Source of the DNA: an uncultured Anaerolineales bacterium
GTDB lineage: Bacteria > Chloroflexota > Anaerolineae > Anaerolineales > UBA11858
Length of the DNA stretch: 64,000 nt
Assembly: GCA_964458115.1 (NCBI GenBank)
Contig: CAYWIC010000002.1
Location: forward strand, 5,936 to 69,935
Direction: 5' to 3'
Translations under genes and position numbers: made by a program
In this document: positions 1-64,000 of the stretch, piece after piece
Layout: each line of letters begins with the position of its first letter
How positions within the stretch are numbered: position 1 is the stretch's first letter
Notes under the pieces: generated by a model
Databases searched by the model: none
What the model saw: the letters and a program-made list of their open reading frames with translations, nothing else
What the model was told of the DNA's origin: nothing

Positions 1-2
1 TA

Positions 3-770
3 AAGCTTAGCCAGGGCACGGTCAAACTGGCCAGTGTTGGCCGCATTACCTGTGTAACTGCTGAACCAACGAAGCATAAACACTCCCTGAACTATCGTCA
101 TGTATTGGATGGTTTATGGTATCCCGGCACATCGACGAAATATGCTTCCTCTGCATTCCGCTGGCTACGCGATGCCGTTTGGGACGCCGTAACTTTTGGT
201 GAAATGGATGAAAACGCAGCTCAAGTATCCCCAGGGTGCGATGGTCTAATTTTTCATCCTCATCTGCAAGGGGAGTGGGTTCCATATTGGGATAACCGCT
301 TGCGAGGGGATTTTCTTGGACTGACAGTGAGACATAACAGAGCGCATCTGACTCGGGCGGTGATGGAAGGTGTCGCTTTTGCTTTGCGTGCTGGTGTGGA
401 TTTTGCCAGCCGCATGGGGCTGAGTTTCAATATTATGTCCCTGATAGGACGCGGCAGTATCAGTAATATCTGGGCTCAGATAATTGCAGATACGCTCAAC
501 CGCACAATTCGAGTACCAGCTGAAAGAGATGCAGCGTATGGTACGGCTTTGATTACTGGAATGGGTGTCAATCTGTTCCCATCGGACCCCGCCGAATTAT
601 CAAAATTAATTATCTATGAAGAAGAAAGACAGCCACTACCCGCATCGGTAGCAATCTACAATGAACTTTACGAGATCTACCAGGATGCTGATTATCTCTT
701 GAAGACGATATCCCATCGCCTGAATGATTTTGATGAAAAGTACTCAACGGTTGGGGATTCCGCGAGGTAA
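3..770 (+). CDS. FGGY-family carbohydrate kinase (xylulokinase-like), 5'-truncated by window edge
   Basis: Frame is open from base 3 (KLSQGTVKLASVGRITC...). FGGY C-terminal motifs PHLQGEWVPYWD, RAVMEGVAFALR, AAYGTALITG. Confidence 0.85.
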   Translation, partial: KLSQGTVKLASVGRITCVTAEPTKHKHSLNYRHVLDGLWYPGTSTKYASSAFRWLRDAVWDAVTFGEMDENAAQVSPGCDGLIFHPHLQGEWVPYWDNRLRGDFLGLTVRHNRAHLTRAVMEGVAFALRAGVDFASRMGLSFNIMSLIGRGSISNIWAQIIADTLNRTIRVPAERDAAYGTALITGMGVNLFPSDPAELSKLIIYEEERQPLPASVAIYNELYEIYQDADYLLKTISHRLNDFDEKYSTVGDSAR

Positions 771-817
771 AGGTCGGATTTGGTGATTTCCCGCAACTAG
801 GAATATGTTTTGGAGGC

Positions 818-2275
818 ATGTACGTGAAAATTAGTGAGATGCAATTTCGGATGATACTCCATGAATTGATTGCCATCGTTGGGAAGGAGCATGTCATCAC
901 ACCAGAAGCCGACCGCACTGTCTACGGCGTGGATGTTTATTGGGCGCCGCGGTTGATGATTGACCGGGGAAAATTGCCTCCCCTCGGGGATGTGATCGTC
1001 CTCCCTGCAAATACTGAGCAAGTTTCGGCGATTGTAAAGCTGGCCAATATCTATCGTATTCCAGTGATTCCCTGGGGGGGCGGTTCTGGTTCTCAGGGCG
1101 GCATTATGCCCATGTATGGCGGCATCATGTTGGATTTAAAGCGCCTCAATCTGATTACTGAGATTAATGATATTGCTGGTACGGTCACAGCTCAGGCGGG
1201 CATAAATGGATATGAGTTAGAGAATGCCCTCAACGCAGCCGGTTGGACATTGCCGCACTACCCGGCTTCGGTTCATTCTGCAACCCTGGGTGGGTATCTG
1301 GCATGCCGGGGATCTGGTACCGTCTCGACGAAATACGGCAAGGCCGAGGATATGGTGCTTTCGATGCAAGTGGTTTTGCCCACTGGTGAAATTATTCAGA
1401 CCTTGCCGGTTCCCAATCATGCTGCTGGTCCTGGCATCTTGCAGTTGTTTGTAGGAGCCGAGGGCAGTTATGGCATCATCACCGAAGTTACCATGCGCCT
1501 GGAGCGCCTGCCAGAAGTGCGCCGCTTCCGCTCATTCTTGTTCCCAGATATGGGTGCCGGACTGGATGCCGGGCGCAATATCATGCTAGACCGCTTACAG
1601 CCCCTGGTGATCCGCCTATATGACGAGCGCGCCACCATCAAGACCGTGAAGCGTGTGCTCGGACAGGATGTCGATTCAGGTTCGTATATGGTGATTGGTT
1701 TCGACGGCTTTGAAGACATCGTTGATGCCCAGGAACGCCATGCTTTCGAGATCATTGATCGCTATGGTGCAGAAGATCTGGGGGCCGAGGCCGGCCGAAA
1801 TTGGTGGGAACACCGCTACGATTTCTACTTCCCACCCAAGGTTTTAGATTTCCCCTGGATGTTCGGCACCCTGGACACTGTGGCCACCTTTGACAAGTTG
1901 GAACCACTCTACTGGGCCAAGAAGGAAGCCCTGGAAGAGGCCTATAAAGAATGGGATCTGTTTTACTACGCTCATTTTTCGCATTGGTATTTGTGGGGAG
2001 TGATGGCCTACGACCGCTTCATTATCGAGAAGCCTCCCGAAAATCCCGACGAAGCGCTGGCCTTACATGATGAAGTCTGGAACCTGGCCGTAAAGGTCAA
2101 CCTGGAATATGGTGGTGTGATCAACGAGCATCATGGCGTGGGATTGAAACTGTCCCGCCATGTACGGGAACAGTTTGGTGCTTCATTCCAGGTTCTCGAA
2201 GGATTGAAAAATACCCTCGATCCCTACCATTTGATGAATCCTGGCAAGATGGGTTTTGGGCCTCCGCGATTATAA
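818..2275 (+). CDS. FAD-binding oxidoreductase (GlcD / alkyl-DHAP-synthase-like, FAD-linked oxidase family)
   Basis: PWGGGSGSQGG FAD loop, HYPASVHSATLGGYLA, GAEGSYGIITE, C-terminal NEHHGVG and MNPGK. Confidence 0.88.
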   Translation: MYVKISEMQFRMILHELIAIVGKEHVITPEADRTVYGVDVYWAPRLMIDRGKLPPLGDVIVLPANTEQVSAIVKLANIYRIPVIPWGGGSGSQGGIMPMYGGIMLDLKRLNLITEINDIAGTVTAQAGINGYELENALNAAGWTLPHYPASVHSATLGGYLACRGSGTVSTKYGKAEDMVLSMQVVLPTGEIIQTLPVPNHAAGPGILQLFVGAEGSYGIITEVTMRLERLPEVRRFRSFLFPDMGAGLDAGRNIMLDRLQPLVIRLYDERATIKTVKRVLGQDVDSGSYMVIGFDGFEDIVDAQERHAFEIIDRYGAEDLGAEAGRNWWEHRYDFYFPPKVLDFPWMFGTLDTVATFDKLEPLYWAKKEALEEAYKEWDLFYYAHFSHWYLWGVMAYDRFIIEKPPENPDEALALHDEVWNLAVKVNLEYGGVINEHHGVGLKLSRHVREQFGASFQVLEGLKNTLDPYHLMNPGKMGFGPPRL

Positions 2276-2285
2276 CGGTGTAATC

Positions 2286-3389
2286 ATGAGTCGATTATTA
2301 GAACATCAACAAGCCTTATATGAACTACGCTTCTCACCGATGTGCAGACCGGCCGCCGAAGTAGCCAACTTCACGCAGCTAGAGAGCCACTCTGTGCGCT
2401 CCCGCACGATGATCATGTGGCGAGTTTGCGCCGGCCACCTGACATGGGGGCCGCGTGAAGTGGAGCTTCTTTATGAATCCACATTGGACAGCATCAGCGA
2501 AGCCTTCGATGTATTCCATTACCCCGTTAGCCAGTATATGCTGGACGCCCGGGCGGATGTTTGGGAAGCGGGGTTGGCCCCACAGAATGTAAAGGATGTC
2601 GTAAGCAGCGCATCCGAGAAATCGGTTGACGCGCTACCCAAAGCCAGCGCAGATGTGCTGCTGCTGGGCGGTGAGATCGCCCAAGCGGAAGGGGCTGACT
2701 TTTCGGAGACGCTCACTAATAAATTGCCTGATATTCCTCTTTGGGTTACCCCAAGCGGCGTGCTGCCTTATGTCCTGGGCGCTCAAGATATCGCCAGGGC
2801 GCAGGCCGAGGTGATCGTAAATGGCATCCAGGAATCGGGTGCCAAAACGGTCATCGCCGATGGACCTGAAACCGCCTGGGGATTGACGAAAGTATTTCCC
2901 ACGCTAGGTGTTGACCTGCCCAATGGCGTGCAAGTGCAATTGCTATCGGACTATCTTGAGAAGAATGTGGAGGTCAAGAGTAAAGGTACTGTCAAAACGA
3001 TGGTGCATGACAGCCGTCCGGCTTGTCTGATTGCCGATGAACTGCCCAATCACCTGGCCGTGATGCCTGGCTATCTTGAAGATGAAGCTGTGTTTGGCAA
3101 GGGTCTGGTTTTCGACGCTCCCCGGCAGATCGTTGATGCCCTGGGTGGGGAAAGGGTGTATGGTGCCTGGACGCGTTGTCTGGCGAAAACTTGCGGCGCG
3201 GATGACGGGTTATGGCTGACTTATCCTGACCTGGCCAAGGGCTTAGCCTGGCAGCGGTTGGCTTATGCCAAAGAGCTGGGGGCCGAGAAGATCGTCGCCG
3301 ATTCGCCATTGTGCGCGGCATATTTGTCTGCTCAGGCTGGTGAAGATGATCCCGCAGTTTATTGGCTGCCAGAATTGGTTTTGGCATAG
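2286..3389 (+). CDS. GlcF/HdrD-like (Fe-S)-binding/CCG-domain protein with most Cys ligands substituted
   Basis: Degenerate ferredoxin motifs (LRFSPMCRPAAE; YESTLDSISEAFD) and CCG remnants (HDSRPAC, KTCGADDG, ADSPLC). Directly follows the FAD oxidase. Confidence 0.7.
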   Translation: MSRLLEHQQALYELRFSPMCRPAAEVANFTQLESHSVRSRTMIMWRVCAGHLTWGPREVELLYESTLDSISEAFDVFHYPVSQYMLDARADVWEAGLAPQNVKDVVSSASEKSVDALPKASADVLLLGGEIAQAEGADFSETLTNKLPDIPLWVTPSGVLPYVLGAQDIARAQAEVIVNGIQESGAKTVIADGPETAWGLTKVFPTLGVDLPNGVQVQLLSDYLEKNVEVKSKGTVKTMVHDSRPACLIADELPNHLAVMPGYLEDEAVFGKGLVFDAPRQIVDALGGERVYGAWTRCLAKTCGADDGLWLTYPDLAKGLAWQRLAYAKELGAEKIVADSPLCAAYLSAQAGEDDPAVYWLPELVLA

Positions 3390-3504
3390 GAGTCTTTTGT
3401 GAAGGCTTTGAGAATTCTTGGTCCCGGACAAATGGCCTGGCAAGATTGGCCCGAACCTCAATAAATTCAGAGCATCTAAGCAGTCTTGACTATTGGAGAA
3501 GTAG

Positions 3505-4416
3505 ATGGCTGAAACAAGAAGCAAAAAGATAACCGATCGCAGTGGCCGGTCGTATACGTTGACATATGAAGAGATCAAGCATTGGGAGTACCAGAGCGAG
3601 TCTACCCGCCGGGTTTTACTAGACACTTTGCATCGCTACGGGCGCGGTCACTCTGGCCCTTCATTATCGTTGATAGAAATATTAACCACGCTGTACCATA
3701 AGGAATTACGTTTAGATCCATTGTTCCCTAAGTGGGAAGATCGTGATCGCTTCATCCTCTCGAAGGGGCACGGCGCTTTGGGGTTTTATTGTTCCCTGGC
3801 GCAGCGCGGACTGATTCCCATGGAAGAGTTGGCCACCTTTGAATCCCTGGGCAGCCGCTTGCAAGGGCATGTCGATTCGATCTGGCTGCCCTGGGTGGAA
3901 CTGACTACCGGCTCGCTGGGGCAGGGTTTGTCGGTTGGCTTGGGTGTAGCCCTGGGGGCTAAGAAGCTGGAGAAAGATATTCGAGCTTATGTCGTCATCG
4001 GCGATGGCGAATCCGAGGAAGGTAATATCTGGGAAGCTGCCATGGCGGCCGCGAAATTCGAGGCCGATAATTTATGCTGCATTGTGGATTTCAACGCTCT
4101 TCAGGGTGGTGTCACCTTGGAAGTGATGCCCAGTTTGGAGCCATTTGCCGATAAATGGAAGGCCTTTGGCTGGCACGTCATCGACATCCCCGGCCATGAT
4201 ATCGAGGCCCTGTTGTGCGCATATCATGAAGCCCGTCAGTCAAAAGGCAAACCGACGGTGATTATCGCCCGTACCGTCAAGGGCAAGGGGGTCTCTTATA
4301 TGGAAAACAAAGTCGAATGGCATGGCGGCACGGTTTCCAAGCCATTATATGAGCAGGCCATCGCAGAGATCGATAGTCGCCTGAGTGCATTGCGCGATTA
4401 CGCGGTCTGGAATTGA
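3505..4416 (+). CDS. Transketolase, N-terminal (ThDP-binding) subunit
   Basis: RFILSKGH, LQGH, GSLGQG, ThDP motif GDGE...N. Confidence 0.93.
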   Translation: MAETRSKKITDRSGRSYTLTYEEIKHWEYQSESTRRVLLDTLHRYGRGHSGPSLSLIEILTTLYHKELRLDPLFPKWEDRDRFILSKGHGALGFYCSLAQRGLIPMEELATFESLGSRLQGHVDSIWLPWVELTTGSLGQGLSVGLGVALGAKKLEKDIRAYVVIGDGESEEGNIWEAAMAAAKFEADNLCCIVDFNALQGGVTLEVMPSLEPFADKWKAFGWHVIDIPGHDIEALLCAYHEARQSKGKPTVIIARTVKGKGVSYMENKVEWHGGTVSKPLYEQAIAEIDSRLSALRDYAVWN

Positions 4417-4427
4417 GGAGACTGGTA

Positions 4428-5384
4428 GTGGATTGGGAATATTCATCCTTACGGGAAGCATTGGGTAAGACGTTGCTAGAGTTGGGCGGCGAAGTGGACA
4501 AAATGTTGGTGATCAACGCCGACCTGCGAAACTCTGTCAAGACGGTCTATTTCATGAACGCCTACCCGGAGCGCACCATAGAAGTGGGCATTGCCGAGCA
4601 GAATATGGTCGGCGTGGCAACGGGGCTTTCGATGATGGGGTTCATCCCCTTTTGCGTGACCTTCGCCCGTTTCGCCAGCAAACGTGCTGCCGACCAGATT
4701 TCGATGTGCGTGGATTATTGTCAGAATAATGTGCGTATCATCGGGGCTTATGCCGGCATCTTCACTGGCATGCAGGGCGTCAGCCAGCAGATGATCGATG
4801 ATACCGCCGCAATGCGGGCAATGCCCAATATGACCGTCATCGATACGGCCGATGCCATCGAGACGCGCGCCGTGCTGCGCTATGCCGTTGAGCACGTCGG
4901 CCCGCTCTATATCCGTGTTGGCCGGGACGAATGGCCTGTGGTCTTTGATGAGAACTATAAATTCGAGTTGGGAAAGGGGCAGTGGGTGCGCGAGGGAGGC
5001 GATGTTGTACTGATGAACTCCGGCGTGCTCTTACCTTATGCCGTTGAAGCTGCAGAAAATCTAAAGGCGGAGGGCATCGACGCAGGCGTGATAAATATGC
5101 CGACTGTCAAACCCATCGATGTAGAAATGATCAATGAAGTTTGCCGGAATGTGGGCGCTATCGTGACCCTTGAAAATCACAACGTCCAGGGCGGCTTTGG
5201 CAGTGCCGTGGCTGAAGTCGCGGCCCAAAATTACCCCACACCGATGGAATATATTGGTATTCGGAATGAATACAGCGAGTCAGCTCCAAATGATGAGTTG
5301 GCAGAAAAACATAAATTGACTGCACCGCATGTTGCTGAAGCAGCCAGGAAAGTACTTCAAAGGAAAATTGGGTTTCCAAGGTAG
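4428..5384 (+). CDS. Transketolase, C-terminal (pyrimidine-binding + C-terminal) subunit
   Basis: EVGIAEQNMVG, AMRAMPNMTV, GPLYIR, TVKPID, ENHNVQGGFG. GTG start follows GAGGAG RBS at 4415-4420. Confidence 0.92.
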   Translation: MDWEYSSLREALGKTLLELGGEVDKMLVINADLRNSVKTVYFMNAYPERTIEVGIAEQNMVGVATGLSMMGFIPFCVTFARFASKRAADQISMCVDYCQNNVRIIGAYAGIFTGMQGVSQQMIDDTAAMRAMPNMTVIDTADAIETRAVLRYAVEHVGPLYIRVGRDEWPVVFDENYKFELGKGQWVREGGDVVLMNSGVLLPYAVEAAENLKAEGIDAGVINMPTVKPIDVEMINEVCRNVGAIVTLENHNVQGGFGSAVAEVAAQNYPTPMEYIGIRNEYSESAPNDELAEKHKLTAPHVAEAARKVLQRKIGFPR

Positions 5385-5554
5385 AGAGCCTGGGTGCCTA
5401 CGGATGAGCACCGATGGAAAGGGAGATACCACTAAACTAGGTCAAGTGGTATCTCCCGGGGGCAGTAGGAGCCATCCAGAGCCGATTGTAATAATCGGAA
5501 TTCAGGCCGACCTACCCCAAGATTATAAACCATTCAAGAGTTCTTGGAGAGATA

Positions 5555-6439
5555 ATGACGGAAATTAGTATGACCAGGCAATCTTCAAAACTGAGCATGA
5601 CCACAGCAGGTGTGCTGAAACGTATCCGCCGGATTGTCGCATATCTGATGGTGATCATTGTGGTCGGATCGATGGCTTTCCCTCTGATATGGATGGTGCT
5701 TTCATCGTTCAAGCCAGAACGTGAACTCTTGGGATATCCGCCAACATTTATTCCAAACGAATGGAGCCTGGCCGCTTATCAGGCATTATTCAAAACAGAT
5801 TTCAAAATATGGTTCCAAAATAGCTTGTTGGTTTCTGTTGTAGCGACGTTTACGGCAGTGCTTATCTCTGCGTTTGGAGCCTATGTATTATCGCGGGCAC
5901 GTTATCGCTTCGTAGATTGGTTTTCCAGAATTGTTCTTTTTACCTATCTCTTACCCACCATTCTTTTGATCATTCCAATATTCAGGATCGTTATCACGCT
6001 CAATCTGGCCAATTCCTTGGGTGGGTTGATCGTTGTTTACAATTCCATTTTGCTCCCCTATGGTTTGTGGACGTTACGCTCCTATTTTGCGGGCGTCCCT
6101 CATGAAATTGAAGAATCAGCCTTAATTGATGGAGCCACGCGTTTTCAAGCTTTCTATAAGGTTGTTCTTCCTCAAGCGCTTCCAGGTTTGATTGCTACGG
6201 CACTCTTTGCTTTCAATGTTTGTTGGAATGAGTATCTCTTCGCTGTCATCCTGATAGGCAGCGGAAAGAAGTGGACATTAAATCCAGGTATTCAATCATT
6301 AGTGGGAGCATTATCGGATCAGTCTATGACGGTTGTCATGGCTGCATCAACATTGGCTACTGTTCCAGTTATCCTGCTCTTTTCGATTCTACAGAGATAT
6401 TGGGTAGCTGGTTGGGGCAGTGGAGCTGTAAAAGGCTAA
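5555..6439 (+). CDS. Carbohydrate ABC transporter permease (MalG-like)
   Basis: Multiple TM segments, EAA loop EIEESALIDGA, WNEYLFA. Confidence 0.93.
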   Translation: MTEISMTRQSSKLSMTTAGVLKRIRRIVAYLMVIIVVGSMAFPLIWMVLSSFKPERELLGYPPTFIPNEWSLAAYQALFKTDFKIWFQNSLLVSVVATFTAVLISAFGAYVLSRARYRFVDWFSRIVLFTYLLPTILLIIPIFRIVITLNLANSLGGLIVVYNSILLPYGLWTLRSYFAGVPHEIEESALIDGATRFQAFYKVVLPQALPGLIATALFAFNVCWNEYLFAVILIGSGKKWTLNPGIQSLVGALSDQSMTVVMAASTLATVPVILLFSILQRYWVAGWGSGAVKG

Positions 6440-6550
6440 TGAAAACTTCATTTTTGAGTTTTCCCTCTTGAAAGGAGGTGTAGAGTATCCAGAGTCGATT
6501 GGTTAGTCCTGACGAGTTTTGAACACAATTCTAATGATAAGGAGTAGAAA

Positions 6551-7951
6551 ATGAATTTCCGAAAAAAATTCTCAATGGTTGCAATTTTGCTTGTGCTGTC
6601 GATGGCACTTTCCGCGTTTGCACCTATGGCTGAAGATCCCGATGGGCCAATCGTCATCCCATTCATTACACAGGAAACCGATGCCGCATCAATTGCCGTC
6701 TATCAGACCATCATCAAGCAATACCAGACTGACAATCCTGGAATAGTGATCGACCTGGTCGTCACCAGTGACCCTGACACGATGGGCGAGCGCATGATCG
6801 CAGCTGCTGCTGTCGGTGCTGATATGGGCATTGTCTCCATCAATGCAGCCCAATTCCAGGAGTTCTACGATGCTGGTCTCCTTTTAGCCCTCGATCCTGT
6901 AATCGAAAGTATTGGTGAAGAAAATTTCATTCCTGGATCGCTGGTTTATGGCAGTGATGAAAGTGTATATATGATGGGCTACAACGGTGGCGCATACGGC
7001 GTTCTGTGGGTCAACACCGAGATGCTTGATGCAGCCGGATTAGCTCTCCCCTCCTCCTATGAAGAAATTCTGGCCGCGGCTGAAGCCATGACCGTAGATA
7101 CCGATGGCGATGGTGAAATCGATCAATATGGTATCGCCCTGCCCGCTCAGGCGCATGCCATGACCGGCTATGTGCTCATGGATATGATGTACGAAAATTG
7201 TGCCGGTTTCTTCAACGGCCAGGGTGAGGTGATCTTCGACCATCCCAATACTTTGGAAGCTATTCAACGCTATTCAGATTTGCTGCAATTCGCTCCTGAG
7301 GCTGCCAGTGCATGGGCCTGGGGCGATGTGATCAATGCCGTGATCGGTGAGCAGGCTGCCATGGGCTGGTACTATGGACGCCTTGGTGTGAATGCCTTCA
7401 ATGCAGATCCAGCGATACGCGACAAGTTAACCCCGATCCATTTCTATGCTGGCCCGAATTATTCGAGCTTCCAGGGATGGGATTATTTCGAGGTATACAG
7501 CGGTGTGAAGCATCCTGCCGAAACCCTAGATTTCTTGACGTACTTGATGCAGGGTCAACCCATGGTTGATTTCTTGCTGACTGTCCCCGGTCACCTGGCT
7601 GCGGCAACCTACGGTTTGGATGATGCCATTCTGGCTTCTGAGAACGAATATGTCCAGCGCTACCCGGATGACGTTCTCTTCCTGTTCGGCGAAATGGGTT
7701 ACGGAGCGAATGCATCCGTCCAGATGGGTGCCATGGATCCGTCTTCCTGTGAGATGGATTTCAGTCTGAATACGATGCCTTGGAGTTCTGCCGTGTTTGG
7801 CGCAGACAACATCCCAGGTGCCGTAATCCATCAGGTCTTCATGGGCGAAATGACTCCTGAAGAAGCCTGGAAATGGGGCGCAGAACAGTTGAAAGCTGTC
7901 TCCGATGAATGGAAAGCCGACAATCCGGATTGGGTTCCCCCCGAAGGATAA
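6551..7951 (+). CDS. Sugar ABC transporter substrate-binding protein (family 1)
   Basis: Signal peptide, LWVNTEML..AGL..P.SYEE, DTDGDGEIDQYG motif. Located between two permeases. Confidence 0.88.
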   Translation: MNFRKKFSMVAILLVLSMALSAFAPMAEDPDGPIVIPFITQETDAASIAVYQTIIKQYQTDNPGIVIDLVVTSDPDTMGERMIAAAAVGADMGIVSINAAQFQEFYDAGLLLALDPVIESIGEENFIPGSLVYGSDESVYMMGYNGGAYGVLWVNTEMLDAAGLALPSSYEEILAAAEAMTVDTDGDGEIDQYGIALPAQAHAMTGYVLMDMMYENCAGFFNGQGEVIFDHPNTLEAIQRYSDLLQFAPEAASAWAWGDVINAVIGEQAAMGWYYGRLGVNAFNADPAIRDKLTPIHFYAGPNYSSFQGWDYFEVYSGVKHPAETLDFLTYLMQGQPMVDFLLTVPGHLAAATYGLDDAILASENEYVQRYPDDVLFLFGEMGYGANASVQMGAMDPSSCEMDFSLNTMPWSSAVFGADNIPGAVIHQVFMGEMTPEEAWKWGAEQLKAVSDEWKADNPDWVPPEG

Positions 7952-7970
7952 GTCAAGGCTTCACGAGAGT

Positions 7971-7999
7971 TGAGGGAGATCAAATCTTGATCTCCCTCA
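7971..7999 (+). terminator. Stem-loop after SBP gene (terminator or mRNA-stabilising hairpin)
   Basis: TGAGGGAGATCA-aatct-TGATCTCCCTCA, a perfect 12-bp stem with no strong U-tract. Confidence 0.6.
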
Positions 8000-8087
8000 T
8001 CCTATTATCGCTATTGTAGTGAGGAGATAACTACTCAGTACTTCAGAGTATTCTCATCAAAACTGATTTGCTTCTTGAGGAGTTTGA

Positions 8088-8984
8088 ATGAAGCTAACCC
8101 GCAAACAACAAGATTTACTATTTGTTGTCCTGATGATTTCCCCGGCTGTAATCACCCTTGTGGCCCTGAATGTTTATCCCTTATATGCTGCCCTGGAGAG
8201 TAGCTTCTATAAAATCCATCCGGTTACACGTGAAATGAGCTGGAAAGGCCTAGCAAATTTTCAGAAATATATTGTCAACCTTGATTTCTGGAAGGCAGTC
8301 TGGCGCTCTGCATTGTGGACGGTTGGTGGCGTATCTTTGCAAATAATCGCCGGAATTGCCATTTCTCTTTTATTGCATACCGAATTTAAAGGAAGATCAA
8401 TTGCGCGTGCAGTTGTCTTATGGCCTTATGTTGTCCCAACTGTGGTTGCAGCGGTTCAGTGGCGCTCGATGCTAAACCCGTTGACTGGCATTATAAATTA
8501 TATTTTCCATGATCAACTTGAGATTCTTCCGGATATCAACTGGTTAGGCGATTCGGATTATGCGATGTGGGCCGTTATTGGCATGGGAGCTTGGAAACTG
8601 GTACCCTTTATGATCATCATGTTCCTGGCGCGTTTGCAAACCACTTCTCCGGAGCTTTATGATGCTGCCAAGATCGATGGTGCTAATCCCTGGCAAGAAT
8701 TCTGGCATATCACAATCCCTTGGCTGCGTCCGACGATCCTTGTGGCAGCATTGCTGCGCACGATGTGGCTTTTTAAAGACTTCGACATGATCTACCTGAT
8801 GACCCAAGGCGGTCCATTAGCTTCCACCCGAACACTCCCGTTGCTGATCTTCTTTGCTGCCTTTGATAAGCGCAAGATGGGTGAAGCGGCTGCTATTAGC
8901 ATAATGATGTTGGTGCTAATCTTGCCGCTGGCTTTTTTCATCATGCGCTATTACAAAAAATCGGAAGATCAGATTACACTTTAG
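8088..8984 (+). CDS. Carbohydrate ABC transporter permease (MalF/UgpA-like)
   Basis: EAA loop ELYDAAKIDGA, FDMIYLMTQGGP, TM segments. Confidence 0.93.
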   Translation: MKLTRKQQDLLFVVLMISPAVITLVALNVYPLYAALESSFYKIHPVTREMSWKGLANFQKYIVNLDFWKAVWRSALWTVGGVSLQIIAGIAISLLLHTEFKGRSIARAVVLWPYVVPTVVAAVQWRSMLNPLTGIINYIFHDQLEILPDINWLGDSDYAMWAVIGMGAWKLVPFMIIMFLARLQTTSPELYDAAKIDGANPWQEFWHITIPWLRPTILVAALLRTMWLFKDFDMIYLMTQGGPLASTRTLPLLIFFAAFDKRKMGEAAAISIMMLVLILPLAFFIMRYYKKSEDQITL

Positions 8985-8992
8985 TTGAAGAG

Positions 8993-9733
8993 ATGACGAT
9001 CATCGACACCCACTGCCATTTTGGGACATCTATCCTTTCTGATTTGAATATTACCAGAGAAGATTTGGTGAATTCCATGAACGAATTTGGGGTTCATCTT
9101 GCTTTGGTGATGCCTCATGCTGTTAGTGATGATCCTGTTTTCGAACATGACCGAGTTGCCGACCTGTGTAGCCAATATCCAAAACGCTTTCGCGGCATTG
9201 TCAATCTGACTCCCTTGTGGGGTGAAGACAAGTATTATGTAGAAGCTCAACGTTGCGTAAAAGAACTGGGCTTTGTGGCGATAAAGCTAAACCCCATGCA
9301 GCACCTGGCATCGCCAATCATGAAGAATGCCCACAAGGTTTTTTCAACTGCGTCCGCCTTGGGTGTGCCGGTGATCGTTCATACCGGCCTGGGGGTACCC
9401 TGGGCTTTGCCGAGTTTGTGCATCCCGCCAGCAAGGCAGTTTTCAGACACCCCAATTATTCTTGCTCACGCAGGTTACGGAGTCTACACAGCGGAGGCCT
9501 ATGTGGCTGCCAGCGTCTGTGAGAATATTTATCTGGAGCCCTCCTGGTGTACAGTAGAAGACCTGAAAATGTTGACCAACAAAGTGGGCGCGCAGCGCAT
9601 CATGTTGGGCTCCGATGTGCCTGCTAATCTGCCAGTGGAACTGGCAAAATATCGCGCCGCTAATCTATCTGATACCGAACTAGAAAATTGTTTCTGGAAG
9701 ACCGCAAACCGGATGTTTCAACTCAATTGGTAG
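8993..9733 (+). CDS. Amidohydrolase_2 family TIM-barrel metallohydrolase (possible lactonase/decarboxylase)
   Basis: IDTHCH (HxH), VHTG, LAHAG, GSDVP. Confidence 0.85.
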   Translation: MTIIDTHCHFGTSILSDLNITREDLVNSMNEFGVHLALVMPHAVSDDPVFEHDRVADLCSQYPKRFRGIVNLTPLWGEDKYYVEAQRCVKELGFVAIKLNPMQHLASPIMKNAHKVFSTASALGVPVIVHTGLGVPWALPSLCIPPARQFSDTPIILAHAGYGVYTAEAYVAASVCENIYLEPSWCTVEDLKMLTNKVGAQRIMLGSDVPANLPVELAKYRAANLSDTELENCFWKTANRMFQLNW

Positions 9734-9783
9734 CAGTAGTCCAAAATATCCGCTAAGAAGAAAAATAATTGTAGGAGCAAATA

Positions 9784-10536
9784 ATGATCGATCTATCTGG
9801 AAAAGTGGCTTTAGTTACGGGTTCCTCGCGTGGCGTGGGATCTGGCATTGCCCCGGTGTTAGCAGCTTGTGGCGCAGATATTGCCATCAATTATCGCTCT
9901 GCCGGAGAAAAGGCGGAGCAGGTTGCTATACAAGCCAGGGAAGCCGGAGTGCGTGCAGTTACCATTCAAGCGGATGTAACCGAACCGACTGAGGTAGAGC
10001 GGCTGGTTCAAGAGGTTGAGGGCAAACTCGGTCCCGTCGATATCCTGGTCAATAATGCCGGCTTCAATTGGCTGAAACCAATCTTGGAGATCTCTGTTGA
10101 GGATTGGGATCGCACATTGAATTTGAATTTGCGTTCCCATTTCTTATCATCGAAGGCAGTCTTGCCGAGGATGATGGAGCGCGGCTGGGGGCGCATCATA
10201 GGGATATCATCCATCTCTGGGCAGCGTGGGGGCCTCTCTGGCGATGTGGACTATTCCGCTGCCAAAGCGGGTATCCTGGGATTAACACGCTGCCTGGCAC
10301 GACATGTGGCCGAGCATGGCATCACGGTAAATGCTGTGGCTTTGGGATATATCTGGACCGATGGTTTGGTTGCTGTGCCCGAGGAGAAGCGTAATCGCCT
10401 CACCAGCCAGATTCCGCTTGGCAGATTTGGTTCTGTTGATGAATGTGGTGAGGTTGTGGCTTTCTTGGCCTCGGATGCCGCGGCTTATATCACAGGAGAA
10501 GTCATGACTGTTAATGGTGGCGTGCACATTGCTTGA
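9784..10536 (+). CDS. SDR family NAD(P)-dependent oxidoreductase (FabG-like)
   Basis: TGSSRGVG, NNAG, YSAAK, ITGEVMTVNGG. Confidence 0.92.
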   Translation: MIDLSGKVALVTGSSRGVGSGIAPVLAACGADIAINYRSAGEKAEQVAIQAREAGVRAVTIQADVTEPTEVERLVQEVEGKLGPVDILVNNAGFNWLKPILEISVEDWDRTLNLNLRSHFLSSKAVLPRMMERGWGRIIGISSISGQRGGLSGDVDYSAAKAGILGLTRCLARHVAEHGITVNAVALGYIWTDGLVAVPEEKRNRLTSQIPLGRFGSVDECGEVVAFLASDAAAYITGEVMTVNGGVHIA

Positions 10537-10582
10537 GCAAAAAAACTCGAAGGAACAACTCAATCTCAAGGAGAATAGCCCG

Positions 10583-10631
10583 AAAAATAGGTGTGCAGGG
10601 GGCGCAGCGCACCCCATGCACACCTATTTTT
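10583..10631. repeat. Long intergenic palindrome (family A, copy 1)
   Basis: AAAAATAGGTGTGCA...TGCACACCTATTTTT arms around GGGGGCGCAGCGCACCCC. Confidence 0.9.
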
Positions 10632-10676
10632 TGGAAATTTTCTCTCGAAGTAATATACTTTTCTATGAAAGCATAT

Positions 10677-11702
10677 ATGACCAAAACTAAAAAACTCAGA
10701 GTCGGCTTTATCGGCTGCGGCAGACATGCTACCAAGGTGCTCTACCCCAGCCTGCGTTATTCTCATATCAACCTGGTCGCCGTGTGCGATCTGGATGAGC
10801 GTCTGGCGAAACGCAACGCCCAATGGTTTGGGGCGGAAAACTATTACACAGACTACCAGCGCATGCTCAGTGAATCTCAGTTAGATGCAGTGATCATCGT
10901 CACGGGGCCTGCCAGTCATGCCAGTTTGGCAGGAGAAGTTTTGTCTCGGGATATCCCAGTATTCATAGAGAAACCCCCGGCATATACTTTGGCAGAAGCT
11001 GAGGATCTTTTGGAACTGAGTATGAGGAAGGGAATTCCCGTCACGGTCGGGATGATGAAGCGCTGGGCTCCGGCATACCAGCGAGTGAAAGCAATTATCG
11101 CAGAAAATGAATTCGGGGCAATTAGCCACATTCAGGCCACGTTCAGGGTGGGCAATAAGCTCTGCTCAGGGTATGCGCTGCTGTTAGATGCCGGTATCCA
11201 CATCCTCGATCTGGTTGACTTTCTTGGTGGCGGTATTGATTCAATCCAATGTGAAAAATACCAGGGAGAAATAGGCATTGCCTATGCCCTCACATTGCGA
11301 TTTTCAGGTGGCGCGATTGGAAATGTTCATATATCCGACCAAGGTTCCTGGTCTTATGCCAATGAGTCTGTTGAAATAACCGGCTGTGGTGCTTTTGTGC
11401 GCGCTGAGAACCTGACTTCCGTGAGCTATACTAGAAAAGACGGCACAATATCCGTTTATGATCTAGGTTTCTCGATCCCACAAAATCAAAATAATAGCCT
11501 GTTCATCCAAGGATACGCACACCAATTTCAGGCCTGGTCACAGGCTTTACTCAGTGGCAACGAGCCTGAATCGACCCTGGAGGATAGTTGTCGTGCGATT
11601 GGCCTGATTAAGACCCTTGAACCTGATCAAGAATATTCGAAGAAGCCACAGCATTTCCCACATTGGCAGGCTGAAGAAGCCTGGCTAAATGTTGAAGATT
11701 GA
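10677..11702 (+). CDS. Gfo/Idh/MocA family oxidoreductase
   Basis: RVGFIGCG Rossmann fold, EKP, DAGIHILD. The longer ORF start (10533) runs through the palindrome and is unlikely. Confidence 0.9.
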   Translation: MTKTKKLRVGFIGCGRHATKVLYPSLRYSHINLVAVCDLDERLAKRNAQWFGAENYYTDYQRMLSESQLDAVIIVTGPASHASLAGEVLSRDIPVFIEKPPAYTLAEAEDLLELSMRKGIPVTVGMMKRWAPAYQRVKAIIAENEFGAISHIQATFRVGNKLCSGYALLLDAGIHILDLVDFLGGGIDSIQCEKYQGEIGIAYALTLRFSGGAIGNVHISDQGSWSYANESVEITGCGAFVRAENLTSVSYTRKDGTISVYDLGFSIPQNQNNSLFIQGYAHQFQAWSQALLSGNEPESTLEDSCRAIGLIKTLEPDQEYSKKPQHFPHWQAEEAWLNVED

Positions 11703-11713
11703 AAGGGTGATAA

Positions 11714-12694
11714 ATGCCTGATACACATGCCAGTGTCGTAGTCAGCGGAGTGATTGTTAGCCCCGAGATCAGTCTGCACTGGGAAAAACTCAAGCAGCAA
11801 ACAGATTTGACCATCCTGGAAGAGAATACTTCTCAGGCTCTGCATCAGGCGTTGCGAGATGCTGAAGTTTTAATCATCCGCCCAATCATGCCGGTATCCA
11901 GGAAGATGATCGAAGCGGCTGATAACTTGCGGGGGATCGTTGTCTGGGGAGTGGGATATAACACTATCGATGTTCCAGCGGCAACAGAAAGCGGTCTGCC
12001 GGTGGTCACGCTGCCTGTCTTTCTGGCATCAATAGCCGAGGCGGTAGTTTATTACCTCTTTTCGATTACCAAAAAGTATCAGCACCTCAATAATTTGGCC
12101 CGAACGGGACAGCGGCCTACATTGCATGATCGCAGCGATGCGCTCGAAGGCAAAGTGTTGGGCTGCATTGGCCTGGGGCGTATCGGCAGCCGGGTAGCTC
12201 GCATTGCTCAGGCTCTTGATATGCAAGTTATTGTATTTGACCCCTTTCTAGACTCAGCACAGGTCGCTGGACGTGATCTGTCTCTAGTTTCACTCGATGA
12301 GCTGCTGAAACGATCCCATTTTGTCTCATTGCATGCACCCCTGACTGCTGAAAACCAGCATCTGATCGACGCCGTTGCCCTGGAAAAAATGCGGTCGGAT
12401 GCCTACCTCATCAATCTGGCACGGGGGGGCTTGGTGGACGAAGCTGCGTTATTCCGCGCCCTGACCGATGGCCAGATTGCCGGCGCTGCCCTGGACACTT
12501 TTGAAATTGAGCCAGTTTCTCCTGATAATCCACTCTTAACCCTGGATAATGTCTGGGCGACGCCGCATTATCTGGGAGCAACCTGGGAAGGCCTTGCTCA
12601 ATTGGCTTCAGCAGCCCAAGATGTCACTCTAAAGCTGCTAAAGGGTCAATATCCAGGATATAACATCGTCAACCCAGAAGTGTATCAAGAATAA
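11714..12694 (+). CDS. D-isomer-specific 2-hydroxyacid dehydrogenase
   Basis: GCIGLGRIG, HAPLT, NLARG, DTFEIEP, TPHY (catalytic R/E/H present). Confidence 0.92.
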   Translation: MPDTHASVVVSGVIVSPEISLHWEKLKQQTDLTILEENTSQALHQALRDAEVLIIRPIMPVSRKMIEAADNLRGIVVWGVGYNTIDVPAATESGLPVVTLPVFLASIAEAVVYYLFSITKKYQHLNNLARTGQRPTLHDRSDALEGKVLGCIGLGRIGSRVARIAQALDMQVIVFDPFLDSAQVAGRDLSLVSLDELLKRSHFVSLHAPLTAENQHLIDAVALEKMRSDAYLINLARGGLVDEAALFRALTDGQIAGAALDTFEIEPVSPDNPLLTLDNVWATPHYLGATWEGLAQLASAAQDVTLKLLKGQYPGYNIVNPEVYQE

Positions 12695-12790
12695 ATTCAA
12701 CCACTCAGGACATCGAGCGTGAATTTCCGAACAAACAGATGTGCACGGGCTGTGTAGTTGCCTCTTGCACATCTACACAGGAGCAGAACT

Positions 12791-13525
12791 ATGATTATCG
12801 ACTGCGAACTTTACTTACTCGATTTTCCAGTTGCCGGACGGATTTACACAATTCCTGACTTTGAGAATATGTTGGATGAAGCCAATATTGATAAAGCTGT
12901 GCTTATGCCTCCCATTACGCTAAAACCTGATAATCAATGGATGGTTGAGCAAATCAAAGACAACCCACGCTTTATCCCCTGCGCCATGCATAATCCTCAC
13001 TTTGGCGCTGAAGCCGTCTCCGATCTTGAAATTGGAGTGCGTGAGCGGGGTATCAAAGGCTTGAAACTTAACCCGACCAAACATGGCTTTCATGCCGCCT
13101 CTAAGCTTGTCTATCCGCTAATGGAAAAATGCGCTGAGTTAGATATTCCTGTTTCGATTCATTCTGAAGGAGGTTACGCTCACCCCCTGGTTATTGCTGC
13201 GTTAGCTAGGGCATTTCCGGATGTACCAATCATCATGGACCACATGGGGTACCGTTACTGGGTTGCTGATGCTATCGAAGCGGCGCGGCAAGCGCACAAT
13301 ATCTATCTGGCAACAACCGCGGTCATGGAACCCCATTTCATCAAGCTGGCTATTGACGATATTGGCGTGGACCGGATCGTTTTCGGCTCAAATGGCCCCA
13401 TCACAGTTCCAAGAATACAAGTAGACGTGATCAAATTCCTGGATCTTTCTCCAGAAGATGAAAACAAAATCATGGGTGGGACGCTAGAGAAATTATATAA
13501 AATTGATCAACAAGAATCATATTAA
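12791..13525 (+). CDS. Amidohydrolase_2 family protein with degenerate metal site
   Basis: Paralog-like fold motifs (IHSEG, MDHMG, RIVFGSN) but IDCELY replaces IDxHxH. Confidence 0.78.
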   Translation: MIIDCELYLLDFPVAGRIYTIPDFENMLDEANIDKAVLMPPITLKPDNQWMVEQIKDNPRFIPCAMHNPHFGAEAVSDLEIGVRERGIKGLKLNPTKHGFHAASKLVYPLMEKCAELDIPVSIHSEGGYAHPLVIAALARAFPDVPIIMDHMGYRYWVADAIEAARQAHNIYLATTAVMEPHFIKLAIDDIGVDRIVFGSNGPITVPRIQVDVIKFLDLSPEDENKIMGGTLEKLYKIDQQESY

Positions 13526-13712
13526 GTGGACTGTGGAAATACGTTTAGAGACCGCGAATGTAGCTCAGGAAAGTGCCGGGATTATCAGCTTCGCTTCCCT
13601 ACCAAAAGCAGTTCGCGGTCCTCTTTACGAGTTTGAAAAAATCCAAGCTAATCATACATCATGACTAATTGGTTGGCATGCTGACCATGGACAACATTGC
13701 CTTGGAAGTTGG

Positions 13713-13763
13713 CAGCTATGGAGGTATAGGGCGTGCGGAGCACGCCCTATACCTCCATAGCTG
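13713..13763. repeat. Long intergenic palindrome (family A, copy 2)
   Basis: Perfect 24-bp stem CAGCTATGGAGGTATAGGGCGTGC-GGA-GCACGCCCTATACCTCCATAGCTG. Confidence 0.95.
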
Positions 13764-14069
13764 GAATTCACCACAGGAAATCCCAGACTCCCAAGGCGCA
13801 TAGTATCTTTGTAAACTGGGAAGGGGATTTAATATAGGCGTTTCAGGAAACGCCGTGAAACTACCCAGATTTAGGGGAGCCCCCGAAAATTCTTATAGAC
13901 CCATAATCAAATGTTCACCAAATGATTTATTAATCATGTAAAATTGATTGGATAGAATTGAGCGCAGCCCAATTTCCAACATCTATTGCTAGCTATCTTG
14001 AAGCTCAGATCTCCGTCAACTTGTCAGACGGGGAAATCTAATGAGTTTTTACAAAGTGAGAATTATTCG

Positions 14070-16823
14070 ATGAATGCAGATAACTTTCCCAAACCCTGGC
14101 ACACATTGTCCAAAGAGACTGTCCTCGACCAACTGAAGGTTGATGCCGATCAAGGCCTTACTTATTCTGAGATTGAGTCACGCTTGTTAGAGTTTGGCCC
14201 TAATGAATTGATTGAGCATGGAGTCATAAACCCATGGCGCATACTGTTCGATCAGTTTAAAGAGACCATGGTGTTGGTTCTGATCATTGCGGCGGTGATC
14301 TCAGCTCTGCTGAGTGACTGGAAGGATGCGATCGCCATTTTAGCGATAGTGATCCTGAATGCGATTTTGGGATTCGTCCAAGAATACCGAGCTGAGCAGG
14401 CTATGCAAGCTCTCAAGCAAATGGCTGCGCCAATTGTCCGAGTCCGTCGCGACGGGCAGGTAATGGAAATCGAAGCCCATGAACTTGTCCCGGGAGACGT
14501 GATCCTGTTGGAGGCTGGAAGTGCTGTCCCCGCGGATGCACGTCTGATTGAAACTGCCAGCCTGCGAGTAACAGAGGCTTCCCTAACAGGCGAATCACAT
14601 GCAATCGATAAATCCATCGAAACCTTAGAAGGTGATGATATGCCCTTAGGCGATCGCATCAATTTGGTTTACATGGGTACCGCCGTCAACTATGGGCGTG
14701 CTGTAGCCGTTGTGGTCGAGACCGGGATGCGCACACAGTTGGGCCGGATCGCTGAATTGATTCAATCGGTGGAAGGTGAGCAGACCCCTTTGCAAAAGCG
14801 AATGGCCCAATTGGGCCGCTCCTTAGCATTTGCTTCCTTGGGGATTGTTGGGATCGTTTTTGTTTTGGGGCTATTGCGAGGCGAAAACATCAGTGAAATG
14901 TTCATTACCTCCATTGCCATGGCCGTGGCTGCCATCCCGGAGGGGTTGCCAGCTGTTGTAACGATTTCTCTGGCCTTAGGCGCGCAAAGGATGTTGCGCC
15001 GTCAGGCTTTGATCCGCAAACTGCCTGCGGTCGAAACTCTCGGATCTGTCACCACGATATGCTCTGATAAAACAGGCACCCTGACTGAAAACCGTATGAC
15101 CGTAACCGTTCTGGATGTTATGGGTGAAAGCCAACAGGTCGAAGCCATGTTCGAAAAAGGTTTACCGGTCTTGGATGCCGAATTTCGCCGTCAAGAAAAA
15201 CCGCCCGTGCGCAGCCTGGGATTACTGCTCAAAGCCGCCGCCCTGGTCAACGATGCCGCTTTACAAGAAGCCTTCAGCGAAGATGATTGCTGCAAAGCCG
15301 TCGGAGATCCTACGGAAGGCGCCCTCTTGATCGCGGCTGCCAAAGCAGGTTTGTGGAAGGACGACCTTGACCAACGCTGGCCACGGGTTGCTGAAGCGCC
15401 ATTCACTTCTGAACGAAAGCGCATGACAACTGTTCACCATGTTAACGTCCCCGTTGACGATCCCAGTGATGCTCCCTGGCGCAACAGCCCTTATGTCGCT
15501 TTTTGCAAAGGCGCAGTTGATGAAATGCTGGCGATTACTAGCCATGTATGGTCGGGAGATGAAGCTGTACCACTGAATGATGAATTCCGGGAACGAATTA
15601 TAACTGCTAACAACGAACTGGCTGATGATGGCCAACGTGTATTGGGGGTGTCTTTCCGCCCGTTGGATGAGGTCCCAGAAAAGCCTGATGAGAAGATATT
15701 GGAAACTGAAATGACGTTCATCGGCCTGGCAGCCATGATCGATCCCCCACGTCCCGAGGTCGAGAGCGCAGTTGACACCAGTCAAAGAGCGGGGATCCGC
15801 CCCGTGATGATCACCGGTGACCACCCCCTCACAGCTCTGCGGATCGCAAAAGATCTGGGGATTGCCAAAGCCGATGCGGTTGCAGAAAGCGAGATACTTT
15901 CGGGCCAACAGCTGGCCAAAATGTCTTCAGATGACTTAGAGGCAGTTGTCGAAGATGTCTCCGTATATGCCCGAGTTTCACCAGAACATAAACTCAAAAT
16001 CGTCGGAGCCCTGCAAAAGCGCGGCCACATTGTAGCCATGACGGGGGATGGGGTCAACGATGCGCCTGCTCTGAGGAAAAGCGATATCGGGGTAGCCATG
16101 GGAATTACCGGCACTGATGTCTCCAAAGAAGCGGCTGACATGGTGTTATTAGATGATAATTTTGCAACGATTGTCCGGGCTGTATCGGAAGGCCGCACCA
16201 TCTATGACAATATTCGCAAGTTCATCCGCTATACCATGACGAGCAATGTCGGTGAGATCATCGTAATGCTGCTGGCACCCTTCTTTGGTATGCCGTTGCC
16301 CTTAACAGCGATCCAAATTTTGTGGATTAATCTGGTCACAGATGGCTTGCCAGGTTTGGCATTGGGAATAGAACCTCCCGAACGAAACACGATGAATCGG
16401 CCACCTCATCCCCCAGATGAGAGTATTTTCGCCCGCGGTTTAGGTTTCGATATCATATGGGTGGGGCCGTTTATGGGGTTTGTATCACTTTGCGTTGGGC
16501 TGTGGGGTTACCTGACTGGTAACCCATATTGGACGACCATGGTCTTCACAACACTAACCCTCTCACAAATGGGAAACGCTCTGGCTATCCGCTCCGATCG
16601 AGATTCGCTCTTCAGCATTGGACTGCTTTCCAACAAACCGATGTTGGGGGCCGTGCTGCTAACCCTGATTTTACAGATGTTCATCACCTATTGGGGTCCA
16701 GCCCAAAACCTGTTTGGCACGAAGCCCTTACCGCTGCCGGAACTGCTCATCAGCTTGGTTGCCAGCACTCTGGTCTTCTGGGCAGTTGAGTTAGAAAAAT
16801 TGATCAAACGCCGAAAACAGTAG
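14070..16823 (+). CDS. Cation-translocating P-type ATPase, type II (Ca2+-ATPase-like)
   Basis: [33 protein letters not shown]. Confidence 0.96.
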
Positions 16824-16919
16824 TTATTGAATTTAAGATTGATCTTGAAACTATCGGTGAAAGAAAAAAGGAGTGTGAGTGGAGCTCACAATCCTTTTTC
16901 CTTTGGGTTTATGAATAAA

Positions 16920-18776
16920 TCAGGCATCAACTGATTTCGGCTTCTTGGATCGTTTTTTCTCGATTGGTTTGGCACCATTATCAGAGAATTCAGCAGCTTC
17001 TGTTGCTGCCCCTTCGGAGACGAGCTCTTCGATGGATTCGTCTTCGCCTTCGCGCACATCCACGCCGGTGACTTCCTGGATGATCTGGATGATCTCTTTG
17101 CCGGAGAGGTCGTCGTGCTCCAGCAAGGCGTGGGCAACCGCCTCGACTTCGACCCAATGCTCGCTGAGCAAGTTCTCGGTTTTCTCTTCAGCCTGTTTCC
17201 AGAATCTCGTGAACTTGGATTCGTGATCGCTGACCTTCCACTGCATGGTGGTGGGATCTTGCACGGGGGGACCAAAGAAACCTTGACCGGCCAAGGCTTG
17301 CAGCATATTGCGCACATTCTGGAAATCACCACCGGTACCAGACCAGGGCTCTCCGCTCCAGAGTTTGGTAGCTACATCACCGCATAAACTTACCATGATG
17401 CGGCGCACAAACCAGTTCAAAGGCGTGGCATAGATTTCATAATTGGAGGCGGGCAGGACATATCCCAAGGCATCTGAGCGCCGGATGATGGTAGCACGCA
17501 CGATGCGCTGCTCGGGCATCAGGTAATAGATACCCACAGCGTGACCGGCCTCGTGGTAGGCAACCTGTTCTCGCTGATCCTCCTGCATATCCTCGATGGG
17601 ATTTTCGAGTCCCATCATTTGTTCTTGGAAAGCTAGGTCGATATCGCGCTGGCAGACTTGGAGGCGGCCGTCAAAGATGGCCATACGTACGGCATCTTTG
17701 GTGATCGCCGACATGATCTGTGCTGGGGTGTAGCCCGTTGTGTCGGCAACGATGGCGGCGGTATCGATGCTGTCGTCGTGGTGGATTTTGCTCAAGTAGT
17801 ACTCGATAATTGCCTGGCGACCGGTGCGGTCGGGTGGGGCAACCTGGATTTTGCGGTCGAAGCGGCCGGGACGGGTCAGCGCGGGATCGAGCACGTCAGG
17901 ACGGTTGGTAGATCCCATAAAGAGCACGTGCCAATCTCGTTCGGGAATCGGTCGCGTAAGCCACATCAGGATCTTATTGCGAATGCGTTCTGAACGCGTG
18001 GGGTCTTCGACGCCGTCCATTTCGTATAGTAAACGCGTCAGGGCACCCGTCCCTCCTCCCATCATTCCGCCGGCTCCCCCTGCGCCCATGGTGTGCCGTC
18101 CGCCCCCCATAACGCTGCCGCGTGAGGCGCCCACGGCATCGATCTCATCGATAAAGGCAATACAAGCGCCCCACTCACGGGCCAGTTTGCGGGCTTTATT
18201 AATAAAGGAGATCATTTTGAGTACATCCACCCCCCAGAACATCGCCCTGAAACCCGAGCCCTCAATGGAGATGAAGGCAATGCCCGATTCACCAGCCATG
18301 CATTTCGCCAGCATGGTTTTCCCTGTGCCGGGAGGGCCATAAAGCAGCAATCCATTGATATATTGACCGCCCATCTCACGAAACTTGGCTCGGTCAGATA
18401 GCAGGGAGATCCACTGCTTGACCAGTTTGAGTAATTGGGGTTGGCCTTTGTAATCGTCGAAGGTCAAGGATTTGGGGTCTTCGGGTGTGATGACCTCAAC
18501 CTTCGAGCGAGCCATGAACCAGAAGATGGCTATGAACTGAATGAGCACCAGAGCCACCATCGAGAGCATGCGCGCCGCGCCACTAAGGGCAACGAGAACG
18601 AGGTTCAGAAACTCAGGGCTGACAAGGGAGCCAATGATGATGAACGCAAGTAAGAACCAATACCAGGTTCGTCGGGCGAAACGCAAGGCCCGTTGTTCAG
18701 GCCGGTTGCGTTTTTCAATGATCGTCTCGCTATCTCTTTCCTCATTTACCGTGGGATCGATGAATTCTGTGGTCAT
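16920..18776 (-). CDS. FtsH-like membrane AAA+ metalloprotease (peptidase M41), compact form
   Basis: Two N-terminal TMs, GPPGTGKT, FIDEID, TNRPDVLDPALTRPGRFDR, HEAGH. Confidence 0.9.
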   Translation of the reverse strand: MTTEFIDPTVNEERDSETIIEKRNRPEQRALRFARRTWYWFLLAFIIIGSLVSPEFLNLVLVALSGAARMLSMVALVLIQFIAIFWFMARSKVEVITPEDPKSLTFDDYKGQPQLLKLVKQWISLLSDRAKFREMGGQYINGLLLYGPPGTGKTMLAKCMAGESGIAFISIEGSGFRAMFWGVDVLKMISFINKARKLAREWGACIAFIDEIDAVGASRGSVMGGGRHTMGAGGAGGMMGGGTGALTRLLYEMDGVEDPTRSERIRNKILMWLTRPIPERDWHVLFMGSTNRPDVLDPALTRPGRFDRKIQVAPPDRTGRQAIIEYYLSKIHHDDSIDTAAIVADTTGYTPAQIMSAITKDAVRMAIFDGRLQVCQRDIDLAFQEQMMGLENPIEDMQEDQREQVAYHEAGHAVGIYYLMPEQRIVRATIIRRSDALGYVLPASNYEIYATPLNWFVRRIMVSLCGDVATKLWSGEPWSGTGGDFQNVRNMLQALAGQGFFGPPVQDPTTMQWKVSDHESKFTRFWKQAEEKTENLLSEHWVEVEAVAHALLEHDDLSGKEIIQIIQEVTGVDVREGEDESIEELVSEGAATEAAEFSDNGAKPIEKKRSKKPKSVDA

Positions 18777-18909
18777 GCTCTTTTCTCCTTAGCTTAGGGT
18801 ATACCAACATTGTTATTTTGACAAGAAATATCTGATTAATTCTAAATGAGTAATTTTCTACACATATTATCCAAATTACCTACTTTGTGCACCAAGGGTT
18901 CACTCTACA

Positions 18910-20874
18910 TTATGGGTAATATATGCCAATAATTTCGGTTTCAGCCAAAGCTTTACCTCGAATTGCCTGCTTGAGAGGGATTTTCATCACGCCATCCTCT
19001 AGATCGAGGGTTGTGTCCAGCGCATAAAGCCTAAAGCGATATTGGTGGGATTTGGGAGGCGGGCAGGGGCCCATGTAGCCCAGGGCCAAGCGATTGTTTG
19101 TGCCGTGTTGACTGCCGTCGTCAAAATGCGCTGATGGTGGAACTCCCTCTGGAAGAGAGCGGGTATCAGGGGGAATGTTGAATAGCAGCCAGTGTGTGAG
19201 ATTATCATCGGCGGAGAGATCCTCAACGACGAGAACGAGGCTCGCGGTACCATCAGGGGGCTCTCCCCACTCGAGGGGTGGAGAAATATCCTTGTCGTCG
19301 CAGGTATAGGTGACGGGGATTACTTCCCCATCTCCGAAAGCCGGGCTGCTTATCTGGAAAACGGATGGATCAGTGATTGATGTGGTATCAGAAGATTCTG
19401 TATCCAAAGGGATTTCGTACATGTGCCCTGCGCCGCCTTCGACATAATCTTCGTCGTAGAATGAAGCGAAAACCTGGATTTGCTCTTCGCCAGTACAATG
19501 AGCGGGTGTTATTTTTCCGACATCCATCCCGCGGAAAAGCCCGGCGATGTCACGCACAGAATCTGCGGCCATTCCCCCAAGATGGAAGCCACCCATCACC
19601 CAGGCGATATCATCATCGAAAAGGCTCTTGGTTTTTCGTACCATGCTCAAGATGCCGGGATGCGCGCAGCCGGTGATGAGCACTACCCCCTGTTCTGTCT
19701 GGATGATCAAACCTTGCTCAGGGATCGTGCTGCCAAGCTGCCCAGTTGAGTATATTCCTGGAACAATTTCGATATGTTCGCTGACAGTCACCAGGTCCGT
19801 CTTTGCCCGGATACTATTTTTGATATTTTCTGGGAAGGATTCAGGTGCATAGACAGGAGGCGTGATCCCCAAATCCAATACTTCGTCCAATCCTCCGATA
19901 TGATCGAGATGTTCGTGGGAGAGCACGACGATATCGACCTCAGTCAGATCAATTCCCAAAATCTCAGCATTTCCTTTGAGAATCTCCCCGTTGTGACCTG
20001 TATCAAAAAGGATGGAATGCTCCCCGGTCTCTATCAATGCGGAGAAACCCCAATCAGAGGTCAGGCGAGTGTCGAAACTGGTGTTGTCATATAGGTAAGT
20101 GATGCGTATCGGTTGCACCCCACTCGCTTCGATAGCCTTCTCTTCCAATAGAGTTTGCAATATGGTCTCGCCAAATTCCCTTGATGTCGGTGGCCCCCCG
20201 GCGGTGATGATATTCCCATCTCTCTCGACGCGCGCTTTGGTACAGGTTGCTCCATTGGCTTCGAGAATACTGCATGTATCAGCGGGATTCACCATGGTGG
20301 CGTTTTTGCCCTCTAAGATGCCCGCTTCAACCAGAATCCTGACCCCGTTACAGATCGCGGCCACAACGATATTCTCATCCAGCGCCCTGTGAATAAGATC
20401 GTGGACTTCTTCTGATCTTGTGTAGTATAAAGGGTTGTCGAGAGAGCCAACGAAAATGATGGCATCATAATCGGCTGGGTTAGCTTCTGTGAGGATTAAA
20501 CTGGGTTTCACTTTCGTCGCCCCATCCAAGCCAGTGATTTGCTCCAAACTCGGCCCGCCAACAAAAACACGATACCCCGCGGCCTCGAGCAATTTGCGAG
20601 GTGCGCCGTACTCTGTGGTTTCAAAACCGGAGCTGACAGTCATCAACACGCTGCAGGTTCGCTCATCCGAAGGTTGGCATTGAGGAATTGGTGTTGGGCT
20701 TGACTGGATTGTTCTTGTGGGTGTTGGAGAAATGGTGCTTGTTAATGTTGGGTGAGGCGTTGACGTATTTGGTGCAATTTCAGTATTGGCGGAGGGATTG
20801 GTTGTGACATTGGCACTCGTGCAGCCGGACGTCAATATTAGGATTGTTGATAACAGAATGAGAATTTTCTGCAT
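18910..20874 (-). CDS. Lipoprotein fusion: DJ-1/PfpI + MBL-fold hydrolase + YbhB/YbcL (PEBP) domain
   Basis: Lipobox TSGC; DJ-1 motifs GFETTE and AICNG; MBL SHEHLDH/TGCAH/GGFHL/HCTG; PEBP SPPLEW, THW, YMGPCPP, HQYRF. Confidence 0.85.
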   Translation of the reverse strand: MQKILILLSTILILTSGCTSANVTTNPSANTEIAPNTSTPHPTLTSTISPTPTRTIQSSPTPIPQCQPSDERTCSVLMTVSSGFETTEYGAPRKLLEAAGYRVFVGGPSLEQITGLDGATKVKPSLILTEANPADYDAIIFVGSLDNPLYYTRSEEVHDLIHRALDENIVVAAICNGVRILVEAGILEGKNATMVNPADTCSILEANGATCTKARVERDGNIITAGGPPTSREFGETILQTLLEEKAIEASGVQPIRITYLYDNTSFDTRLTSDWGFSALIETGEHSILFDTGHNGEILKGNAEILGIDLTEVDIVVLSHEHLDHIGGLDEVLDLGITPPVYAPESFPENIKNSIRAKTDLVTVSEHIEIVPGIYSTGQLGSTIPEQGLIIQTEQGVVLITGCAHPGILSMVRKTKSLFDDDIAWVMGGFHLGGMAADSVRDIAGLFRGMDVGKITPAHCTGEEQIQVFASFYDEDYVEGGAGHMYEIPLDTESSDTTSITDPSVFQISSPAFGDGEVIPVTYTCDDKDISPPLEWGEPPDGTASLVLVVEDLSADDNLTHWLLFNIPPDTRSLPEGVPPSAHFDDGSQHGTNNRLALGYMGPCPPPKSHQYRFRLYALDTTLDLEDGVMKIPLKQAIRGKALAETEIIGIYYP

Positions 20875-20894
20875 TGCTATTCTCCCTTTTAGTT

Positions 20895-22376
20895 CTAAGG
20901 CAACGTCCAGCTCTCCATTTCTTCACGGAATACAACTGCATCAGGGAAGTTGGTTTCCATTAGATCATAATTTGGCTGGATAGTCGAATATTCATAGTGC
21001 ATCGGGATCAGGGTATCGGCATGGAATCCTTCTGCGAGGAGTTGGTGATCTGTCTCATGAATTAGTGAGAAGTGAGGCACGAATGCTACATCGATGTTCT
21101 TTTCGGGCAAATCATAGTTTTGGAAATAGCGAATGCTGACATCGTTTGTGGAGATATCGCCGGTGTGGAAGTATCGGTGCCCTCCAACGGTAAGGATGAA
21201 TCCCAGATTGAGTATGCCCCCACCATGCGAGATGTGTATGGCCTCCACGCCAATCTCGTTGACGATCCCTGCCCAGCGTCCGCCCCTATTGATATTGATT
21301 GATATGATTTGGTCGCGATATTCTTCCGCTTGAGGGATAGTGGCTGTTGCTTCGAAGGATGAGATAAAAATCGCTTCAGGGTGGTTTTCCAGGACTTGAC
21401 GCACTAGTCCATTGCTGAAGTGGTCTGCGTGGTTATGTGTTGCTAAGATGAGATCAACCCCATCGAAAGGTGGTTCCCCGTTGATGATGGCATTGGTGAC
21501 CTCTTCAGGGGGCGCGTATCCCGGTGGAAAACCATGAAAGAGGGAGTCGATGATGATCTTCTTTTCCCCGGCGGTGATCAGAAATCCGGCGTTGCCAACA
21601 TAGGTGACACTGCTCTCGATACCGGTATCATCCATCACCCAGAATTTGACCTCTTTGGCATCGCAGGCTACTTCGGGATCACAAGCTTCGAAATGCACCA
21701 TCTCAGCGCCGCGCCAATCAGAACTGGGAGGTGAAATGGATACATTGTCTTCGGCCATCTCCACCGTTAGCTGGCCCTCGCTAGCGATTGTCCAACTGAT
21801 TTCTTCAACAGCATGATCTTCGTCTATGGCCGCTTTCGATAGTTTAATTTCTGGAAAAGGCTCATTTGGGAGGATAACTTGATCGACGACTTGAATGATC
21901 GGTGGGTCATTCTCGGCCACAATAGTGAAGGCAATCTCTACAGAGTCGCAGGCTCCATCAGGGTCACAGGCCTGGATTTGCAGACTTTCTGATCCAGTCC
22001 AATCCGCGTCTGGGGGTGTGACCATCAAGATACTGCCCAACAGGCGCGTTCGAAGCTCCTCGTTGCCAGAGATTTCCCAGCGGATGCGCGTTACAGGATA
22101 GTTGGCGTCGGTGACATAATCACTCAGTTTGATCTGTTCGAAGCGCTCACCATCGGAGATGGATTGATCCGTCAATCCGGCGATCACCGGGGGAACATTT
22201 TCTACAACTTCTGTTGGAGGAGCTTCTTCCTGGGATGTTTCTAGATGTGGTTGCGCGGTCAGCTCTTGTGTAAGAGTGGGTAATTGAGCTGCACTGTTAC
22301 AACTCCCCATCAGATAACCGCCGAAAATGATTAGTAGTAGGCTAAACGGCTTTTTCATTTTGTGTCCTGATTTCAT
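20895..22376 (-). CDS. Lipoprotein with two Ig/cadherin-like repeats and C-terminal MBL-fold hydrolase
   Basis: Lipobox MGSC; two ~95-aa repeats (N.PP.I...W.G.E....ACDP..AC); YVGNAGF, THNHADH, PMHY. Confidence 0.8.
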   Translation of the reverse strand: MKSGHKMKKPFSLLLIIFGGYLMGSCNSAAQLPTLTQELTAQPHLETSQEEAPPTEVVENVPPVIAGLTDQSISDGERFEQIKLSDYVTDANYPVTRIRWEISGNEELRTRLLGSILMVTPPDADWTGSESLQIQACDPDGACDSVEIAFTIVAENDPPIIQVVDQVILPNEPFPEIKLSKAAIDEDHAVEEISWTIASEGQLTVEMAEDNVSISPPSSDWRGAEMVHFEACDPEVACDAKEVKFWVMDDTGIESSVTYVGNAGFLITAGEKKIIIDSLFHGFPPGYAPPEEVTNAIINGEPPFDGVDLILATHNHADHFSNGLVRQVLENHPEAIFISSFEATATIPQAEEYRDQIISININRGGRWAGIVNEIGVEAIHISHGGGILNLGFILTVGGHRYFHTGDISTNDVSIRYFQNYDLPEKNIDVAFVPHFSLIHETDHQLLAEGFHADTLIPMHYEYSTIQPNYDLMETNFPDAVVFREEMESWTLP

Positions 22377-23539
22377 GGTGTGGTTGCCGGGATTATGTAT
22401 TGCCAGAGGAAATCTAGAGAGTCGAAAATGTCTGGCTGACCCTGGTAGGATGCATCGGAAGTGGTCACGAAGACCAGGTCTAGCGCCGGAATGATGTAGA
22501 TCATCTGCCCGCCCCCGCCCCGGGCAGAATATACATCATAATTCCACATCGAGGCTAGCCACCACCAGTACCCGTAATAGGTATCCTGACCGGAACTGGC
22601 CGTGGTGTGATAGGAAAGGGAATCTTCTACCCAGGTTTCGGGCAGAATCTGGTTTCCATGCCACTCCCCTCCATGCAGATACAGCAGCCCAAATTTGGCC
22701 AATTCGCGTGGTGTCAGATACATGTTCCAGCCCCCGGTGAAATATCCATCCTTATCCTGGTTCCACCATTCAACCGTTATGCCCAACGCATCGAAGAGAT
22801 ACTTGTAAGCGAATGTGCATATGTCCATCCCGCTTGCCTCGCTGATCACAGCCGACATCAGATGGGTAGCTCCCGTGTTGTACAGAAAAACATCGGGTGT
22901 CACTTGTGAAGGAGTATCAAGTATTCTTTCCAGGGATACCCGGTCTTTCTGTGATTTCCCGCCGATGATCTGCGGTTCCCAGGCGAATCCGGTGCGCATG
23001 GTCAGTAGGTCTTCCAAGTTGAGATGGGCTCTGTCGGGTTGCTTGTGATTTTTGAGAATTTCCGGTAGCAGCTCGCCTAAGGTTTGGGAAGTACTTTCCA
23101 GGTAACCTTCCCGCAAAGCGATCCCCGTTAGCGCAGATAGGATGCTCTTGGAAGCTGAAGCGATTTCGTGGCTGCTGTTTTTTGTTTGTCCATTGAAGTA
23201 CTTCTCGTAGACGATGTGGTCGTTTCTGATGATCAAGATACTATAAAGGGCCGGATATTGATCCAATGTTTCCAAGCCTTGCGCCAGCAAGTCAGTATCC
23301 ATGCCGCTCTCTTCGTGGGTAGAGAATTGCCAATCCGGGGCGTCATCCACTGGGTCGCGGAAGGTCAGACTGTTGGGAAGGCCGCCAAATCGACAGCGTT
23401 GATCTGTATTGGTCTCGGTTGCGGTTGGTTCAATTTGTGACAGCGAATCAACCACTGGTGGTGTCGCAGGTTGACACCCGAGAAACACAAAGGCTGCCGC
23501 CAGTAGAAACATGGATGTCCTGAGTTGGGATGGTTTCAT
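22373..23539 (-). CDS. Serine hydrolase (beta-lactamase class C / esterase family) lipoprotein
   Basis: Lipobox FLGC; SASK (SxxK), LLTMRTG, YNT, ARGGGGQ. Confidence 0.88.
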   Translation of the reverse strand: MKPSQLRTSMFLLAAAFVFLGCQPATPPVVDSLSQIEPTATETNTDQRCRFGGLPNSLTFRDPVDDAPDWQFSTHEESGMDTDLLAQGLETLDQYPALYSILIIRNDHIVYEKYFNGQTKNSSHEIASASKSILSALTGIALREGYLESTSQTLGELLPEILKNHKQPDRAHLNLEDLLTMRTGFAWEPQIIGGKSQKDRVSLERILDTPSQVTPDVFLYNTGATHLMSAVISEASGMDICTFAYKYLFDALGITVEWWNQDKDGYFTGGWNMYLTPRELAKFGLLYLHGGEWHGNQILPETWVEDSLSYHTTASSGQDTYYGYWWWLASMWNYDVYSARGGGGQMIYIIPALDLVFVTTSDASYQGQPDIFDSLDFLWQYIIPATTP

Positions 23540-23605
23540 ATAGTAATCGAAGCTAGAGAAGGTTAATACATATATCGTCAGATATCGCGGATGGGTCGTT
23601 AATTG

Positions 23606-26539
23606 TTATTCGAAAAGCATCTTGCCAATCTCATCGCGGATCGCTCTGATGTCGGTTGTCTCCCGATTGCAAAGCACGATTATCGTGGATTTCGAAACTG
23701 GAAAACGTTCAATCATGGTGACGAACCCATCCCCGCCGCCCCCATGCCAGATGGCGCGTTGAGTGTGCTTTTTTCCCAAGAACCATCCATAGCCGTACCC
23801 CCCGATGGGAGTTTCCGTATACGATGTGAATATGCTGTCCAAAATATTTTGAGGAATGAGCGTTGTGGAATAGAGAGCCTGGTCCCAAAGATACATATCT
23901 TCGACGGTGGAGTAAAGCGCGCCCGCGGCATAGGGGATGGACATATCCACATAATCTGCATCACGCCAGGCTGTTCCATGACCAGCATATCCCTTGGCAA
24001 TATCCTCCAAATTATGATCGTAGCCACTATCCATCATCTGCAACGGCTCAAAAATATTTTCTTTGATGAAAGCGTCATATGTCTGGCCAGAAACTTGTTC
24101 AATGATATAGCCCAAGATGATATATCCCGAATTGCTGTATTCCCATTGGCTACCCGGAGTGAAATCGAGTTCCAAAGGTGCGAAGCGCGCTATGGTTTCG
24201 AGCGGAGTTGTTGGGAAATCGTCAGTCTCTTCGTAATCGTCAAAATCTGTGAAGTTTGGAATTCCCGAAATATGGGTTAGCAGATGATGTAAGGTGATTT
24301 TTCCCCAGTTTACTGGGCATTCAGTAATGTAGTTGCAGATGTTGTCATCGACATTGAGCGCCCCTTGATCTTGCAAGATCATGATTCCCATGGCCGTGAA
24401 TTGCTTGGTGACAGAAGCCAGCCGAAATTTGGTTTTCGATGAATTTGCAATATTATTTTCGCGGTCTGTAAAACCATAGCCTTTGCTGAGGATGACATCC
24501 CCATTCTGAGCGACCAGAATCGCCCCTGAAAAGCGGTTATTCTCAGTCAGGGAATTGACAAACACATCGATTTCAGAGGCGAGTTCGTCCTTATGCCCAA
24601 TTGAAGCTTCTGGCGAGTTGGCATCGATAAATTCCTCCACTCGCTGTTCGAGGATCTCCAGCGGCAAGCTGCCATTTCCGATGACCACATTGTGGAATTC
24701 TTTGATATCAAATTTCTCACCGAGGGCATCCATGACCTGCTGGCGCAGCTCTAGGATCTTTAACATGCCGACCTTGTATCCTGTGGCCTGGGCGGGGAGC
24801 ACAATGTAGCGATCGATCTCATGGTAGTACCATCCCCTTTTGGTTGGCATGGCCTGATCCATATATCCTTGGGCTTCTGCACGCGTCCAGCCCATGGCAT
24901 GGATGCCGGTATCTACTACCAGGCGCACGGCGCGCAGCAGTTCATATTGCAGACGACCAAGATTTCCGTAGGGGCTATCGTCGTATAAACCCATTTCCCA
25001 GGCCAGCCGTTCGGCATAGAGCGCCCAACCCTCGACATACCCGTTGAAATGGATGAAATTGCGAAAAGCTGGCAGATCCAACTCTTGGGCCAGGGCGATC
25101 TGATAATGGTGCCCCGGGATAGTTTCGTGATACGCGATGGTTTGGGCCGAATATTTGGGTCGGTACCCGCCACCGGTGCTGACATGATACGAACCAGGCC
25201 TGGAGCCATCGGGAGTGCCAGGGACATAGTACCCACCCATCGGTCCTCCCAGAACAACCACCTCACCACGCGGGCGCAGATCGAAGAGCTCGCTCACGCG
25301 CGTGTCGGCTTCATCAATGATCCTTTCGATGCTGTGGATGTAATTCGCCTGGCTACTGGGTGAGTTGACATCGTAATATCCTGCCACATCGATGGCTAGC
25401 TGGAAGTTCTCACGTAAGCTGGCCTCTTCGGGGTATTCCAACTCGATCAGAGCCTGGCGCATTTCTTCCTGGATGCGCTCAACCTCAGCCAACCCTAGTG
25501 CGTGGATCTGCTGCGGGGTTAGGTCGGTGCTGGTTTCCTGGCGCAGCATATAGGCGTAGTACGCCTCACCATTGGGCAGCTTCCATGCCCCCGCATCGGT
25601 TGTGGACAGCGGTAACAGGTGATCCTGGTATTCGATCAGCTTGATAAAAGCTGGAATGAGCGACACCTCGATCGCGCCGCGCGCCGCTTCACGGAAGGCA
25701 GTCTTTTCTTGGTCGCTCAACCCGGGGATCCCCTCGATCTCTTCGTCAAAACGAGTGTAAACGCGCAGCGATTTGGTGTTAACTTGCATTTCGACCGAAT
25801 ATATTCCCAGGTAATTGAGCAGTTCACCCTTGGTGAGCGTCAGGATGAAATCCGGTGGGATGATGCCCATTTCTTCCCGAATTTGCAGTCCCTCCATCAG
25901 CTGGTTGACCTGAGTGCTGACCTTGGAGAGTCTGGCGATATAATCTTCAGCGTTCGCGCGGGTCTTGAGCGGGTGTACCTCAGTCAGCAGGTTGTCCAAC
26001 TCAAAGTGATAGCTGCCGATAAAATGCGTTAAGGGGTAATTGTGGTACATGAACTCGTGGCCGTGCACCTGGTTATCCAAATACCAGGCATAGACATCGT
26101 AGGAAATCTGTTGTTCGGGGGTCAGGGAGTCCTGATCGTACGCGCGTAATCGCTCCAAAATTCCTGTTTCCAACTTCTGTGTGTCGCGCAGATACGCATC
26201 GGAGAGGTTGTTAAGTTGATCATCGCGCAGCCCGAATAATGCCGATACCCCCGCATGGGTCAGCCCCTCTGGATTGCGGAGTGAAAGCTGGTTGAAGGAT
26301 TGCTCGAAGAAGGCGTCGATTGAGAGGCCTTGTAAGGAATTAAGAATCTCCACCACTGTTCTCTCGGGCGGCGTTTCTGACTCAGAGTTTAGCTTGGTCG
26401 GTGTTTCCTGAACTGGGTTCTCAGCTTTAGGGCTGGCTGTTACTGTGTGCTCTGACGAAATGGTTTCTGATGAACACCCTGAAGAAAAAGTCCCCAGCAG
26501 GATTATCCCCAGGGTAGCAATATAATTCCCTATTTTCAT
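23606..26539 (-). CDS. DUF885 + serine hydrolase (beta-lactamase family) fusion lipoprotein
   Basis: Lipobox SSGC; DUF885 motifs HETIPGHH, EGWALYAE, LVVDTGIH; then SVTK, YSN, HGG. Confidence 0.88.
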   Translation of the reverse strand: MKIGNYIATLGIILLGTFSSGCSSETISSEHTVTASPKAENPVQETPTKLNSESETPPERTVVEILNSLQGLSIDAFFEQSFNQLSLRNPEGLTHAGVSALFGLRDDQLNNLSDAYLRDTQKLETGILERLRAYDQDSLTPEQQISYDVYAWYLDNQVHGHEFMYHNYPLTHFIGSYHFELDNLLTEVHPLKTRANAEDYIARLSKVSTQVNQLMEGLQIREEMGIIPPDFILTLTKGELLNYLGIYSVEMQVNTKSLRVYTRFDEEIEGIPGLSDQEKTAFREAARGAIEVSLIPAFIKLIEYQDHLLPLSTTDAGAWKLPNGEAYYAYMLRQETSTDLTPQQIHALGLAEVERIQEEMRQALIELEYPEEASLRENFQLAIDVAGYYDVNSPSSQANYIHSIERIIDEADTRVSELFDLRPRGEVVVLGGPMGGYYVPGTPDGSRPGSYHVSTGGGYRPKYSAQTIAYHETIPGHHYQIALAQELDLPAFRNFIHFNGYVEGWALYAERLAWEMGLYDDSPYGNLGRLQYELLRAVRLVVDTGIHAMGWTRAEAQGYMDQAMPTKRGWYYHEIDRYIVLPAQATGYKVGMLKILELRQQVMDALGEKFDIKEFHNVVIGNGSLPLEILEQRVEEFIDANSPEASIGHKDELASEIDVFVNSLTENNRFSGAILVAQNGDVILSKGYGFTDRENNIANSSKTKFRLASVTKQFTAMGIMILQDQGALNVDDNICNYITECPVNWGKITLHHLLTHISGIPNFTDFDDYEETDDFPTTPLETIARFAPLELDFTPGSQWEYSNSGYIILGYIIEQVSGQTYDAFIKENIFEPLQMMDSGYDHNLEDIAKGYAGHGTAWRDADYVDMSIPYAAGALYSTVEDMYLWDQALYSTTLIPQNILDSIFTSYTETPIGGYGYGWFLGKKHTQRAIWHGGGGDGFVTMIERFPVSKSTIIVLCNRETTDIRAIRDEIGKMLFE

Positions 26540-26621
26540 CGGTGCTCCTTTGGATCTCCACTAATGTGTTGATAAATTAGTTCTAGCTGATTTGGGTCTT
26601 AGGGAAACATCGTGAGACTAT

Positions 26622-26674
26622 CCAGATTTAGGGGTGAGTGGGGTACGGAGCACCCCACTCACCCCTAAATCTGG
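26622..26674. repeat. Long intergenic palindrome (family A, copy 3)
   Basis: 23-bp stem CCAGATTTAGGGGTGAGTGGGGT / ACCCCACTCACCCCTAAATCTGG, one A.C mismatch, C-GGA-G loop. Nested in an outer imperfect IR at 26589-26708. Confidence 0.95.
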
Positions 26675-26724
26675 GGGATCACCCTGGCAATCCCTAGAGA
26701 ACCAAATCTTCGTATCTTAGTGGT

Positions 26725-27666
26725 TTACTTATTCAACAGCCCTGAAAGAAAAGTTTCAACCAATTGCATAGATTCATCGCTCTTGGCGATGGTCTGGTGG
26801 GTGCCGCCTGGGATGATATGCAGTTCAACAGATACTCCGGCATTTTCCAATACTTGGGCGAAGGCTCGAGATTGGGAGGGGAGAATAGTATTGTCATTGC
26901 CACCATGGAGCAGCAAAAAGGGTGGCTCGCTCCCATCAATGGCATTGATCGCGGAACCCGCAACCCATTTTTCCTGGTCCTTTCCAAAGAGCATGATCAC
27001 GTATTCTTCATGGGCAGGAGTACTCTCAACAAAACTTTCATAATCGAAGATACCCGTAAGGGCTGCAACTCCCTGGATCCAATTGTCTTCGGGTAAGGAA
27101 TGTGGGCAATCGTTCATGAATTCTGCAGGATCATCTGTGACGCCCAGTAAGGTGACCAATGTGCCCCCTTCAGAATGCCCCATTGTGAAAATATTTTCGG
27201 TATCCAGTCCATAGCCATCTTTGTTGGTGTGCAGCCATGCCAAAGCGCAAAATGTATCCGAAACCATTTCCAAATGACCAAAATCCGGTGTACCTCGGTG
27301 ATTGATGGATACCGTGGCGTAACCTTTCTCGGCGAAGGTGCGCGCCCAAAAAGCGAGCTGTTCTTTGGTTCCACCGCCGGCATGGATCATTAGGATCACA
27401 GGATAGGGCGGTTCGGATAAATTGGGAAGGTAGATATCCAGCTTGTGTTTGACGCCTGAATCAGGGATATACAAAATGTTCTTGGTTACTTCAACTGGTT
27501 TGATCGTTGGGGTGATTGTGGGTGAAATCTCCGCAGTAGGGGATGGTGCCGGTGTTGTAGGTGTTGGTGGAGTAATCTCTGGCTTAGGTGTACAGCCACA
27601 TAAAATAAAGACTATTGTCAGCATGATCGCTGTTGGAAAGATTGCTTTGCGCATATTTGGCATCAC
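26725..27666 (-). CDS. Alpha/beta hydrolase (carboxylesterase, BD-FAE-like) lipoprotein
   Basis: Lipobox LCGC, P/T linker, IHAGGG, GHSEG, HGGND, GTH. Confidence 0.88.
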   Translation of the reverse strand: MMPNMRKAIFPTAIMLTIVFILCGCTPKPEITPPTPTTPAPSPTAEISPTITPTIKPVEVTKNILYIPDSGVKHKLDIYLPNLSEPPYPVILMIHAGGGTKEQLAFWARTFAEKGYATVSINHRGTPDFGHLEMVSDTFCALAWLHTNKDGYGLDTENIFTMGHSEGGTLVTLLGVTDDPAEFMNDCPHSLPEDNWIQGVAALTGIFDYESFVESTPAHEEYVIMLFGKDQEKWVAGSAINAIDGSEPPFLLLHGGNDNTILPSQSRAFAQVLENAGVSVELHIIPGGTHQTIAKSDESMQLVETFLSGLLNK

Positions 27667-29994
27667 TCATTCAGAGAAGTAGTATTCATCGGGTTGGTTA
27701 TCAGTGAAAGTATTTGTACCGATCTGCTCGACGAGTTCGGGGTCCGGTGTTTTCAGCCAGATTCCCCCACCGACATCCTCAGCAATATTATCTTTGAAAT
27801 AGTTGTCAGTTAAAGATGCATTTATGGCTGCCTGCCCATACAATCCAGCGCCAGAAGTGGCTCGATTGCCCGTAAAATGATTCAGTTCGACACGCACTTG
27901 GTTATTCCCCAGGATGTGAACACCCCCTCCGAATTGGGCCTCATTCTGGGTGATCTGATTGTCCCGGATCTCGGTAGCGATCGCCCCGCTGACATCGATA
28001 CCCCCACCTTCCATCCCAGCTTTATTTTGGCTGATCAAGTTATCTTCGATGATCAGCGTGGATTCAATCTCTATGAATATCCCCCCACCGAATCCGGCCT
28101 GATTATGCGTGATTTCATTTCCGATTACCGTGACCAGCACATTTGCCCCGGCGAAGAGGCCTCCGCCTCCCGCCTGGCTGAGGTTATCTGTGATGATATT
28201 GTCTAATACTGTAACTGTGGAATGATTGAAGATCATGACCCCCGCTCCGGATTGTGCTGAATTATTGGTAACAGTATTCCCTTTGATCGTCGGAGCAGCA
28301 CCCCAATCGATGAGCATGCCCCCGCCTGTTTCGGCTTGATTCCCCTCGACGAAATTGCCTCCGAGGGTGGGAGCGGATCCATCCACAATGTAAAGTGCCC
28401 CTCCACCCAGAGCCCGATTGTCGCGCAAGGTGTTATTCCGGATGATAGGATAGGAGCCACTTGCTATATAAATTGCGCCTCCCCCATGGGTGACTTGGTT
28501 GTCAATGATGACATTGTTTTCGATCAACGGCCAAGATCGATTTTCGACAACAATACCGCCGCCACAATGTCTGATTGTGTCTTGGGTGTCGAAAACCCCT
28601 CTTCGGCAAGTTTGGATTTCGCCCTCTTCAGAAGCCTGTTGATATTCTGTCCCGCTTCCATTGGTGATGGTAAAACCCAGTACATGCGCTTTGATGGTTT
28701 CGCCGTTTTGAAAGGTGATTACACTCCCACTTCCGCCGCCGTCAAGGATGGTGGCATTCACGATGTCTGGATCCTCGGGATCCCAGCTGCGGAGGGTGAT
28801 ATTCACCCCATTGAAGTTGATGTTTTCCTGGTAGGTGCCCGGAGCAACTATTATCTCATCCCCCTCTTCGGAGGAGTCGATGGCTTCCTGAATGGTCGCG
28901 TAATCTTCAGGCACATGGATTGCGGCTGACACTGGCATTGGCATCCAGTCAATTCCTGAGTTCATGTCGAGAGATAAACCTGCATCTATAGGTTGGACAT
29001 CGCTTCCATCACTCGACATCAAGTAGAGGGCATATCTCCCCTCACGGTTTGATATGAAAGCGATTCGATCTCCCCCTGGAGACCATACCGGCCACCAATC
29101 CTTTCTGTCGTTGTCGGTTAGCTGTTGGATATTCTCCCCCTTTGTGTCCATCACATAGATTTCGAAATCTCCATCTTGATCGGATACATATAGGATTTTT
29201 GAGCCATCCGGTGACCAGTTTGGACCCGCTTCAGAGACATCATTTTTTGTGATCACACGCTGGTTATGTCCATCAATATCCATCATATAGATATCATCAT
29301 CGCCGTCGCGCGGGGACATGAAGATAATGTGCTCTCCATCGGGGGACCATGCTGGCCAGGCGTCGTAGACATCGTTGTCAGTGAGCACTCGTTTATCCCC
29401 CCCATCAGAATTCATGATCACGATCTCCGAATCGGCTCCTCGTTGAGATGAATATACGATATTACTTCCTGTGGGTGACCAGGCAGGTTCGTATTCCCCT
29501 ATGCCTGTTGCAATCGCGTTTTGATCCGTGCCATCTGAGTTCATCACATAAATCCCCCAGGAATCACTCCGGTCTGACATGAAGACGATTTGTTCCCCAT
29601 CTGGCGACCAGGATGGCCAGCTATCTTTGGAGTCATTGTCTGTAAGTTGGCGTACGTCGCCGCCGTCGGCATTCATGAGATAGATCTCGTAGTCGCCGTC
29701 ATGTTTGGAAGCTATTGCCAAAACTCCGCCTCCGCTCCCGCTGAGTGGGGGAAAGGCCATTACTGTGGGAGTCGGTGAAATATCCTGTTTTTGAGTGTTT
29801 TCTGGTGGAATGATCGTAACAGTTGCTTCTGTCTCTTCGATTTTCAGATCAGTGAATTGAGTAGAGTCAGTGGGGGATTTGTCCGAAACTAGGGAACAAC
29901 CATACAGGAGCGTGTTCAATAGCACGAGTAGAGCCGAACTAAATTTCCAAGCAAAGGTCAGAGAGAATTCCCGCCCGGTCGATTTGATAGGCAT
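27667..29994 (-). CDS. TolB-like PD40 beta-propeller + right-handed parallel beta-helix lipoprotein
   Basis: Lipobox LYGC; five PxWSPDG repeats; VPEDYATIQEAID then repeated GGG...N.I..N.A units. Confidence 0.85.
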   Translation of the reverse strand: MPIKSTGREFSLTFAWKFSSALLVLLNTLLYGCSLVSDKSPTDSTQFTDLKIEETEATVTIIPPENTQKQDISPTPTVMAFPPLSGSGGGVLAIASKHDGDYEIYLMNADGGDVRQLTDNDSKDSWPSWSPDGEQIVFMSDRSDSWGIYVMNSDGTDQNAIATGIGEYEPAWSPTGSNIVYSSQRGADSEIVIMNSDGGDKRVLTDNDVYDAWPAWSPDGEHIIFMSPRDGDDDIYMMDIDGHNQRVITKNDVSEAGPNWSPDGSKILYVSDQDGDFEIYVMDTKGENIQQLTDNDRKDWWPVWSPGGDRIAFISNREGRYALYLMSSDGSDVQPIDAGLSLDMNSGIDWMPMPVSAAIHVPEDYATIQEAIDSSEEGDEIIVAPGTYQENINFNGVNITLRSWDPEDPDIVNATILDGGGSGSVITFQNGETIKAHVLGFTITNGSGTEYQQASEEGEIQTCRRGVFDTQDTIRHCGGGIVVENRSWPLIENNVIIDNQVTHGGGAIYIASGSYPIIRNNTLRDNRALGGGALYIVDGSAPTLGGNFVEGNQAETGGGMLIDWGAAPTIKGNTVTNNSAQSGAGVMIFNHSTVTVLDNIITDNLSQAGGGGLFAGANVLVTVIGNEITHNQAGFGGGIFIEIESTLIIEDNLISQNKAGMEGGGIDVSGAIATEIRDNQITQNEAQFGGGVHILGNNQVRVELNHFTGNRATSGAGLYGQAAINASLTDNYFKDNIAEDVGGGIWLKTPDPELVEQIGTNTFTDNQPDEYYFSE

Positions 29995-30068
29995 GTATTG
30001 AGCTCCTCCCCCCAATATTCAGGTTGCTATTTTGAACAGTGACCCAGTCAATGTGGTTTCATTATTCG

Positions 30069-30680
30069 TTAGATTTCTCGATTTGGGAAGAAAAGTTCTT
30101 GGATCTCGATGTTAAGCCCGGCACTTGTTTCGGGTACACCAGCGAGCGAAGTGTTCAACTGGCGGCGTAAGTTTTCACGGCCATAGTGAAGGTGTGATTT
30201 CACCGTTCCTGGCGAACACGCTAAAATGGTTGACATTTCATCGATGTTCAGCGCATTGTAATAATGCAACACTACGACGACGCGTTGCTGGATCTCTAGG
30301 TTTGCCAAGGCATTGATCAATGCCCCTGGCGATTGAATTACGTTTTTGGAATCGTTAAAAAATCCATCAGCAAGCTGGCGCTGCCAGTCCATGGTCAATG
30401 GCCAGCGCTGGCGTTGTTTGGCCCAATCGGCTGCCTTGTGCGTAGCTTCTCGAATCAACCAATGATTTACCGAATTCGACCTATCGAATGTATGGATACT
30501 ACCATTTAATTCGAGAAAACATTCCTGGAGAACCTTTTCAGCTGCTGCCTGGTTACAGGTGATGGCCAGCGCAGTGCGATACACAATGGAGTTGTAACGA
30601 TCGTAGAGTTCCCCCAATGCCTCCAAGTCACCAGCTCTGAGTCGCAGGATCAATAATTCATCTTGATCTAAGGTAGGCAT
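30069..30680 (-). CDS. ECF-type RNA polymerase sigma factor
   Basis: GDLEALGELYDRY, region 2 QECFL/WL, region 4 EMSTILACSPGTVKSHLHYGR. Confidence 0.88.
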   Translation of the reverse strand: MPTLDQDELLILRLRAGDLEALGELYDRYNSIVYRTALAITCNQAAAEKVLQECFLELNGSIHTFDRSNSVNHWLIREATHKAADWAKQRQRWPLTMDWQRQLADGFFNDSKNVIQSPGALINALANLEIQQRVVVVLHYYNALNIDEMSTILACSPGTVKSHLHYGRENLRRQLNTSLAGVPETSAGLNIEIQELFFPNREI

Positions 30681-30801
30681 AGCGCATCCCTGTTTGGTGA
30701 AATAAATTTGAAAAAGACTCCAGGCTAAATGATATTCTCGAGCCTATCAAATTGACACGACCCCAGGGTGTTATTTGGCACCCCTCTTAAGTATGGTATA
30801 T

Positions 30802-30850
30802 GGAAAAAACACTTGCTAATTCGCGGAGCGGGGGAGCAAGTGTTTTTTCC
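30802..30850. repeat. Long intergenic palindrome (family A, copy 4)
   Basis: GGAAAAAACACTTGCT...AGCAAGTGTTTTTTCC around a GCGGAGC core. Confidence 0.85.
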
Positions 30851-30873
30851 AATGGATTATGTGCGAAAACGGT

Positions 30874-32655
30874 TTATGGCGCTTCGGGCATTGGATGCGC
30901 AGCGAAGAACTCCCAGATCAGGTCGTTTACAGTAACAGCAGGCTCGAATCCTCCACCGCCAAACGTCGTTGTGGGCCAGTTATGGCCATCCAAAGCCAAA
31001 GAATATAGAATCACATCGCTATCCTCCTCGCACCCTGGCCAGATGTCTGTTGTGATCACACCACCCTTGGATACGCTCTCGACTTCGGGCGAGCAGCCAT
31101 TCCTTTCCGCCCAGGCCGCAGCCCAAACGGGAATTTCTGGCACATTGACGACCCCCTCATGGTCTGTCCCCTCGTAGGGAATGACCTCGTCTCGCAGCCC
31201 ATGAAATGAGATCACCGAGATTGGCCGATCGGGGTGGCAATCTTCCCAGTAATAGTACGCGCCTCCAACAGGAGCTATCGCTGCGATTGCCTCGGAAAGG
31301 TCACACCCCAAGCGGTTTGCCATGCCACCGCCATTCGAGAAGCCTACTGCGAAAATGCGTTGGGGATCGATGCTCAGGTGGCTATTCAGATAAATAATTA
31401 AATCCTCGACAAATTGGACATCATCGACATCGGATTGAGATTCCGCCTCGGGCAGGTCTTCCCAGGTTGTGGGTGAGCCTGTTGCCTGGGGGTACGCGAC
31501 AATGAACCCGTGCTGGTTGGCAAGCGGGTTGAGTTGGAAATATATCTCAGCGTCGAACGCATTGGAGCCGCGCCCGTGGAAGACCAGCACCAATGGCATC
31601 AAGGTGCCTTGTTCATAACCTGGTGGGATGTGCAGCTTGAAGGTGCGGTCGTGTTCACCCGAAGAGATCACATCGAAATAGTCACCTGAGACAGGGTATG
31701 CAGTCTCGGAAGCTTGAGCGGTTGTATCTGGTGCTTGCACTTCAGCCAGGCTGGTTTTTGGGTGGGCGACGAAGAAATCCCAGATGACCTCGGTGGCATC
31801 CATGGCCTGGGTGGTTCCGTTAATTTCGATAGCGAACTCGGATCCCGGCCATGAGTGCCCGGCATCGGCAATGGAGTAGAGCGCTACCAGAGTATCTCCG
31901 CGGCACGCCTCCCAGGATTCCAGAGTGAGTACATCGCTAAGGCGTTGGGTAGTTGGAACGATATTACAACCATCCCGTTCACCCCAGGCTTCAACCCAAT
32001 CGTGAACCAGGGGGTTGTTCTGGTTACCCTCGTAAGGGATGATCGAATCCAAGAGCCCGTGGATGGCCAGCACCGAAACCGCGTATTGCGCTTCGCAATC
32101 GTAATAACCAACGTGCCCGCCAGAGACAGACGCGACAGCCGCTAAAATGTCCGAGCGTGAACAGGCTAGCCGGTTGGCAAAGGAGGCGCCATTCGAAAAG
32201 CCCGTGGCATAGATTCGGGTCGAGTCGATATTGAGTTCTTCCTGCAGGTGTGCCAATAATGCATCGAAGAAGGCCATATCGGGGTCGCCGATCTCGGTAG
32301 GGACTGCGCCCCACCAGGTGGGCGGATTGTCGATTGCTTGGGGCGCAACTACCACAAACCCAGCTTCATCGGCCTTGGCGTTCATCTGGGTCATCGCTTG
32401 TTGCTGAACGGCGGTCGCTGTGCGGCCGTGGAGGTTGAACACCAATGGTATCGCGTTCTCAGGCTGATAGCCGGGGGGAATATGTAACAGGAAGATGCGT
32501 TCTGTGCCATCAATGTCCAAAGTTTCAGAATAGTCGCCGGGTCCTGTGTATTTGCTTGGGGTTGGTGAAGGGGTAGGCTCCGCTGGGACCGCGGATGGGC
32601 TGCAGGCAGTCAAGGCTGCTATAAAAATGAGGAGGAATATTGTTGTGTATCTCAT
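30874..32655 (-). CDS. Tandem two-domain PHB-depolymerase/LpqC-like esterase lipoprotein
   Basis: Lipobox LTAC; two domains each with LHG/FHG, GFSNG, GHxWP. Confidence 0.88.
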   Translation of the reverse strand: MRYTTIFLLIFIAALTACSPSAVPAEPTPSPTPSKYTGPGDYSETLDIDGTERIFLLHIPPGYQPENAIPLVFNLHGRTATAVQQQAMTQMNAKADEAGFVVVAPQAIDNPPTWWGAVPTEIGDPDMAFFDALLAHLQEELNIDSTRIYATGFSNGASFANRLACSRSDILAAVASVSGGHVGYYDCEAQYAVSVLAIHGLLDSIIPYEGNQNNPLVHDWVEAWGERDGCNIVPTTQRLSDVLTLESWEACRGDTLVALYSIADAGHSWPGSEFAIEINGTTQAMDATEVIWDFFVAHPKTSLAEVQAPDTTAQASETAYPVSGDYFDVISSGEHDRTFKLHIPPGYEQGTLMPLVLVFHGRGSNAFDAEIYFQLNPLANQHGFIVAYPQATGSPTTWEDLPEAESQSDVDDVQFVEDLIIYLNSHLSIDPQRIFAVGFSNGGGMANRLGCDLSEAIAAIAPVGGAYYYWEDCHPDRPISVISFHGLRDEVIPYEGTDHEGVVNVPEIPVWAAAWAERNGCSPEVESVSKGGVITTDIWPGCEEDSDVILYSLALDGHNWPTTTFGGGGFEPAVTVNDLIWEFFAAHPMPEAP

Positions 32656-32682
32656 GAAATTTTCCTTAATCGAGTTATCGCC

Positions 32683-32713
32683 TTTTCCCGGAATCTCACA
32701 ATTTCCGGGAAAA
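32683..32713. terminator. Intergenic inverted repeat
   Basis: TTTTCCCGGAA-N9-TTCCGGGAAAA between two esterase genes. Confidence 0.5.
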
Positions 32714-32723
32714 TATTCGGTGG

Positions 32724-33677
32724 TTACTCTGATCCAACAAATCTCTTTGGATGGGATTTAAAAAAATCCCAAATGATATCAGTGGCGTACACATCAGGAG
32801 CGGGACCGTCCAGGTAGGGACCTGGCCCAAACCCTGAGCCAGGCCAGACGTGACCGCCACCTTCAATGCTGTAAAGCACCACAGTTGCATCCCCGGTGCA
32901 ATCTTCCCAGGATTCCACTTTGATGGCTGCCTGGGACTGTTCGGTCTCAGGCGTCAAAGCACATTGATTGCGCTGTGCCCAGGCTGCCACCCAGGCAGGG
33001 ACCGATGGAAGATAACCTCCATCTCCCAGGTATGGAATGATGTGGTCTTCGGTGCCATGGATAGCCAGCACAGCTACCGGGAATGCTGGCTCGCAGGTCT
33101 CCATTTGCGGATGGGCGCCCGCGACCACGGCGATAGCGGAGATCTTCTCTGACATCACACACGCCAGGCGATTGGCCATGGCCCCGCCATTTGAGAAGCC
33201 AGTCACGTAAATCCGGGCAGGATCGATGCTGTGCTGACTTTCCAGAGTGGCGATCAACTCTTCAAAGAATACCAGATCTTCCTGACCCTTTGGTCCTGGG
33301 GCTGGCCACCAGGTTGCTGGCTCTCCCAACGCCTGGGGAGTGACAACGATGAAGCCGTGTTGATCTGCCTGAAGGCTCATTTGGCTGATCTGATCATGCT
33401 GGGCGATGTCACTGCCGCGCCCGTGCAGATTGAGCACCAGAGGGTGGGGTACGCCAGACTGATATCCGGCAGGTATGTGGGTGACAAACTCCCGGTTGGT
33501 TCCGTTCACGCTGAGCGTTCCATAGTGATCCCCCGGCGGACGATGATATTCCTTTGGGATGGGAGTGTATGCTGGCTGCAGTGTAGCGATTTTCGAGGTG
33601 CTTTGGCATCCAAACATGCAAGAGCAAGCCCATGCAATGATGAGTAGTACTGGCAAATGAAGTTTACTTTTTATCAC
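32724..33677 (-). CDS. Single-domain PHB-depolymerase/LpqC-like esterase lipoprotein
   Basis: NLHG, GFSNGG, HGTED, GHVWP. N-terminal signal ending ...MFGC. Confidence 0.88.
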   Translation of the reverse strand: MIKSKLHLPVLLIIAWACSCMFGCQSTSKIATLQPAYTPIPKEYHRPPGDHYGTLSVNGTNREFVTHIPAGYQSGVPHPLVLNLHGRGSDIAQHDQISQMSLQADQHGFIVVTPQALGEPATWWPAPGPKGQEDLVFFEELIATLESQHSIDPARIYVTGFSNGGAMANRLACVMSEKISAIAVVAGAHPQMETCEPAFPVAVLAIHGTEDHIIPYLGDGGYLPSVPAWVAAWAQRNQCALTPETEQSQAAIKVESWEDCTGDATVVLYSIEGGGHVWPGSGFGPGPYLDGPAPDVYATDIIWDFFKSHPKRFVGSE

Positions 33678-33766
33678 TATCCTTTTTACCTGATCCGCAA
33701 GTATTAATCAAATTTCTGTCATCCTGAGCCGCCCAATCCGCTTCAAGTGCGTAACTCCGTATTGTT

Positions 33767-35578
33767 TCACTCTTCAGAAGACCGTGGGTTTGCCTCGAAG
33801 AACTCCCAAACCACATCCGTGGCGTTGATCTGAGATTCGACATTCTCGCGGAAAACGGCCACTGAGGAGCCTGGCCAGACATGCAGACCACCAATGCGAG
33901 AGATCAACTGGACAGTGACATCCTCATCACACCCCACCCAAGTTTCGATCTTGAGCGATGGGTCTGGATGTTCGACCTGGGGTTCGGGTTGGCAGCCGTT
34001 GCGTTGAGCCCAGTACTCCACCCAAAGGTGTACCGGAGGGACTTCGTCCCCGCGGCCTTCGTAGGGGATGGTGGGATCATCCGTGCCGTGAATGACCAGC
34101 ACAGAAACAGGACGCTCGATATTGCAGTTGGCGAAGTCGGTGTGACCGCCTGCTATCGGGGCGATTCCGGCAAAGGTCTCAGACATGAAGCAGCCCAGAG
34201 CATTGCTCATGGTGCCGCCGTTGGAAATTCCCGTAGCGTAGATGCGCGCCGGGTCGATATTGATCAAGGCTTGCAGATAGGCCATCAGCACCACAAAGAA
34301 ATCCTTATCAGCTTGGCCGTGAAGCCCTGGCAGCGGACCATGCCAGGAAGCAGGCTCTCCCAGGGCTTGCGGGTGAACGACGATAAAGCCTTCTTGATCG
34401 GCTTTGGCGTTCATACTTGTATATTCCTGCTGGTCGAACATGGTGCCGGTATAGCCATGCAAGTTGATCATCAGAGGTGTGGGGATTTCGGGGTCGTACC
34501 CGAGGGGGATGTGGACCGTGAACCAGCGCGTATAGCCATCTACGGGGAGCATATCGACGTAGTCGCCGGGATTCTGATAGCGGGCCAATAATACAGGATC
34601 GATGGTCGGTTCGGAGATGACGATATCGGACTTGGGATGCGCTTCGAAGAATTCCCAGATCACATCAGTAGCGTAAAGGTCGGGTTCCAGGCCAGCCTCG
34701 TAGGGACCAGGTCCGTAGGCTGAGCCGGGCCATTCGTGCAGCCCGCCCTTGACGGTGTAAAAGGTCACCAGGGAGTCTCCCGCACAATTACTCCAGGTTT
34801 CTTGTAGAAAGTCTTGATTGTCCTGGTCGATGCTGGGGGACAGATCACAGCCATTTGATTCGGCCCACGCTTCCACCCAGTCATGAACAGCCGGTGTATT
34901 TCGTTGCGCGTCCCCCTCAATAGGGATCGTGCCGTCATCTGTACCATGCATCACCAGCACCGAGACCGGCTTCTCCAACAGGCAGCCCCCGGAATGGGCA
35001 TTCCCGGCCGCGATGGGCGCGATAGCGGCGATCTTGTCAGACAGGATGCAGCCTAGATGGTTGGTCATCGTGCCGCCGTTGGAGATCCCGGTGATGTAGA
35101 TGCGGGCGGAGTCAATGCTCATCTCCTCGCTAAGATATTCGATCATCTCCTCGAAAAAGTGATTGTCATTGGCACTGGCTGGGCCGGAGACGGGGCCCAA
35201 CCAGGTGGCCGGTTCGTGCAGCGCTTGGGGGTAGACCAGCAGGAAGCCCGCCTGGTCGGACTTGGCGTTCATGTGGCTGCGGTTGGCTTGCCCGTGAGCC
35301 GACCCGCCAGCCCCATGCAGATTGAATAGCAGGGGAGTGAGTTCGCCGGGCTGGTAACCGGGCGGGACGTGCAGCAGAAAAGTGCGCTCCATCCCATATA
35401 CCGTGATGACAACGGTGTAGTCACCGGGGATCTGGTATTGTTGGACAATCTCGGGAGTGGTGTTTGGTTCCATGTGGGACACTTCTGTCAGCGGTTCTTC
35501 CAAATCATCAGTTGGGCTACAACCGGAAAGGAATAAAATTGCGATGCAGAGAATGATGATCAATGATTTGTGATTCAT
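33767..35578 (-). CDS. Tandem two-domain PHB-depolymerase/LpqC-like esterase lipoprotein
   Basis: Lipobox LSGC; two GISNGG nucleophile motifs, HGTDD x2, LHEWP/LHVWP. Confidence 0.88.
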   Translation of the reverse strand: MNHKSLIIILCIAILFLSGCSPTDDLEEPLTEVSHMEPNTTPEIVQQYQIPGDYTVVITVYGMERTFLLHVPPGYQPGELTPLLFNLHGAGGSAHGQANRSHMNAKSDQAGFLLVYPQALHEPATWLGPVSGPASANDNHFFEEMIEYLSEEMSIDSARIYITGISNGGTMTNHLGCILSDKIAAIAPIAAGNAHSGGCLLEKPVSVLVMHGTDDGTIPIEGDAQRNTPAVHDWVEAWAESNGCDLSPSIDQDNQDFLQETWSNCAGDSLVTFYTVKGGLHEWPGSAYGPGPYEAGLEPDLYATDVIWEFFEAHPKSDIVISEPTIDPVLLARYQNPGDYVDMLPVDGYTRWFTVHIPLGYDPEIPTPLMINLHGYTGTMFDQQEYTSMNAKADQEGFIVVHPQALGEPASWHGPLPGLHGQADKDFFVVLMAYLQALINIDPARIYATGISNGGTMSNALGCFMSETFAGIAPIAGGHTDFANCNIERPVSVLVIHGTDDPTIPYEGRGDEVPPVHLWVEYWAQRNGCQPEPQVEHPDPSLKIETWVGCDEDVTVQLISRIGGLHVWPGSSVAVFRENVESQINATDVVWEFFEANPRSSEE

Positions 35579-35641
35579 TGTAAGTGTCCTTTCTAGTGTC
35601 AATATTGTTGGAGCAGAGGAACTCCTGTGGTATGGGATATC

Positions 35642-35690
35642 CGCTGGAATATGGGGGTGATGGCGTAGCCACCACCCCCATATTCCAGCG
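35642..35690. repeat. Long intergenic palindrome (family A, copy 5)
   Basis: CGCTGGAATATGGGGGTG-A-TGGC-GTA-GCCA-C-CACCCCCATATTCCAGCG. Confidence 0.93.
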
Positions 35691-35701
35691 AAACAATCTT
35701 T

Positions 35702-36637
35702 TTAAGGTAGTGATTTTCCATCCATCGCGCAGCGGAAGCCGATGCTGTTCTCGTATTTATCCGGTAAATACCAGTTGCGGAACGGGTTGCGTGCGTGACC
35801 GCGAGCGGTGTCCCAACTGGCGCCGCGCAGCACGCGGTAGGTTTCTTTGGCGTCGGAGTTGGGATGCTCCAGCCATTCATGACCTTCATAGAGGGCATGC
35901 CAGTCCCAGTTCCACTCCCAGACGTTGCCCAGCATATCCAATGCGTCGATCCAGCTTGTGCCTGTGGGGTAATTGCCCACGGGAGATGTGTCTGCAAAGC
36001 CATCATTGCCGCTGGGGTCAGGGTGGGGCATATCGCAGTTGGCGTCACAGTAGTTGGCCAGGGTGCTATCGAACTCATTTCCCCAAGGATAGTACAGAGA
36101 ATTTGGTCCACGGGCGGCGAAAGCCCATTCAGCTTCCAAGGGCAGGCGCGCGCCAGCCCAAGTGCAATATGCCACGGCCTGATACCAGGTCACGTTGATT
36201 ACGGGAAACGCTGCAAATGCTGGATCATCATAATATGCGCTTCGTGTTCTGGAACTGTAATCCTTGGGAGCAGAACAGTGCCCGGCGTGCACGCAGAGGT
36301 CGTATTGGGCGTTGGTGACTTCGGTCTGGTCTAGCCAGAAGGCATCGACAGCCACTTGATGGTGTGGGTATTCATTCTCGTAGATCCTGACACCCATGGC
36401 TGCGCCATCATCATCTTCTGAGCCCATCAGGAAATCCCCCGCGGGAACGTAAACCATGACCATGTCATCAGCCCCTCGAGTTTGGGTGGCACCAATCTCA
36501 AATGTAATTTCCGATACCCCTTCTGTGGAAATAGGGTGTGCGGCCCGTGGTATTGTGCCACACCCACCTATCCCCAACACCAGGAGGAGAAGTATCCAAA
36601 AGCATTTGACAATCGTATCTTTCATCTTGCTATGCAT
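35702..36637 (-). CDS. FGE-sulfatase (SUMF1/EgtB/PvdO) domain lipoprotein
   Basis: Lipobox IGGC; FLMG, EVTNAQY, PVINVTW, RLPLEAEW, GNVWEW, RGASW, IGFRC. Confidence 0.9.
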   Translation of the reverse strand: MHSKMKDTIVKCFWILLLLVLGIGGCGTIPRAAHPISTEGVSEITFEIGATQTRGADDMVMVYVPAGDFLMGSEDDDGAAMGVRIYENEYPHHQVAVDAFWLDQTEVTNAQYDLCVHAGHCSAPKDYSSRTRSAYYDDPAFAAFPVINVTWYQAVAYCTWAGARLPLEAEWAFAARGPNSLYYPWGNEFDSTLANYCDANCDMPHPDPSGNDGFADTSPVGNYPTGTSWIDALDMLGNVWEWNWDWHALYEGHEWLEHPNSDAKETYRVLRGASWDTARGHARNPFRNWYLPDKYENSIGFRCAMDGKSLP

Positions 36638-36855
36638 ACCAATAATGAGCTTTGTATGTTCAGTTATCAACGAATCACTATCTCGCTGCCCCGGCAAAGG
36701 AGTGCAGGGAGAAATGGTTACCGAATATCTATATAATATTGGTGTCTCCTTGTTAAAACCGAATTATTCTTGGATAACAACCTTTATCGGCTCTCTAGTG
36801 CACAACCGGCGCAGATGGTTTGAAAAATGTTGTCGTTCAAATTGATTGATGTTCA

Positions 36856-36942
36856 CCCTCACCCTGACCTTAGCTGCGCTGCGGTCTGTCCCTCTCCCAC
36901 GCCGTAGGCGCGCCTCTGGCGGGGAGAGGGGTTGGGGTGAGG
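36856..36942. repeat. CCCTCACCC...GGGTGAGGG palindromic repeat (family B)
   Basis: Outer arms CCCTCACCC/GGGTGAGGG, inner CCCTCTCCC/GGGAGAGGG. Confidence 0.85.
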
Positions 36943-37060
36943 GCGAGTCAGAACACTCAAACTTTCGGCACCGAAGCTGCACTAGGAATTGCCGGAGTGA
37001 GACTTTTTTATCGATCTTGCGTATACATCAACGAGGATCACGCAAGATACCAAATACATC

Positions 37061-38599
37061 ATGGAGATGAGAATGCGTAAACAACATGCCCTGGTGATCG
37101 GAGCCGGGATCGGAGGGATCGCGACCGCTATTCGAATGGCTCAGAATGGCTTCCAGGTAACCGTAGTGGAAAAATGCCAACGCGCCGGGGGACGCTGCAA
37201 TATCATCGAGAAAGACGGTCACCGCTTCGATACCGGACCGACCCTGTTCCTAATGCCCGAGTTGTACAAACAGGCTTTTGCCGATATCGGCGAGCGTATT
37301 GAGGATCACATCGAACTGGTGCGCATTGACCCCACCTACCAGATCCATTTTGAAGATGACACACTCCTGCGCCTGACTTCAGATCTCAAGGAGATGCAGG
37401 ATCAACTGGAGCATATCGAGCCGGGTAGCTTCAGCCAGTACATCCATTACCTGGCCGAGGGACAGCTTCATTACAACCTGGCCCTCCCCAACGTCGTCCA
37501 GCGCAACTTTGATCACTGGTACCAGTTCTTCACTCTCAAGAACCTGCTGCTCATGCTGCGCTTGAAAGCTATCAAGAAACATTACAAACACATCGGTAAA
37601 TATTTCCAGGATGACCGCCTGAAAGTAGCCTTCACCTTTCAGAACATGTATATGGGCGTCAACCCCTGCGAGGCTCCGGCCATCTTCTCGCTGATGCAGT
37701 ACACCGAACTGGCCGATGGCGTCTGGTTCCCGCGCGGTGGCATGTACAGTGTTATCGAAGCGCTGGAGAGGATCGCTCGTAAATGGGGTGTGGAATTCGT
37801 CTTCGATACCACCGTAGAGAAAATCATGGTCGAAGGCAACCGGACTACTGGCGTTCTGATGGAGAGGAACCAGCAGCTCGCAGCCGATTTCGTTATCGCC
37901 AATGCCGACCTGCCATATGTCTACCGCGAGATGCTGCCCGATGACGGTTCTGCCGCTCGACTGGATGAAAAGAAGTACGGCTGCTCTGCCCTGGTCATGC
38001 TGTGGGGATTGGATAAGCAGTACCCCCAGATTGGCCCTCATAACCTGTTCATCGCAGAAGATTTCCGTGAGAGCTTCGAGGCTTTGTTCGATGGACGCAC
38101 CATCGCTGCCGAGCCCAGTTTTTATATGCATGCCCCCTCCCGTGTTGACCCCAGCATGTCCCCCAATGGTCAGGATACCCTGATGGTCGCCTTTCCTATC
38201 GGCCATTTGAATGGGGATCGTTCGGAAGATTGGCCTGCCATCAAGCAGCACTGCAAAGATTTCGCCATCCAACGCCTGAAACGGTTGGGCATCACAGATA
38301 TAGAAGAACACATTAAATTCGAGATCAACCTGACCCCAGAATATTGGGAGAACCGCCACAATCTGACCAAAGGATCGGCTCATGGATTGAGCCACGACTT
38401 GTTGCAGATGGGCTACATGCGCCCGCACAACCGTCACAAGGAGTATCGAAACCTGTACTTTGTGGGTGCCAGCACCCACCCAGGGACGGGCTTGCCCACG
38501 GTGCTGGTCTCTGCCAAATTAGTCTCCGAGCGGATTCTGAGAGAGGTGGAAGCCCCCCATTCTATGATGGCGCAGGTGCCGGCAGCTGTGAAAAATTGA
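37061..38599 (+). CDS. crtI: Phytoene desaturase family protein
   Basis: GAGIGG, GHRFDTGPT, WFPRGG, YFVGASTHPGTGLP. Confidence 0.9.
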   Translation: MEMRMRKQHALVIGAGIGGIATAIRMAQNGFQVTVVEKCQRAGGRCNIIEKDGHRFDTGPTLFLMPELYKQAFADIGERIEDHIELVRIDPTYQIHFEDDTLLRLTSDLKEMQDQLEHIEPGSFSQYIHYLAEGQLHYNLALPNVVQRNFDHWYQFFTLKNLLLMLRLKAIKKHYKHIGKYFQDDRLKVAFTFQNMYMGVNPCEAPAIFSLMQYTELADGVWFPRGGMYSVIEALERIARKWGVEFVFDTTVEKIMVEGNRTTGVLMERNQQLAADFVIANADLPYVYREMLPDDGSAARLDEKKYGCSALVMLWGLDKQYPQIGPHNLFIAEDFRESFEALFDGRTIAAEPSFYMHAPSRVDPSMSPNGQDTLMVAFPIGHLNGDRSEDWPAIKQHCKDFAIQRLKRLGITDIEEHIKFEINLTPEYWENRHNLTKGSAHGLSHDLLQMGYMRPHNRHKEYRNLYFVGASTHPGTGLPTVLVSAKLVSERILREVEAPHSMMAQVPAAVKN

Positions 38600-38606
38600 G
38601 TATACA

Positions 38607-38693
38607 CCCTCACCCTACCCCTCTCCCATTGGGAGAGGGGACAAATAGGGATATTGCAACTCCCTCTCTTTAGGGAGATGGCAGGGGTGAGGG
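38607..38693. repeat. CCCTCACCC...GGGTGAGGG palindromic repeat (family B)
   Basis: CCCTCACCC-TA-CCCCTCTCCC-ATT-GGGAGAGGGG ... GGGTGAGGG. Confidence 0.88.
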
Positions 38694-38741
38694 AGAAATA
38701 TAGCTCGAAACAAAAAAAACCGAATATGAGAAGAAACGCCC

Positions 38742-39695
38742 ATGACCGCTAAACTCGCCCGCACTATTACTTGGAACAGCAGTAAACAGACCTATCTCAC
38801 CGCCCGCTTGCTGGTCGACCAGGGCATGACCGACGACTGCTACCGGGCTTACGGCTATTTCCGCTGGGCTGATGATGTCATCGACGAAGAATGTCAGACC
38901 CAAGCCGAGCGCCTGGTCTTCATCCGGCGCCAGATCGATCTGGTGGACGCGCTTTGCCTCGGAGAGCAATTCAATGATCTAGCACCTGAAGAAGAACTCA
39001 TCGCCGACCTGATCGATCACGAGCGCGGCGAGAGCTGTAAACTGCGCTCTTACATTCGCAATTTCCTGGCCATCCTGGAGTTTGACGCCTGGCGCAAAGA
39101 CAGCCTGATAAGCCAGAAAGAGTTGACCTGGTATTCAGATCGTTTAGGCGTGGCGGTCACCGATTGCATCCAGCACTTCATTGGTCACGATCACCCTTAC
39201 CCCGATGATGAGCACCGTTACCTGGCTGCTACCGCAGCCCATATGGTTCATATGCTACGAGATATGCTGGGAGACATCCAGGAAGGTTATATCAATATTC
39301 CCCGTGAATACCTGGCTGTACAGGGCCTCACCACCAAGGATACGCAAAACCTGGCCGCGCAATACAAGCCGGTTGTTCTGCGAGACTTCGTCAAAAGACA
39401 GATCGAAATGGCGCGCAGCCACTTTGCTGTTGGTAAAGAATATCTGGATACTCTGGATATCCTGCGCTGCAAGCTCGCCGGTCACCTGTATTGCTTGCGT
39501 TTTGAGGGGGTAATGGATGCCATCGAAAATGATGGCTATATACTGCGCCTTGAATATAGAGAAAGACACAAACTTCGAACGATGTTGAAAGCCCTTGGAA
39601 TAATTATAAACATTTCGATTCGACATGCTTTAGGGCTAATTGGCAGCATTTTCAGGGATCAGAATCAAGCTTGTGAACTTAAACCCAGCAGGTGA
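38742..39695 (+). CDS. crtB: Phytoene/squalene synthase family protein (divergent)
   Basis: AYGYFRWADDVID, HMLRDMLGD...YINIPRE. Adjacent to crtI. Confidence 0.75.
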   Translation: MTAKLARTITWNSSKQTYLTARLLVDQGMTDDCYRAYGYFRWADDVIDEECQTQAERLVFIRRQIDLVDALCLGEQFNDLAPEEELIADLIDHERGESCKLRSYIRNFLAILEFDAWRKDSLISQKELTWYSDRLGVAVTDCIQHFIGHDHPYPDDEHRYLAATAAHMVHMLRDMLGDIQEGYINIPREYLAVQGLTTKDTQNLAAQYKPVVLRDFVKRQIEMARSHFAVGKEYLDTLDILRCKLAGHLYCLRFEGVMDAIENDGYILRLEYRERHKLRTMLKALGIIINISIRHALGLIGSIFRDQNQACELKPSR

Positions 39696-39807
39696 TTTGA
39701 TGGCGAAAATTCCCCCCAGCGTGTATCTATTCTTACAATACTCAAATGAAAAACTTCCTCCGAGGAGAGCAAAATCTCGGAGGACTGGCATTTCATTTCC
39801 AAAAATA

Positions 39808-40392
39808 TCATTTTAGAAGGGGGATGCTAAAGCGGTAGCGGATAGGCTTATCGGCTAGCGCCCGGGATGCGTTGATCGCACCCTGATAGATCGAGAACAT
39901 TCCGATCAAGACAAAAGGTAGTGCACCTACAAGACCCAGGCCCACATAGAATAGATCAGTGGCTCCACGGTCCGTCTCTTCTAAGATGACTACCCCGCCT
40001 AACAGGATCAATAGAAAAAACAGCGCAGCAAACAACACCAAGGTGACAGTGATCTGGAAATTTAGAACATGGCGGCCGTGTTGGTTGATCTTGAAGCTGT
40101 GTTGTTTCTTCCGAGACCAAATCCACAGGGGAACAAAGACATTGCCCAGCGCACAACTGAGATGCAAGGCTGTCAGCCACATGGCCTCGTTTTGTGTGTT
40201 CTCTTCGGTAAAGTCGAACTCCAGAATATTACTCAAGTTGTTGACGGTGAAAGCCCTGGGTTCAACCTCGCCGCTTTCAATGCGCTGGATGGTACGCTTG
40301 CTGACTTCACAGTATTCGGCCAGCTTCTCCTGGGTCAAGCCTTTTTGTGATCGCAGGTCAGCGATGGTTATGCCTAAATCTGGTTGATTCAT
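39808..40392 (-). CDS. XRE helix-turn-helix + DUF4870-like membrane domain protein
   Basis: LTQEKLAEYCEVSKRTIQRIESG; LHLS...PLWIW...GRHVLNFQIT. Confidence 0.8.
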   Translation of the reverse strand: MNQPDLGITIADLRSQKGLTQEKLAEYCEVSKRTIQRIESGEVEPRAFTVNNLSNILEFDFTEENTQNEAMWLTALHLSCALGNVFVPLWIWSRKKQHSFKINQHGRHVLNFQITVTLVLFAALFFLLILLGGVVILEETDRGATDLFYVGLGLVGALPFVLIGMFSIYQGAINASRALADKPIRYRFSIPLLK

Positions 40393-40579
40393 AGTTCACT
40401 CCTCTGTTGAAATTCTACTGATCTCGTTCAAGTTTTGTTCAATATTATAGGGAGAGATATTTACATTTCAATGTCGCCCTGGCGTCATTATGGCGTCATA
40501 TGCCTTTTTCGCGCAAAAATCGTTTAGGTTTCTTGAGGCATATATTATTTAGTTAGGGGTTACGTGCTTGAGGCTTGGT

Positions 40580-40631
40580 TTGCTGGGAACAGGGGGTGGG
40601 GGCAAAGCCCCCCGCCCCCTGTTCCCAGCAA
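40580..40631. repeat. Long intergenic palindrome (family A, copy 6)
   Basis: TTGCTGGGAACAGGGGG...CCCCCTGTTCCCAGCAA with C-AAA-G loop. Lies between divergent genes. Confidence 0.92.
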
Positions 40632-40729
40632 TTTCCTCGCTGAACTTCGTGAAAGGTTATTGATAGGTACTATCCGGTGTAAAACCGAAATTATGATATA
40701 TGATTATTTAAACACTTCAATCCATCCAG

Positions 40730-41734
40730 ATGATGATTATGTCCATTAAAAAATCACAAATCTCTCAGGTAACTCCCGTTGATCTTGATCGCATCCTCTC
40801 CGCTATGGATCAACTACCCACGGCATCCGAAGAAGAGATCATCTTGGGGCAGTTGATCTATCACCAGTATGCGCAATGGTCGCACCTCTTCGAAAAATGC
40901 AAGTTCGAAGCTGGGCAGGTTATTTTCGCTGAAGGTGATCCTGGTGATTCGGCCTTCATCATTATGTCTGGCAAGTTGGCGGTGATCAAGGGGGATATCT
41001 CCTCACCGATTGTCTTGGGATGCCGAATCAAGGAGCAATCCATTGGAGAGATGGCCTTGCTGGAAGAATCTCCCCGGTCAGCGACGGTAGTGGTATTAGA
41101 ACCGGCTACTCTGATGGAGTTCAACCGCCAGAATTTCCAGGTTTTAATAAAAGAGTCTGCCAGCTTCACACAGGGGATCTTGCGTATCCTCAGTATGCGA
41201 TTACGGGAGGCTTCCGAAGCCGTTGAAATTGCCACAGTCGAAAAGATTCAGGACCCCTTGACCAGTTTATACAACCGCCGCTATATGGAGACCATGCTGA
41301 CCCATGAGTTACAACGTGCCGAGCGAGCCGGATACCCGGTCAGTTTGATCATGATGGACATTGACCATTTCAAGAAGCTCAATGATACCTATGGACATCC
41401 CGCTGGAGATGAAGTGTTGCGCCATTTAGCAGTCCAGATGAAATCGCAGGTGCGCCGGGCCGATGTGGCCTGTCGATATGGAGGCGAGGAGTTCCTGATC
41501 ATTTTGCCTGAAACGCCCCTCGATGTTGCCGCAGTACGCGCCGAAAGGCTGCGTGCAGCATTTGCGGAATTGTTGATTGAATACGAAGGGCAGGTTATCC
41601 AGGGTAAATTGTCTCTTGGGGTTGCAGTTCATCCTCATGATGCCGAAACCCCAGCGCAACTGATTCAGGCAGCGGATACTGCCTTATACGCAGCCAAAAC
41701 TGGTGGTCGTAATCAGGTTGTCATCGCGGAGTGA
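40730..41734 (+). CDS. cNMP-binding domain + GGDEF diguanylate cyclase
   Basis: GEMALLEESPRSAT phosphate-binding cassette; DPLTSLYNRR, DIDHFK, RRAD I-site, GGEEF. Confidence 0.92.
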   Translation: MMIMSIKKSQISQVTPVDLDRILSAMDQLPTASEEEIILGQLIYHQYAQWSHLFEKCKFEAGQVIFAEGDPGDSAFIIMSGKLAVIKGDISSPIVLGCRIKEQSIGEMALLEESPRSATVVVLEPATLMEFNRQNFQVLIKESASFTQGILRILSMRLREASEAVEIATVEKIQDPLTSLYNRRYMETMLTHELQRAERAGYPVSLIMMDIDHFKKLNDTYGHPAGDEVLRHLAVQMKSQVRRADVACRYGGEEFLIILPETPLDVAAVRAERLRAAFAELLIEYEGQVIQGKLSLGVAVHPHDAETPAQLIQAADTALYAAKTGGRNQVVIAE

Positions 41735-41787
41735 TTTTTTTGACTCTCACGATATTGACAAGAAATTATCGATTTGGTAACATTTGA

Positions 41788-41807
41788 CATACCAGTCGTT
41801 CAGTATG
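41788..41807. promoter_or_regulatory. Putative TetR operator overlapping a TTGACA box
   Basis: CATAC-N10-GTATG upstream of tetR; near-copy at 42456-42475. Confidence 0.65.
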
Positions 41808-41824
41808 CGTAATGTGTTAATCAA

Positions 41825-42433
41825 ATGACGAAAACGCAAAAGCAACTCCAAAGTGAGCAAACTCGCCAGCAGATCATTGGCGCGGCCTCTCTACTTTTTG
41901 TCCGCAAAGGATTTTTTGGGACATCGATTGCTGATCTGGCAAAAGCCACAGGATTGACCAAGGGCGCGCTCTACCATCACTTCGAGAACAAAGATGCCAT
42001 CTTTTTCGCCGTCATCGAATCAGTGCGCCAAACCTGGGACGAGCAAGTCGTCCGAGATGTGTTGTCTACAAAGAACGCACAAACCCGGCTTACCACGCTG
42101 ATCGAGAGGCACACACGGTTGCTTTGTGAAAATGAACACCTCTGTTTGCTTTTGAACGGCCTGGTCATGGAAATGGATGAAATAAATCCACAATTTATGG
42201 ATGCATTACTAGAAATCTACAGCGACTTGACCCAATTTATCCAGCGGATTATCCAAAAAGGGCAGGCGGTAGGTGAGATTCGGGCCGATTTGGATCCGAG
42301 ATTAGTAGCGTTCAATATCGTTGGCATGTTACGTGGAATCGGATGTTCTCCGGTATTCAAGCTCATGGGCGCTGACCATGCACAATTGGCAGCAACATTG
42401 AATCAAATCCTTTTAGATGGGCTAATTCCATAG
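41825..42433 (+). CDS. TetR/AcrR family transcriptional regulator
   Basis: GFFGTSIADLAKATGLTKGALYHHFENKDA. Confidence 0.93.
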   Translation: MTKTQKQLQSEQTRQQIIGAASLLFVRKGFFGTSIADLAKATGLTKGALYHHFENKDAIFFAVIESVRQTWDEQVVRDVLSTKNAQTRLTTLIERHTRLLCENEHLCLLLNGLVMEMDEINPQFMDALLEIYSDLTQFIQRIIQKGQAVGEIRADLDPRLVAFNIVGMLRGIGCSPVFKLMGADHAQLAATLNQILLDGLIP

Positions 42434-42455
42434 CCGTCTTTTTTTGTCTATTATA

Positions 42456-42475
42456 CATACTAAACGTTCAGTATC
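42456..42475. promoter_or_regulatory. Putative second TetR operator
   Basis: CATAC-TAAACGTTCA-GTATC, sharing CGTTCAGTAT with the 41788 site. Confidence 0.62.
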
Positions 42476-42489
42476 GATAGATCAGAAAG

Positions 42490-43449
42490 GTGATGAAAAT
42501 GGAGTTTAAAAACTTTTTGATTATCTCGATTTCTTCTTTGGGAATGGTATTTATCGCGAGTGTGGGTATCTCCTGGCTGTTTGCCAGGCAGTTCTGCAGA
42601 CCCAAGCGACGTTTGCCAAAGAAAACCCCTGGGGTTTATGGATTAGATTACGAGGAGATCAATTTCTCCAGCCAGGGAGTATCCATAGACGGATGGTTCA
42701 TCCCGGCCAGAGGGGATGCGCGCCGAAGACCGACCATCGTTGTCGCCCACGGTTGGTCAGCAAATGCGGCGCAAGTGTTACCCATTGCCCGATCAATCAT
42801 TGAAGCCGGCGGTAATACTCTTTTGTACAATGCGCGAGGCCATGGCACCAGCGCAGATGATGGGCCTATTACTCTCCAAAAATTCGCCGAAGATCTAATC
42901 GCTGCTATCAGCTACCTTGAGCAGCGAAAGGATGTCGATATGGATCGAGTAGGGGTGGTCGGCCACTCAATGGGCGGCTCGGCCTCGATAGTAGCTGCAT
43001 CAATGGACGGGCGCATTCGCGCACTTGTTAGCAGTGCGGCTTTTGCAGATCCAGAAGCGTTGACCAGAGAGTTCATGAAGGTTCATCGCCTTCCTCGCGG
43101 CCCGTTGTTTCATCTGGTTAGCTTCTTTATCAATCGCTGGCTGCATACCTCGATGAGTGATATTGCACCGAAAAATCGAATTGGACGAATACAAGCCCCC
43201 ATATTTCTCATCCACGGCGACGCTGATGCGGTAATTTCACCGAAGAACATGGAAATACTTCAGTCCCAAAGTTCAAATGGGGTTGTAAATTCCTGGCTGA
43301 TGAACGGTGGGTTGCATCACTCAACAATTATCCGGGATCCTGAATATGCACCCCGGATTGTTGAGTTCTTTGATCAACACTTATTTTCAGGCCACACTGG
43401 CGGCGCCCACCAAATTTATCTTGCTGAATTTCAAGATGTCACAGCATGA
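42490..43449 (+). CDS. Alpha/beta hydrolase (membrane-anchored)
   Basis: N-terminal TM, AHGW, GHSMGG, IHGDAD, His motif GLHH. Confidence 0.88.
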   Translation: MMKMEFKNFLIISISSLGMVFIASVGISWLFARQFCRPKRRLPKKTPGVYGLDYEEINFSSQGVSIDGWFIPARGDARRRPTIVVAHGWSANAAQVLPIARSIIEAGGNTLLYNARGHGTSADDGPITLQKFAEDLIAAISYLEQRKDVDMDRVGVVGHSMGGSASIVAASMDGRIRALVSSAAFADPEALTREFMKVHRLPRGPLFHLVSFFINRWLHTSMSDIAPKNRIGRIQAPIFLIHGDADAVISPKNMEILQSQSSNGVVNSWLMNGGLHHSTIIRDPEYAPRIVEFFDQHLFSGHTGGAHQIYLAEFQDVTA

Positions 43450-43637
43450 GAGGTTTATTCTGGCCGATACCATCCTTAATGCTACAGAAGGAGAGCCGTG
43501 TGAAGTTTCGAGCGTGCACCAAGCTTCTGGGTTGGTCAGATTGGAATTGTTCATCGCAAATATACGAAGATTGTGCAGTGGAATTTACTCGCTGTCAAAA
43601 ATACGCTTGACAACGAGTAAATTCCCCACAGACTGAA

Positions 43638-44066
43638 TTATTTAGCTTCTAGGGGACTAATAATGATGATCTCCGTCCCGAAGGGGTCAGTGACCGGGCA
43701 GTAACGGATGGGTACGTACATCAATTGGTCGGAAGGATCCTCCCCCTGGCCACCGGCTTCGATGAAAGCGCGTTGTAGCGCTTCCGCCTCTTTGGCGGTC
43801 TTCACCTCAAAGGTGATCTCCACATTGCTGGGAGTGCCTGCTTTGGCTTTGAAGAGCGTCAACCAGCCGTTGCCAATGCGCCAACCGTGCGTCCCGGTGC
43901 CTTCCTTGTAAGCAGGGGGTCCCAACACCTGAGAATAATAGGCGATTACTTCTTTATAATTCTCATAGAACAGCGCGATGCCGAAGGCGCCGGTGAATTT
44001 ATATCTCGGCTCTGGGGGTGGGTCCGTGTAAAATTTTTTCTTGTAGGTTTCGAAATCCATCATCAT
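43638..44066 (-). CDS. VOC/glyoxalase family protein
   Basis: Two beta-alpha-beta-beta-beta halves, C-terminal VTDPFGTEI. Confidence 0.75.
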   Translation of the reverse strand: MMMDFETYKKKFYTDPPPEPRYKFTGAFGIALFYENYKEVIAYYSQVLGPPAYKEGTGTHGWRIGNGWLTLFKAKAGTPSNVEITFEVKTAKEAEALQRAFIEAGGQGEDPSDQLMYVPIRYCPVTDPFGTEIIIISPLEAK

Positions 44067-44070
44067 CCTT

Positions 44071-44829
44071 TCAGGGGCTCAATTGGACATTCAATACGAT
44101 ATCACGTACGCCAGCCCAGATGGGACTGCCAGCAGCGTCCATGCCCTCGACCAGGCTGATGATCAAATGCTGTCCCTCGCCACCAGTTTGGGTAAACATG
44201 GCCTCGTTGAGAAGGTCATCGTCGCCCTCGAAGTAAAATTGAGTGGTGAGAATCTCTTGGGCATTGTACTTGATCTTGACGTGGATATGGCGCGGGCGCG
44301 GCTCGTACCTGCCTGGCAGAATAGTTCGGAAATTGTAATTCCCATCCTCATCTGTGATCGCTTCACCATAGAACTGAAAATTCGGATCGCGCCGACTCGT
44401 GCCGGGGTCATTAGGATGTAGATATACGCCATTGCTGTCTGTCTGCCAGATTTCGATGACCACATTGGGAACGGGAATCCCATTGGCATCATAGACCACC
44501 CCTGAGAATTCGATCGCTTCACCTTGGGGGAGGCCATCCGCTCCATCAAAGTCTATGAGATCGTTGTCCCTGTCTTCCGGCTTGTCCACCGGATAATAAG
44601 GTCCCTCGGCTTGAGGGGGGGTGAAATAGGTTACCTCGATGGATTCCGGTGTCGATTGAGGTGTGTCCGGAGATTCCAAAGAGACCATGATCTCTGTGGG
44701 AATGGTTTCTGAGGGTGTGGGTGCGGTTTCCCTGCCAATAGACTGGCTGGTAGTGATCACGTTTTTTGCGCAACCTGCTAGTACAAGAGCAAAAAAAAGC
44801 GTAATTGTTTGGATATTGTATGTTTTCAT
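44071..44829 (-). CDS. Intradiol ring-cleavage dioxygenase-like lipoprotein
   Basis: Lipobox LAGC; EGPYY, EIWQTDSNGVY, RTILPGRY, RPRHIH (2 Tyr + 2 His iron ligands). Confidence 0.85.
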   Translation of the reverse strand: MKTYNIQTITLFFALVLAGCAKNVITTSQSIGRETAPTPSETIPTEIMVSLESPDTPQSTPESIEVTYFTPPQAEGPYYPVDKPEDRDNDLIDFDGADGLPQGEAIEFSGVVYDANGIPVPNVVIEIWQTDSNGVYLHPNDPGTSRRDPNFQFYGEAITDEDGNYNFRTILPGRYEPRPRHIHVKIKYNAQEILTTQFYFEGDDDLLNEAMFTQTGGEGQHLIISLVEGMDAAGSPIWAGVRDIVLNVQLSP

Positions 44830-44859
44830 TTTTAATTGGATATATTTTACCCGAAAACC

Positions 44860-44920
44860 TTGACAATTTAGAAAAAACTAATAGAATTAGCTAAAACTAA
44901 TAATGTTAGAAAAAACTAAT
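44860..44920 (+). promoter_or_regulatory. Sigma70-like promoter with three 15-bp operator-like repeats
   Basis: TTGACA 44860-65, TAGAAT 44882-87; TTAG(AA/CT)AAAACTAAT at 44868, 44887, 44906 (19-bp period). Confidence 0.7.
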
Positions 44921-44932
44921 CATATTAGAAAT

Positions 44933-45568
44933 ATGACTGATGAATCTTCCCCCACAAGATTGACCCGCCGCCAGCGCAATCACGAAGCCATGAAACAGAC
45001 CATACTCGAGACGGCGCGCATGATCATGCGTGCTGAGGGTGTGGCTGCGCTGACCATCCAGGAACTGGCCCGCCGCCTCGAGATCCGCCCGCCCTCGCTG
45101 TACAACTATTTCAAGGGGAAGATGGATATCTACGATCACCTGTTTCGGCAGGGATTCGAGTTGTTTGCTAGGACCATGCAGGCGGTGGGAGATACATCAG
45201 AAACTTATTGGGATGATATGCGCCTGAGCATGGAGGCCTATATGAGTTTTGCCCAAGAAAACCCAGAGTTATTCCAGCTATGTTTTGAGCGCCACGTGCC
45301 TGGTTTCGAGCCCTCTGAGGAAAGTATGCAGGTTGCTAATCAAGCGCGCGAGATTTCAGCCACGCGGATTGCTGCTCTCATAGAAGGAGGTGATTTCGTC
45401 CCGCGAATACCCTTTGAAAAAATGTTTTATTTAGTTTTTGCGCTTATGCATGGGCTCACAGCCCTGCATCTGGCCAATGAGCCGCAGCTTCCCCAGGGTC
45501 AGGGCAGGTACGGCAGTTTGATTCCCGAGGCTGTTGAGGTTTTCGAAAAGGCCTGGAAATACGACTGA
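44933..45568 (+). CDS. TetR/AcrR family regulator (WHG-like C-terminus)
   Basis: GVAALTIQELARRLEIRPPSLYNYFKGK; ALMHGL. Confidence 0.92.
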   Translation: MTDESSPTRLTRRQRNHEAMKQTILETARMIMRAEGVAALTIQELARRLEIRPPSLYNYFKGKMDIYDHLFRQGFELFARTMQAVGDTSETYWDDMRLSMEAYMSFAQENPELFQLCFERHVPGFEPSEESMQVANQAREISATRIAALIEGGDFVPRIPFEKMFYLVFALMHGLTALHLANEPQLPQGQGRYGSLIPEAVEVFEKAWKYD

Positions 45569-45600
45569 CAAAATTATTGGTATGTATGGAGGTTACAGCA

Positions 45601-46188
45601 ATGTCCCGCATCAAAACAATCTCACCCGAAAATGCTTCTGGTGTGCGCCGATTTATGGTACGTATACTCAAGCGGCAATATGGTGGATTTCTCCCAGGGA
45701 TTATGAGGGTTGCATTAGTCGATATGAAAGTCGGCCGCCTAACGGGAAACATCTACCAGCATTTACATTTACGAAAGAACTCTCCGCTGACGCGCCTGCA
45801 GCGTGAGATGATCGCCACTGTTGTCAACGGGGTGATCGGCGGCGCGCCCTGACTGGGTTTGCATACGGCGGCAGTTCGCCGCCTCACTGGAGACGAACAC
45901 CTTTCTCACGAGTTTGCTACAACCTGGCCAACATACGATTTAAATCCCCAGACCAAAGCCATGTTAGCGTACGCCAAGAAACTGACCGAGATGCCAGCCT
46001 TTATCGACGACGCAGATATCGAAGATCTACGCACAACTGGATGGGATGAGGATGCCATCTATGAAGCCACCGCCCTGGTATCATTTTTCAACTATTCTGG
46101 TCGTATGGAAGCCGCCTCTGGCCTCCCGATGGATGAAGTTCCCGCGGATGCCAAGTTTGCTGAAGCAACCCCTGATAATCGCAATTAA
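45601..46188 (+). CDS. AhpD/peroxidase-related protein with in-frame TGA (probable selenocysteine, U84)
   Basis: ORFs 45577-45852 and 45859-46188 are in the same frame. The TGA at 45850-52 sits in REMIATVVNGVIGGAP-U-LGLH, aligning with family EmIAvvVS..NgCxYCxxxH. GGAGGT RBS precedes 45601. Confidence 0.8.
45853..45890 (+). promoter_or_regulatory. Putative bacterial SECIS element
   Basis: GGCGGC-AGTTC-GCCGCC stem-loop. The loop begins 20 nt after TGA and has G in its second position. Confidence 0.6.
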
Positions 46189-46216
46189 GATTGATTCTTA
46201 ACCCGTAAGGGGATTT

Positions 46217-46270
46217 GTGAAAAAATAGGCGTGTGCGGCGCTTTGCGCCAGCAAGCACCTATTTTTTCAC
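46217..46270. repeat. Long intergenic palindrome (family A, copy 7)
   Basis: GTGAAAAAATAGG...GGCGC-TTT-GCGCC...CCTATTTTTTCAC between convergent genes; may also terminate transcription. Confidence 0.88.
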
Positions 46271-46279
46271 CTTTTGGGG

Positions 46280-47230
46280 TCACCCATTTTTGACACTTTC
46301 ATACGCCTCTCTAATCACCTCTGCGCTGGCGTGCAGGGCTGCTTCTTCCGACTTGTTCAAAGACAGGGGGAGTAAGATCGTATCCAAGATACCTTGCCCG
46401 CCCACCAGGTGCGGCAGCGACAGGGTCACATTAGCAACGCCGGCCACATCAGGAACTGGTGTACAGACCGTCAGCAGGGCGCGCTGGTCTTTGAGAATGA
46501 CTTCAACGATCCTGGTGAGAGCGCTGCCGATGCCGTACGAGGTGCTGCCTTTGCCTTCGATGATGTGGTAAGCCGCGCTGCGTACTCGCTGCTCGATATC
46601 GGCGCGCACGGCTTCATCAGTGCAAATATCCCATTGGCGGCAGAACTCCTCCAGGGGCACTCCTCCCACCGTCACCAGAGACCAGGGAAAGACCTCTGAG
46701 TCACCATGTTCCCCCAACACATAGCCATGCACGTGGGGTGGGTCGACTCCCAAGTGACCCCCCAGTAAAGCGCGAAAACGGGCAGTGTCCAGCGTTGTCC
46801 CCGAGCCGATCACCCGCGAGCGGTGGATCCCATACTTATCAGCGATGTCAGCGGTGAGGTGCGTCATCACATCAACCGGGTTGGTCGCGACCAGGATGAT
46901 CGCATCCCGGGCGAATTCCAACACCTGGGGAACGATCTGGTTGAAGATCGCGGCATTGCGAGAGAGCAATTCCAACCTGGTTTCCCCTGGATTCTGCGCC
47001 ACCCCGGCGGTTATCACCACCACTTTGCTGCCTGCCAAATCCGAATAGTCCCCTGTGGACACGCGCACCGGATGGGCAAAAGGCACTGCGTGAAGAATAT
47101 CATCGGCCTCGGCCAGTGCGCGTTGCTGGTTGAGATCGACCAAAACGATTTCACGTACCACTCCACGCATGACCATAGCATACGCGGCTGTAGCGCCGAC
47201 AGCGCCTGCTCCGATAATCCCTACTTTCAT
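46280..47230 (-). CDS. ldh: L-lactate dehydrogenase
   Basis: [52 protein letters not shown]. Confidence 0.94.
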
Positions 47231-47275
47231 AGCTGTTTTCTCCTGTTGTAGTTTCCCAAGATTATATCCTCAAGG

Positions 47276-48477
47276 CTATGTCGATTCAGCCCAACGCACG
47301 ACGATTAGGGACAGCCCAGACAGAACTGTAATCCCTAGGATTAATGGCAGAATCGTGCCATCGTAGCTTCGCCCGATAATCGTGCCAAGCGGCATCTGTA
47401 TCAGGGTCGAAAGCGAACCAACCACGGCAGAACCAATTCCTGCAAGGTGGCCCAAGGGCTCCATGGCCAGTGAATTCTGGTTGCCAAAAAGAACTCCGAC
47501 ACAAAAGAAGGTCAACATCAGGTAACTCATTGGGAACCATAAGGGAGGTTGGATGATCCAAAATGTCATCAGCCCTAAGGCAGTCAGCGATAAACCAAAA
47601 ATAAGGGTCAGGGACCAATTCACCAGGAAACGCATCCCAAAGCGTATCACCAGGCGTGAGTTCGAGAAAGACGCCAGCCCGAGTGAGAATGCAATGATCG
47701 CAAAGATGAGGGGGAAGCGATCTCCCAGGGCATACTGTTCCTGAAAAATTTGTTGAGCAGAATTGAGGTAGCCAAGAAACGCGCCGCCAATCAGACCAGC
47801 CGACACGGTATAGCCTATTGCGGTTCGTATGTTCAAGATTTCAAGGGTTGCTTTGACAATGCGCTGCAGTGAGAAGGGTGCGCGGTGCTCTTGGGCCAGA
47901 GTTTCTGGCATACGTAGTGCGAACCAGGCCAGTGTGATCAGCGCGATCAGCACAAAGCTAACGAAGATCCCTCGCCATCCCGAAAACACCATGACCGCCT
48001 GCCCCAATGATGGTGCCAACATCGGGACAAGGATGAAGACAGTCATGACGAAGGACATTACCCGGGCCATTGCTCGACCTTCATACCGATCCCGTACCAG
48101 AGCCAATATCACTGAGCGAGGTGCTGAAACCCCTACTCCCTGCAAAAGCCTCCCTGCGAGCATCATTGGAAAATTGGATGCAAATATTGATAAGCAGGCG
48201 CCAGCTATATATATGGCATACCCAGCGATACCGCAGGTTTGCGCCCTGTTTTATCTGAAAGCGGCCCAAAGAATACCTGACCAATGGCTAATCCCAAGAA
48301 AATTGTCGAAACGATTAGTTGCCGGTCATTGGTATTCTGAATGCCCAGATCGCTACCAATTTGAGCCAGAGCTGGCAGCATGGCATCGATGGATAAGGCG
48401 GTGAGCGACATCATCAACGAAATGATGATGACAAATTCAGTGAAGGAAGTTTTTGATTGATGAATTTTTAGTTTCAT
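47276..48477 (-). pseudogene. Bcr/CflA multidrug-efflux MFS transporter, frameshifted
   Basis: The N-terminal part (SIDAMLPAL...GPLSDKTGRKP) and the rest (AGRLLQGVG...) are joined by a 1-nt deletion at about 48227. Confidence 0.85.
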
Positions 48478-48492
48478 GGTGCTTCGAGGGCC

Positions 48493-48849
48493 TTATTGGG
48501 CGTTGCTTTCTTCATGCAAAAGGTCTATGGTCTCCACAGCGTGACGCAAGTGGGGGATAACGATGCTGCCCCCGACTAATAAGGCGACATTGAGCGCGTC
48601 GTACAACTCTTCATCACTCCAACCAATTTCAATGCATTGATCGAGATGATAGTCGATGCAGTCGTTGCAGCGCAAAACAGCGGAGGCCACCAGTCCGAGC
48701 AGCTCCTTGGTTTTTGCATCCAAGGCGCTGTCGCGGTATGCGGCTGTATCCAGGTTGAAGAAGCGCTTGATGCCCAGGTGATCGATCTCGGAAATGCGCT
48801 CGTTCATTTTCTGGCGGTAAGCTCGGAATTCATCCAGTCGGTTTGTCAT
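48493..48849 (-). CDS. Carboxymuconolactone decarboxylase / AhpD family protein (Cys form)
   Basis: LDAKTKELLGLVASAVLRCNDCIDYH. Confidence 0.88.
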   Translation of the reverse strand: MTNRLDEFRAYRQKMNERISEIDHLGIKRFFNLDTAAYRDSALDAKTKELLGLVASAVLRCNDCIDYHLDQCIEIGWSDEELYDALNVALLVGGSIVIPHLRHAVETIDLLHEESNAQ

Positions 48850-48875
48850 TATTTGCTCCTGATAATCAATTTATA

Positions 48876-48937
48876 ACCGGAGATGAACAGAGATGAACGG
48901 GATAAGAATCTTTCTTTCGTTCATCCCATTCATCTCT
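48876..48937. repeat. AGATGAAC tandem/inverted repeat hairpin
   Basis: GGAGATGAACAGAGATGAACGGGAT...CGTTCATCCCATTCATCTC. Confidence 0.6.
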
Positions 48938-48948
48938 AGTATTTAAAT

Positions 48949-50187
48949 CTATTTTGTTGCAGAACGGCCAGCCAGCCAGCCGGTTGAGAAGGCGGCTTGC
49001 AGGTTATAACCACCCGTGTCGGCATCGACATCCAGAACTTCGCCCGCGAAATAGAGCCCCTCGACCAGACGTGAACTCATTGTTTTGGGATCAACCTCAC
49101 GCAAGTCAACGCCCCCGGCCGTGACGATGGCCTGGTTGAATTTGCGGTGATCTTTGATATCCAAACGGAAATCTTTGAGCCATTTTCGGAGGCGTTTTCG
49201 TTCGGCCGCGCTGATCTGATGGCCAGCTTTTTCGGCGGAGATGTCTGTCTGTTGGATGCACACCGGGATGAGGGTTTTTGGCAACAGCTCTTTGAGGATG
49301 GTCTTGTACCGCTTGTTGCTGAAGGTTTTGAGATCGCGTAGCAAGCGGGCATCGAGTTTGCCCTCGTCCAGGGCTGGTTTGAGGTCGATGGATAGGGCGA
49401 CTTTCTTTTTGGCTCGCAACGAGTCAACTACCCCGCGACTGAGTGTCAGGATGATGGGGCCTGAGACTCCAAAGTGGGTGAAGAGCATTTCGCCGAAAGC
49501 GGTGGCGGTTTTCTTGCCGTCCGTCCAGACTATGACCCGGACATTTCGCAGGCTGAGACCCTGGAGTTGCTTGGCGATATTCCCAGCCGTAACTAAGGGA
49601 ACTAATGCAGGTCGAATAGGTACAATCGCATGCCCTGCATGTTGTGCGAAGGTATAGCCATCCCCTGTGGAGCCTGTGCCTGGATAAGAAGCACCGCCAG
49701 TGGCGATGATGACAGAGTCCGCATCGAGTTGAGTATGTTCTGTTCTGACTCCAACCACGCGCTCCTCATTGATCACGATCTCTTGCGCGGGTGATTGGGT
49801 CCAAATTTTGACTCCCTCGCGCGTGGCCCAATTGACCAGAGCATTGACTACGTCCGAGGAGAGTCCACTGGCGGGGAAGACACGCCCGCCGCGTTCCGTT
49901 ATCGTATTGACGCCTAAATCGTGGATAAAGGCCAGTAAATCATCAGAGAAGTAGCGATGGAAAGCCTGCCGCAAAAAGCGCCCGTTGCGACCAAAATGCT
50001 CGATGAACTCGTTGATGGGGGCAACATTGGTGATATTGCAGCGGCCTTTGCCGCTAATGAAGAGCTTACGGCCGGGTGAATCCATTTTTTCGAGCAGAGT
50101 GACCCTGGCCCCAAACATGGCAGCCTGACCGGCGGCCATCAGACCTGCTGGCCCGCCGCCGATTACGATGATCTGGCGATGTGACAT
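48949..50187 (-). CDS. HI0933/YhiN/BaiN family NAD(P)/FAD-dependent oxidoreductase
   Basis: GGGPAG, ISGKGRCNITN, GRVFP, ATGGASYP..GSTGDGY, GGYNLQAA. Confidence 0.93.
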   Translation of the reverse strand: MSHRQIIVIGGGPAGLMAAGQAAMFGARVTLLEKMDSPGRKLFISGKGRCNITNVAPINEFIEHFGRNGRFLRQAFHRYFSDDLLAFIHDLGVNTITERGGRVFPASGLSSDVVNALVNWATREGVKIWTQSPAQEIVINEERVVGVRTEHTQLDADSVIIATGGASYPGTGSTGDGYTFAQHAGHAIVPIRPALVPLVTAGNIAKQLQGLSLRNVRVIVWTDGKKTATAFGEMLFTHFGVSGPIILTLSRGVVDSLRAKKKVALSIDLKPALDEGKLDARLLRDLKTFSNKRYKTILKELLPKTLIPVCIQQTDISAEKAGHQISAAERKRLRKWLKDFRLDIKDHRKFNQAIVTAGGVDLREVDPKTMSSRLVEGLYFAGEVLDVDADTGGYNLQAAFSTGWLAGRSATK

Positions 50188-50225
50188 GGGCGTTATTCTA
50201 TCCTGAAATGCAAACAGGAGACTTA

Positions 50226-50924
50226 TCAGTTTTCAATCTTCGTGACCCCGTATTTGCTGAGCAGATCATCCAGGGCTTCACGCAGCAGCACGGCTTCACC
50301 GACACCTTGCTCTTCGGCCAATTGAGAAAGCCTTTCGAGTTGAGTCATGGTGAAATGGGCCGTTTTGGGAACCATGCGCTCTTCGTAAGCCAGCTTAATC
50401 CTGTTACGGCCCGTTTTCTTGGCCTTATAGAGCGCCTGGTCGGCTTTGCGTAAGATTTCATTGGCTGTGTTGCCGTCCACTGGGTACGAGGCGATGCCAC
50501 AACTGATGGTGAGCTGGGTTTCGAAGCTGGTATCGTCATTTTGATAGTTTGCGATCGCTTCGATCTCGGCGCGCAGACGCTCCATCAGCAGCAAGGCGCC
50601 CTCACGCTCAAGGTTGGGGAAGTAAATGACGAATTCATCTCCCCCATATCTCCCGGCAACGGGCTCGGATGGAGCGGCAGTTGCCTCTGCTCCAGTGACC
50701 TGGCGGATTTTCTCGGCAACGGTTTCCAAGACCAGGTCCCCGCCACTGTGACCGAAAGTCTCATTGACTGCCAGGAAATGGTCGATGTCCAGGAATGCCA
50801 ACGAAAAAGCATCGTTGCTCTTTATGGATTCCGCTAGAGCTGATTCAAAAAATTCATCGAATGCAGTCCTGCGTAGAAAATGGGTGAGCGGGTCAAGGGT
50901 ATCTGCCATCTCAAATGCCTCCAT
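50226..50924 (-). CDS. GGDEF domain protein with C-terminal ribbon-helix-helix (CopG-like) domain
   Basis: DIDHF, GRYGGDEF, ADQALYKAKKTGRN; tail PKTAHFTMTQLERLSQLAEEQGVGEAVLLREALDDLL. Confidence 0.85.
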   Translation of the reverse strand: MEAFEMADTLDPLTHFLRRTAFDEFFESALAESIKSNDAFSLAFLDIDHFLAVNETFGHSGGDLVLETVAEKIRQVTGAEATAAPSEPVAGRYGGDEFVIYFPNLEREGALLLMERLRAEIEAIANYQNDDTSFETQLTISCGIASYPVDGNTANEILRKADQALYKAKKTGRNRIKLAYEERMVPKTAHFTMTQLERLSQLAEEQGVGEAVLLREALDDLLSKYGVTKIEN

Positions 50925-51003
50925 TATGTGTATGATTATATAATATATTAAAATATTATATGATCATATTACCGTTAAAGATGATGTCTGTCAAGTGGTG
51001 TGA

Positions 51004-51056
51004 CCAGATTTTGGCGTACATGGGGTGATCCGTATTCTATGCACGCCAAATTCTGG
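51004..51056. repeat. Long intergenic palindrome (family A, copy 8, degenerate centre)
   Basis: CCAGATTTTGGCGT...ACGCCAAATTCTGG plus the conserved tail GGGATCACCCCGGCAATTCTTAGAG. Lies between divergent genes. Confidence 0.85.
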
Positions 51057-51232
51057 GGGATCACCCCGGCAATTCTTAGAGCAACCGCAATATTCAATAT
51101 AGGTAAATGCATTGCGCGATATACTTGAAGATCGGAGCATCATTGTTGATGTTACGGCATTCATTCGATATTGAAGCTTTCTGCGGATACGGTAGTGAAA
51201 GTTGCTATTCGCTGAAATGAAAGGGAACCAAA

Positions 51233-52027
51233 ATGAAAAGCGTTGTAATCACAGGCAGCACTCGGGGAATTGGATTTGGGCTTGCAGAATCATTCTTGGA
51301 AAGGGGCTGCGCAGTTGTCGTCAGTGGTCGGACTGAGGCATCCGTTCAGAAAGCAGTGAAGACGTTGGGGGACAGGCACCCCCCAGAACGGATTCTGGGC
51401 ATCCCCTGTGATGTGCAGGATAACCATCAACTGCAGAATCTCTGGGATCAAGCTAGCGCTAATTTTGACCAAGTCGATATCTGGGTCAATAATGCCGGGA
51501 TCAGCGGCCCGCAAGGGGCAGTCTGGGAACTCTCCAATGAAGATATCCAGGAAGTGATTTCAGCGAATATTCTGGGGACGATCTTTGGGAGCAATGTTGC
51601 AATTAGGGGGATGCAGAAGCAGAGATCGGGCGCGCTCTACAATATGGAAGGCTATGGCAGCGATGGCACTGTGCGTCCAGGTATGGCAGCAGTCTATGGT
51701 ACGACCAAAGCTGGAGTGCATTTCTTCACCAAATCATTAGCTAGAGACCTCAAAGATAGCCATTTGATCATCGGCTCTCTCCGCCCTGGCATGGTGATCA
51801 CCGAATTTGTGATGCAGCATTTCGAGGGTGATCCTGAAAGATTAGAGCGCGTCCGAGGGGTGTTCAATATCATCGCAGATCGACCCGAAAATGTGACCCC
51901 CTGGCTGGCGCGTAAGATTTTGGCAAATCGAAAATCTGGTGCGGTTATATCGTATCCCTCTCCCTGGAGATATTTGGGGAGACTGTTGAGTTCCCCATTC
52001 ACGAAACGAGATGTGTTTGATTCGTAA
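51233..52027 (+). CDS. SDR family oxidoreductase
   Basis: TGSTRGIG, WVNNAG, YGTTK, PGMVIT. Confidence 0.9.
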   Translation: MKSVVITGSTRGIGFGLAESFLERGCAVVVSGRTEASVQKAVKTLGDRHPPERILGIPCDVQDNHQLQNLWDQASANFDQVDIWVNNAGISGPQGAVWELSNEDIQEVISANILGTIFGSNVAIRGMQKQRSGALYNMEGYGSDGTVRPGMAAVYGTTKAGVHFFTKSLARDLKDSHLIIGSLRPGMVITEFVMQHFEGDPERLERVRGVFNIIADRPENVTPWLARKILANRKSGAVISYPSPWRYLGRLLSSPFTKRDVFDS

Positions 52028-52029
52028 AG

Positions 52030-52380
52030 CTATTCTTTTGCCTGAATGAGTTCGATTAGCTGTCCATCTGGCGCGCGCAGGTAGGCCGAGCGCCCCCAGT
52101 AATACTCTTGGGGTTCCACTTCGATAACAATGTCTTGCTGCCTCAGTTTTCGGCACTCGTCATCGATATCCTCTACTGTAAATGCAATGTGATTCTCTGG
52201 GGAGAGTTCTCCTGCTCCAGGAGTGTAAGTCTTGTGGATGAATATCTTGGTCCCGCCGGACATGAAAATGGCCATCCCTTCAGATTCGGCAACAGGATCC
52301 CCACCCAGGAGCGTGCGGTAAAACGCCGTCATCGCCTCGATATCCTCCACGAAAAACGCCAGTTCGGTTACCTTTTTCAT
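52030..52380 (-). CDS. VOC/glyoxalase family protein
   Basis: LAFFVEDI...FY, HIAFTVEDID, WGRSAYLRAPDGQLIEL. Confidence 0.88.
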   Translation of the reverse strand: MKKVTELAFFVEDIEAMTAFYRTLLGGDPVAESEGMAIFMSGGTKIFIHKTYTPGAGELSPENHIAFTVEDIDDECRKLRQQDIVIEVEPQEYYWGRSAYLRAPDGQLIELIQAKE

Positions 52381-52736
52381 TTTGATTCTTTTCCAATCAT
52401 CCCCAAGTGCGTGTGCTGGAATGAATCTGGGAATTTCAGGCCATAGCCAAATACTCGATCGAGGCTGGAGTGACCCAGCATGATCAGGCCAATGAGTTGG
52501 ACCACCTGGATCCCCAGGATTGCGCCGCCCATGAAAACAGCAACGGCAATGGCTTTGTGATGAGCGATATTATAGGCCATGGCTCCAGTCTGTGAGTTGT
52601 GCAGGTAGCCTAACATGCTGAGATCGGGTGCTAACAATAGCACAAGGAACCACCACCAGGCGTAGTCAAGGGTGGAGAACAGGTAAATCGAAAGGAAGAA
52701 GAGGAGCAATTCTTCTAGTTTAATCAGATTCTTCAT
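52377..52736 (-). CDS. DUF4260 family membrane protein
   Basis: LLAPDLSMLGY, YNIAH, HSSLDRVFGYGLK...THLG. Confidence 0.85.
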   Translation of the reverse strand: MKNLIKLEELLLFFLSIYLFSTLDYAWWWFLVLLLAPDLSMLGYLHNSQTGAMAYNIAHHKAIAVAVFMGGAILGIQVVQLIGLIMLGHSSLDRVFGYGLKFPDSFQHTHLGMIGKESK

Positions 52737-53190
52737 GGGATGCTTTCCGGGCTCTGATGATCAATATTGTTGAAATTATGAAAGATATAGGCAGGGTGAT
52801 CAGTGTGGCAACCATATATGCCGGCAGGACAATGAAGCCGATTATATTTCCTTCGAGTTCGCTGAACATGAATGTCGAGGTGGCAAATAGAAAAGGAAGG
52901 TAGGGCAGGTGGGCGATTGAATCCAACCAGCGGTACTTCGGGTAGGGGACTTTTACTACTATTCTTACGATTAGATACTGTAGCGCAATCAGAACAGCGG
53001 CAATGAATAAACCCGCCAGTATCCAAATGGGTATGGACCAACCCGGCAAACGGCTGACATTCGTTGACGTCTCCTGGGCAAGATTGGTCCATACCAACAC
53101 AAAATTGATCGCGATCACAAAGGGATTTGTGATTGATACGAACACGATATGCAAAAATGTTTTGAGCCAGTTGGGGATGAAACTTATCAC
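52720..53190 (-). CDS. Hypothetical integral membrane protein
   Basis: About 4 hydrophobic segments; co-oriented with and overlapping the neighbouring gene. Confidence 0.6.
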   Translation of the reverse strand: MISFIPNWLKTFLHIVFVSITNPFVIAINFVLVWTNLAQETSTNVSRLPGWSIPIWILAGLFIAAVLIALQYLIVRIVVKVPYPKYRWLDSIAHLPYLPFLFATSTFMFSELEGNIIGFIVLPAYMVATLITLPISFIISTILIIRARKASHEESD

Positions 53191-53265
53191 TTTAACCTGC
53201 AGGGGGCCAATTTGAAAAATGTCATTTTATATCCTTATCACATGATTCCATTGGTAAAAAGATGC

Positions 53266-54183
53266 TCAACTCATCAAGTCCACGTAATTCACTCTGGTAA
53301 GTTCTACGCTCAGGTCCCATAACCTTTTTGCATCGGCTTCGTCATAAGCGGAGTCGCTGGCTTGTGTTTCCACGGGATACCCTTTTTGGTCATGTTCTGG
53401 GCCATAATAGCCTCCATTTTTCGCCCCTGTATCTACTGCGGCATAGAGCTGGGATAATGCCCCCATGGCTGCACTTTGGAAGAACATATTGCCCATTTTC
53501 CCAAAAAGAAATCCCATAAATCCACCAAAATTGTTTTGTGCCCAATTGGTTGCCGCTGTACCCGGATGCACAGCAATCGATCTGGTCTTTGTCCCTTTGG
53601 CATCCAACCTGCGACCTAACTCAAATGCGAACAGCAAGTTGGCGAACTTACTCTGACGATATGCCGTCCAGCGGTCATATGACTTCTCGCTCATTAGGTC
53701 ATCCCAGCCCATTTTTCCATCGACGTGCATCTGACTACTGACGGTCACGACGCGACTGGAGGGTGTATTCAGCAACGTTTTTAGCAACAGGCCTGTTAGC
53801 GCGAAATGACCTAGGTGATTGATGCCAAAGTGAGATTCAAATCCATCCTCAGTCAAGTTCCGCGTGGCGCCCATTACGCCGCCGTTATTGATCAACACAT
53901 CCAGCCGGTCGACCTTATTGGTGAATGTGTTGGCGAAAGCCGGAATGGAATCTAGACTCGCCAGGTCGAGTGCTATCAAATCTAAATCAGCAGTAGGAAC
54001 AAGGTTTTTGATTGCTTCCAAAGAGTTTTGGCCTCGTTCAAGGTTCCGACAGGCCATTACCACTTTGGCACCTTTTTCTGCCAGCATCAAGGAGCTTTCA
54101 TATCCTAATCCACTGTTCGCACCGGTAACAATAAAAACCTTTCCATCGAGCTTGGTAATATTATCCTTATTCCATTCTGTCAT
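53266..54183 (-). CDS. SDR oxidoreductase (retinol dehydrogenase/WWOX-like)
   Basis: TGANSGLG, INNGG, NHLGHF, YRQSK, HPG. AAGGAG RBS before ATG 54183. Confidence 0.92.
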   Translation of the reverse strand: MTEWNKDNITKLDGKVFIVTGANSGLGYESSLMLAEKGAKVVMACRNLERGQNSLEAIKNLVPTADLDLIALDLASLDSIPAFANTFTNKVDRLDVLINNGGVMGATRNLTEDGFESHFGINHLGHFALTGLLLKTLLNTPSSRVVTVSSQMHVDGKMGWDDLMSEKSYDRWTAYRQSKFANLLFAFELGRRLDAKGTKTRSIAVHPGTAATNWAQNNFGGFMGFLFGKMGNMFFQSAAMGALSQLYAAVDTGAKNGGYYGPEHDQKGYPVETQASDSAYDEADAKRLWDLSVELTRVNYVDLMS

Positions 54184-54229
54184 TTCGGTATCTCCTTTGG
54201 GTTGGACCTTGATCTTAGAATCGGCTTCC

Positions 54230-55258
54230 CTAGATATCGCCATCCGGCCTGAGCAATATCTTGCCGCCTGACATTTGCTCTTGATATTCTTTGATGGCTT
54301 TCTGAACGTCATGTAATGGATATTGGCTGCGAACTTCACTTGTGAGATCCGTTGTCAATAGCCTTTGCGCTCGCCGCCACAGTTTTAAACTATTCAAAAT
54401 ATTCACTTTTCTCATCCAATTCGTTAGCCAGAATCCTTCGACTGATTTATCTTGAAAGATTAGTTGCCCAGGATCAGCCAGCACTGGCTCGTAGGATAAG
54501 GCACCATAGACGATGACCTTGCTACTGCGGGGCATAGCTCCTAACATTTGCATCGTCATGCTTCCAGCAACCGCATCAAAACCTAATAGCGTTTCGTGTC
54601 GCAGGCAGACATCTGTTAAGGATTGGTCAAAATTGGGATCACTGCTGTTTAAGACTATCTCTGCCCCTTGATTTTTGAGCAATTCCACCTGTGATTCCCG
54701 TCGAACGATATTGATAACCTGAATCCCTTCGGTTTGGCACAATCGAGTTACCATTTGTCCCAGCGCGCTAGCAGCTGCGCTTTGTACAATTGATTTGTGT
54801 CTTCCATCTTTCGCGATTACTAGAAATGCCATTGCGGTCAGAGGATTGACCACAGACATAGCCCCTTGTTCGAGGGTCACCTCTTCAATAAGAGGATAAG
54901 CAGAACTTGTCCTAATGACGGCGTATTCTGTCCATATGCCACCACCCTGCCCTACTACAGCCACGCGCTTGCCGTTTAGGTATTTTCCCATCATTCCGCT
55001 CCCGGCAGCTACAACCGTTCCAGATCCCTCAATTCCGGGAACTACAGGCGTTGATGGCTTGAAGCCGTAGAATCCAGCCAAAAATGCGAGATCGGATGGA
55101 TTGATAGGAGACGCAGAGATCTTTACCAGAACTTCGTCAGGTCCCGGTTGAGGAATTGGCCGCTGTTCCACCCTTAGCGCCTCAACTCCATTATAGTTTT
55201 CCAGTACAACCGCAGTCATTTGATCCGGTATCATCTCATTTCCCATAGTTTTCTCCAT
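54230..55258 (-). CDS. MDR superfamily (zinc-binding dehydrogenase / quinone or enoyl reductase-like)
   Basis: SPINPSD, PGIEGSG, VNPLTA, AAASALG, GKILL. Confidence 0.9.
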   Translation of the reverse strand: MEKTMGNEMIPDQMTAVVLENYNGVEALRVEQRPIPQPGPDEVLVKISASPINPSDLAFLAGFYGFKPSTPVVPGIEGSGTVVAAGSGMMGKYLNGKRVAVVGQGGGIWTEYAVIRTSSAYPLIEEVTLEQGAMSVVNPLTAMAFLVIAKDGRHKSIVQSAAASALGQMVTRLCQTEGIQVINIVRRESQVELLKNQGAEIVLNSSDPNFDQSLTDVCLRHETLLGFDAVAGSMTMQMLGAMPRSSKVIVYGALSYEPVLADPGQLIFQDKSVEGFWLTNWMRKVNILNSLKLWRRAQRLLTTDLTSEVRSQYPLHDVQKAIKEYQEQMSGGKILLRPDGDI

Positions 55259-55315
55259 TTTTTAAATGATGTTAGATTTGAAGCACAACTTGTGAAAAGT
55301 TTGTAATGCTTACGC

Positions 55316-56110
55316 CTACGGCATCTGGATGCCTGATCCGACTTCAATGTCATGCTCTTTGCAGTGGTTTCCACCTTCGGGATTGGTGAAATCGAAATCT
55401 ATGAAGGCCAGGCATTTCAATTCCAATCCAGCTTCCTCTAAATAACGCATCACCGGACTGCCCTCAGCATTTCCGCTAGCAATGTAGTCATATACTTGCT
55501 CTGTAGATAGGATACTGCGCCCATTGACTTCGGGGGCAGCTTGCGTTTTGATACTGTTGAGGGTCAAGATTTCAGTGATCGCCAACCATTCTTCTTTCGA
55601 AGTTTCTTCGAAGTGGTATAGGATTGTATCCCTGATAGGGGCCATAATTGTATAGATGCGCGCATATTCACGGGTGTTGTGATCGGTTTGATATTCATCG
55701 GTGAGAATGAGTTGTTCGCCACCCTGAAGCGGCGCGCCGCGGGGTGTGAGCATATTGCCGGTCTTATCGACTACCAGATTGTATCCATAGGAGATCACGC
55801 CCTGATCGAGGTTATGCTGACCACCTTCCTCGATCAAAGGCTCACCGGTGCGGATACTGGTCAAGCCATAAGACCATAGTTGGGTGAGATCAAGTGATTC
55901 ATTAGAAGCTGCCTCGCTCTCTGGATTTCCTATTGTGGCGGTAATCGCCAATGCCTCGCTGGGATCGCTTTCTGGGGATGGCGTTGTTTCCGTATTATCC
56001 GTCACATCCGTGTCAGACAGGGTGACAGAAACAGAATTCTCTGCAGGTGTTATATTATTACAACTGACTAAAAAAGTTAGGCCTATCAGCAGCCAAGTGA
56101 GTCTGTTCAT
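55316..56110 (-). CDS. Hypothetical lipoprotein
   Basis: Lipobox LVSC followed by a T/E/S/P-rich linker; no family recognised. Confidence 0.65.
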   Translation of the reverse strand: MNRLTWLLIGLTFLVSCNNITPAENSVSVTLSDTDVTDNTETTPSPESDPSEALAITATIGNPESEAASNESLDLTQLWSYGLTSIRTGEPLIEEGGQHNLDQGVISYGYNLVVDKTGNMLTPRGAPLQGGEQLILTDEYQTDHNTREYARIYTIMAPIRDTILYHFEETSKEEWLAITEILTLNSIKTQAAPEVNGRSILSTEQVYDYIASGNAEGSPVMRYLEEAGLELKCLAFIDFDFTNPEGGNHCKEHDIEVGSGIQMP

Positions 56111-56318
56111 TTTATATTTATTAGATTCTTTCCGATATTTAGGACCCGACACTTTTGTTTTGGACGCTGATTTACGCAGATATTCATGATTTTTGGGGGA
56201 TTTTCAATTTATTTTCACACATCAAATCTGAGAAAATCTGCATCCTATTTGAAAACTGTCAGGTTGATAGTCCAAGATTAGAAGCTCGATTTATATTTGA
56301 GAGAAACTCCAATGGCTC

Positions 56319-57143
56319 TCAGGCATTTTGCCATTCAACTGAATGTACACAAATTGCATGATCAAATCCCTTAGGAGTGAATTCTTCAAATTCAGAGAAT
56401 CGAATACCCACGTTTCTACAGAAATCTTTCACCTCTGGGGCGACAAGTATCTGATTCGCATCGGCATGATCACAAAGGCGTGCGGCTAAATTGACAGCAG
56501 CTCCAAAAAGATCACCACCATCTTCTATGGGTTCGCCGGTTGTCATGCCTATCTTGAGATACAGAGAATCTTCGGGGTTTTCCTGGTTGTGGGTATTAAA
56601 CGCTTTTTGAATAGCTATGGCACATTCGACCGCATTCGGCACCGATGCGAAGGATGCCAAAAAACCATCACCGGTATGTTTGACTTCATTCCCTTGGAAT
56701 TCCCGGAGAATGTTTCTGGTAAGCAAATTGTGCACATGGAGCAGATGCAAAGCTCTAGAATCACCTAATTCTGTAGACATGCGAGTCGAATCTTTTAGAT
56801 CTGTGAACATGATTGTCCGAAAAGCAGAATCAATTGGTATCTCCCCCGTAGATTCGACTGGGTTAGGGTCCTTGACCCTGCCGAGGAAAGCCTCCACAAT
56901 GGTGGGATCAACTTCGATGATCTCATGAGGGACCGATCCATGGGCTTCGTCATGGGCATTCTGGATGGTTTCTTTGTCGGGAGCATCAACCAGGCAGAAG
57001 GCTGTGCTACGGGCATCATCGAACCAATAGGTCAAGAATTTAACGCTATGTTTATCTTGGATTACAAGATCCTTTTCGTGAGCGTCCGCGATGGCATGTT
57101 TTGATGCACCTTCAATAAAATGACGATCCATATAGATAGGCAT
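56319..57143 (-). CDS. DUF4242 (SCO4226-like) + class III adenylate/guanylate cyclase
   Basis: N-terminal YMDRH...AFCLVDAP...AHG..PHEI; FTDLKDST, KHTGDG, DLFGAAVNLAARL. Confidence 0.88.
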   Translation of the reverse strand: MPIYMDRHFIEGASKHAIADAHEKDLVIQDKHSVKFLTYWFDDARSTAFCLVDAPDKETIQNAHDEAHGSVPHEIIEVDPTIVEAFLGRVKDPNPVESTGEIPIDSAFRTIMFTDLKDSTRMSTELGDSRALHLLHVHNLLTRNILREFQGNEVKHTGDGFLASFASVPNAVECAIAIQKAFNTHNQENPEDSLYLKIGMTTGEPIEDGGDLFGAAVNLAARLCDHADANQILVAPEVKDFCRNVGIRFSEFEEFTPKGFDHAICVHSVEWQNA

Positions 57144-57154
57144 GGCGAGTCTCC

Positions 57155-57670
57155 TTAGAATGTAATGTATTGCGAAATAGCCATACCAATCAACGAAATG
57201 GACACCAGGATTGTGGAAGCAATCCCATCTTTGCTGAGTTTATCTGCCAGATGCTTCATTTCTGCAAGCTGCTCTGGTTGTGGTGGACCGCTTGTAGCAG
57301 CAATTTCATCCGATAGGGCTTTCATGTGTTTTCCGGTAGGCTGCTGGTTCAAGATTCCCATAACCCAGGCGATTGCACCCGCCAAAGAACCCAGCGTAAG
57401 TGTTAGTCCGCGGCCCGAGACGATAAAGGATCCCCGGAAACCCGATAGCATCCAATAGAGCACAAATCCTGAGAGAAATGTCAACGTTGCGGCAACGGCC
57501 ATATACGGATGAAACTTCGAGCGCGTATTTAGCTTTTGCATGAACAATCGAACGGATTCGTCATCTTGCGCCATTGGGGCGATGATACTCGCGACGAAAA
57601 ATGCTGCGCCAGCCCAGGCTACCCCCGCGAAAATATGTACTATCCTAAGAATAATTACCAGTGCAGCCAT
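57155..57670 (-). CDS. Hypothetical membrane protein (DUF2269/CopD-like)
   Basis: LRIVHIFAGVAWAG plus 4 TM segments. Confidence 0.65.
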   Translation of the reverse strand: MAALVIILRIVHIFAGVAWAGAAFFVASIIAPMAQDDESVRLFMQKLNTRSKFHPYMAVAATLTFLSGFVLYWMLSGFRGSFIVSGRGLTLTLGSLAGAIAWVMGILNQQPTGKHMKALSDEIAATSGPPQPEQLAEMKHLADKLSKDGIASTILVSISLIGMAISQYITF

Positions 57671-57764
57671 TTCGATCTCCTTATATGACAAATAGGATAA
57701 TATCTATCCTATAATAACACAAATGTTACATTTTTGGTTCTCTGGGAATTTCATGGTGAACTCA

Positions 57765-57813
57765 AGATTTGAGGATAAGGGGTGTGCGGAGCACGCCCCT
57801 TATCCTCAAATCT
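57765..57813. repeat. Long intergenic palindrome (family A, copy 9)
   Basis: AGATTTGAGGATAAGGGG-T-GTGC-GGA-GCAC-G-CCCCTTATCCTCAAATCT, inside outer IR 57736-57843. Lies between divergent genes. Confidence 0.95.
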
Positions 57814-57877
57814 ACTCACTTCCGCGGTGATTCCTAGAGAGCCTACATCTTTGGCGTGCGATCATAGAAATGTTTAG

Positions 57878-60001
<2,124 letters not shown>

Positions 60002-60072
60002 CATATCCTGGACTCTGAACTAAACTTCCTCCATATATTATTGATTGACGAACGCACATTCGGACTAGTTTC

Positions 60073-60124
60073 CGAAATTTGGGGGTGCAGGCGGGGTTCC
60101 ACCCGCCTGCACCCCCAAATTTCG
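60073..60124. repeat. Long intergenic palindrome (family A, copy 10)
   Basis: Perfect 23-bp stem CGAAATTTGGGGGTGCAGGCGGG / CCCGCCTGCACCCCCAAATTTCG. Confidence 0.95.
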
Positions 60125-60180
60125 ATTTTCTTGTATGCGATGTGATTGTAGTCAATGTTAGCTATTATTCGAGGTGTAAA

Positions 60181-61389
60181 ATGGATTTGATCAAGAACAA
60201 CGACGCGGTTACGCGCCGGGTTGCCGCCATGGTGGACCGGGTAGCGGGGATGAAGGAAAACGACGAGTATTACTACAATATGCCAGTGACTGAAATGCGT
60301 GGCGGGTCCAAGGTAATGGTGGACGGCCGTGAGATGGGGATGTACGCCTCCTACAGTTACCTGGGTTTGGTAGGTCATCCGCGCATTAACAAAGCTGCCC
60401 AAGACGCTGTGGCAAAATACGGGACTGGCACGCACGGTGTCCGCACTTTAGCGGGCACTTTGGATTTGCATCGCGAGTTGGAAGATACGATTGCCGAATT
60501 CAAGAACGCCGAAGCTGCAGTGACGTACACCTCAGGGTATGTCACCAACCTGACGGCAATCTCTACCCTGGTGGGTCGTGGTGATTATGTTTTCTCAGAT
60601 AAACTCAATCACGCCAGCATCGTTGATGGCTGCATGACCTCGGGGGCCAAATTCCGCCGTTTCAAGCACAACGATATGGAAAGCCTAGAGCGCATGGTGG
60701 CCAGCGCGCCTGCCGACGCAGCGAAACTGGTCGTGGCAGATGCAGTCTTTAGTATGGATGGTGATATCATCGACCTGCCGCGCATGGTGGAGATCTGCCA
60801 GAAGTACGACGCCTGGCTGATGATGGACGAGGCCCATTCGGTAGGAGTTTTGGGAAAGAATGGACGTGGCATCGAAGAGCACTTCGATATGCCAGGCACA
60901 GTCGATATCAAGATGGGCACCCTGAGCAAGACCATCCCTTCGGTGGGCGGCTATATCGCCGGCAAGAAGGATATGATCACGTATTTGCGACACGCCAGCC
61001 GGGCCTATATCTTCTCGGCGGCGCTGCCTCCCGCACAGGCTGCGGCGGCAAAAGAAGCCTTCAAGGTCATCCTGGATGAACCCTGGAGGATCGAGAAACT
61101 CAATGCCAATACCGAGCAGTTCATCGGGGGCTTGAAGGCGCGCGGCTTCGATACCATGTTAACCGAGACTGCTATTGTGCCGGTCTTGTGCGGCGCAGAT
61201 GAGACTGCTTATGCGGTCACCCGTCACGCCCAGAAGAACAATCTCTTTGTGCTGCCGGTGGTCTCGCCAGCTGTACCGGTAGGCCTAGCACGTTTGCGGG
61301 CGACGGTATTGGCCTCGCACGAGCCGGATGATATTGAATACGCCATGGATGTGATTGCTGAGGCGGGGAAGGATATTGGGATCATATAG
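60181..61389 (+). CDS. PLP-dependent alpha-oxoamine synthase family (BioF/Kbl/serine palmitoyltransferase-like)
   Basis: SYLGL, NHASIVDG, FSMDGD, DEAHS, GTLSK. Confidence 0.9.
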   Translation: MDLIKNNDAVTRRVAAMVDRVAGMKENDEYYYNMPVTEMRGGSKVMVDGREMGMYASYSYLGLVGHPRINKAAQDAVAKYGTGTHGVRTLAGTLDLHRELEDTIAEFKNAEAAVTYTSGYVTNLTAISTLVGRGDYVFSDKLNHASIVDGCMTSGAKFRRFKHNDMESLERMVASAPADAAKLVVADAVFSMDGDIIDLPRMVEICQKYDAWLMMDEAHSVGVLGKNGRGIEEHFDMPGTVDIKMGTLSKTIPSVGGYIAGKKDMITYLRHASRAYIFSAALPPAQAAAAKEAFKVILDEPWRIEKLNANTEQFIGGLKARGFDTMLTETAIVPVLCGADETAYAVTRHAQKNNLFVLPVVSPAVPVGLARLRATVLASHEPDDIEYAMDVIAEAGKDIGII

Positions 61390-61432
61390 CATATAAACGT
61401 GCAAACGCACACCGTTATGATGAGAAAAAAAG

Positions 61433-61483
61433 AAAAAAATGGGTGCGTGAAAGCGCAAAGCGCTTTCACGCACCCATTTTTTT
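61433..61483. repeat. Long intergenic palindrome (family A, copy 11)
   Basis: Perfect 24-bp stem AAAAAAATGGGTGCGTGAAAGCGC-AAA-GCGCTTTCACGCACCCATTTTTTT. Confidence 0.95.
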
Positions 61484-61522
61484 ACACCCCAAGTGTTTCA
61501 AGTTTTCGTATAAAATAGACCT

Positions 61523-62746
61523 ATGGATACCATTGTCTTAAAACCCGGCCGTGATAAAGCCTTACTTCGCCGCCACTCTTGGGTCTTTTCGGGAGCGGTT
61601 GCAGAAGTCGAAGGGAACCCTGGGATGGGGGAGACGGTAGATATTGTCGATGCCCAAGGAGAGTTCCTTGCAAGGGGAGCCTTTTCGCCAGAGTCGCAGA
61701 TCAGGGTGCGGGTGTGGACGAGGAATCCTTCAGAGCGGGTGGATACTAATTTCTTTCGTAGGAAACTAGAGCGGTCAATTTCTTTGCGAAGTGACCGGGG
61801 ACGGGGGACCGAAGACTGGGCTAAAGGTTTTCCCGCCCCCGGTCTTCCTTCATCCGTCCGACTAGTCCACGCTGAATCTGATGGCCTGCCTGGCCTGGTG
61901 GTGGACCGCTACGCTGGCACATTGGTGATGCAGGTTCTGAGCGCGGGGGTTGAACGCTGGCGGGAGACGATTGCCGATTTGTTATTTGAGTTGACCGATG
62001 TCCAGCATATCTACGAACGGTCGGACGCGGAAGTTCGCAAATTGGAAGGTCTACCCTTGCGCATAGGCACAATTCGGATTGATGAAGCCTTTGAGCGCGT
62101 CCAAATCGAAGAGGGAGGCCTGAAATTCTGGGTAGATGTGGAGAAGGGGCACAAGACTGGATTTTACCTGGATCAATGCCTCAACCGTGCTCGAGTGCGA
62201 GCCCTGGCTGCTGGGCGCGATGTTCTAGATTGTTTTTGCTATTCTGGTGGCTTCGCCCTCAATACCCTGGCGGGCAGTGCAACATCTGTTACCGCAGTGG
62301 ACTCATCGGTAGACGCGCTAACTTTGGCTGAGGAGAATCGCGCTCTCAACAATCTGCCTGAGGAGAAGATCGAGTGGTTGGAGGGGGATGTCTTCCAGGT
62401 ATTGCGCTCATTTAGGGACGCGCGCCGTGATTTCGATATGATCATTCTCGACCCACCCAAATTTGCGCCGACTTCATCCCAAGCCCAGAAAGCCGCCCGA
62501 GGCTACAAAGATATAAATCTGTTAGCATTCAAACTCTTACGGCCGGGTGGTTTATTGGTGACATTCTCCTGTTCTGGGGGGATCTCAGCGGATTTCTTCC
62601 AAAAGATTATCGCTGGCGCAGCGCTTGATGCGGGTGTAAATGCCCAAATTGTCGATCATCTTCATCAGAGTCCAGATCATCCTGTGGCTTTGAATTTTCC
62701 TGAAGGGAAATACTTGAAAGGATTGGTTATTCGAAAAAATAATTGA
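61523..62746 (+). CDS. rlmI: 23S rRNA m5C1962 methyltransferase (RlmI/YccW family)
   Basis: PUA-like N-terminus, ESDGLPGLVVD, GHKTGFYLDQ, DPPKF, FSCSG, YLKG. Confidence 0.9.
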   Translation: MDTIVLKPGRDKALLRRHSWVFSGAVAEVEGNPGMGETVDIVDAQGEFLARGAFSPESQIRVRVWTRNPSERVDTNFFRRKLERSISLRSDRGRGTEDWAKGFPAPGLPSSVRLVHAESDGLPGLVVDRYAGTLVMQVLSAGVERWRETIADLLFELTDVQHIYERSDAEVRKLEGLPLRIGTIRIDEAFERVQIEEGGLKFWVDVEKGHKTGFYLDQCLNRARVRALAAGRDVLDCFCYSGGFALNTLAGSATSVTAVDSSVDALTLAEENRALNNLPEEKIEWLEGDVFQVLRSFRDARRDFDMIILDPPKFAPTSSQAQKAARGYKDINLLAFKLLRPGGLLVTFSCSGGISADFFQKIIAGAALDAGVNAQIVDHLHQSPDHPVALNFPEGKYLKGLVIRKNN

Positions 62747-62864
62747 GAACTCATCTACCAAACTCAAAGTAGATATTCATGCGCGTATTTCCAAAATTGA
62801 TATTAGTAACGTGTATGTGGGTTCTCTAAAACCAAAAACTCTCCAAGAAAAAGCAGAAATATAG

Positions 62865-64000
62865 ATGCAGCAAATCGCTCTCGATATTAGAACCTTGAGT
62901 TTTATAACAATGTGCATATCCTTGATATTTGCATTAGGAATTTACATATATGGGATCATGCAAAAAAAGTTCAAGGGGTTTACATTATTGGCATTAGCCA
63001 ATACAGCTACTGCGGCAGGACTGGCCCTGCTTGGTCTTCAGGATGCACTCCCAGCCTTGTTCACAATTGTAGCTGCTAACACCTTAGTAATTGCAGGGTA
63101 TGTGCTATATTTTGAGGGCTCCCGGCGCTTTCTTGACACTGCAGACTCGGTTCACCCAATCGGGATAGCAGCGATTCTCCTGAACATCGGATTATTTATC
63201 TATTTCACCTACCAGTTCCCATCCGTAAATCACCGCATCATAGGCGCATCTGCCATTGCTGCGTTTGTTAGTGTTTTGAGTGCACGAGAATTTATCCGAG
63301 TGATGCCAGATTACTGGCGAGTACCAGGAACTTTGATGGCGTTGATATTCGGCGGGTCTTCCATACTCCACGTGAGTCGTATGATCTGGACATTGGGGGA
63401 GAACAGAATTCAATCACTAATGACCACAAGCACTGTTCATGCCTTTCCATTCATTTTTGGTGTAATGTTTATTGCTGGGATGACATTTGGTTTTATCTGG
63501 ATGGTAAGTAAAAAACTTGAGTTTGAATTAACAGAACTCGCTAACCATGACCAACTAACAAATATATTGAATAGAAGAGGAGTGGAAACCCTTGTTGATT
63601 GGGAACTATCGAAATTGAGCAGGATAGATACTGCGTTATCGATAATTATGATAGATCTGGATCACTTTAAAAACGTAAATGATTGCTTTGGACATCATAT
63701 TGGAGATGAAGTTTTGGCAGGTTTTGCCAAGTTAGTCAGTCAAAATTTGAGAGTTCATGATATTTTTGGCCGAATGGGTGGCGAAGAGTTTATTATGGTT
63801 TTGCCAAGCACAACCCTAGATCAAGCGCTAATCCTTGCTGAACGTTTGAGGATGTGTGTAGAAGAATTTGTTTTTGAGTTTGAGGGGCATAAAATTCAAA
63901 TCACGGCCAGTTTTGGTGTAACACATTATGTTTCTGAAACGCGCTCATTGCAAAAGATGATTCAGTTCGCAGACAAAGCACTTTATTTGTCAAAACAACA
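62865..64000 (+). CDS. Membrane-bound GGDEF diguanylate cyclase, 3'-truncated by window edge
   Basis: Read by hand: MQQIALDIRTL..., about 7 TM, DQLTNILNRRG, DLDHFK, RVHD, GRMGGEEF, ADKALY. No stop before 64000. Confidence 0.9.
   Translation, partial: MQQIALDIRTLSFITMCISLIFALGIYIYGIMQKKFKGFTLLALANTATAAGLALLGLQDALPALFTIVAANTLVIAGYVLYFEGSRRFLDTADSVHPIGIAAILLNIGLFIYFTYQFPSVNHRIIGASAIAAFVSVLSAREFIRVMPDYWRVPGTLMALIFGGSSILHVSRMIWTLGENRIQSLMTTSTVHAFPFIFGVMFIAGMTFGFIWMVSKKLEFELTELANHDQLTNILNRRGVETLVDWELSKLSRIDTALSIIMIDLDHFKNVNDCFGHHIGDEVLAGFAKLVSQNLRVHDIFGRMGGEEFIMVLPSTTLDQALILAERLRMCVEEFVFEFEGHKIQITASFGVTHYVSETRSLQKMIQFADKALYLSKQ

Follow-up and report, generated by a model that had tools for sequence, protein, structure and literature searches.

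The known system nearest to the locus described here is the uncharacterised ygc cluster of E. coli K-12 (ygcNO-ygcP-ygcQR-ygcS-ygcU-ygcW-yqcE-ygcE), for which no functional characterisation was found in the literature. In the GlpK-GlpD/GlpABC and Brucella EryA-EryB systems, a kinase is followed by a FAD-dependent polyol-phosphate dehydrogenase; GlpC is also a CCG-type subunit. The D-apiose transketolase route is made up of ApsI, AplK and AptAB (Carter et al., 2018, according to PMC13001218 and PMC13753588). The locus under study, from an uncultured Anaerolineales bacterium, is read as an IclR-controlled catabolic operon in which a kinase, then a flavoenzyme with its partner, and then a transketolase would process a small carbohydrate, a reading given a probability of about 0.5.

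Extent and layout of the array

The window, the whole stretch of 64,000 nucleotides that was analysed, begins inside this array. ORF listing and a Pfam search of positions 3-13525 gave 13 ORFs, all on the plus strand and in the families that a preliminary description of the same DNA had named. The features are as follows, those upstream of the window being numbered on its contig (C2).

C2:4061-4816, upstream of the window and before the cupin gene: IclR regulator gene (Pfam)
C2:4841-5182, upstream of the window: metal-cupin (Cupin_2), 113 aa, its stop overlapping the kinase start (Pfam)
3-770, plus strand: 3′ part (FGGY_C) of an XylB-like FGGY kinase, 507 aa in full, cut by the window edge (Pfam)
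818-2275, plus strand: ADPS/YgcU-type FAD-linked flavoenzyme, FADox, 485 aa (Pfam FAD_binding_4 and FAD-oxidase_C)
2286-3389, plus strand: GlcF/EtfD/HdrB-fold partner, 367 aa, without a Pfam family (predicted structure, Foldseek)
3399-3464, plus strand: remnant of a Zn-dependent MDR alcohol/polyol dehydrogenase, first 21 codons and then a stop (alignment to L003)
3505-4416, plus strand: split transketolase N-terminal (ThDP-binding) subunit, TktN (Pfam Transketolase_N)
4413-5384, plus strand: split transketolase C-terminal subunit, TktC, with a non-canonical motif (Pfam Transket_pyr and Transketolase_C)
5555-6439, plus strand: CUT1-type ABC permease, MalG/UgpE-like (Pfam BPD_transp_1)
6551-7951, plus strand: CUT1-type extracellular solute-binding protein, SBP (Pfam SBP_bac_1)
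7971-7999, plus strand: perfect 13-bp stem-loop directly 3′ of the SBP gene
8088-8984, plus strand: CUT1-type ABC permease, MalF/UgpA-like (Pfam BPD_transp_1)
8993-9733, plus strand: small Amidohydro_2 enzyme, HxH...D site intact (IDTHCH, GSDVP) (Pfam)
9784-10536, plus strand: SDR oxidoreductase (Pfam)
10533-11702, plus strand: Gfo/Idh/MocA oxidoreductase (Pfam)
11714-12694, plus strand: D-isomer-specific 2-hydroxyacid dehydrogenase (Pfam 2-Hacid_dh)
12758-13525, plus strand: second Amidohydro_2 protein, Amh2, lacking the HxH (IDCELY) and the Asp (GSNGP) (Pfam)

Genes are separated by short gaps or overlap (10 nt from FADox to the partner; a 4-nt overlap of TktN and TktC), and the next gene past the array, at 13986, encodes an unrelated P-type ATPase. 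As the Rossmann fold starts at residue 55, the Gfo gene probably has its true start near 10668; Amh2 is likely to start at the ATG at 12791. The stem-loop is held in both the MFE and centroid folds, with z = -2.3 for a 151-nt stretch.

The regulator and cupin upstream, as well as a deleted dehydrogenase gene, had been overlooked in the preliminary description. The full 507-aa kinase gene starts at C2:5182, 753 nt upstream of the window. Because the operon extends upstream, the earlier statement that there is no isomerase holds for the window alone; beyond it, on the same contig, the cupin, which retains the metal ligands HxHx3-4E...H, is a candidate for the missing isomerase or epimerase. To call the operon complete was likewise inaccurate. 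The ABC ATPase is located elsewhere, with TOBE_2-type candidates on contigs C145, C130 and C180, and at 3390-3504 a 115-bp gap marks where a Zn-dependent MDR alcohol dehydrogenase (Zn-ADH) gene has been deleted; the nearest relative, L003, has this gene intact. Positions 3386-3460 align with L003:11095-11169 (57/75 nt), the start of an intact 334-aa ADH_N/ADH_zinc_N gene (L003:11108-12112) whose nearest models are L-idonate 5-dehydrogenase and IolM, with scores under the cut-offs. About eight C-terminal codons survive just before 3505, and some 0.9 kb is deleted. The gene lies intact between the partner and TktN in L003, L010, L017 and L030, and its deletion could mean that the pathway is impaired in this genome. 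As to the sulfoquinovose routes that the preliminary description had also mentioned, no sulfo-specific gene is present.

The reduction of the ADH gene to a 21-codon stub, a Cys-less partner, an Amh2 without HxH and Asp, and accessory genes that differ even from those of L003 could be taken as signs of loss, the pseudo-enzymes belonging to a decaying or mosaic array without a single coherent function. Such decay is very unlikely: except for the stub no ORF is disrupted, and the genes overlap or lie close together, the Asp change of Amh2 is conserved since the L017 orthologue also has the Asn (GSNAP), and the apparent defects are shared across phyla under strong constraint, with column identities of 63% in the partner family and a mean of 78% over 22 FADox orthologues. 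The altered active-site residues pointed out earlier are real and conserved in orthologues; they are family-wide traits and not sequencing noise.

The conserved flavoenzyme and its partner

The 28 related loci whose gene context was compared represent at least five phyla, among them Chloroflexota, Planctomycetota, Spirochaetota, Atribacterota and Acidobacteriota; the sample consists of MAGs only and is small because the core was not found in 400 sampled genomes of the phylum. The only conserved core is the flavoenzyme followed by the partner, usually with cupin and FGGY genes before or a UPF0261 gene after. The two genes are adjacent at 26 of the 28 loci, the exceptions (L017 and L024) being contig-end truncations, and they frequently overlap by 4 nt. 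An FGGY kinase from one supported clade is present at 15 loci; seven others have UPF0261, a protein with a demonstrated kinase fold (PMC12624787). Regulators at the loci are of the sugar type (IclR, DeoR, GntR). One sub-lineage adds the Zn-ADH and split transketolase to the core, and the transporter, SDR, Gfo, 2-hydroxyacid dehydrogenase and amidohydrolases are lineage-specific. What had been taken for one fixed pathway of 13 genes is, in comparative context, a conserved core with lineage-specific accessories.

The FGGY kinase of the core appears to be a dedicated, XylB-like enzyme. It scores 340 bits against the TIGR01312 XylB model, under the cut-off of 380, and the true XylB of the genome is encoded on contig C95 (587 bits). 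In a phylogenetic tree the module kinases form a clade of their own (support 96/97) that excludes XylB, AplK and YgcE. A second module in the same genome, on contig C11, contains FGGY, DeoC-type aldolase, FAD oxidase, canonical 18-Cys GlcF and MDR-ADH genes.

The top PDB sequence match of FADox is alkyl-DHAP synthase (ADPS; 2uuu, E = 1.5e-59), with D-lactate dehydrogenase (8jdb, 4.9e-40) behind it; in the fold search LDHD and ADPS were matched equally well by a model of only moderate quality (pLDDT 76). The family motifs are IRLYD, RY[DN]F, SHW[YF] and [ED]HHGVG. The invariant Arg residues of the first two align with R352 and R447 of ADPS, both of which matter by mutagenesis (PMC3509576), and two of the three ADPS loop His residues are retained. 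The GlcD/LDH metal-site motifs (IEFMD, GHxGDGNxH, GEHGIG) were not found in FADox, which has the ADPS-type motifs instead. We infer the chemistry of the flavoenzyme, and an ADPS-like reaction is not secure because 7 of 24 orthologues have Phe at the position of the catalytic base Y508, where the FADox of the window has Tyr.

For the partner there was no sequence match, and the Pfam search gave only CCG at E = 0.047. Its AF2 model (pLDDT 85) has EtfD (9ojn), LutA (9a6l) and HdrB as top Foldseek matches and is predicted to comprise a ferredoxin-like helical N-domain and two CCG-type domains. The family has no invariant Cys, some orthologues having 0-2 Cys in total, and its sister tier consists of Cys-rich true Fe-S proteins. 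A remnant, CRFCPMCKP, is kept in distant family members and reads LRFSPMC[KR]P in the clade of the window's partner. The partner descends from an Fe-S subunit and has lost cluster binding.

This ancestry among GlcF/LutA-type subunits, and a modelled FADox fold that would equal that of mouse D-lactate dehydrogenase, could make the pair a 2-hydroxyacid dehydrogenase of the glycolate/D-lactate type, oxidising a released C2/C3 fragment and not the sugar phosphate. At anaerobe loci EtfB-EtfA-LctD-like genes come after the pair, and the paralogous C11 module has a canonical FAD/Fe-S pair next to an aldolase. However, the GlcD/LDH signature motifs retained by the adjacent LctD-like paralogue are swapped for the ADPS type in FADox, the Fe-S relay required for onward passage of electrons is lost from the partner, and at related loci the pair travels with a kinase and not with an aldehyde dehydrogenase. 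Such an activity is judged unlikely.

Split transketolase and lineage-specific genes

TktN has the ThDP motif GDG...N and the N-subunit His residues. Upon alignment to the split transketolase 6yaj and human transketolase, TktC reads GAYAGIFTGMQGVSQQ where the canonical sequence is tHAGLTVGEDGASHQ. The motif is fixed in the sub-lineage as GAYAGIFTGxQGxxQQ (L003, L010, L017 and L030), and of the top 120 homologues 118 showed its Tyr/Gln/Gln signature, the other two giving no match. An Arg is kept at the position of the phosphate-binding Arg. Judged by these residues, the protein is a specialised transketolase in which the positions predicted to read the acceptor 2-hydroxyl are replaced.

AptB reads LNAGASYGPLASTHH at this motif and likewise lacks the GEDG Asp and the His before it, which fits a C4-phosphorylated donor. 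The operon could then be a variant of the D-apiose route, in which the cupin or oxidoreductases would yield apulose, the FGGY kinase apulose-4-phosphate, and the transketolase DHAP and a C2 unit, with the flavoenzyme as an accessory. The apiose isomerase is thought to be replaced by oxidoreductases in E. coli (PMC13001218), and the Planctomycetaceae locus L029 has a GH140 apiosidase-like gene (PF13204, 65.8 bits) on the same strand as the module, three genes upstream of DeoR-cupin-FGGY-FADox-partner. But the kinase, at 24% identity to E. coli AplK, is in a different clade, and TktN and TktC share 41% and 35% with E. coli AptA and AptB, TktC matching the ordinary split transketolase 6yaj more strongly (phmmer E = 8e-82) than AptB. 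Neither this genome (85% complete) nor those of L003, L010 and L012 yielded a PF13204 gene, and the always-conserved FADox and partner have no role in the known apiose route. A variant of this kind is improbable. On the low identities, the separate kinase clade and the differing SBP family, orthology to the D-apiose enzymes was rejected, and the D-apiose lead of the preliminary description is not supported.

Conservation of the accessory genes is patchy. The permease at 5555-6439 has an orthologue only in L003 (90%), with weak matches in L017, and the SBP has orthologues in L003 (89%) and L017 (28%), while its PDB relatives are all distant (E about 1e-14). The amidohydrolase at 8993-9733 has a 61% orthologue in L003, the SDR has orthologues of 53-59% near the core in L016, L017, L019 and L029, and Gfo has one of 49% in L017; of the loci compared, only that of this genome has the 2-hydroxyacid dehydrogenase. 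The transporter and four of the dehydrogenase/hydrolase genes do not track the core across loci, so that their substrate may be another one.

Besides the window, L003, L010 and L017 also have Gfo enzymes, and recurrent neighbouring genes match the IolG, IolM, IolN and IolO models (Gfo 108, MDR-ADH 182, a creatininase-like neighbour 92 and a TIM barrel 146 bits). These matches would suit a cyclitol or keto-aldonate route akin to the Thermotoga inositol pathway, with oxidation by Gfo (IolG-like) and MDR-ADH (IolM-like), ring opening by a hydrolase, isomerisation by the TIM barrel or cupin, and a kinase and transketolase acting on a keto-sugar acid. All of the scores, however, lie far under the curated cut-offs, no locus has the four families together, dehydratase and KDG-type genes are absent, and the kinase is XylB-like and not a KDG/gluconate kinase, so that this route has a low probability.

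Proposed route and comparison with known systems

The reading as an IclR-controlled operon agrees with the earlier proposal of a pathway for an unusual sugar, sugar acid or polyol insofar as the operon is coherent, catabolic and of the carbohydrate type; comparison of orthologues matched it to no characterised pathway, and the specific leads were not supported. A C4-C5 polyol or ketose, possibly branched, is the most probable substrate. Since no enzyme of the operon has a characterised orthologue, we infer the substrate and the order of reactions; the genes present, their conservation, the fold, the states of the motifs and the lack of orthology to the apiose enzymes are observed.

Three layers may be envisaged: a conserved orphan module (metal-cupin, XylB-like FGGY kinase, ADPS/YgcU-type flavoenzyme and coupled GlcF-fold partner); a sub-lineage layer of Zn-dependent polyol dehydrogenase, deleted here, and specialised split transketolase; and lineage-specific accessories (CUT1 importer with its ATPase elsewhere, SDR, Gfo/Idh/MocA, 2-hydroxyacid dehydrogenase and two small amidohydrolases), which probably turn the imported compound into the kinase substrate. 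Uptake would be followed by redox or isomerase tailoring and by phosphorylation by the FGGY kinase. By analogy with GlpK-GlpD and EryA-EryB, the flavoenzyme and partner may convert the phosphorylated polyol or ketol at a DHAP-like centre, and the transketolase would finally transfer a C2 ketol unit to the pentose-phosphate pathway.

The likeness to GlpK-GlpD and EryA-EryB is that of an FGGY kinase followed by a flavoprotein; FADox is of the VAO/ADPS superfamily and not of the DAO/GlpD type. ADPS/AGPS (EC 2.5.1.26) shares the two Arg positions, but has 584-658 aa against the 485 of FADox, which lacks the N-terminal region since the alignment begins near ADPS residue 131, and FADox lies within a sugar operon and not a lipid one. 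With GlcDEF, LutABC and the EtfD/HdrB-type CCG subunits the partner has in common its overall fold and a gene directly after that of a VAO-family flavoprotein. It differs in lacking conserved cysteines and a Pfam match; unlike GlcDEF, the operon has no GlcE. Like the present operon, the D-apiose route has both an FGGY kinase and a split transketolase without the canonical GEDGxTHQ in its C-subunit. It has no flavoenzyme or partner, however, and the SBP of the E. coli apiose cluster bears the annotation of a D-ribose-type ABC binding protein, in contrast to CUT1/SBP_bac_1 here.

In the E. coli ygc cluster, too, an ADPS-type FAD-linked oxidoreductase is encoded alongside an FGGY kinase, an SDR and transporters, and the locus also has an anti-terminator regulator. 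YgcU (28% identity to FADox, E = 4e-51) shares the motifs ARLYD, SHSY and HHHGIG with the FADox family. The two are nevertheless not orthologous, YgcU lacks the Arg aligned to ADPS R447, and the kinases belong to unrelated FGGY subfamilies (24%). The ygc cluster uses Etf/Etf-QO-like proteins, in place of which the present locus has its GlcF-like partner, together with a cupin and a transketolase that ygc lacks.

The operon and its conserved core

The 13 co-directional genes at 3-13525 belong to the families assigned to them in the preliminary description, as an ORF listing and Pfam/NCBIfam scans confirmed. They are tightly packed, with a gap of 10 nt between the flavoenzyme and partner genes and an overlap of 4 nt between the transketolase genes, and have no relation to the P-type ATPase gene that comes next at 13986. 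The features referred to in this section and below are:

818-2275, FADox, a 485-aa FAD-linked flavoenzyme
2286-3389, the partner, a 367-aa protein
3505-4416, TktN, N-terminal subunit of a split transketolase (TK)
4413-5384, TktC, its C-terminal subunit
6551-7951, SBP, a solute-binding protein
8993-9733, Amh1, an Amidohydro_2 protein
11714-12694, 2-HADH, a 2-hydroxyacid dehydrogenase
12758-13525, Amh2, a second Amidohydro_2 protein

The same description called the operon complete. The window was placed at C2:5936-69935 of genome G000, and the 5.9 kb upstream on this contig were also read. This stretch encodes an IclR regulator, a 113-aa Cupin_2 protein and a complete 507-aa FGGY kinase, the stop codon of the cupin overlapping the kinase start. 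The operon thus has 15 genes, and one further gene, for a Zn-dependent MDR dehydrogenase, is reduced to a remnant. The reported lack of an isomerase is correct for the window itself, but the metal cupin just upstream is now a candidate for this role; its metal site (HxHx3-4E...H) is kept in 11/11 copies aligned. No ABC ATPase is encoded in the window either; candidates of the TOBE_2 type were found on other contigs, and CUT1 importers commonly share an ATPase encoded elsewhere. None of the 15 genes falls in a sulfo-related Pfam family, and a promoter/terminator scan performed no better than on shuffles. Earlier observations on the partner, the transketolase motif, Amh2 and a hairpin were re-tested and hold.

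The hairpin, a perfect 13-bp stem-loop at 7971-7999, lies directly after the SBP gene, inside the permease-SBP-permease order, and may serve in mRNA stabilization or partial transcription termination. Upstream of IclR (L001:285-3776, contig C2) are genes for an MGS-like domain protein, an S41 peptidase with a PDZ domain and a PD40 β-propeller protein, which are probably unrelated to the operon.

Loci related to the operon were collected by a pattern scan of all species-representative genomes, from which the gene contexts were also taken. The 28 loci found belong to Chloroflexota, Planctomycetota, Spirochaetota, Atribacterota and Acidobacteriota, and 400 sampled genomes of the phylum yielded no further partner copy. 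By tblastn mapping and ORF clustering, FADox is directly upstream of the partner in 26 of the 28, the two exceptions being truncations at contig ends. Four arrangements were distinguished.

Gene order in the four types of locus (L numbers are compared loci)
Type A; 7 Chloroflexota loci; GntR, FADox, partner, IolO-like TIM barrel, UPF0261, creatininase-like
Type B; 4 Spirochaetota/Atribacterota loci; DeoR, SdhA-like, 2Fe-2S, creatininase-like, FGGY, FADox, partner, EtfB, EtfA, LctD-like
Type C; window, L003, L010, L012, L017, L018, L030; IclR, cupin, FGGY, FADox, partner, [Zn-ADH], TktN, TktC
Type D; L016, L019, L021, L028, L029; DeoR, cupin, FGGY, FADox, partner, often SDR

The UPF0261 family has demonstrated kinase activity (MarK, PMC12624787); counting it, FADox and partner are paired with a kinase gene in 22/28 loci. 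The remaining genes of the operon are less widespread: L003, the nearest relative, is the only other locus with the ABC transporter and Amh1, the SDR, Gfo and Amh2 recur in L017, and the 2-HADH is restricted to this genome among the loci compared.

The FGGY kinases of the module form one supported clade (96/97) in a tree from which the partial L019 kinase was left out. This clade excludes the genome's true XylB on contig C95, its other paralogues, and E. coli AplK and YgcE. Against the TIGR01312 XylB model the window kinase scores 340 bits, below the equivalog cut-off of 380, and the C95 protein scores 587 bits; a housekeeping xylulokinase role was rejected on this ground. Another paralogue of the genome (C16:12322-13761) groups with E. 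coli AplK (100/100), both on long branches; no split transketolase lies near it, and it may simply be a glycerol-kinase-like enzyme.

Several loci carry additional genes around the module. In type A loci L004 (13574-19052), L005, L009 and L011 the genes after it encode a second GntR, a putative cyclase and a CoxM/CoxL-like molybdenum hydroxylase of three subunits whose large subunit is divided in two, an arrangement that hints at a link to the oxidation of N-heterocycles or aldehydes. In L020 (11470-14930), L022, L023 and L026, from Spirochaetota and Atribacterota, an EtfB-EtfA-LctD-like trio directly follows the partner in the gene order of the lactate dehydrogenase/Etf complex, and an SdhA-like flavoprotein and a 2Fe-2S protein are encoded upstream. 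An Anaerolineae MAG (L028:2540-6165) has a DUF2961 protein, which we take to be glycoside hydrolase family GH172, and an 830-aa Pfam-less protein just upstream of cupin-FGGY-FADox-partner.

The flavoenzyme and its partner

By sequence, the best solved relative of FADox is alkyl-DHAP synthase (ADPS; 2uuu, E 1.5e-59), and matches to D-lactate dehydrogenase (E 4.9e-40) and glycolate oxidase rank behind it. The family alignment (A2, 22 sequences) has 78% column identity with the fixed motifs IRLYD, RY[DN]F, SHW[YF] and [ED]HHGVG, to which the ADPS counterparts MIRVYD, EKRYD, SHTY and HHHGVG align. Catalysis by ADPS needs R352, R447 and Y508 in the Dictyostelium numbering (reviewed in PMC3509576). 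Both Arg positions are invariant in FADox; the Y508 position is Tyr in the window and Phe in 7/24 orthologues, which makes a strict ADPS mechanism doubtful. FADox is also shorter than ADPS (485 aa against 584-658 aa), and its alignment begins at ADPS residue 131, indicating that the N-terminal region is absent. By these two measures, neither the N-terminal extension nor the lipid channel with its gating helix was found.

Relatedness to D-lactate dehydrogenase raises the alternative that FADox is a 2-hydroxyacid dehydrogenase. Indeed, an AF2 model (pLDDT 76) fits LDHD and ADPS equally well in a fold search, and the fold alone does not decide the chemistry. The GlcD-type motifs IEFMD, GHxGDGNxH and GEHGIG are absent, however, FADox reading IRLYD, HFSHWYLWG and EHHGVG at these sites, whereas the LctD-like paralogues of type B loci (L020, L023, L026) keep IEFMD, GHAGD and GEHGIG. 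Such a function is considered quite improbable.

The partner has no sequence match in Pfam, NCBIfam or the PDB. Its AF2 model (pLDDT 85, pTM 0.89) matches M. smegmatis EtfD, LutA and HdrB, and hence has the GlcF/EtfD architecture. The fold is kept, but the two CxxCxxCxxxC motifs and Cys-rich CCG domains are missing: the family alignment (A1, 63% column identity) contains no invariant Cys, and orthologues have 0-13 Cys each, some members only 0-2 in total. A working Fe-S protein was rejected for these reasons. When 1.84 billion representatives were searched exhaustively with a profile, 49 proteins matched at E<=1e-30; behind them came a tier of genuine Fe-S proteins of ~370 aa, with 16-21 Cys and both motifs. 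A remnant, CRFCPMCKP, is kept in type B and D members and some of type C, and the Anaerolineales clade reads LRFSPMC[KR]P. Judged by its sequence, the partner is a conserved, apparently cluster-less descendant of an Fe-S subunit. Its role may be in binding or structure, given how many Arg, Asp, Glu and His residues are invariant. These proteins form a natural series, the Fe-S subunit seeming to lose its clusters and being nevertheless retained, which offers a clean system for studying the roles of such "pseudo-Fe-S" subunits.

One unlikely, though not negligible, proposal would account for both proteins. FADox/partner would be a non-redox, ADPS-like flavoenzyme in which oxidized FAD acts transiently as an electrophile toward a soluble ketose phosphate, such as in exchange, elimination or isomerization of a substituent next to the carbonyl. 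A non-redox role would explain why the Fe-S relay became dispensable and decayed stepwise, from the full Cys set through CRFCPMCKP and LRFSPMCKP to no Cys; strong constraint would meanwhile have kept the partner as a subunit for structure or substrate binding. If true, ADPS-type chemistry would have its first example in bacterial sugar metabolism. A literature search for bacterial ADPS with FGGY kinases, or FGGY kinases with transketolase, returned nothing relevant.

The split transketolase and a lost dehydrogenase

A good alignment was obtained between TktC and 6yaj (E 8e-82), a bona fide split TK from C. hydrogenoformans. TktC lacks the canonical His...GEDGxTHQ acceptor motif and has Tyr, Gln and Gln at the positions of H461, D469 and H473 of E. 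coli TK.

Acceptor-binding motifs of transketolases
6yaj split TK; tHAGLTVGEDGASHQ
Human TK; sHCGVSIGEDGPSQM
Window TktC; aYAGIFTGMQGVSQQ
E. coli AptB; LNAGASYGPLASTHH

AptB, like TktC, is without the His and the Glu-Asp. The Tyr/Gln/Gln signature is common to L003, L010, L017 and L030 and to 118 of the top 120 homologues, identifying a large transketolase subfamily with a fixed acceptor pocket. L012 and L018 have a second non-canonical type, GHAAGxSxGYAGPSHH, beside a xylose-isomerase-like TIM barrel, a neighbor of TK in these two loci only. TktN carries the ThDP motif GDGESEEGN, and the N-subunit His residues are kept. The Arg residues of slREA and yiRvgR, which we take to be phosphate ligands, line up with the corresponding Arg of 6yaj and human TK. 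The motif Asp missing here reads the 2-hydroxyl of the acceptor; its loss, together with a retained phosphate site, is in keeping with a phosphorylated donor of TktNC that is short or branched. Biocatalysis engineers the equivalent Asp to change acceptor scope, and natural variants at the Tyr/Gln/Gln positions are therefore of interest to that field.

In L003, L010, L017 and L030 a Zn-dependent MDR dehydrogenase of 334-346 aa is encoded between partner and TktN, where the window has just 115 bp. Window positions 3386-3460 align to the start of the L003 dehydrogenase gene (57/75 nt) and encode VKALRILGPGQMAWQDWPEPQ, then a stop; the last ~8 codons survive as well. From this alignment, ~0.9 kb of the gene is evidently lost in this assembly. 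The other MDR-ADHs of the genome are <=30% identical.

Such a loss is what a decaying mosaic might display, a reading to which we give little credence. The second amidohydrolase, Amh2, reads IDCELY and GSNGP where Amh1 keeps IDTHCH and GSDVP, and since its L017 orthologue has GSNAP, the change is conserved and does not represent decay. Solved relatives of both amidohydrolases are distant and of the decarboxylase/hydratase type; a lactonase role is unsupported.

In the best-supported reading of the operon, a flavin-dependent step linked to the kinase acts on a polyol or ketol in phosphorylated form. The kinase would phosphorylate the polyol or ketol, the flavin-dependent step would convert the product, and in this lineage transfer into central metabolism by transketolase would follow.

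Comparison with known pathways

D-Apiose catabolism (AplK/AptAB) had been put forward as a lead. The reference proteins were taken from the growth-validated cluster of E. coli SE15 (PMC13001218), and orthology fails: identities are 24% to AplK, 41% to AptA (TktN) and 35% to AptB (TktC). AplK falls outside the module kinase clade, as does XylB; the TktC motif differs from that of AptB, and TktC matches the ordinary split TK 6yaj. The E. coli cluster has no flavoenzyme or partner, and its annotated "D-ribose ABC transporter substrate-binding protein" contrasts with the SBP_bac_1/CUT1 protein of the window. Possible stand-ins for ApsI are the upstream metal cupin and the SDR and Gfo of the operon. 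In one planctomycete locus (L029) a gene for a GH140 apiosidase-like protein lies upstream of the module, at a distance of three genes, but neither this genome nor three other type C genomes yielded an apiosidase-like gene. The association is confined to that planctomycete, and apiose is a minority possibility of low probability.

In that Planctomycetaceae MAG (L029:9-5604; G405:C11), the apiosidase-like gene has an open frame of 839 aa in the genome, and 789-aa and 604-aa Pfam-less proteins precede DeoR-cupin-FGGY-FADox-partner on the same strand. These proteins may be novel glycosidases that define the source of the module's substrate. The 604-aa family, f50, is shared with L010 (32% identity); it is absent from this genome and hence uninformative here.

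An inositol/keto-aldonate route has a similarly small chance. Thermotoga-type inositol models do give scores, but none reaches its cut-off in bits (IolG 108/355, IolM 182/450, IolN 92/245, IolO 146/300).

A paralogous module of the same genome (C11:24561-30558; L040:3561-9558) encodes an FGGY kinase, a DeoC/LacD-family aldolase, a 446-aa FAD-linked oxidase, an 18-Cys GlcF-type protein and an MDR-ADH, followed by an FTR-like protein, a GH4 glycosidase, a PfkB kinase and a URO-D-like protein. It has the same architecture as the operon, except that aldolase replaces transketolase and the Fe-S partner is canonical and intact.

Taken together, the loci define a conserved, cross-phylum orphan module of a cupin, a dedicated FGGY kinase, an ADPS/YgcU-type flavoenzyme and an apparently cluster-less GlcF-fold partner. 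Its carriers include sediment and marine members of Chloroflexota, Planctomycetota, Atribacterota and Spirochaetota, so the module may be a marker for the use of an overlooked carbon source.

Protein-atlas neighbors pointed to E. coli YgcU, which is 28% identical to FADox (E 4e-51) and shares its motifs; a DNA-level search of FADox against E. coli genomes gave no match. The literature search on ygcU returned omics mentions and no functional study. The uncharacterized ygc locus encodes an FGGY kinase, an SDR, Etf-like proteins and an anti-terminator regulator. Unlike that locus, the window and its upstream region contain no Etf or Etf-QO partners, EtfB/EtfA being confined to the Spirochaetota and Atribacterota loci. 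Analogous to the ygc locus, the operon combines a YgcU-type flavoenzyme with an FGGY kinase, here encoded directly upstream of FADox. The module is thereby linked to long-unassigned E. coli genes, and solving one member may unlock many.

Follow-up and report, generated by a model that had tools for sequence, protein, structure and literature searches.

The residues that set the substrate specificity of transketolases are textbook-conserved and are prime targets for engineering. In canonical enzymes, Asp469 (E. coli numbering) reads the C2 hydroxyl of the acceptor and the C4 hydroxyl of the donor, and His461 is the histidine of the phosphate site. The two-gene transketolase of Carboxydothermus hydrogenoformans (ChTK; PDB accession number 6YAJ) is a pentose phosphate enzyme, in which Ile182N contacts the thiazolium ring (PMC7661550), and His100 serves as a ligand of the donor C1 hydroxyl (PMC7661550 and PMC13663882). 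AptAB is the apulose-4-phosphate transketolase of D-apiose catabolism, according to Carter et al. (2018) as cited in PMC13001218. SqwGH (Clostridium sp. MSTE9/Faecalicatena) is the 6-deoxy-6-sulfofructose transketolase, which takes an unphosphorylated anionic ketose as the donor and glyceraldehyde-3-phosphate as the acceptor; in SqwH, the signature RSFHR is changed to RAFDR (S385A and H461D), and both arginines are kept (PMC11659671). The natural split transketolase pQR2809 carries D469L and is active (PMC13663882). The R358I/H461S/R520Q variant of E. coli TktA acts on 5-keto-D-gluconate (PMC12016104), and the cleavage of this compound by transketolase to tartaric semialdehyde was obtained in vitro and in engineered strains (PMC12016104 and PMC13527115).

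The locus described here lies at the beginning of a 64,000-nucleotide stretch (hereafter, the window; contig CAYWIC010000002.1, positions 5,936 to 69,935) from an uncultured Anaerolineales bacterium. Its transketolase pair is probably a catalytically competent α2β2 split enzyme, i.e., a dedicated catabolic paralogue with a rebuilt pocket that would carry out ketol transfer from an unusual ketose.

Split gene pair and gene cluster

The transketolase genes and their neighbors in the window are as follows.

3-770, + strand: 3′ part of the XylB-like FGGY kinase gene (340 bits on TIGR01312, cut-off 380)
818-2275, + strand: GlcD/alkyl-DHAP-synthase-like flavoenzyme, by profile and structure matches
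2256-3389, + strand: Cys-less GlcF-like partner of the flavoenzyme
3399-3464, + strand: 21-codon remnant of a Zn-dependent alcohol dehydrogenase (VKALRILGPGQMAWQDWPEPQ and a stop codon), intact in L009
3505-4416, + strand: transketolase N-terminal (ThDP/PP-domain) subunit, 303 aa (PF00456, E = 3.4e-48)
4413-5384, + strand: transketolase C-terminal (Pyr + C domain) subunit (PF02779 and PF02780)
5555-8984, + strand: sugar-type ABC transporter (permease, binding protein at 6551-7951, permease)
8993-9733, + strand: first amidohydrolase_2 protein
9784-10536, + strand: SDR
10533-11702, + strand: Gfo/Idh/MocA protein
11714-12694, + strand: D-2-hydroxyacid dehydrogenase
12791-13525, + strand: second amidohydrolase_2 protein

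The genes of the N-subunit (PP domain) and the C-subunit (Pyr and C domains) are adjacent and co-directional, which is the layout of an α2β2-type split transketolase. A GGAGA sequence is located 6 nt 5′ of the ATG of the N-subunit, and the C-subunit ORF overlaps the N-subunit stop codon (TGA, 4414-4416), with an internal SD sequence at the junction. The GTG at 4428, which gives a product of 318 aa, is the likelier start of the C-subunit than 4413, because GGAGA is found 6 nt upstream at 4417-4421 and the database copy has 318 aa. In a phmmer search of the PDB, the C-subunit aligned over its whole length with the C chain of 6YAJ (E = 8e-82), and the AlphaFold2 monomer of the C-subunit matches 6YAJ with TM values of 0.87-0.94; the pLDDT of the active-site loop (residues 114-129) is below 50, and the model describes the fold and not the side-chain geometry.

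In DXP synthases, His100 is replaced by Phe or Tyr for the pyruvate donor. This identity was rejected for the pair, which is encoded by two genes rather than as a single polypeptide and has His or Ser at position 100; the score on TIGR00204 (DXP synthase) is 177 bits against a cut-off of 466. A housekeeping role was also rejected, since another contig of the same genome encodes a canonical full-length transketolase (674-aa frame, 472 bits on PF00456).

The FGGY kinase gene, which in full is L003:5182-6705, begins upstream of the window, where it is preceded by genes for an IclR regulator and a cupin of 113 aa. The order of the cluster is thus IclR, cupin, FGGY kinase, flavoenzyme, GlcF-like partner, N-subunit (TK-N), C-subunit (TK-C), and the ABC genes, on the 3′ side of which the first amidohydrolase_2, SDR, Gfo/Idh/MocA, D-2-hydroxyacid dehydrogenase, and second amidohydrolase_2 follow. 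The pair is part of a gene cluster for the breakdown of sugars, polyols, or sugar acids, and an unusual sugar is therefore very probably what it cleaves.

The context evidence comes from six family loci, two of which are from genome contigs and four from metagenomes; the scan of metagenome loci was dominated by matches to the generic pattern EVGIAEQN. The locus of a 91% identical relative (L009) has the gene order of the window together with an intact Zn-dependent alcohol dehydrogenase (Zn-ADH) directly upstream of TK-N, of which only the first 21 codons are retained in the window. Since the window operon lost this gene, the Zn-ADH may be inessential or the pathway may be decaying there. The order is Zn-ADH-TKN-TKC in L010 and SDR-Gfo-TKN-TKC in L119, L120, and G673. 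The gene set, including cupin-FGGY-flavoenzyme, is conserved but rearranged in L009, L119, L120, and G673, and L009, L120, and G673 all combine the transketolase with the amidohydrolases, SDR, Gfo/Idh/MocA, and 2-hydroxyacid dehydrogenase. In the genome G673, which belongs to another lineage of the class, two contigs join within the 2-hydroxyacid dehydrogenase gene and together hold the whole set: IclR, α/β-hydrolase, SDR, Gfo, TKN, TKC, an M29-like protein, ABC transporter, and 2-hydroxyacid dehydrogenase, followed by amidohydrolase 2, SDR, Zn-ADH, amidohydrolase 1, FAD oxidoreductase, cupin, FGGY, GlcF-like protein, and flavoenzyme. The FGGY kinase and the flavoenzyme of G673 are 48% and 68% identical to those of the window, respectively. 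In L120, genes for 2-oxoacid dehydrogenase E1/E2 are found near the transketolase, and L123 has such genes near the nearest outgroup.

The neighbor assignments are all below the curated cut-offs. The best NCBIfam match of the Zn-ADH that adjoins the transketolase is L-idonate 5-dehydrogenase (223 and 201 bits), and the SDR matches gluconate 5-dehydrogenase with 226 bits. The best match of the Gfo/Idh/MocA neighbors is inositol 2-dehydrogenase, with an IolG similarity of 108 bits against a cut-off of 355; an ApnO-type oxidoisomerase was rejected for this neighbor, since the fold of ApnO is KARI-like. The FGGY kinase scores 186 bits against its best E. coli locus, which is presumably xylB, and 75 bits against E. 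coli AplK. The best solved relative of the flavoenzyme acts on a DHAP derivative. Only sub-threshold generic matches were found in the PDB and NCBIfam for the binding protein, amidohydrolases, SDR, and Gfo/Idh/MocA, and these matches do not fix the substrate.

Substrate-binding pocket and its conservation

A homologue search over 5.8 billion proteins gave at least 120 clusters, with 68-100% identity among those listed, which are mostly unnamed metagenomic proteins or proteins of an "Anaerolineae/Chloroflexi bacterium." The next relatives outside this family are approximately 45% identical or less (library clustered at 50% identity). The residues discussed below were placed by gap-free alignment of the C-subunit to 6YAJ and human transketolase (TKT) and by comparison of the N-subunit with 110 canonical split-transketolase N-subunits and across the 120 family clusters listed.

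4452-4454, + strand: Arg14, R358 equivalent, family-invariant
4533-4535, + strand: Ser41, S385 equivalent, family-invariant
4596-4598, + strand: Glu62, equivalent of the catalytic E411, family-invariant
4749-4751, + strand: Tyr113, at the position of E. coli H461 (Tyr in 120/120 family clusters listed, His in 69/69 canonical relatives)
4767-4790, + strand: rewritten motif GMQGVSQQ, inside the reported 4767-4800
4773-4775, + strand: Q121, at the position of E. coli D469
4785-4787, + strand: Q125, at the position of E. coli H473
4923-4925, + strand: Arg171, R520 equivalent, phosphate-binding triad with Arg14 and Ser41, family-invariant
3841-3843, + strand: Glu113 of the N-subunit, at the position of the canonical Arg (E. 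coli R91; Glu in 120/120 of the family, Arg in 110/110 canonical split transketolases)
3868-3870, + strand: His122 of the N-subunit, equivalent of E. coli H100 (His in the window; 72 His and 48 Ser among the 120 family clusters)
4099-4110, + strand: LQGG of the N-subunit in place of canonical LQIDG (LQ-GG in 120/120 family clusters listed)

Residues 113-130 of the C-subunit are YAGIFTGMQGVSQQMIDD (window positions 4749-4802, in the translation of 4413-5384). In the phmmer alignments to the PDB, the motif region AGIFTGMQGVSQQMIDD matches AGLTVGEDGASHQAIED of 6YAJ and CGVSIGEDGPSQMALED of human transketolase without gaps, and GMQGVSQQ stands opposite GEDGASHQ of 6YAJ and GEDGPTHQ of E. coli. The original prediction, that the acceptor-specificity motif GEDGxTHQ is rewritten to GMQGVSQQ, is therefore borne out by the translation and by all three alignments. 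Its assignment of Gln to both D469 and H473 agrees with the MAFFT alignment to E. coli TktA (reference sequence of strain SE15), in which the changes are H461Y, E468M, D469Q, and H473Q, and E411, F434, F437, and R520 are unchanged. Since the motif aligns without gaps, the Asp and His are not displaced elsewhere.

These changes do not carry equal weight. E468M is uninformative, as position 468 varies in canonical split transketolases (Glu in 30 and Pro in 21 of 69) and is free in the family (Met, Arg, Ala, Cys, or Gln). H473Q alone is a normal natural variant, present in human TKT and also in those other split transketolases of the Anaerolineales that read GKDGPTQMG, which keep H461 and D469 (GSHGGITLGKDGPTQMG). 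The family pattern is AYAGIFTGxQG[VA][ST]QQ, with Tyr461 in 120/120, Gln469 in 118/120, and Gln473 in 120/120 of the clusters listed, as against Asp469 in 69/69 canonical relatives. Among the 146 nearest representatives, 69 have the canonical H/D/H triad and 77 are non-canonical; Tyr461 occurs in 31, Gln473 in 3, and Gln469 in none. These counts argue that the rewriting of the pocket is common among split transketolases and that the Y/Q/Q combination is clade-specific; they also imply that roughly half of the nearest "transketolase family protein" annotations are not canonical transketolases. In the FastTree phylogeny, the family is monophyletic (support of 1.0) with a long stem (0.55) and is nested in a larger set of split-transketolase paralogues, in which Tyr461 and a non-Asp residue at position 469 are already present. 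The Y/Q/Q set is, on these alignments, a family signature, and reflects neither chance nor decay.

The motif alone gives too narrow a view of the pocket: the changes in it are real, but H461Y was missed in the original prediction, as were R91E, the loss of I189/D190, and the variable H100 in the N-subunit. The LQ-GG sequence corresponds to the loss of the Ile (Ile182N in ChTK, I189 in E. coli) and the Asp that follows it (D190), and both the thiazolium-contact Ile and Arg91 are replaced in 120/120 of the clusters listed. Three further positions of the family N-subunits are usually changed, namely Pro101 (to Val), Gly108 (to Trp), and Ser24 (to Arg).

On the other hand, the equivalents of the ThDP and metal ligands and of the catalytic Glu (D155, N185, H66, and E411) are invariant in the family. 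H26 and H261 of the N-subunit, together with H66, D155, and N185, do not vary across the 120 clusters listed, and the C-subunit retains E411, F437, D381, R358, R520, and S385. The donor-histidine set H26/H100/H261/H473 is incomplete; H26 and H261 are kept, H100 is variable, and H473 is Gln in all 120 clusters. In the phosphate site, R358, S385, and R520 are invariant, and H461 is Tyr in every cluster listed. This pattern of conservation indicates selection on the cofactor machinery and on the distal phosphate triad, and replacement of the residues which would read the C1 hydroxyl, the C4 hydroxyl, and the proximal anion site. In summary, the split transketolase retains the distal Arg/Ser/Arg triad, the catalytic Glu, the site for ThDP and the metal, and, in every family member, three of its four N-subunit histidines. 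The residues that read the sugar close to the reacting carbonyl have been rebuilt, by D469Q, H473Q, and H461Y in one subunit (C) and by R91E, the loss of I189/D190, and a relaxed H100 in the other (N).

The family has a patchy distribution. Among the 400 sampled Anaerolineales genomes, it occurs in 1, namely that of the window, and among 400 sampled Anaerolineae genomes, in 1 further genome (G673); it was absent from the 9 other sampled genomes of the genus of the window. A Tyr/Gln/Gln pocket that lacks the thiazolium-contact Ile and has a relaxed His100 is fixed across at least 120 clusters, mostly from uncultured Chloroflexota.

Proposed reaction and alternatives

The observations are the changed residues and how they are conserved, the paralogy, and the gene cluster; from them we infer the activity, the reaction direction, and the substrate as follows. 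The sugar would be taken up by the ABC transporter and converted to an unusual ketose by the neighboring dehydrogenases (SDR, Gfo/Idh/MocA, and IdnD-like Zn-ADH). In an ordinary transketolase ping-pong reaction, this ketose would give its two-carbon ketol to a sugar phosphate such as glyceraldehyde-3-phosphate, and the product would feed the pentose phosphate pathway; the unusual aldehyde that is released would be handled by the 2-hydroxyacid dehydrogenase and the flavoenzyme. One of the two partners is presumed to be a standard sugar phosphate because the phosphate triad is invariant. The original prediction that the enzyme uses a non-standard substrate (2-deoxy, branched, acid, or non-phosphorylated) gains indirect support, which does not distinguish among these classes, from the conservation in the family, the separate canonical transketolase, the dedicated cluster, and the cases of AptB, SqwH, and pQR2809; the exchange of His for Gln, on which it partly relied, is uninformative by itself.

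Amidohydrolase_2 proteins and IclR regulators are typical of lactone and sugar-acid routes. As a tentative candidate for the donor, we propose an (ω-1)-keto-aldonate, i.e., a carboxylate-tailed ketose such as 5-keto-gluconate or 4-keto-pentonate, from which an aldehyde-acid would be released. It would be made by a lactonase and the idonate/gluconate-5-dehydrogenase-like enzymes, and its top two carbons would be transferred to glyceraldehyde-3-phosphate; in the pocket, its carboxylate is predicted to touch Tyr113, Arg14, and Arg171 and to be close to Gln121. This class is favored by the loss of the pocket Asp, the longer Tyr at the anion site, and the frequent Arg near His26; by the idonate/gluconate-5-dehydrogenase-like neighbors, the lactonase-type hydrolases, and the IclR regulator; and by the demonstrated cleavage of 5-keto-D-gluconate by transketolase (PMC12016104 and PMC13527115). 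Gln can form a hydrogen bond with a hydroxyl, and D469Q need not imply a nearby anionic group. A phosphorylated donor would agree just as well with the R358/S385/R520 triad and the XylB-like kinase.

About as likely as the keto-aldonate, and as provisional, is an unusual phosphorylated ketose, in an arrangement resembling that of AptAB: the cupin or the dehydrogenases would make the ketose, the XylB-like FGGY kinase would phosphorylate it, and the transketolase would cleave it. The candidates are a short C4 donor such as erythrulose-4-phosphate, the phosphate of which would lie near position 469, or a donor that is not D-threo at C3/C4. The invariance of R358/S385/R520 is consistent with such a donor, as are the cupin-FGGY adjacency, which is kept in the window, L009, and G673, the score of the kinase on XylB (340 bits, cut-off 380), and the DHAP derivative on which the best solved relative of the flavoenzyme acts; AptAB itself is a precedent for an FGGY kinase accompanying a split transketolase altered at positions 461 and 469. 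However, in L119, L120, and G673 the transketolase adjoins the SDR and Gfo/Idh/MocA genes, and the kinase gene is kilobases away or is not seen in the available sequence. The kinase is not AplK-like (75 versus 186 bits) and may simply phosphorylate xylulose, and a phosphorylated ketose leaves the lactonase-type hydrolases and the 2-hydroxyacid dehydrogenases unexplained.

ThDP chemistry other than glycolaldehyde transfer is improbable. Here the rebuilt C1 pocket would handle a donor that is substituted or deoxygenated at C1, as in the retro-acyloin opening of an inosose supplied by the IolG-like dehydrogenase or the transfer of an acetyl or hydroxyethyl group from a 1-deoxy-ketose. We know of no precedent for such chemistry in the transketolase family. 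It would suit the loss of the thiazolium-contact Ile in 120/120 clusters, the inositol 2-dehydrogenase match of the Gfo/Idh/MocA neighbors, and the 2-oxoacid dehydrogenase E1/E2 genes near the transketolase in L120 and near the outgroup in L123. It would also suit the occurrence of Ser at H100 in 48/120 and of Gln at H473 throughout, as both are ligands of the C1 hydroxyl (PMC7661550 and PMC13663882); however, Ser and Gln are still able to bind a hydroxyl, and the family shares with true transketolases an invariant phosphate triad and invariant H26, H66, and H261. Furthermore, known iol genes are absent from the cluster, and the IolG similarity is only 108 of the 355 bits required.

Paralogues of transketolase are sometimes embedded in pentitol or pentose operons, and the cofactor ligands here are all intact, H473Q is functional in human TKT, Gln for His is as in mammals, Gln for Asp is a conservative polar change, and the window operon lost one gene; an ordinary, redundant, or decaying transketolase that has tolerated drift and works on Xu5P/R5P or is non-catalytic is nevertheless very unlikely, because Y/Q/Q is fixed in 118-120 of the 120 clusters listed while the flanking position 468 varies freely, and the 146 nearest representatives include none with Q469. 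In addition, every member has lost an Arg and an Ile that are invariant elsewhere, the stem branch is long, the genome has a separate canonical enzyme, and none of the 9 other genomes sampled from the genus yielded the family.

Identification of the substrate would establish a new route by which a marine sugar, polyol, or sugar acid is catabolized, and the enzyme would then offer a ready-made scaffold for the carboligation of aldehydes that are acidic or non-standard in other ways.

Comparison with known transketolases

The window enzyme shares with ChTK the two-gene N/C architecture (approximately 45-47% identity) and the ThDP, Ca, and pyrimidine contacts, with the equivalents of Leu31C, Ile53C, Glu55C, and Phe80C kept. 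[quoted passage not shown] Mammalian transketolases, including the human enzyme (PDB accession numbers 3MOS and 4KXU), and the Anaerolineales GKDGPTQMG enzymes have Gln at position 473 as in the window enzyme, but they keep H461, D469, and a canonical N-domain.

Like the window enzyme, AptAB is a specialized split transketolase whose genes accompany those of an ABC transporter, SDRs, and an FGGY kinase for sugar catabolism, and its acceptor-site motif is also rewritten. An alignment with AptAB and E. coli TktA, proposed earlier as a check, was made with AptA and AptB of E. coli SE15 (ECSF_RS02710/02715, located through PMC13001218), which are 41% and 35% identical to the window subunits, respectively. 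AptB reads NAGASYGPLASTHH, i.e., N461, P468, L469, and A470, with H473 kept and R358 and R520 lost; the window enzyme has Tyr, Met, Gln, Gly, and Gln at positions 461, 468, 469, 470, and 473 and, unlike AptB, keeps both arginines. Moreover, the window kinase is XylB-like and not AplK-like as in the AptAB system. Membership in AptAB was rejected on these differences in pocket and kinase, and the enzyme is not an AptAB orthologue. AptB shows that specialized split transketolases rewrite the motif, by a solution that differs from that of the window enzyme.

SqwGH is likewise a split transketolase that keeps both arginines of the anion site. The window enzyme reads R-S-F-Y-R (Ser41 and Tyr113) against RAFDR of SqwH, and it changes D469 and H473 instead. 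The comparison with SqwGH that had been suggested thus sets the two apart by the published signature (S385A and H461D; PMC11659671) rather than by sequence alignment, and identity as a SqwGH orthologue was rejected on this ground. No sulfoquinovose isomerase, sulfoacetaldehyde reductase, or sulfoquinovosidase was recognized in the window cluster.

From pQR2809 and the TktA variant it is evident that the substrate scope depends on position 469 and on the anion site, and that transketolases can accept keto-aldonates as donors; the residues substituted differ from those of the window enzyme, and neither enzyme has a known physiological pathway of this kind. The natural specialized split transketolases AptB, SqwH, and pQR2809 change the same positions as the window enzyme, the Y/Q/Q combination of which is specific to its clade.

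Subunit boundary and upstream gene remnant

In the junction region 4413-4430 of the window, the listed TTG start of the C-subunit gene (TK-C) overlaps the TGA of the N-subunit gene (TK-N). A GGAGA box at 4417-4421 is followed by an in-frame GTG at 4428, and this pair agrees better than the TTG with the 318-amino-acid database copy of the C-subunit. Upstream of TK-N lies the following feature.

Window 3399-3464: remnant of a Zn-dependent alcohol dehydrogenase gene, 21 codons (VKALRILGPGQMAWQDWPEPQ*)

In the 91%-identical relative, L009, an intact Zn-dependent alcohol dehydrogenase of 334 amino acids, with L-idonate 5-dehydrogenase as its best match, is located between the GlcF-like gene and TK-N; the corresponding gene of the window's genome was lost through a deletion of approximately 0.9 kb. 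A Zn-dependent alcohol dehydrogenase gene also precedes the transketolase pair of L010 (JAEUKZ010000212.1), where the ABC transporter is on the other strand. Both L010 subunits show 73% identity, and the contig is binned as an alphaproteobacterial MAG; either the genes left Chloroflexota by horizontal transfer, or the contig was misbinned.

Gene neighborhoods of related split transketolases

The surroundings of family members (Tyr461/Gln469/Gln473, E. coli numbering) and of the nearest Tyr461 split transketolase outside the family (48% identity, in L123) contain the following features.

L120 11006-12040 and L200 4124-5158: conserved protein of 344-345 amino acids, with only faint M29 aminopeptidase resemblance, directly downstream of TK-C
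L120 14327-17594: genes of a 2-oxoacid/acetoin-type dehydrogenase, all complete (E1 alpha, E1 beta, E2), near the family member
L123 4316-9093: dehydrogenase genes of this type, likewise complete, with E3 in addition to E1 alpha, E1 beta and E2, near the transketolase
L206 10659-15674, opposite strand to the G673 cluster: GH2 beta-galactosidase-type glycosidase (1109 amino acids) and sulfatase, after the cluster

The faintly M29-like protein adjoins TK-C in the subclade with Ser for His100 (L120 and L200) and is absent from the window. A functional tie between the 2-oxoacid/acetoin-type dehydrogenase genes and the nearby transketolases of L120 and L123 is possible. In genome G673, contigs L200 (C119, 1-447) and L206 (C120, 2-790) terminate within one D-2-hydroxyacid dehydrogenase gene. 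The two can be merged at this gene, bringing the transketolase block and the cupin-kinase-flavoenzyme block back together. The glycosidase and sulfatase beyond this cluster hint that the substrate may derive from a sulfated marine glycan.

Mammalian-type motif in Anaerolineales

The split transketolases of other Anaerolineales genomes (L104, L106, L109, L111, L113, and L117) carry the mammalian-type motif GSHGGITLG[KQE]DGP[TS]QMG, in which H461 and D469 are kept, while H473 is replaced by Gln and Q474 by Met; the Gln473 variant is therefore not confined to animals.

Follow-up and report, generated by a model that had tools for sequence, protein, structure and literature searches.

Long hairpins in an Anaerolineales genome: MITE cores, putative terminators and the probable role of template switching

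Long hairpins in the window

The window, i.e. the entire 64-kb stretch of DNA analysed here, contains 13 long hairpins, ten of which are located downstream of a gene 3′ end. A prior sequence-only reading had listed 11 such sites, and inverted repeats are indeed present at every one of them. The near-perfect stems of 23–24 bp which it described are found at eight strong sites, that is, as perfect stems at 13713 (24 bp), 26622 (23 bp), 60073 (23 bp) and 61433 (24 bp), with one mismatch in each 23-bp stem at 35642, 40580 and 57765, and with two mismatches in 23 bp at 10583, but the hairpins at 30801 (previously 30802; 17-bp stem, 17-nt loop), 46217 (20 bp, 3 mismatches, 14-nt centre) and 51004 (18 bp, 2 mismatches) are weaker than described. 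Additional hairpins were identified at 16860 (20 bp) and 43580 (19 bp), along with a core-deleted element at 13836–13902. The distribution of perfect stem lengths in the window (8 bp, seven stems; 9 bp, two; 10 bp, one; 11 bp, one; 13 bp, two; 23 bp, two; 24 bp, two) exhibits a gap between stems of at most 13 bp and those of 23–24 bp, and ten first-order Markov shuffles of the window yielded no stem longer than 13 bp.

The arm sequences differ between copies, as had been remarked, but they have features in common: G and T always dominate the 5′ arm (G:C = 3.6:1), which usually exhibits a GGGGTG-like motif. The long hairpins are nonetheless a mixture and not the single family that had been proposed, since at least three to four unrelated MITE shells occur together with terminator-like hairpins. 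We consider it probable that two kinds are present, namely the cores of small non-autonomous transposons (seven hairpins) and bidirectional intrinsic terminators, with the pairing of the MITE cores being kept by template switching. For annotation, this resolves a striking group of perfect hairpins from the genome of an uncultured member of the Chloroflexota into MITEs and terminators rather than a new kind of element, and allows one to name the responsible transposase family (ISL3).

Five hairpins possess a 5′ A-tract and a T-tract directly following the G+C stem, and are located either 12–72 nt past stop codons or between convergent genes: (i) 10583..10631 (AAAAATAGG...CCTATTTTT; 23 bp, 2 mismatches), 47 nt past the stop of an SDR gene, (ii) 16860..16904, between convergent genes for a P-type ATPase and an FtsH-like protein, (iii) 30801..30851 (GGAAAAAACAC...GTGTTTTTTCC), 23 nt past the stop of the gene at 30874–32655(−), (iv) 46217..46270 (GTGAAAAAATAGG...CCTATTTTTTCAC), between the convergent genes 45859–46188 (+) and LDH 46280–47230 (−), and (v) 61433..61483 (AAAAAAATGGG...CCCATTTTTTT; perfect 24 bp), 44 nt past the aminotransferase stop, a site at which relatives have short, unrelated terminators. 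The eight nucleotides after the G+C stem contain 5–7 T in these five hairpins, versus 2–3 at 13713, 26622, 51004, 57765, 40580, 60073 and 35642. Because of the layout of A- and T-tracts and the position at gene 3′ ends, we classify the five as putative bidirectional intrinsic terminators, the stems of which are unusually long. The hairpin at 43580..43625, likewise between convergent genes but of ordinary composition and not G-rich, is probably a terminator outside the G-rich set.

It could then be argued that all of the hairpins are ordinary Rho-independent terminators, with long stems being a habit of the lineage, and the location of most of them downstream of genes, the textbook layout of the five and the presence of other terminators at equivalent places in relatives would be consistent with this. 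We regard such a view as very improbable. The hairpins of the F1, F2 and F3 elements described below and the one at 35642 are devoid of a T-tract, CCCC being followed by TAAATCT, AAATTTCG, TGTTCCC or ATATTCC; three hairpins, all of them MITEs (40580, 51004 and 57765), are located between divergent genes and their promoters, as had been stated before, and thus not past a stop codon; one resides in a 5′ UTR, with a conserved promoter upstream of it; and F1 exhibits terminal inverted repeats (TIRs), together with 8-bp duplications and empty sites. Target duplications and empty sites in fact refute an identity as terminators for the MITE class. A terminator scan of the window (26 found, 19.6 expected) did not discriminate. 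The earlier suggestion that the hairpins are more than terminators holds for the MITE class but probably not for 10583, 30801, 46217 and 61433, which combine a U-tract with a position at a gene 3′ end, features that the prior reading itself had tied to ordinary terminators.

F1 and other MITE-like insertions

F1 is a MITE of the ISL3 family, 108–110 bp in length, in which a perfect palindrome of 23–26 bp lies between two TIRs of 22–24 bp. The loci examined contain 58 unique full-length copies, most of them 107–110 bp long, from at least six Anaerolineales/Chloroflexota MAGs. Five copies are present in the window, four with a core and one core-deleted. The full copy at 26594..26703 (− strand, 110 bp; nhmmer 100 bits, alignment A3), for which the TIR ends were located, has its alpha arm on the right in plus-strand coordinates and a core hairpin (26622–26674) with perfect stem, and is flanked by two minus-strand genes. 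The full copy at 57736..57843 (+ strand, 108 bp; core hairpin 57765–57813) is inserted between the divergent promoters of 57155–57691(−) and ligA, with the target-site duplication (TSD) TACATTTTT / TACATCTTT; the insertion is present in the window and in locus L001, and the relatives L005 and L009 have an empty site. The copy at 13683..13792 (− strand, left end approximate) contains the perfect core 13713–13763 and a degenerate terminal repeat on the beta side, while that at 50977..51086 (− strand, left end approximate) is degenerate: the alpha arm has been retained, the core (51004–51056) has decayed and the beta side is eroded, and the genes on either side are divergent. Finally, 13836..13902 (+ strand) is a derivative that has kept both arms and lost the palindrome, similar to those in L196, L241 and L150.

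Of 29 automatically delimited F1 copies, 19 are flanked by 8-mers that match each other at 6 or more of 8 positions (10 perfectly), compared with 1.9% among controls; the A+T content of the flanking 8-mers is 73%, and the duplications have decayed by ∼3% per site. An autonomous ISL3 element of 1401 bp was found at L191 2883–4283, having the ends GGCTCTTTGGGAATTGCCGTGG / GGCTCTTCAGGAATTGCCGTGG, the TSD ATTCTTGT on both sides, and a 428-aa protein that matches DDE_Tnp_ISL3 (E = 5e-64), Zn_ribbon_ISL3 and HTH_Tnp_ISL3. The F1 alpha arm GGTTCTCTGGGAATTGCCGTGG is identical to the end of this element at 20 of 22 positions. The L191 element is located in a Chloroflexales MAG. A tblastn search with the ISL3 transposase detected no autonomous ISL3 element with F1-type ends in the window or in the examined loci of the closest relatives, and neither this search nor the Pfam labels of all called genes revealed a transposase gene in the window, in agreement with the earlier statement that it contains no RAYT/TnpA. 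Because of the ISL3-matching TIRs, the 8-bp TSDs and the empty sites, a DDE transposase of the ISL3 type, with its gene located elsewhere, would mobilise F1 in trans.

An HUH nuclease or RAYT had instead been envisaged as mobiliser. Target duplications and IS-type TIRs are hallmarks of DDE transposition, and Y1 enzymes make no duplications. F1 does resemble REP/REPIN elements spread by a RAYT (HUH, Y1) transposase in that it is an intergenic, palindromic, multi-copy and clade-restricted repeat forming a long hairpin overall, the stems of which are compensated between copies as reported for REPINs. REPs, however, possess neither IS terminal inverted repeats nor target duplications and rely on an enzyme of the Y1 (HUH) type. 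F1 differs in each respect, its TIRs matching those of a DDE element; moreover, a conserved GTAG-like 5′ tetranucleotide is lacking in alignments A3 and A4, and a Y1 transposase is absent from the Pfam labels of the window's genes. Mobilisation of F1 by a RAYT is contradicted by its TIRs and duplications, and a REPIN identity appears extremely improbable. An IS200/IS605-derived element (PATE) was likewise rejected for F1: PATEs have subterminal hairpins at both ends, no TIRs and no duplication, and insert 3′ of a fixed tetranucleotide, whereas F1 has one central palindrome, TIRs and variable A+T-rich 8-bp duplications.

Just as remote is the view that F1 copies are genes for structured small RNAs or cis-regulatory RNAs. 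The conserved long imperfect hairpin, its covarying pairs and its occasional location in 5′ regions would fit such RNAs, but the pairing is Watson-Crick only with almost no G.U, unlike that of RNA stems, no conserved promoter is associated, and the copies are non-coding, are inserted in both orientations and in intergenic contexts of every kind, and are flanked by target duplications. No Rfam family matched the window at gathering thresholds, the best hit on an F1 copy being DUF3800-IV (27 bits versus 60.7).

Two further insertions appear to be analogous to F1 with other ends, as judged from flanks that are repeated or sites that are empty in relatives. F2 (40553..40659, ∼107 bp; core hairpin 40580–40631), with the ends TTAGGGGTTACG... 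/ ...CGTGAAAGGTTA, has divergent genes on both sides and kin at L087 4894–4988, L001 9894–9991 and in L107. F3 (60043..60157, 115 bp; core hairpin 60073–60124), with the inverted ends ATTGAC..CACAT(T)CG, is located between a conserved promoter (TTGACA-N17-TAAACT) and the aminotransferase start codon; this site downstream of ligA is filled in the window and in L001, and empty in L002–L011. Comparison of occupied and empty sites in relatives, which had been proposed as a check, therefore gave a positive outcome on both sides of ligA. For F2 and F3, neither a transposase nor a clear target duplication was identified. The hairpin at 35642..35690, 12 nt past the stop of 35702–36697(−), can tentatively be grouped with the MITE cores: its core resembles those of F4 MITEs (L004 5814, L008 8583 and 21390), a likeness limited to the core, as the flanks are not in common. 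In practice, such elements break short-read assemblies (contigs indeed end at F1 copies), and they can occupy promoters and 5′ UTRs, as is evident upstream and downstream of ligA.

Evolution of the F1 palindrome

Among 711 core pairs from the 58 F1 copies, 97.6% are Watson-Crick, 1.3% G.T and 1.1% other. In 15 copies of one genome, changes in the core were two-sided in 27 cases and one-sided in 3, while the outer helices of the same copies exhibit 1 two-sided and 13 one-sided changes and ∼17 broken pairs, counts to be read with the reservation that F1 copies are not phylogenetically independent and that the outer arms may be constrained. Hence, nearly all core differences between copies are two-sided, whereas the outer arms decay one-sidedly, and the earlier impression that structure is kept while the sequence changes symmetrically is borne out. 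With increasing divergence of the outer arms, two-sided core differences climb (0.4, 2.5, 2.8 and 6.5 per copy pair), while one-sided differences stay flat at 0.7–1.0. Pairs are substituted at ∼0.75 of the outer-arm rate. Furthermore, loops are found in both orientations (GGA in 8 versus TCC in 10 copies; GTA in 3 versus TAC in 4), and the copies in L137 and L113, although identical in their arms, carry loops that are inverted relative to each other.

Because of these substitution patterns, arm-to-arm templated correction, which had been suggested as arm-to-arm copying, is most likely the best explanation for why the MITE cores pair perfectly. Replication template switching inside the palindrome (quasipalindrome correction) would soon remove a change in one arm or copy it to the other, so that both members of a pair would change together, at a rate close to that of single sites, and an occasional switch across strands would invert the loop. 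Template-switch mutation at quasipalindromes has been documented (PMC7202029, PMC8794818).

The main competitor, which we consider somewhat unlikely, is that selection and not templated copying keeps the pairing, the copies being young snapshots of many active lineages. Selection could act on the element, if a cruciform were required for a single transposase complex to join the two terminal repeats, which are separated by just ∼60 bp, or on the host, if the hairpin served as an insulator or RNA hairpin. A preference for perfect palindromes could leave substitution patterns like those observed. F1 copies are indeed fairly young, as their TSDs are still recognisable; one-sided mismatches do exist, in 22 of 58 copies; and the most conserved parts of F1, namely CAGATTT, the base of the stem, and GGTGAACTCC, the inner arm, show a pairwise difference of just 0.04–0.07, which suggests function. 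Yet two independent hits predict far slower substitution of pairs than was measured, G.T intermediates are not in excess (9 versus 8 other mismatches), one mismatched pair among 24 should be of little consequence to an RNA hairpin, and loop inversion requires a DNA rearrangement anyway.

With templated correction as the preferred explanation, the dispersed F1 copies represent a natural replicate experiment, in which pairs change jointly, mismatches do not build up and loops invert, and the imperfect outer arms of the very same copies decay normally. F1 thus offers field evidence of unusual clarity for templated correction between arms, and bears on the origin of perfect stems and, more broadly, of 'compensatory' substitutions. 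One may speculate, although we think it unlikely, that the ∼50-nt G-first palindrome is a self-perfecting module, maintained in exact form and flipped by template switching, that was acquired or converged on by the F1–F4 shells and the long terminators of this Anaerolineales clade alike. The palindrome may also be needed for mobility, e.g. as a cruciform uniting the terminal repeats in the transposase complex.

Comparison with known systems

The five T-tract hairpins share with bidirectional intrinsic terminators the G+C stem, the 5′ A-tract, the 3′ T-tract and the position past a stop codon, in some cases between convergent genes. Their stems of 17–24 bp (including the A:T part) are much longer than those of the other terminators of the window and its relatives (8–15 bp), and, like the MITE cores but unlike ordinary terminators, they are G-first in style.

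Correia elements of Neisseria, ERIC/IRU and RUP/BOX are MITEs forming intergenic imperfect palindromes of 100–150 bp with terminal repeats; they vary in presence between strains and can affect transcription or RNA stability. F1 resembles them as an intergenic palindrome with terminal repeats and presence/absence variation, whereas their transposase families and target duplications are others. To our knowledge, a self-complementary centre evolving two-sidedly with loop inversion has not been reported for any of them.

A precedent within the ISL3 family is a MITE of Microcystis aeruginosa, which is 187 nt long, has GGCTCTTCG ends and is flanked by 8-nt repeats (PMC11448079). Features that F1 shares with it are terminal repeats that begin GGCTCTT/GGTTCT and match ISL3 insertion sequences, 8-nt duplications, non-coding sequence, multiple copies and a stem-loop. 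Compared with the Microcystis element, F1 is shorter (108–110 bp versus 187 nt), resides in uncultured Anaerolineales and other Chloroflexota, and has as its centre a perfect 23–26 bp palindrome with co-varying arms and a flipping loop; neither co-variation of arms nor flipping of the loop is described for the Microcystis element in the text consulted.

The pattern observed for F1 is the one predicted by template switching at quasipalindromes (PMC7202029; PMC8794818), that is, imperfect repeats are perfected, multiple paired positions change at once, and loops are inverted by inter-strand switches. Whereas this process has been described for reporter genes of E. coli and yeast and in the reconstructed histories of genes for RNAs (PMC7202029; PMC8794818), F1 would represent a case in which MITE copies, dispersed in their dozens across natural genomes, are subject to it.

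A mixed set of long hairpins

Our inverted-repeat scan of the window recovered, at the coordinates given, all of the roughly eleven long hairpins which the sequence-only reading had grouped as a single family, here named by their start coordinates. Perfect stems are present at 13713 (24 bp), 26622 (23 bp), 60073 (23 bp) and 61433 (24 bp), 23-bp stems with one mismatch at 35642, 40580 and 57765, and a 23-bp stem with two mismatches at 10583; the hairpins at 30801 (17-bp stem, 17-nt loop), 46217 and 51004 are weaker. In a separate scan of the window, the length distribution of perfect stems was bimodal (8-13 bp and, after a gap, 23-24 bp), and ten Markov shuffles contained no perfect stem longer than 13 bp. 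Not listed before were two further hairpins, 16860 and 43580, each flanked by convergent genes, as well as the deleted element 13836-13902. The arms are always biased in composition, G and T prevailing in the 5' arm (G:C ratio 3.6:1) and C and A in the 3' arm, and since the hairpins are palindromes this bias is true of both strands. The hairpins are real, but the supposed single family is a mixture, consisting chiefly of an ordinary kind of mobile element. It represents no new class of element, and its evolutionary signature is clean and testable. No match to an Rfam family was found.

Five of the hairpins (10583, 16860, 30801, 46217 and 61433) have an A-tract before the G+C stem and a T-tract directly after it, 5-7 of 8 nt being T. 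They all follow stop codons, two of them between convergent genes, and their flanks are not repeated elsewhere in the examined sequence. This anatomy suggests that they are bidirectional intrinsic terminators. The T-tracts were read directly from the sequence because a terminator scan did not pick up the long hairpins, and the number of sites it reported was similar to that in shuffles. At the site of 61433, five relatives carry short, unrelated terminators, and the same is true of the spacer that follows the HI0933-like gene. The cores of the MITEs are followed instead by TAAATCT, AAAATCT, AAATTTCG, TGTTCCC or ATATTCC, and, with the exception of 61433, the terminator-like hairpins are less perfect than these cores. 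The view that the three hairpins between divergent genes (40580, 51004 and 57765) are more than terminators is borne out, all three being MITEs. In L001 (6317-6404; MAG CAYTKR01, the closest species representative), L007 and L008 (13430-13481), the spacer after an aminotransferase gene consists of short AACGT-type repeats (AACGTGAAAACGTTTAACGTTAGAACGTT) followed by a short terminator.

The same core style recurs in the long terminators and in MITE shells that are unrelated to one another: the base is A/T-rich and the apex G+C, a GGGGGTG-like motif is present, G lies on the 5' arm and the length is ~23-25 bp. This may reflect common descent, capture or convergence. Other repeats were also encountered. 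A second, C-first palindromic repeat (CCCTCACCC..CCCCTCTCCCATTGGGAGAGGGG..GGGGTGAGGG; window 38607-38693, L004 4403-4447, L337 7469-7513 and 16836-16880) looks like another dispersed family, similar TCTCCCAAGGGGAGA.. hairpins being present in a relative. Three tandem 19-nt direct repeats at 44868-44928 (TTAGAAAAAACTAATAGAATTAG), located in the divergent region beside a TetR-family gene, are probably an operator array. Finally, three consecutive paralogous esterase/lipoprotein genes occupy 30874-35602, and two of them are internally duplicated (five repeat units, ~0.85-1.0 kb spacing).

F1 copies and their occupied and empty sites

About 30 nt on either side of the hairpin are common to 26622, 51004, 57765 and 13713, each of which, taken with its flanks, constitutes a 110-nt imperfect palindrome; these are copies of the main MITE family, F1. 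When oriented, the left half comprises an 8-bp duplication, the GGTTCTCTGGGAATTGCCGTGG terminal repeat, ~10 nt and CAGATTT. The centre is a variable stem of 16-17 bp with a 0-7 nt loop and the complementary arm, and the right half comprises AAATCTG, ~10 nt, the inverted terminal repeat and the same 8-mer as in the left flank. Element length is mostly 107-110 bp. For the 29 copies whose ends were set automatically, the flanking 8-mers are identical at 6 or more of 8 positions in 19 (10 perfectly), versus 1.9% of mismatched controls, and these 8-mers are 73% A+T. A profile search identified more copies at contig ends of relatives, and 65 hits were obtained when 185,579 species genomes were scanned with a pattern, 15 of them in CAYTKR01, 14 in the long-read MAG CAWFZT01, and the remainder scattered singletons close in number to a rough chance estimate (about 45). 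Derivatives from which the apex or the whole palindrome is deleted occur in L203, L150 and L196 and at 13836-13902 of the window. A cluster of overlapping A+T-rich palindromes at 50931-50982 (TATGATTATATAATATATTAAAATATTATATGATCATA), just upstream of the start of a GGDEF gene, adjoins a degenerate F1 copy.

Comparing occupied and empty sites in relatives, as the sequence-only reading had proposed, revealed polymorphism both upstream and downstream of ligA. Upstream, the window and L001 (LigA identity 92%) carry an F1 copy directly after AAATGTTACA, flanked by two divergent promoters, and the spacer is uninterrupted in L005 and L009. The two copies (window 57736-57843; L001 2652-2766) share the site and the target duplication, and the surrounding spacer is ~95% identical, yet they belong to different subfamilies, which could be due to replacement, hot-spot re-insertion or ectopic conversion. 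Downstream, the window and L001 have a 115-bp insertion, F3 (60043-60157), whose inverted ends are ATTGAC..CACAT(T)CG. It separates a conserved TTGACA-N17-TAAACT promoter from the start codon of the following gene, an aminotransferase gene, and is absent from L002-L011. Hairpin 40580 is the core of a further repeated element, F2 (~107 bp), with related copies in L087, L001 and L107. Hairpin 35642 shares its core, not its flanks, with the F4 MITE family of L004 and L008 (terminal inverted repeat GAGTCCACTGAAAAAAC).

Long G-first hairpins are carried by the ligA loci of closer relatives (L001-L008 and L010) and are rare in ~70 more distant Anaerolineales loci. A genome scan with the HI0933-like protein provided four relatives in which the gene order around 40580, 46217 and 51004 is not conserved and no element was found at these places. 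In a metagenome scan, the P-type ATPase encoded beside 13713 and 16860 gave no usable orthologous loci among the matches listed, these being distant homologues (best full-length match 66%). Exact-protein look-ups returned contigs of the same population only, 99.9-100% identical to the window, with no hairpin polymorphism other than two SNPs in the 60073 hairpin. The 9.4-kb contig L254, from another sample, differs from the window by 3 SNPs, two of which (60099 and 60123, with one SNP each in loop and stem) fall within this 52-nt F3 hairpin and may mark a local mutation hot spot or an assembly error. The hairpin elements break assemblies: several public short-read contigs of the population terminate within the hairpins at 61433-61483 (L253 ends at 61470 and L254 at 61447; L351 begins at 61450) and 13713-13763 (L346 stops at 13731), and contigs of relatives (L002, L006, L097, L145) likewise end inside such hairpins.

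Compensated change is confined to the perfect core of F1

The proposal that arm sequences are rewritten symmetrically holds for F1, since core changes are mostly two-sided, with both paired bases changed and pairing kept. Among 58 unique full-length copies, the stem is 23-26 bp long in 40, perfect in 33 and interrupted by one mismatch in 22. The 711 core pairs of 32 copies are 97.6% Watson-Crick, 1.3% G.T and 1.1% other, with two to four different Watson-Crick pairs at each of positions 7-22. For 15 copies of one genome, we counted 27 two-sided versus 3 one-sided changes in the core helix, and 1 two-sided, 13 one-sided and ~17 broken where the terminal repeats pair as outer helices; compensated change is confined to the core. 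A hypervariable core was considered and discarded, since pairwise diversity is the same in the core as in the terminal repeats (0.18-0.24 versus 0.16-0.19 in one genome, 0.28 versus 0.31-0.35 in the other set), so that the core is compensated, not faster.

Between copies, two-sided core differences rise with outer-arm divergence (0.4, 2.5, 2.8, 6.5), whereas one-sided differences stay flat at 0.7-1.0 across the same pairs. At ~15% outer divergence, both members have changed together in ~11.5% of core pairs, a ratio near one, as expected if a new mutation is copied to the other arm half the time. Loops that are asymmetric are found both ways round with respect to the outer arms, themselves asymmetric (GGA 8, TCC 10; GTA 3, TAC 4), ten copies have no spacer between the arms, and L137 and L113 have identical 25-bp arms with inverted loops.

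The palindrome is most likely kept up by replication template switching, in which the nascent strand would fold on itself, or cross to the other nascent strand, and one arm would be copied from the other. Quasipalindrome mutagenesis is an established mechanism in E. coli (PMC7202029), and template switching has been put forward as a way in which perfect stems arise and persist, loops are inverted and multi-base compensatory changes come about (PMC8794818). It would explain both the Watson-Crick-only pairing in F1 cores and the transience of core mismatches, and correction would stop at the outer arms because a complementarity of only about two-thirds no longer lets the strand regain its template. 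The main rival explanation is that selection favours a perfect palindrome, for example as a cruciform bringing two closely spaced ends together. We consider this plausible but less likely, since a pair change that had to await two separate mutations under selection would proceed much more slowly than seen, and we thus prefer template switching.

Affinity of F1 to ISL3 elements

The window, from an uncultured Anaerolineales bacterium (Chloroflexota), has the gene content of ordinary chromosomal DNA, with ligA, sugar-utilisation genes, a P-type ATPase, esterases and regulators, and it encodes no transposase. The sequence-only reading had proposed a REP/REPIN-like or otherwise undescribed element maintained by arm-to-arm copying or by an HUH-type nuclease. 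To our knowledge, Y1 enzymes leave no target duplications, whereas F1 has 8-bp ones, and the HUH/RAYT proposal hence fails for this family. IS200/IS605 and integron attC readings are likewise rejected on account of the terminal inverted repeats and the duplications; a further point against all three is that the adjacent genes are chromosomal genes of an ordinary kind, lying in either orientation.

When the terminal repeat was searched for by itself, the matches listed included many Chloroflexota MAGs (Anaerolineales, Caldilineaceae, Chloroflexales, Thermoflexia and Herpetosiphonaceae). In L191, two inverted F1-type repeats 1.4 kb apart, with ATTCTTGT flanking both sides, enclose a gene for a 428-aa protein that matches DDE_Tnp_ISL3 (E = 5e-64) as well as the ISL3 zinc ribbon and HTH. 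Many matches outside Chloroflexota were rejected as ISL3 ends, being a conserved coding stretch, probably of gyrA (GGTTCTTCAGGAATTGCCGTGGGTATGGC...). A gammaproteobacterial MAG (L155, L156, L231, L236, L237 and L248) carries several full ISL3 elements with a near-identical terminal repeat (GGCTCTTTGGGAATTGCCGGGG), and the F1-type end sequence is thus common to different phyla.

With its ISL3-type ends, 8-bp duplications and empty sites, F1 would be mobilised in trans by an ISL3 transposase whose gene lies elsewhere. In Microcystis, a described ISL3-type MITE has GGCTCTTCG ends and repeats of 8 nt (PMC11448079). Given this precedent, the terminal repeats, the duplications and the ISL3 element of L191, we classify F1 as a new member of the ISL3-type MITEs, resembling the Microcystis element in both its ISL3-type ends and its 8-nt target repeats.

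Follow-up and report, generated by a model that had tools for sequence, protein, structure and literature searches.

Do ten lipoprotein genes arranged around a single ECF sigma factor gene form one machine of the cell surface, or a changing collection of exported enzymes? The question is raised by eleven consecutive minus-strand genes that span positions 18910-36697 of the window (the whole 64,000-nucleotide stretch analysed) in the ORF listing, the last of them being best begun at ATG 36637. With a probability of roughly 0.55, we favor the reading that the locus is a lineage-specific, fast-changing chromosomal "exoenzyme island" of an uncultured marine Anaerolineales bacterium, variable in content rather than a fixed co-regulated machine. 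The island is built from ordinary enzyme families (Table 1).

Table 1 Genes and other features of the island and its flanks (positions within the window; in each lipobox, the hyphen precedes the Cys)
Feature	Positions	Strand	Description	Lipobox
Left flank, outside island	16920..18776	-	FtsH-like AAA metalloprotease, 86-95% identical in relatives	
g01	18910..20874	-	Lipoprotein: DJ-1/PfpI PF01965, MBL-fold PF00753 (HEHLDH), PEBP/YbhB PF01161	LTSG-C
g02	20895..22376	-	Lipoprotein: Big_9 Ig domain(s) PF17963, MBL-fold hydrolase domain PF13483 (HNHADH)	LMGS-C
g03	22373..23539	-	Lipoprotein: PF00144 (class C beta-lactamase/PBP-like) serine hydrolase, 84 bits	FLG-C
g04	23606..26539	-	Lipoprotein: DUF885 PF05960 (460 bits) fused to C-terminal PF00144 serine hydrolase (215 bits)	SSG-C
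Hairpin after g05	26622..26674	.	Perfect 23-bp-stem palindrome (I2, 100% complementary), -54.5 kcal/mol; predicted terminator and unit boundary	
g05	26725..27666	-	Lipoprotein: BD-FAE alpha/beta esterase, PF20434 117 bits, GHSEG	LCG-C
g06	27667..30015	-	Lipoprotein: TolB-like PD40 propeller PF07676 and right-handed beta-helix PF13229	LYG-C
g07	30069..30680	-	ECF-type sigma factor, sigma-2 and sigma-4 regions only; PF04542, PF08281	
Sigma-gene promoter region	30715..30800	-	-35-like GTGTCA, 18-nt spacer, -10-like TATCAT	
Hairpin after g08	30801..30851	-	Terminator-like, flanked by A and T runs, -27.1 kcal/mol	
g08	30874..32655	-	Lipoprotein: two tandem LpqC/PHB-depolymerase-family esterase domains; conserved core gene	LTA-C
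Hairpin after g09	32683..32713	.	11-bp stem, -16.4 kcal/mol	
g09	32724..33677	-	Lipoprotein: single LpqC/PHB-depolymerase-family esterase domain	MFG-C
g10	33767..35602	-	Lipoprotein: two tandem LpqC/PHB-depolymerase-family esterase domains	LSG-C
Hairpin after g11	35642..35690	.	23-bp-stem palindrome (inverted repeat I4), -49.7 kcal/mol; predicted terminator	
g11	35702..36637	-	Lipoprotein: FGE-sulfatase fold, PF03781 186 bits	IGG-C
Right flank, outside island	37061..38599	+	Flavin amine-oxidase/phytoene-desaturase-like gene, then SQS/PSY gene	

The property common to the island proteins is their targeting signal. Under a rule that asks for a positively charged n-region, an uncharged hydrophobic stretch and then [LVI..][ASTG..][AGS]C, all ten non-sigma genes of the run encode a lipobox signal peptide, versus 2 of the ~44 other genes called in the window (Fisher exact p = 1.9e-9). 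This result bears out the original prediction of ten minus-strand lipobox genes with a single ECF sigma gene between them. The lipobox is not a default of the host, since the signal peptide of the sugar-binding protein encoded at 6551-7951 is of the ordinary kind, without a Cys. Orthologues from related MAGs retain the lipobox Cys (in g06 it is invariant across five lineages), and the sequence rule and this conservation together lead us to predict that all ten products are lipoproteins. In most of them, a Pro/Thr/Ser-rich or otherwise low-complexity tether precedes the first folded domain; the tethers after the Cys measure 31-67 residues, with a P+T+S fraction of 0.26-0.57. The LpqC domains contain four Cys each, consistent with disulfides outside the cell. 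After export, the ten proteins would receive a lipid on the +1 Cys, which would keep them attached to the cytoplasmic membrane on its outer side. As also foreseen, neither the ORF listing nor the Pfam and NCBIfam domains reveal a transporter or cytoplasmic enzyme within the run, and cleavage products would be imported by transporters encoded elsewhere.

What such surface proteins might do can be read from their domains. Pfam and NCBIfam upheld every domain call made earlier. They also revealed domains that had been overlooked, namely, DJ-1/PfpI and PEBP/YbhB in g01, Big_9 in g02 and the PD40 propeller in g06. Hydrolase folds predominate, but "mostly hydrolases" was an overstatement, because the DUF885, PEBP, FGE-like, beta-helix, Big_9 and PD40 parts have no demonstrated catalytic role. 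Where the catalytic motifs were checked by sequence inspection, they were intact: the five LpqC domains all have GxSxG/Asp/His and the HG oxyanion motif, each of the two PF00144 domains has SxxK (SASK in g03; SVTK, with YSN and HGG, in g04), and each of the two MBL domains has HxHxDH. HExxxGHH is present in the DUF885 part of g04. True FGEs have a catalytic cysteine pair that is missing from the g11 protein: alignment to human FGE places D-T-A-R-G-H-A at the Cys-x4-Cys active site. Relatives in the PDB include 7dck, 3n08 and 4hcj for g01, 3o0y ("lipoprotein") for the DUF885 part of g04, and PBPs or D-peptidases for the g04 C-terminus; for the beta-helix part of g06, no informative PDB relative was found, profile search included. 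The esterase, serine-hydrolase, metallo-hydrolase and peptidase-like domains may cleave ester and amide bonds of extracellular organic matter. The proposal of ester and amide depolymerisation at the cell surface stands with regard to predicted extracytoplasmic, lipid-anchored proteins of mostly hydrolase folds, intact motifs and the fusions described below, but not with regard to a single co-regulated system. The suggested detoxification role finds no counterpart among the domains, none of which carries a signal specific to it.

Five LpqC-type domains form a 4.7-kb array across g08, g09 and g10, the last of which likely starts at ATG 35578 and is 40-48% identical to the other two. Their closest family comprises the LpqC/PHB-depolymerase-family esterases (COG3509, PF10503, TIGR01840; CE1-type feruloyl esterases; the M. 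tuberculosis lipoprotein LpqC), with which they share the alpha/beta-hydrolase fold, the HG oxyanion motif, the GxSxG nucleophile and the order of Asp and His. Mycobacterial LpqC is likewise a lipoprotein without a polymer-binding domain. The island departs from this family in the tandem catalytic domains of g08 and g10, in the clustering of five domains and in its Chloroflexota host.

These five domains could also be viewed as tethered PHA depolymerases devoted to scavenging extracellular polyhydroxyalkanoate or other polyesters, with the remaining genes as accessories. They score above the cut-offs of both TIGR01840 and NF050058, reaching 299, 171 and 289 bits for g08, g09 and g10, respectively, against NF050058, "extracellular catalytic domain type 1 scl-PHA depolymerase" (cut-off 150), and JGI names many homologues "polyhydroxybutyrate depolymerase". 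The catalytic-domain family and motif order are those of extracellular scl-PHA depolymerases (PhaZ type, catalytic domain type 1), and the succession of oxyanion His, Ser, Asp and His agrees with the PHBase consensus (PMC12278694). However, NF050058 is a "hypothetical equivalog", and the lipase box reads GFSNG or GISNG, not GLSxG. The solved structures closest to g09 are the feruloyl esterases 9j07 (E = 1e-32) and 8jh8, followed by the PHB-family esterase 8daj. Moreover, unlike PhaZ-type enzymes, g08-g10 are predicted to be lipid-anchored instead of secreted free, and Pfam detects in them neither a linker nor the substrate-binding domain that enables known enzymes to bind PHB films (PMC12278694). 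We regard dedicated polyester scavenging as quite improbable.

An envelope maintenance or stress module, remodelling or repairing the cell's own wall or sheath instead of feeding the cell, appears very unlikely, even though ECF sigma factors are classic responders to envelope stress. The g04 C-terminus does resemble AmpH-type DD-carboxypeptidases/endopeptidases (104 bits) and D-peptidases (PDB 3tg9, 4y7p, 9s7k), g06 matches TolB propellers, and the FtsH-like neighbour is conserved. However, the AmpH- and TolB-type matches lie far under the equivalog cut-offs, relatives have kept the esterase but lost the PBP-like, PD40 and DUF885 parts, and the FtsH-like gene is a flank set apart from the island by its own conserved promoter.

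Another question is whether the genes could be expressed as a unit. The original prediction held that one sigma-controlled, co-regulated system operates at the surface, in which the ten lipoproteins jointly depolymerise esters or amides or detoxify xenobiotics, and the shared strand, the short gaps and the embedded sigma gene favor it. Against this stand four strong, perfect hairpins of terminator type inside the run. The one after g08 occupies the same position, with another sequence, in relatives, and across the whole window all hairpins or palindromes of this type are intergenic. Because of the hairpins at four gene boundaries and the spacing, we expect the run to be transcribed as five or more units: g11; g10-g09; g08; sigma-g06-g05; and g04-g03-g02-g01. 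Within them, genes overlap or are separated by 0-66 nt without a strong hairpin; for instance, the stop of g03 overlaps the start of g02 by 4 nt, and g05 starts directly after the g06 stop. No promoter or operator motif shared among the island units was found, nor is the region upstream of g08 conserved in relatives. Three metatranscriptomes of the same study contained no reads from the locus. A single co-regulated system is unlikely, and the gene losses described below weigh against it as well.

The sigma factor scores 64 bits against TIGR02937 (cut-off 42.9) and ends in a conserved tail of ~25 residues, with P..G..E.FF.N.EI invariant in five aligned orthologues. No anti-sigma gene lies beside it, and the neighbouring ORFs leave no space for an anti-sigma domain. 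"Orphan" ECF sigma factors are regulated without a co-encoded anti-sigma factor, and g07 resembles them in its two domains, the absence of an adjoining anti-sigma gene and its short tail; this tail does not approach the length of the regulatory extensions in ECF41, ECF42 and ECF56. The promoter scan placed the site of the sigma gene at 30758-30729; conservation continues for ~45 bases upstream of the -35 element. The promoter region is 85-97% identical in nucleotide sequence across seven lineages, versus 48-59% for the sigma proteins themselves, and is the sole conserved non-coding DNA within the island; its motifs do not recur elsewhere in the window, and it has no Rfam match. This promoter, conserved to an unusual degree, is probably where g07 is controlled. 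Hairpins and spacing predict that g07 shares a transcript at least with the gene of the beta-helix lipoprotein g06, which likely starts at ATG 29994, and that of the BD-FAE esterase g05. In other Anaerolineae, paralogous sigma genes adjoin further loci for nutrient acquisition (Opp peptide transporters). This points to a tie of the sigma family to uptake and exoenzyme genes and favors the reading of a sigma-controlled, co-regulated system. We infer a nutritional role for the island, whose other units the sigma factor may also drive.

In Bacteroidota, polysaccharide utilisation loci combine clusters of surface lipoprotein hydrolases with an ECF sigma/anti-sigma pair. The island is similar in being a lipoprotein-hydrolase cluster with an embedded ECF sigma gene and a presumed role in breaking down extracellular polymers. 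It differs in the absence of an anti-sigma gene and of SusC/SusD-type or other transporters, in its esterase and peptidase-like folds in place of glycoside hydrolases, and in its division into several units that are not conserved as a block. Chloroflexota are usually considered not to have a classical outer membrane, a further difference from the hosts of those loci.

How stable is the island among relatives? We compared the window with six related lineages represented by MAGs (seven lineages in all). The island has the same neighbours throughout, the FtsH-like gene on one side and the conserved amine-oxidase/phytoene-synthase-like gene pair on the other, but its length ranges from ~3.7 kb (L051) through 6.4 kb (L007) and 11.8 kb (L006) to 18.3 kb in the window itself. 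The one constant is g08 beside the sigma gene, found in 7/7 lineages (g08 orthologues 71-88% identical), while each of eight of the ten lipoprotein genes is missing or decayed in one close relative or more. Two lineages are reduced to this pair, or to the pair and an unrelated hydrolase; in L051, the pair alone remains between the flanks. No counterpart of g03 was seen in any relative compared, g05 is confined to the window and L004, and g09 to the window and L006. The gene g01 is missing from L005 and L007, with a 34-aa remnant left in L006; g02 is found in L005 and missing from L006 and L007; and g10 is found in L005 and L006, missing from L007 and L047, and a remnant in L051. Other genes changed in architecture: g04 corresponds to DUF885 alone in L005, DUF885 with PD40 in L006 and remnants only in L007. 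The beta-helix protein g06 occurs in five of the seven lineages, without its PD40 part in L006 and L007 and entirely missing in L047 and L051. Such in-place remnants show that the other genes were lost in relatives. Assembly or binning errors of the MAGs could explain some absences but are disfavored by these remnants and by intact flanks on single contigs. Apart from g08 and sigma, each gene would be an accessory that a lineage can do without, subject to gain, fusion, truncation and loss. This variable absence goes part of the way to refuting the original prediction, which expected the genes not to be scattered in relatives.

So variable a content, with pseudogene remnants between conserved flanks and several independent predicted transcription units, also suits a deletion- and insertion-tolerant chromosomal spot that gathers unrelated secreted-protein genes by chance, without a functional tie. 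In keeping with this, nothing that would mark out an integrated element (mobile-element genes, tRNA genes or flanking repeats) was found at the island. A chance gathering is nevertheless improbable given the uniform targeting signal of the ten genes and the constant g08-sigma adjacency, although this adjacency could be a mere residue of deletions and not a functional link. It is also countered by repeated fusions of the same domain families in single proteins elsewhere, which argue, in line with the exoenzyme island and also with a co-regulated system, for the same workplace or related substrates. In related Chloroflexota, LpqC domains are fused to DUF885 (P0196) or an FGE-like domain (P0166, P0164), occur in duplicate with PD40 (P0139) or a g01-type MBL piece (P0126), and are found in triplicate (P0127). 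All complete fusion proteins carry a lipobox.

The ORF listing revealed eleven genes (g01-g11) lying back to back on the minus strand, which are presented in the table below together with their flanks and the other elements of the window discussed here. The remaining window genes encode ordinary cytoplasmic metabolism, ABC transporter components and regulators. The original prediction had described the run as ten surface lipoproteins with an ECF sigma factor. The profile matches showed that its domain list was correct, with DJ-1/PfpI, PEBP, Big_9 and PD40 omitted, and the ten lipobox genes were borne out as well. A lipobox rule (K or R in the n-region, at least nine uncharged hydrophobic residues, the last eight uncharged, and a lipobox with a terminal Cys) was run on a simple non-overlapping ORF set across the whole window; all 10 non-sigma genes of the run satisfied it, against 2 of ~44 other window genes (Fisher's exact p = 1.9e-9). 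The lipobox Cys is invariant across orthologues in related MAGs, even in those whose signal peptide is otherwise divergent. Thus, the run of lipoprotein-type genes is confirmed as real and far beyond chance, lipidation being predicted by the sequence rule. A solute-binding protein encoded elsewhere in the window has a plain signal peptide without Cys, so export does not rely on a lipobox by default here. The tether following the lipobox Cys comprises 31-67 residues with a Pro+Thr+Ser fraction of 0.26-0.57, and each PHB-depolymerase/LpqC-family esterase domain (hereafter LpqC-type domain) contains four cysteines, as expected for folding outside the cytoplasm. Neither lgt nor lspA was found among the scanned genes, which covered most of those in the window.

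Features of the island and of the surrounding window (genes are numbered from low to high coordinates, i.e., 3' to 5' of transcription)
Feature	Position	Strand	Content
Palindrome	13713-13763		23-24 bp perfect stem, 3-7 nt loop
Left flank	16920-18776	minus	FtsH-like AAA metalloprotease
FtsH-like promoter region	18777-18909		85-89% conserved
Island, g01-g11	18910-36637	minus	eleven genes
g01		minus	DJ-1/PfpI + MBL fold + PEBP/YbhB
g02		minus	Big_9 Ig domain(s) + MBL fold
g03		minus	PF00144 serine hydrolase
g04		minus	DUF885 + PF00144
g05		minus	BD-FAE alpha/beta esterase
Hairpin after g05	26622-26674		-54.5 kcal/mol; 23-24 bp perfect stem, 3-7 nt loop
g06		minus	TolB-like PD40 propeller + right-handed beta-helix
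g07		minus	ECF sigma factor
g07 C-terminal tail	30069-30150		invariant in orthologues
Conserved block upstream of g07	30715-30800	minus	~85 nt
Hairpin after g08	30801-30851		-27.1 kcal/mol; A and T runs on its flanks
g08		minus	two LpqC-type domains
Hairpin after g09	32683-32713		-16.4 kcal/mol
g09		minus	one LpqC-type domain
X1 contig differences	33370-33786; also 33900-34900		g09-g10 region
g10		minus	two LpqC-type domains
Hairpin after g11	35642-35690		-49.7 kcal/mol; 23-24 bp perfect stem, 3-7 nt loop
g11		minus	FGE-sulfatase fold
Right flank		plus	flavin amine-oxidase/phytoene-desaturase-like gene, then squalene/phytoene-synthase-like gene
TetR-type regulator	41825-42433		
Alpha/beta hydrolase	42490-43449	plus	weak PETase-family match
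Lipobox-positive gene	44071-44829	minus	
TetR-type regulator	44903-45568		
Lipobox-positive gene	55316-56152	minus	
Palindrome	60073-60124		23-24 bp perfect stem, 3-7 nt loop
Palindrome	61433-61483		23-24 bp perfect stem, 3-7 nt loop

One of the only two lipobox-positive genes outside the run encodes a protein that resembles intradiol dioxygenases (PF00775) and carries a lipoprotein signal, an unusual place for that fold. The further alpha/beta hydrolase outside the island has no lipobox, and its gene is flanked by the two TetR-type regulator genes.

A key question is whether the eleven genes form a conserved unit. Seven lineages were compared: the window and the contigs L004 (just 5.9 kb long), L006, L007, L005, L047 and L051/L052 of its relatives. 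Identity is 88% for L004 (in g06), 75% for L006, 70% for L007 and 66% for L005; the sigma protein is 52% identical in L047 and 49% in L051/L052. The flanks are stable, with identities of 86-95% for the FtsH-like protein, 79-88% for the amine oxidase and 71-88% for the squalene/phytoene synthase-like protein. Between them, the window holds 18.3 kb with all eleven genes. In L006, the interval is 11.8 kb and comprises g11, g10, g09, g08, the sigma gene, a g06 reduced to the beta-helix and a DUF885 gene with a few PD40 repeats, and a g01 remnant of 34 aa (85% identical) lies just before the FtsH promoter. The 6.4-kb interval of L007 retains g08 and the sigma gene together with part of g11, a g06 that has only its beta-helix, and two frame-shifted scraps from the DUF885 C-terminus. 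L005 carries g10, g08 and the sigma gene, along with a complete g06, a DUF885 gene that lacks PF00144, and g02; L047 carries g08, an Abhydrolase_1/4 protein that is unrelated, and the sigma gene, beyond which unrelated genes occur. In L051/L052, the flanks are ~3.7 kb apart: g10 has collapsed to a remnant, g08 and the sigma gene remain, and the FtsH-like gene comes immediately after them.

The synteny check proposed for the original prediction thus gave a divided answer: g08 (71-88% identical) and the sigma gene are neighbours in all seven lineages, but the other genes are variable or lost. The beta-helix protein is kept in 5 of the 7, and everything besides g08 and the sigma gene is dispensable. 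The remnants in relatives show loss from a gene-richer ancestor, and the window carries the most complete form known of a variable exoenzyme island. Across these sequences, the sole stable core of the island is the tandem LpqC-family esterase g08 and an anti-sigma-less ECF sigma factor. None of the distant loci with a g06-like propeller or beta-helix (L008-L046) contained other island genes. A mobile-element origin was rejected: no tRNA gene, flanking direct repeats, integrase, transposase or clear GC break was present. As regards the left flank, the FtsH-like protein scores 283 bits, well under the FtsH equivalog cut-off of 600, and contains a Gly/Met-rich insertion within its AAA domain.

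Another important question is whether the run is co-regulated, as had been proposed, and expressed as one operon. Strong hairpins follow g11, g09, g08 and g05, and the gene junctions without such a hairpin consist of an overlap or a gap of 0-89 nt. Because of these four hairpin boundaries and the overlaps or short gaps elsewhere, five transcription units are predicted: g11, g10-g09, g08, g07-g06-g05 and g04-g03-g02-g01. The single-operon reading is contradicted both by the boundary hairpins and by the gene content, which varies between 2 and 11 within the same pair of flanks. A whole-window scan that sought perfect stems of 11 bp or longer returned seven, every one intergenic. A generic scan for intrinsic terminators and sigma-70 promoters gave counts no higher than in shuffled sequence, since its loop and T-run rules misfit these long palindromes. 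The five palindromes with 23-24 bp stems occur only between genes, and some of them have GGGGTG/CACCCC cores in common; long perfect palindromes of this kind are probably the terminators of this organism or a REP-like element family.

Nor did we find evidence of a common control element on the predicted units besides the sigma gene. Searches of the whole window with both halves of the block upstream of the sigma gene (up to 3 mismatches) recovered the original site only, and the stretches preceding g08 in five lineages have no common motif. In short-word blastn comparisons of all intergenic regions, conservation was detected solely upstream of the FtsH-like gene and of the sigma gene.

The most remarkable trait of the sigma gene lies in non-coding DNA: the block upstream of it is 85-97% identical in all seven lineages, compared with 48-59% for the sigma proteins, and this block also lies directly upstream of the sigma gene in L004, L005, L006, L007, L047 and L051. 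It carries a sigma-70-like promoter (GTGTCA-18 nt-TATCAT), and upstream of the -35 element there are ~45 conserved bases including two GGGG boxes, which plausibly represent a regulator binding site. The motifs of the block are unique in the window. There is thus evidence that transcription of the sigma gene itself is carefully controlled. A known riboswitch or leader was rejected, as the block matched no Rfam family (permissive threshold, 16.8-37.2 kb), and in an alignment judged by eye its variable positions showed no co-variation as a hairpin or helix. The canonical ECF autoregulatory promoter has AAC ... CGT upstream of the sigma gene. The corresponding pattern GxAAC-N15-18-CGT had zero matches in the region, and the recognition motif of g07 itself may differ.

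The g07 protein contains sigma-2 (PF04542) and sigma-4 (PF08281) regions only and has the ~200 aa length of ECF (group IV) factors; its TIGR02937 score is 64.3 bits (cut-off 42.9). Its gene is separated by 53 nt, from stop codon to signal peptide start, from g06, and the 193-nt gap upstream of it contains the predicted terminator of g08 and a promoter. No anti-sigma gene was found beside g07, and no adjoining ORF has space for an anti-sigma domain. The possibility that g06 is a hidden anti-sigma factor was rejected, since its N-terminus is a signal peptide that shows little conservation apart from an invariant lipobox Cys. Past region 4.2, the g07 orthologues have an invariant C-terminal tail, P..G..E.FF.N.EI. 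Paralogues from other Anaerolineae (39-44% identity) end in a similar motif, E-x-x-[YE]-x-F or E-x-x-[YE]-x-F-[TI], and the proteins P0010, P0016, P0019, P0025, P0039, P0041 and P0062 belong to this short-tailed family of ~190-205 aa. In the four paralogue contexts examined, an obvious anti-sigma gene was missing beside most paralogues, and in three the sigma gene lay directly upstream of Opp-type peptide ABC transporter genes.

The esterases g08, g09 and g10 all exceed the cut-off of 150 bits for NF050058 (299, 171 and 289 bits, respectively), a family named 'extracellular catalytic domain type 1 scl-PHA depolymerase' with the status of 'hypothetical equivalog' only. For TIGR01840 (cut-off 107.85), g08 (120.5 bits) and g10 (121.7) score above and g09 (69.6) below. 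All five domains show the same motif order, namely an oxyanion (N/F)LHG or FHG, G(F/I)SNG, HGxxD, and GHxWP or LHxWP, in agreement with the PHBase consensus features, in which the oxyanion His is N-terminal to the lipase-box Ser and is followed by the catalytic Asp and His (PMC12278694). Are these proteins then true extracellular PHA depolymerases (PhaZ)? Known PhaZ enzymes bind PHB through a linker and a substrate-binding domain, whereas g08-g10 have neither: profile searches returned catalytic domains only, and their C-termini fall directly after the catalytic His region. This speaks against a PhaZ assignment. The nearest solved structures are the feruloyl esterases 9j07 (E = 1e-32) and 8jh8, followed by the PHB-family esterase 8daj and the compost esterase LC-Est1C. 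The proteins g08, g09 and g10 are best called putative PHB-depolymerase/LpqC-family carboxylesterases.

The LpqC-type domains, 40-48% identical to each other, are the only paralogues within the window; the PF00144 pair (g03, g04) and the MBL pair (g01, g02) have no detectable mutual similarity at E < 1e-5. Class C beta-lactamase was rejected for both PF00144 proteins, as scores were far under every beta-lactamase cut-off: the g04 C-terminus reached 64 bits (bla_class_C cut-off 415) and g03 had zero beta-lactamase family matches in the profile search. Both are generic PF00144 serine hydrolases, the g04 domain being nearest to PBP-like proteins and D-peptidases. The top structural relative of the DUF885 part of g04 is 3o0y, a structural-genomics 'lipoprotein' without assigned function. 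For the beta-helix half of g06, PDB searches, even with a 12-sequence profile, gave marginal matches only, none of them informative. In FGE/SUMF1 enzymes, the active site is a C-terminal pair of catalytic cysteines, Cys336 and Cys341 in the human protein. The alignment of g11 with human FGE places GASWDTARGHA at this Cys-x4-Cys site, with no Cys; therefore, a formylglycine-generating enzyme was ruled out, and the fold alone is held in common. The non-FGE families EgtB, PvdO and PorK/GldK also match g11.

Functional kinship among these families is indicated by fusions. In Chloroflexota metagenomes, g08 homologues are commonly two- or three-domain lipoproteins (e.g., P0127), and in several of them an LpqC-type domain is joined to DUF885 (P0196), the FGE-like fold (P0166, P0164), a PD40 propeller (P0139) or the N-terminal half of a g01-type MBL domain (P0126); the complete fusion proteins all carry lipoboxes. 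Because the same families are recurrently fused, a shared location is argued for and related substrates are probable. Shuffling is also visible within the island: DUF885+PF00144 in the window versus DUF885+PD40 in L006, and PD40+beta-helix versus beta-helix alone. The L006 DUF885 lipoprotein (L006 11287-13503) ends C-terminally in PD40, not PF00144, and the g06 of that lineage has no PD40, an arrangement that suggests domain swapping between neighbouring genes.

Taken together, the island products are very probably membrane-tethered extracellular enzymes with ester- and amide-cleaving folds and functional kinship. To this extent, the interpretation in the original prediction was half right; a conserved, co-regulated single-operon system did not stand. 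All component families are already known, and the locus shows no new mechanism; something new might hide only in the conserved promoter-operator of the sigma gene and in the invariant pairing of that gene with the esterase. We would give roughly one chance in ten to the idea that g08 and the sigma factor constitute a new exoenzyme-linked signalling module in Chloroflexota or, in parallel, that the island encodes lipid-anchored polyester depolymerases. In such a module, the g08 esterase would free or sense a cue derived from its substrate, a DNA-binding factor would work at the conserved element upstream of the sigma gene, and the sigma factor would then turn on the fast-diversifying membrane-tethered hydrolases. 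In the parallel case, the tandem domains would be true PHA/polyester depolymerases of a new lipid-anchored architecture without a binding domain, acting in anoxic marine water. Oxygen-poor marine water and sediments commonly harbour Anaerolineales, whose attack on organic matter is known chiefly from gene counts. Here, one lineage keeps its candidate lipid-anchored exo-hydrolases at a single, rapidly changing chromosomal spot where domains shuffle between genes and the esterase-sigma pair alone is stable. The candidates (five PHB-depolymerase/feruloyl-esterase-type domains, two PBP-like hydrolases and two MBL domains) bear on the turnover of polyesters and necromass, and the promoter of the sigma gene is well defined.

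The g07 protein and its neighbours have 100% identity matches on short marine metagenome contigs, and the closest relatives in genome collections are MAGs of uncultured Anaerolineales, including one from the Black Sea at 150 m depth. Three metatranscriptomes from the same study contained no matching contigs; all sequencing runs with the locus are DNA only, from marine or seawater metagenomes. In the best-matching run, X1, a contig is just 90-95% identical across g09-g10, and 415 nt between these genes are swapped for 460 other nt, which points to the possible coexistence of strain variants of the esterase array.
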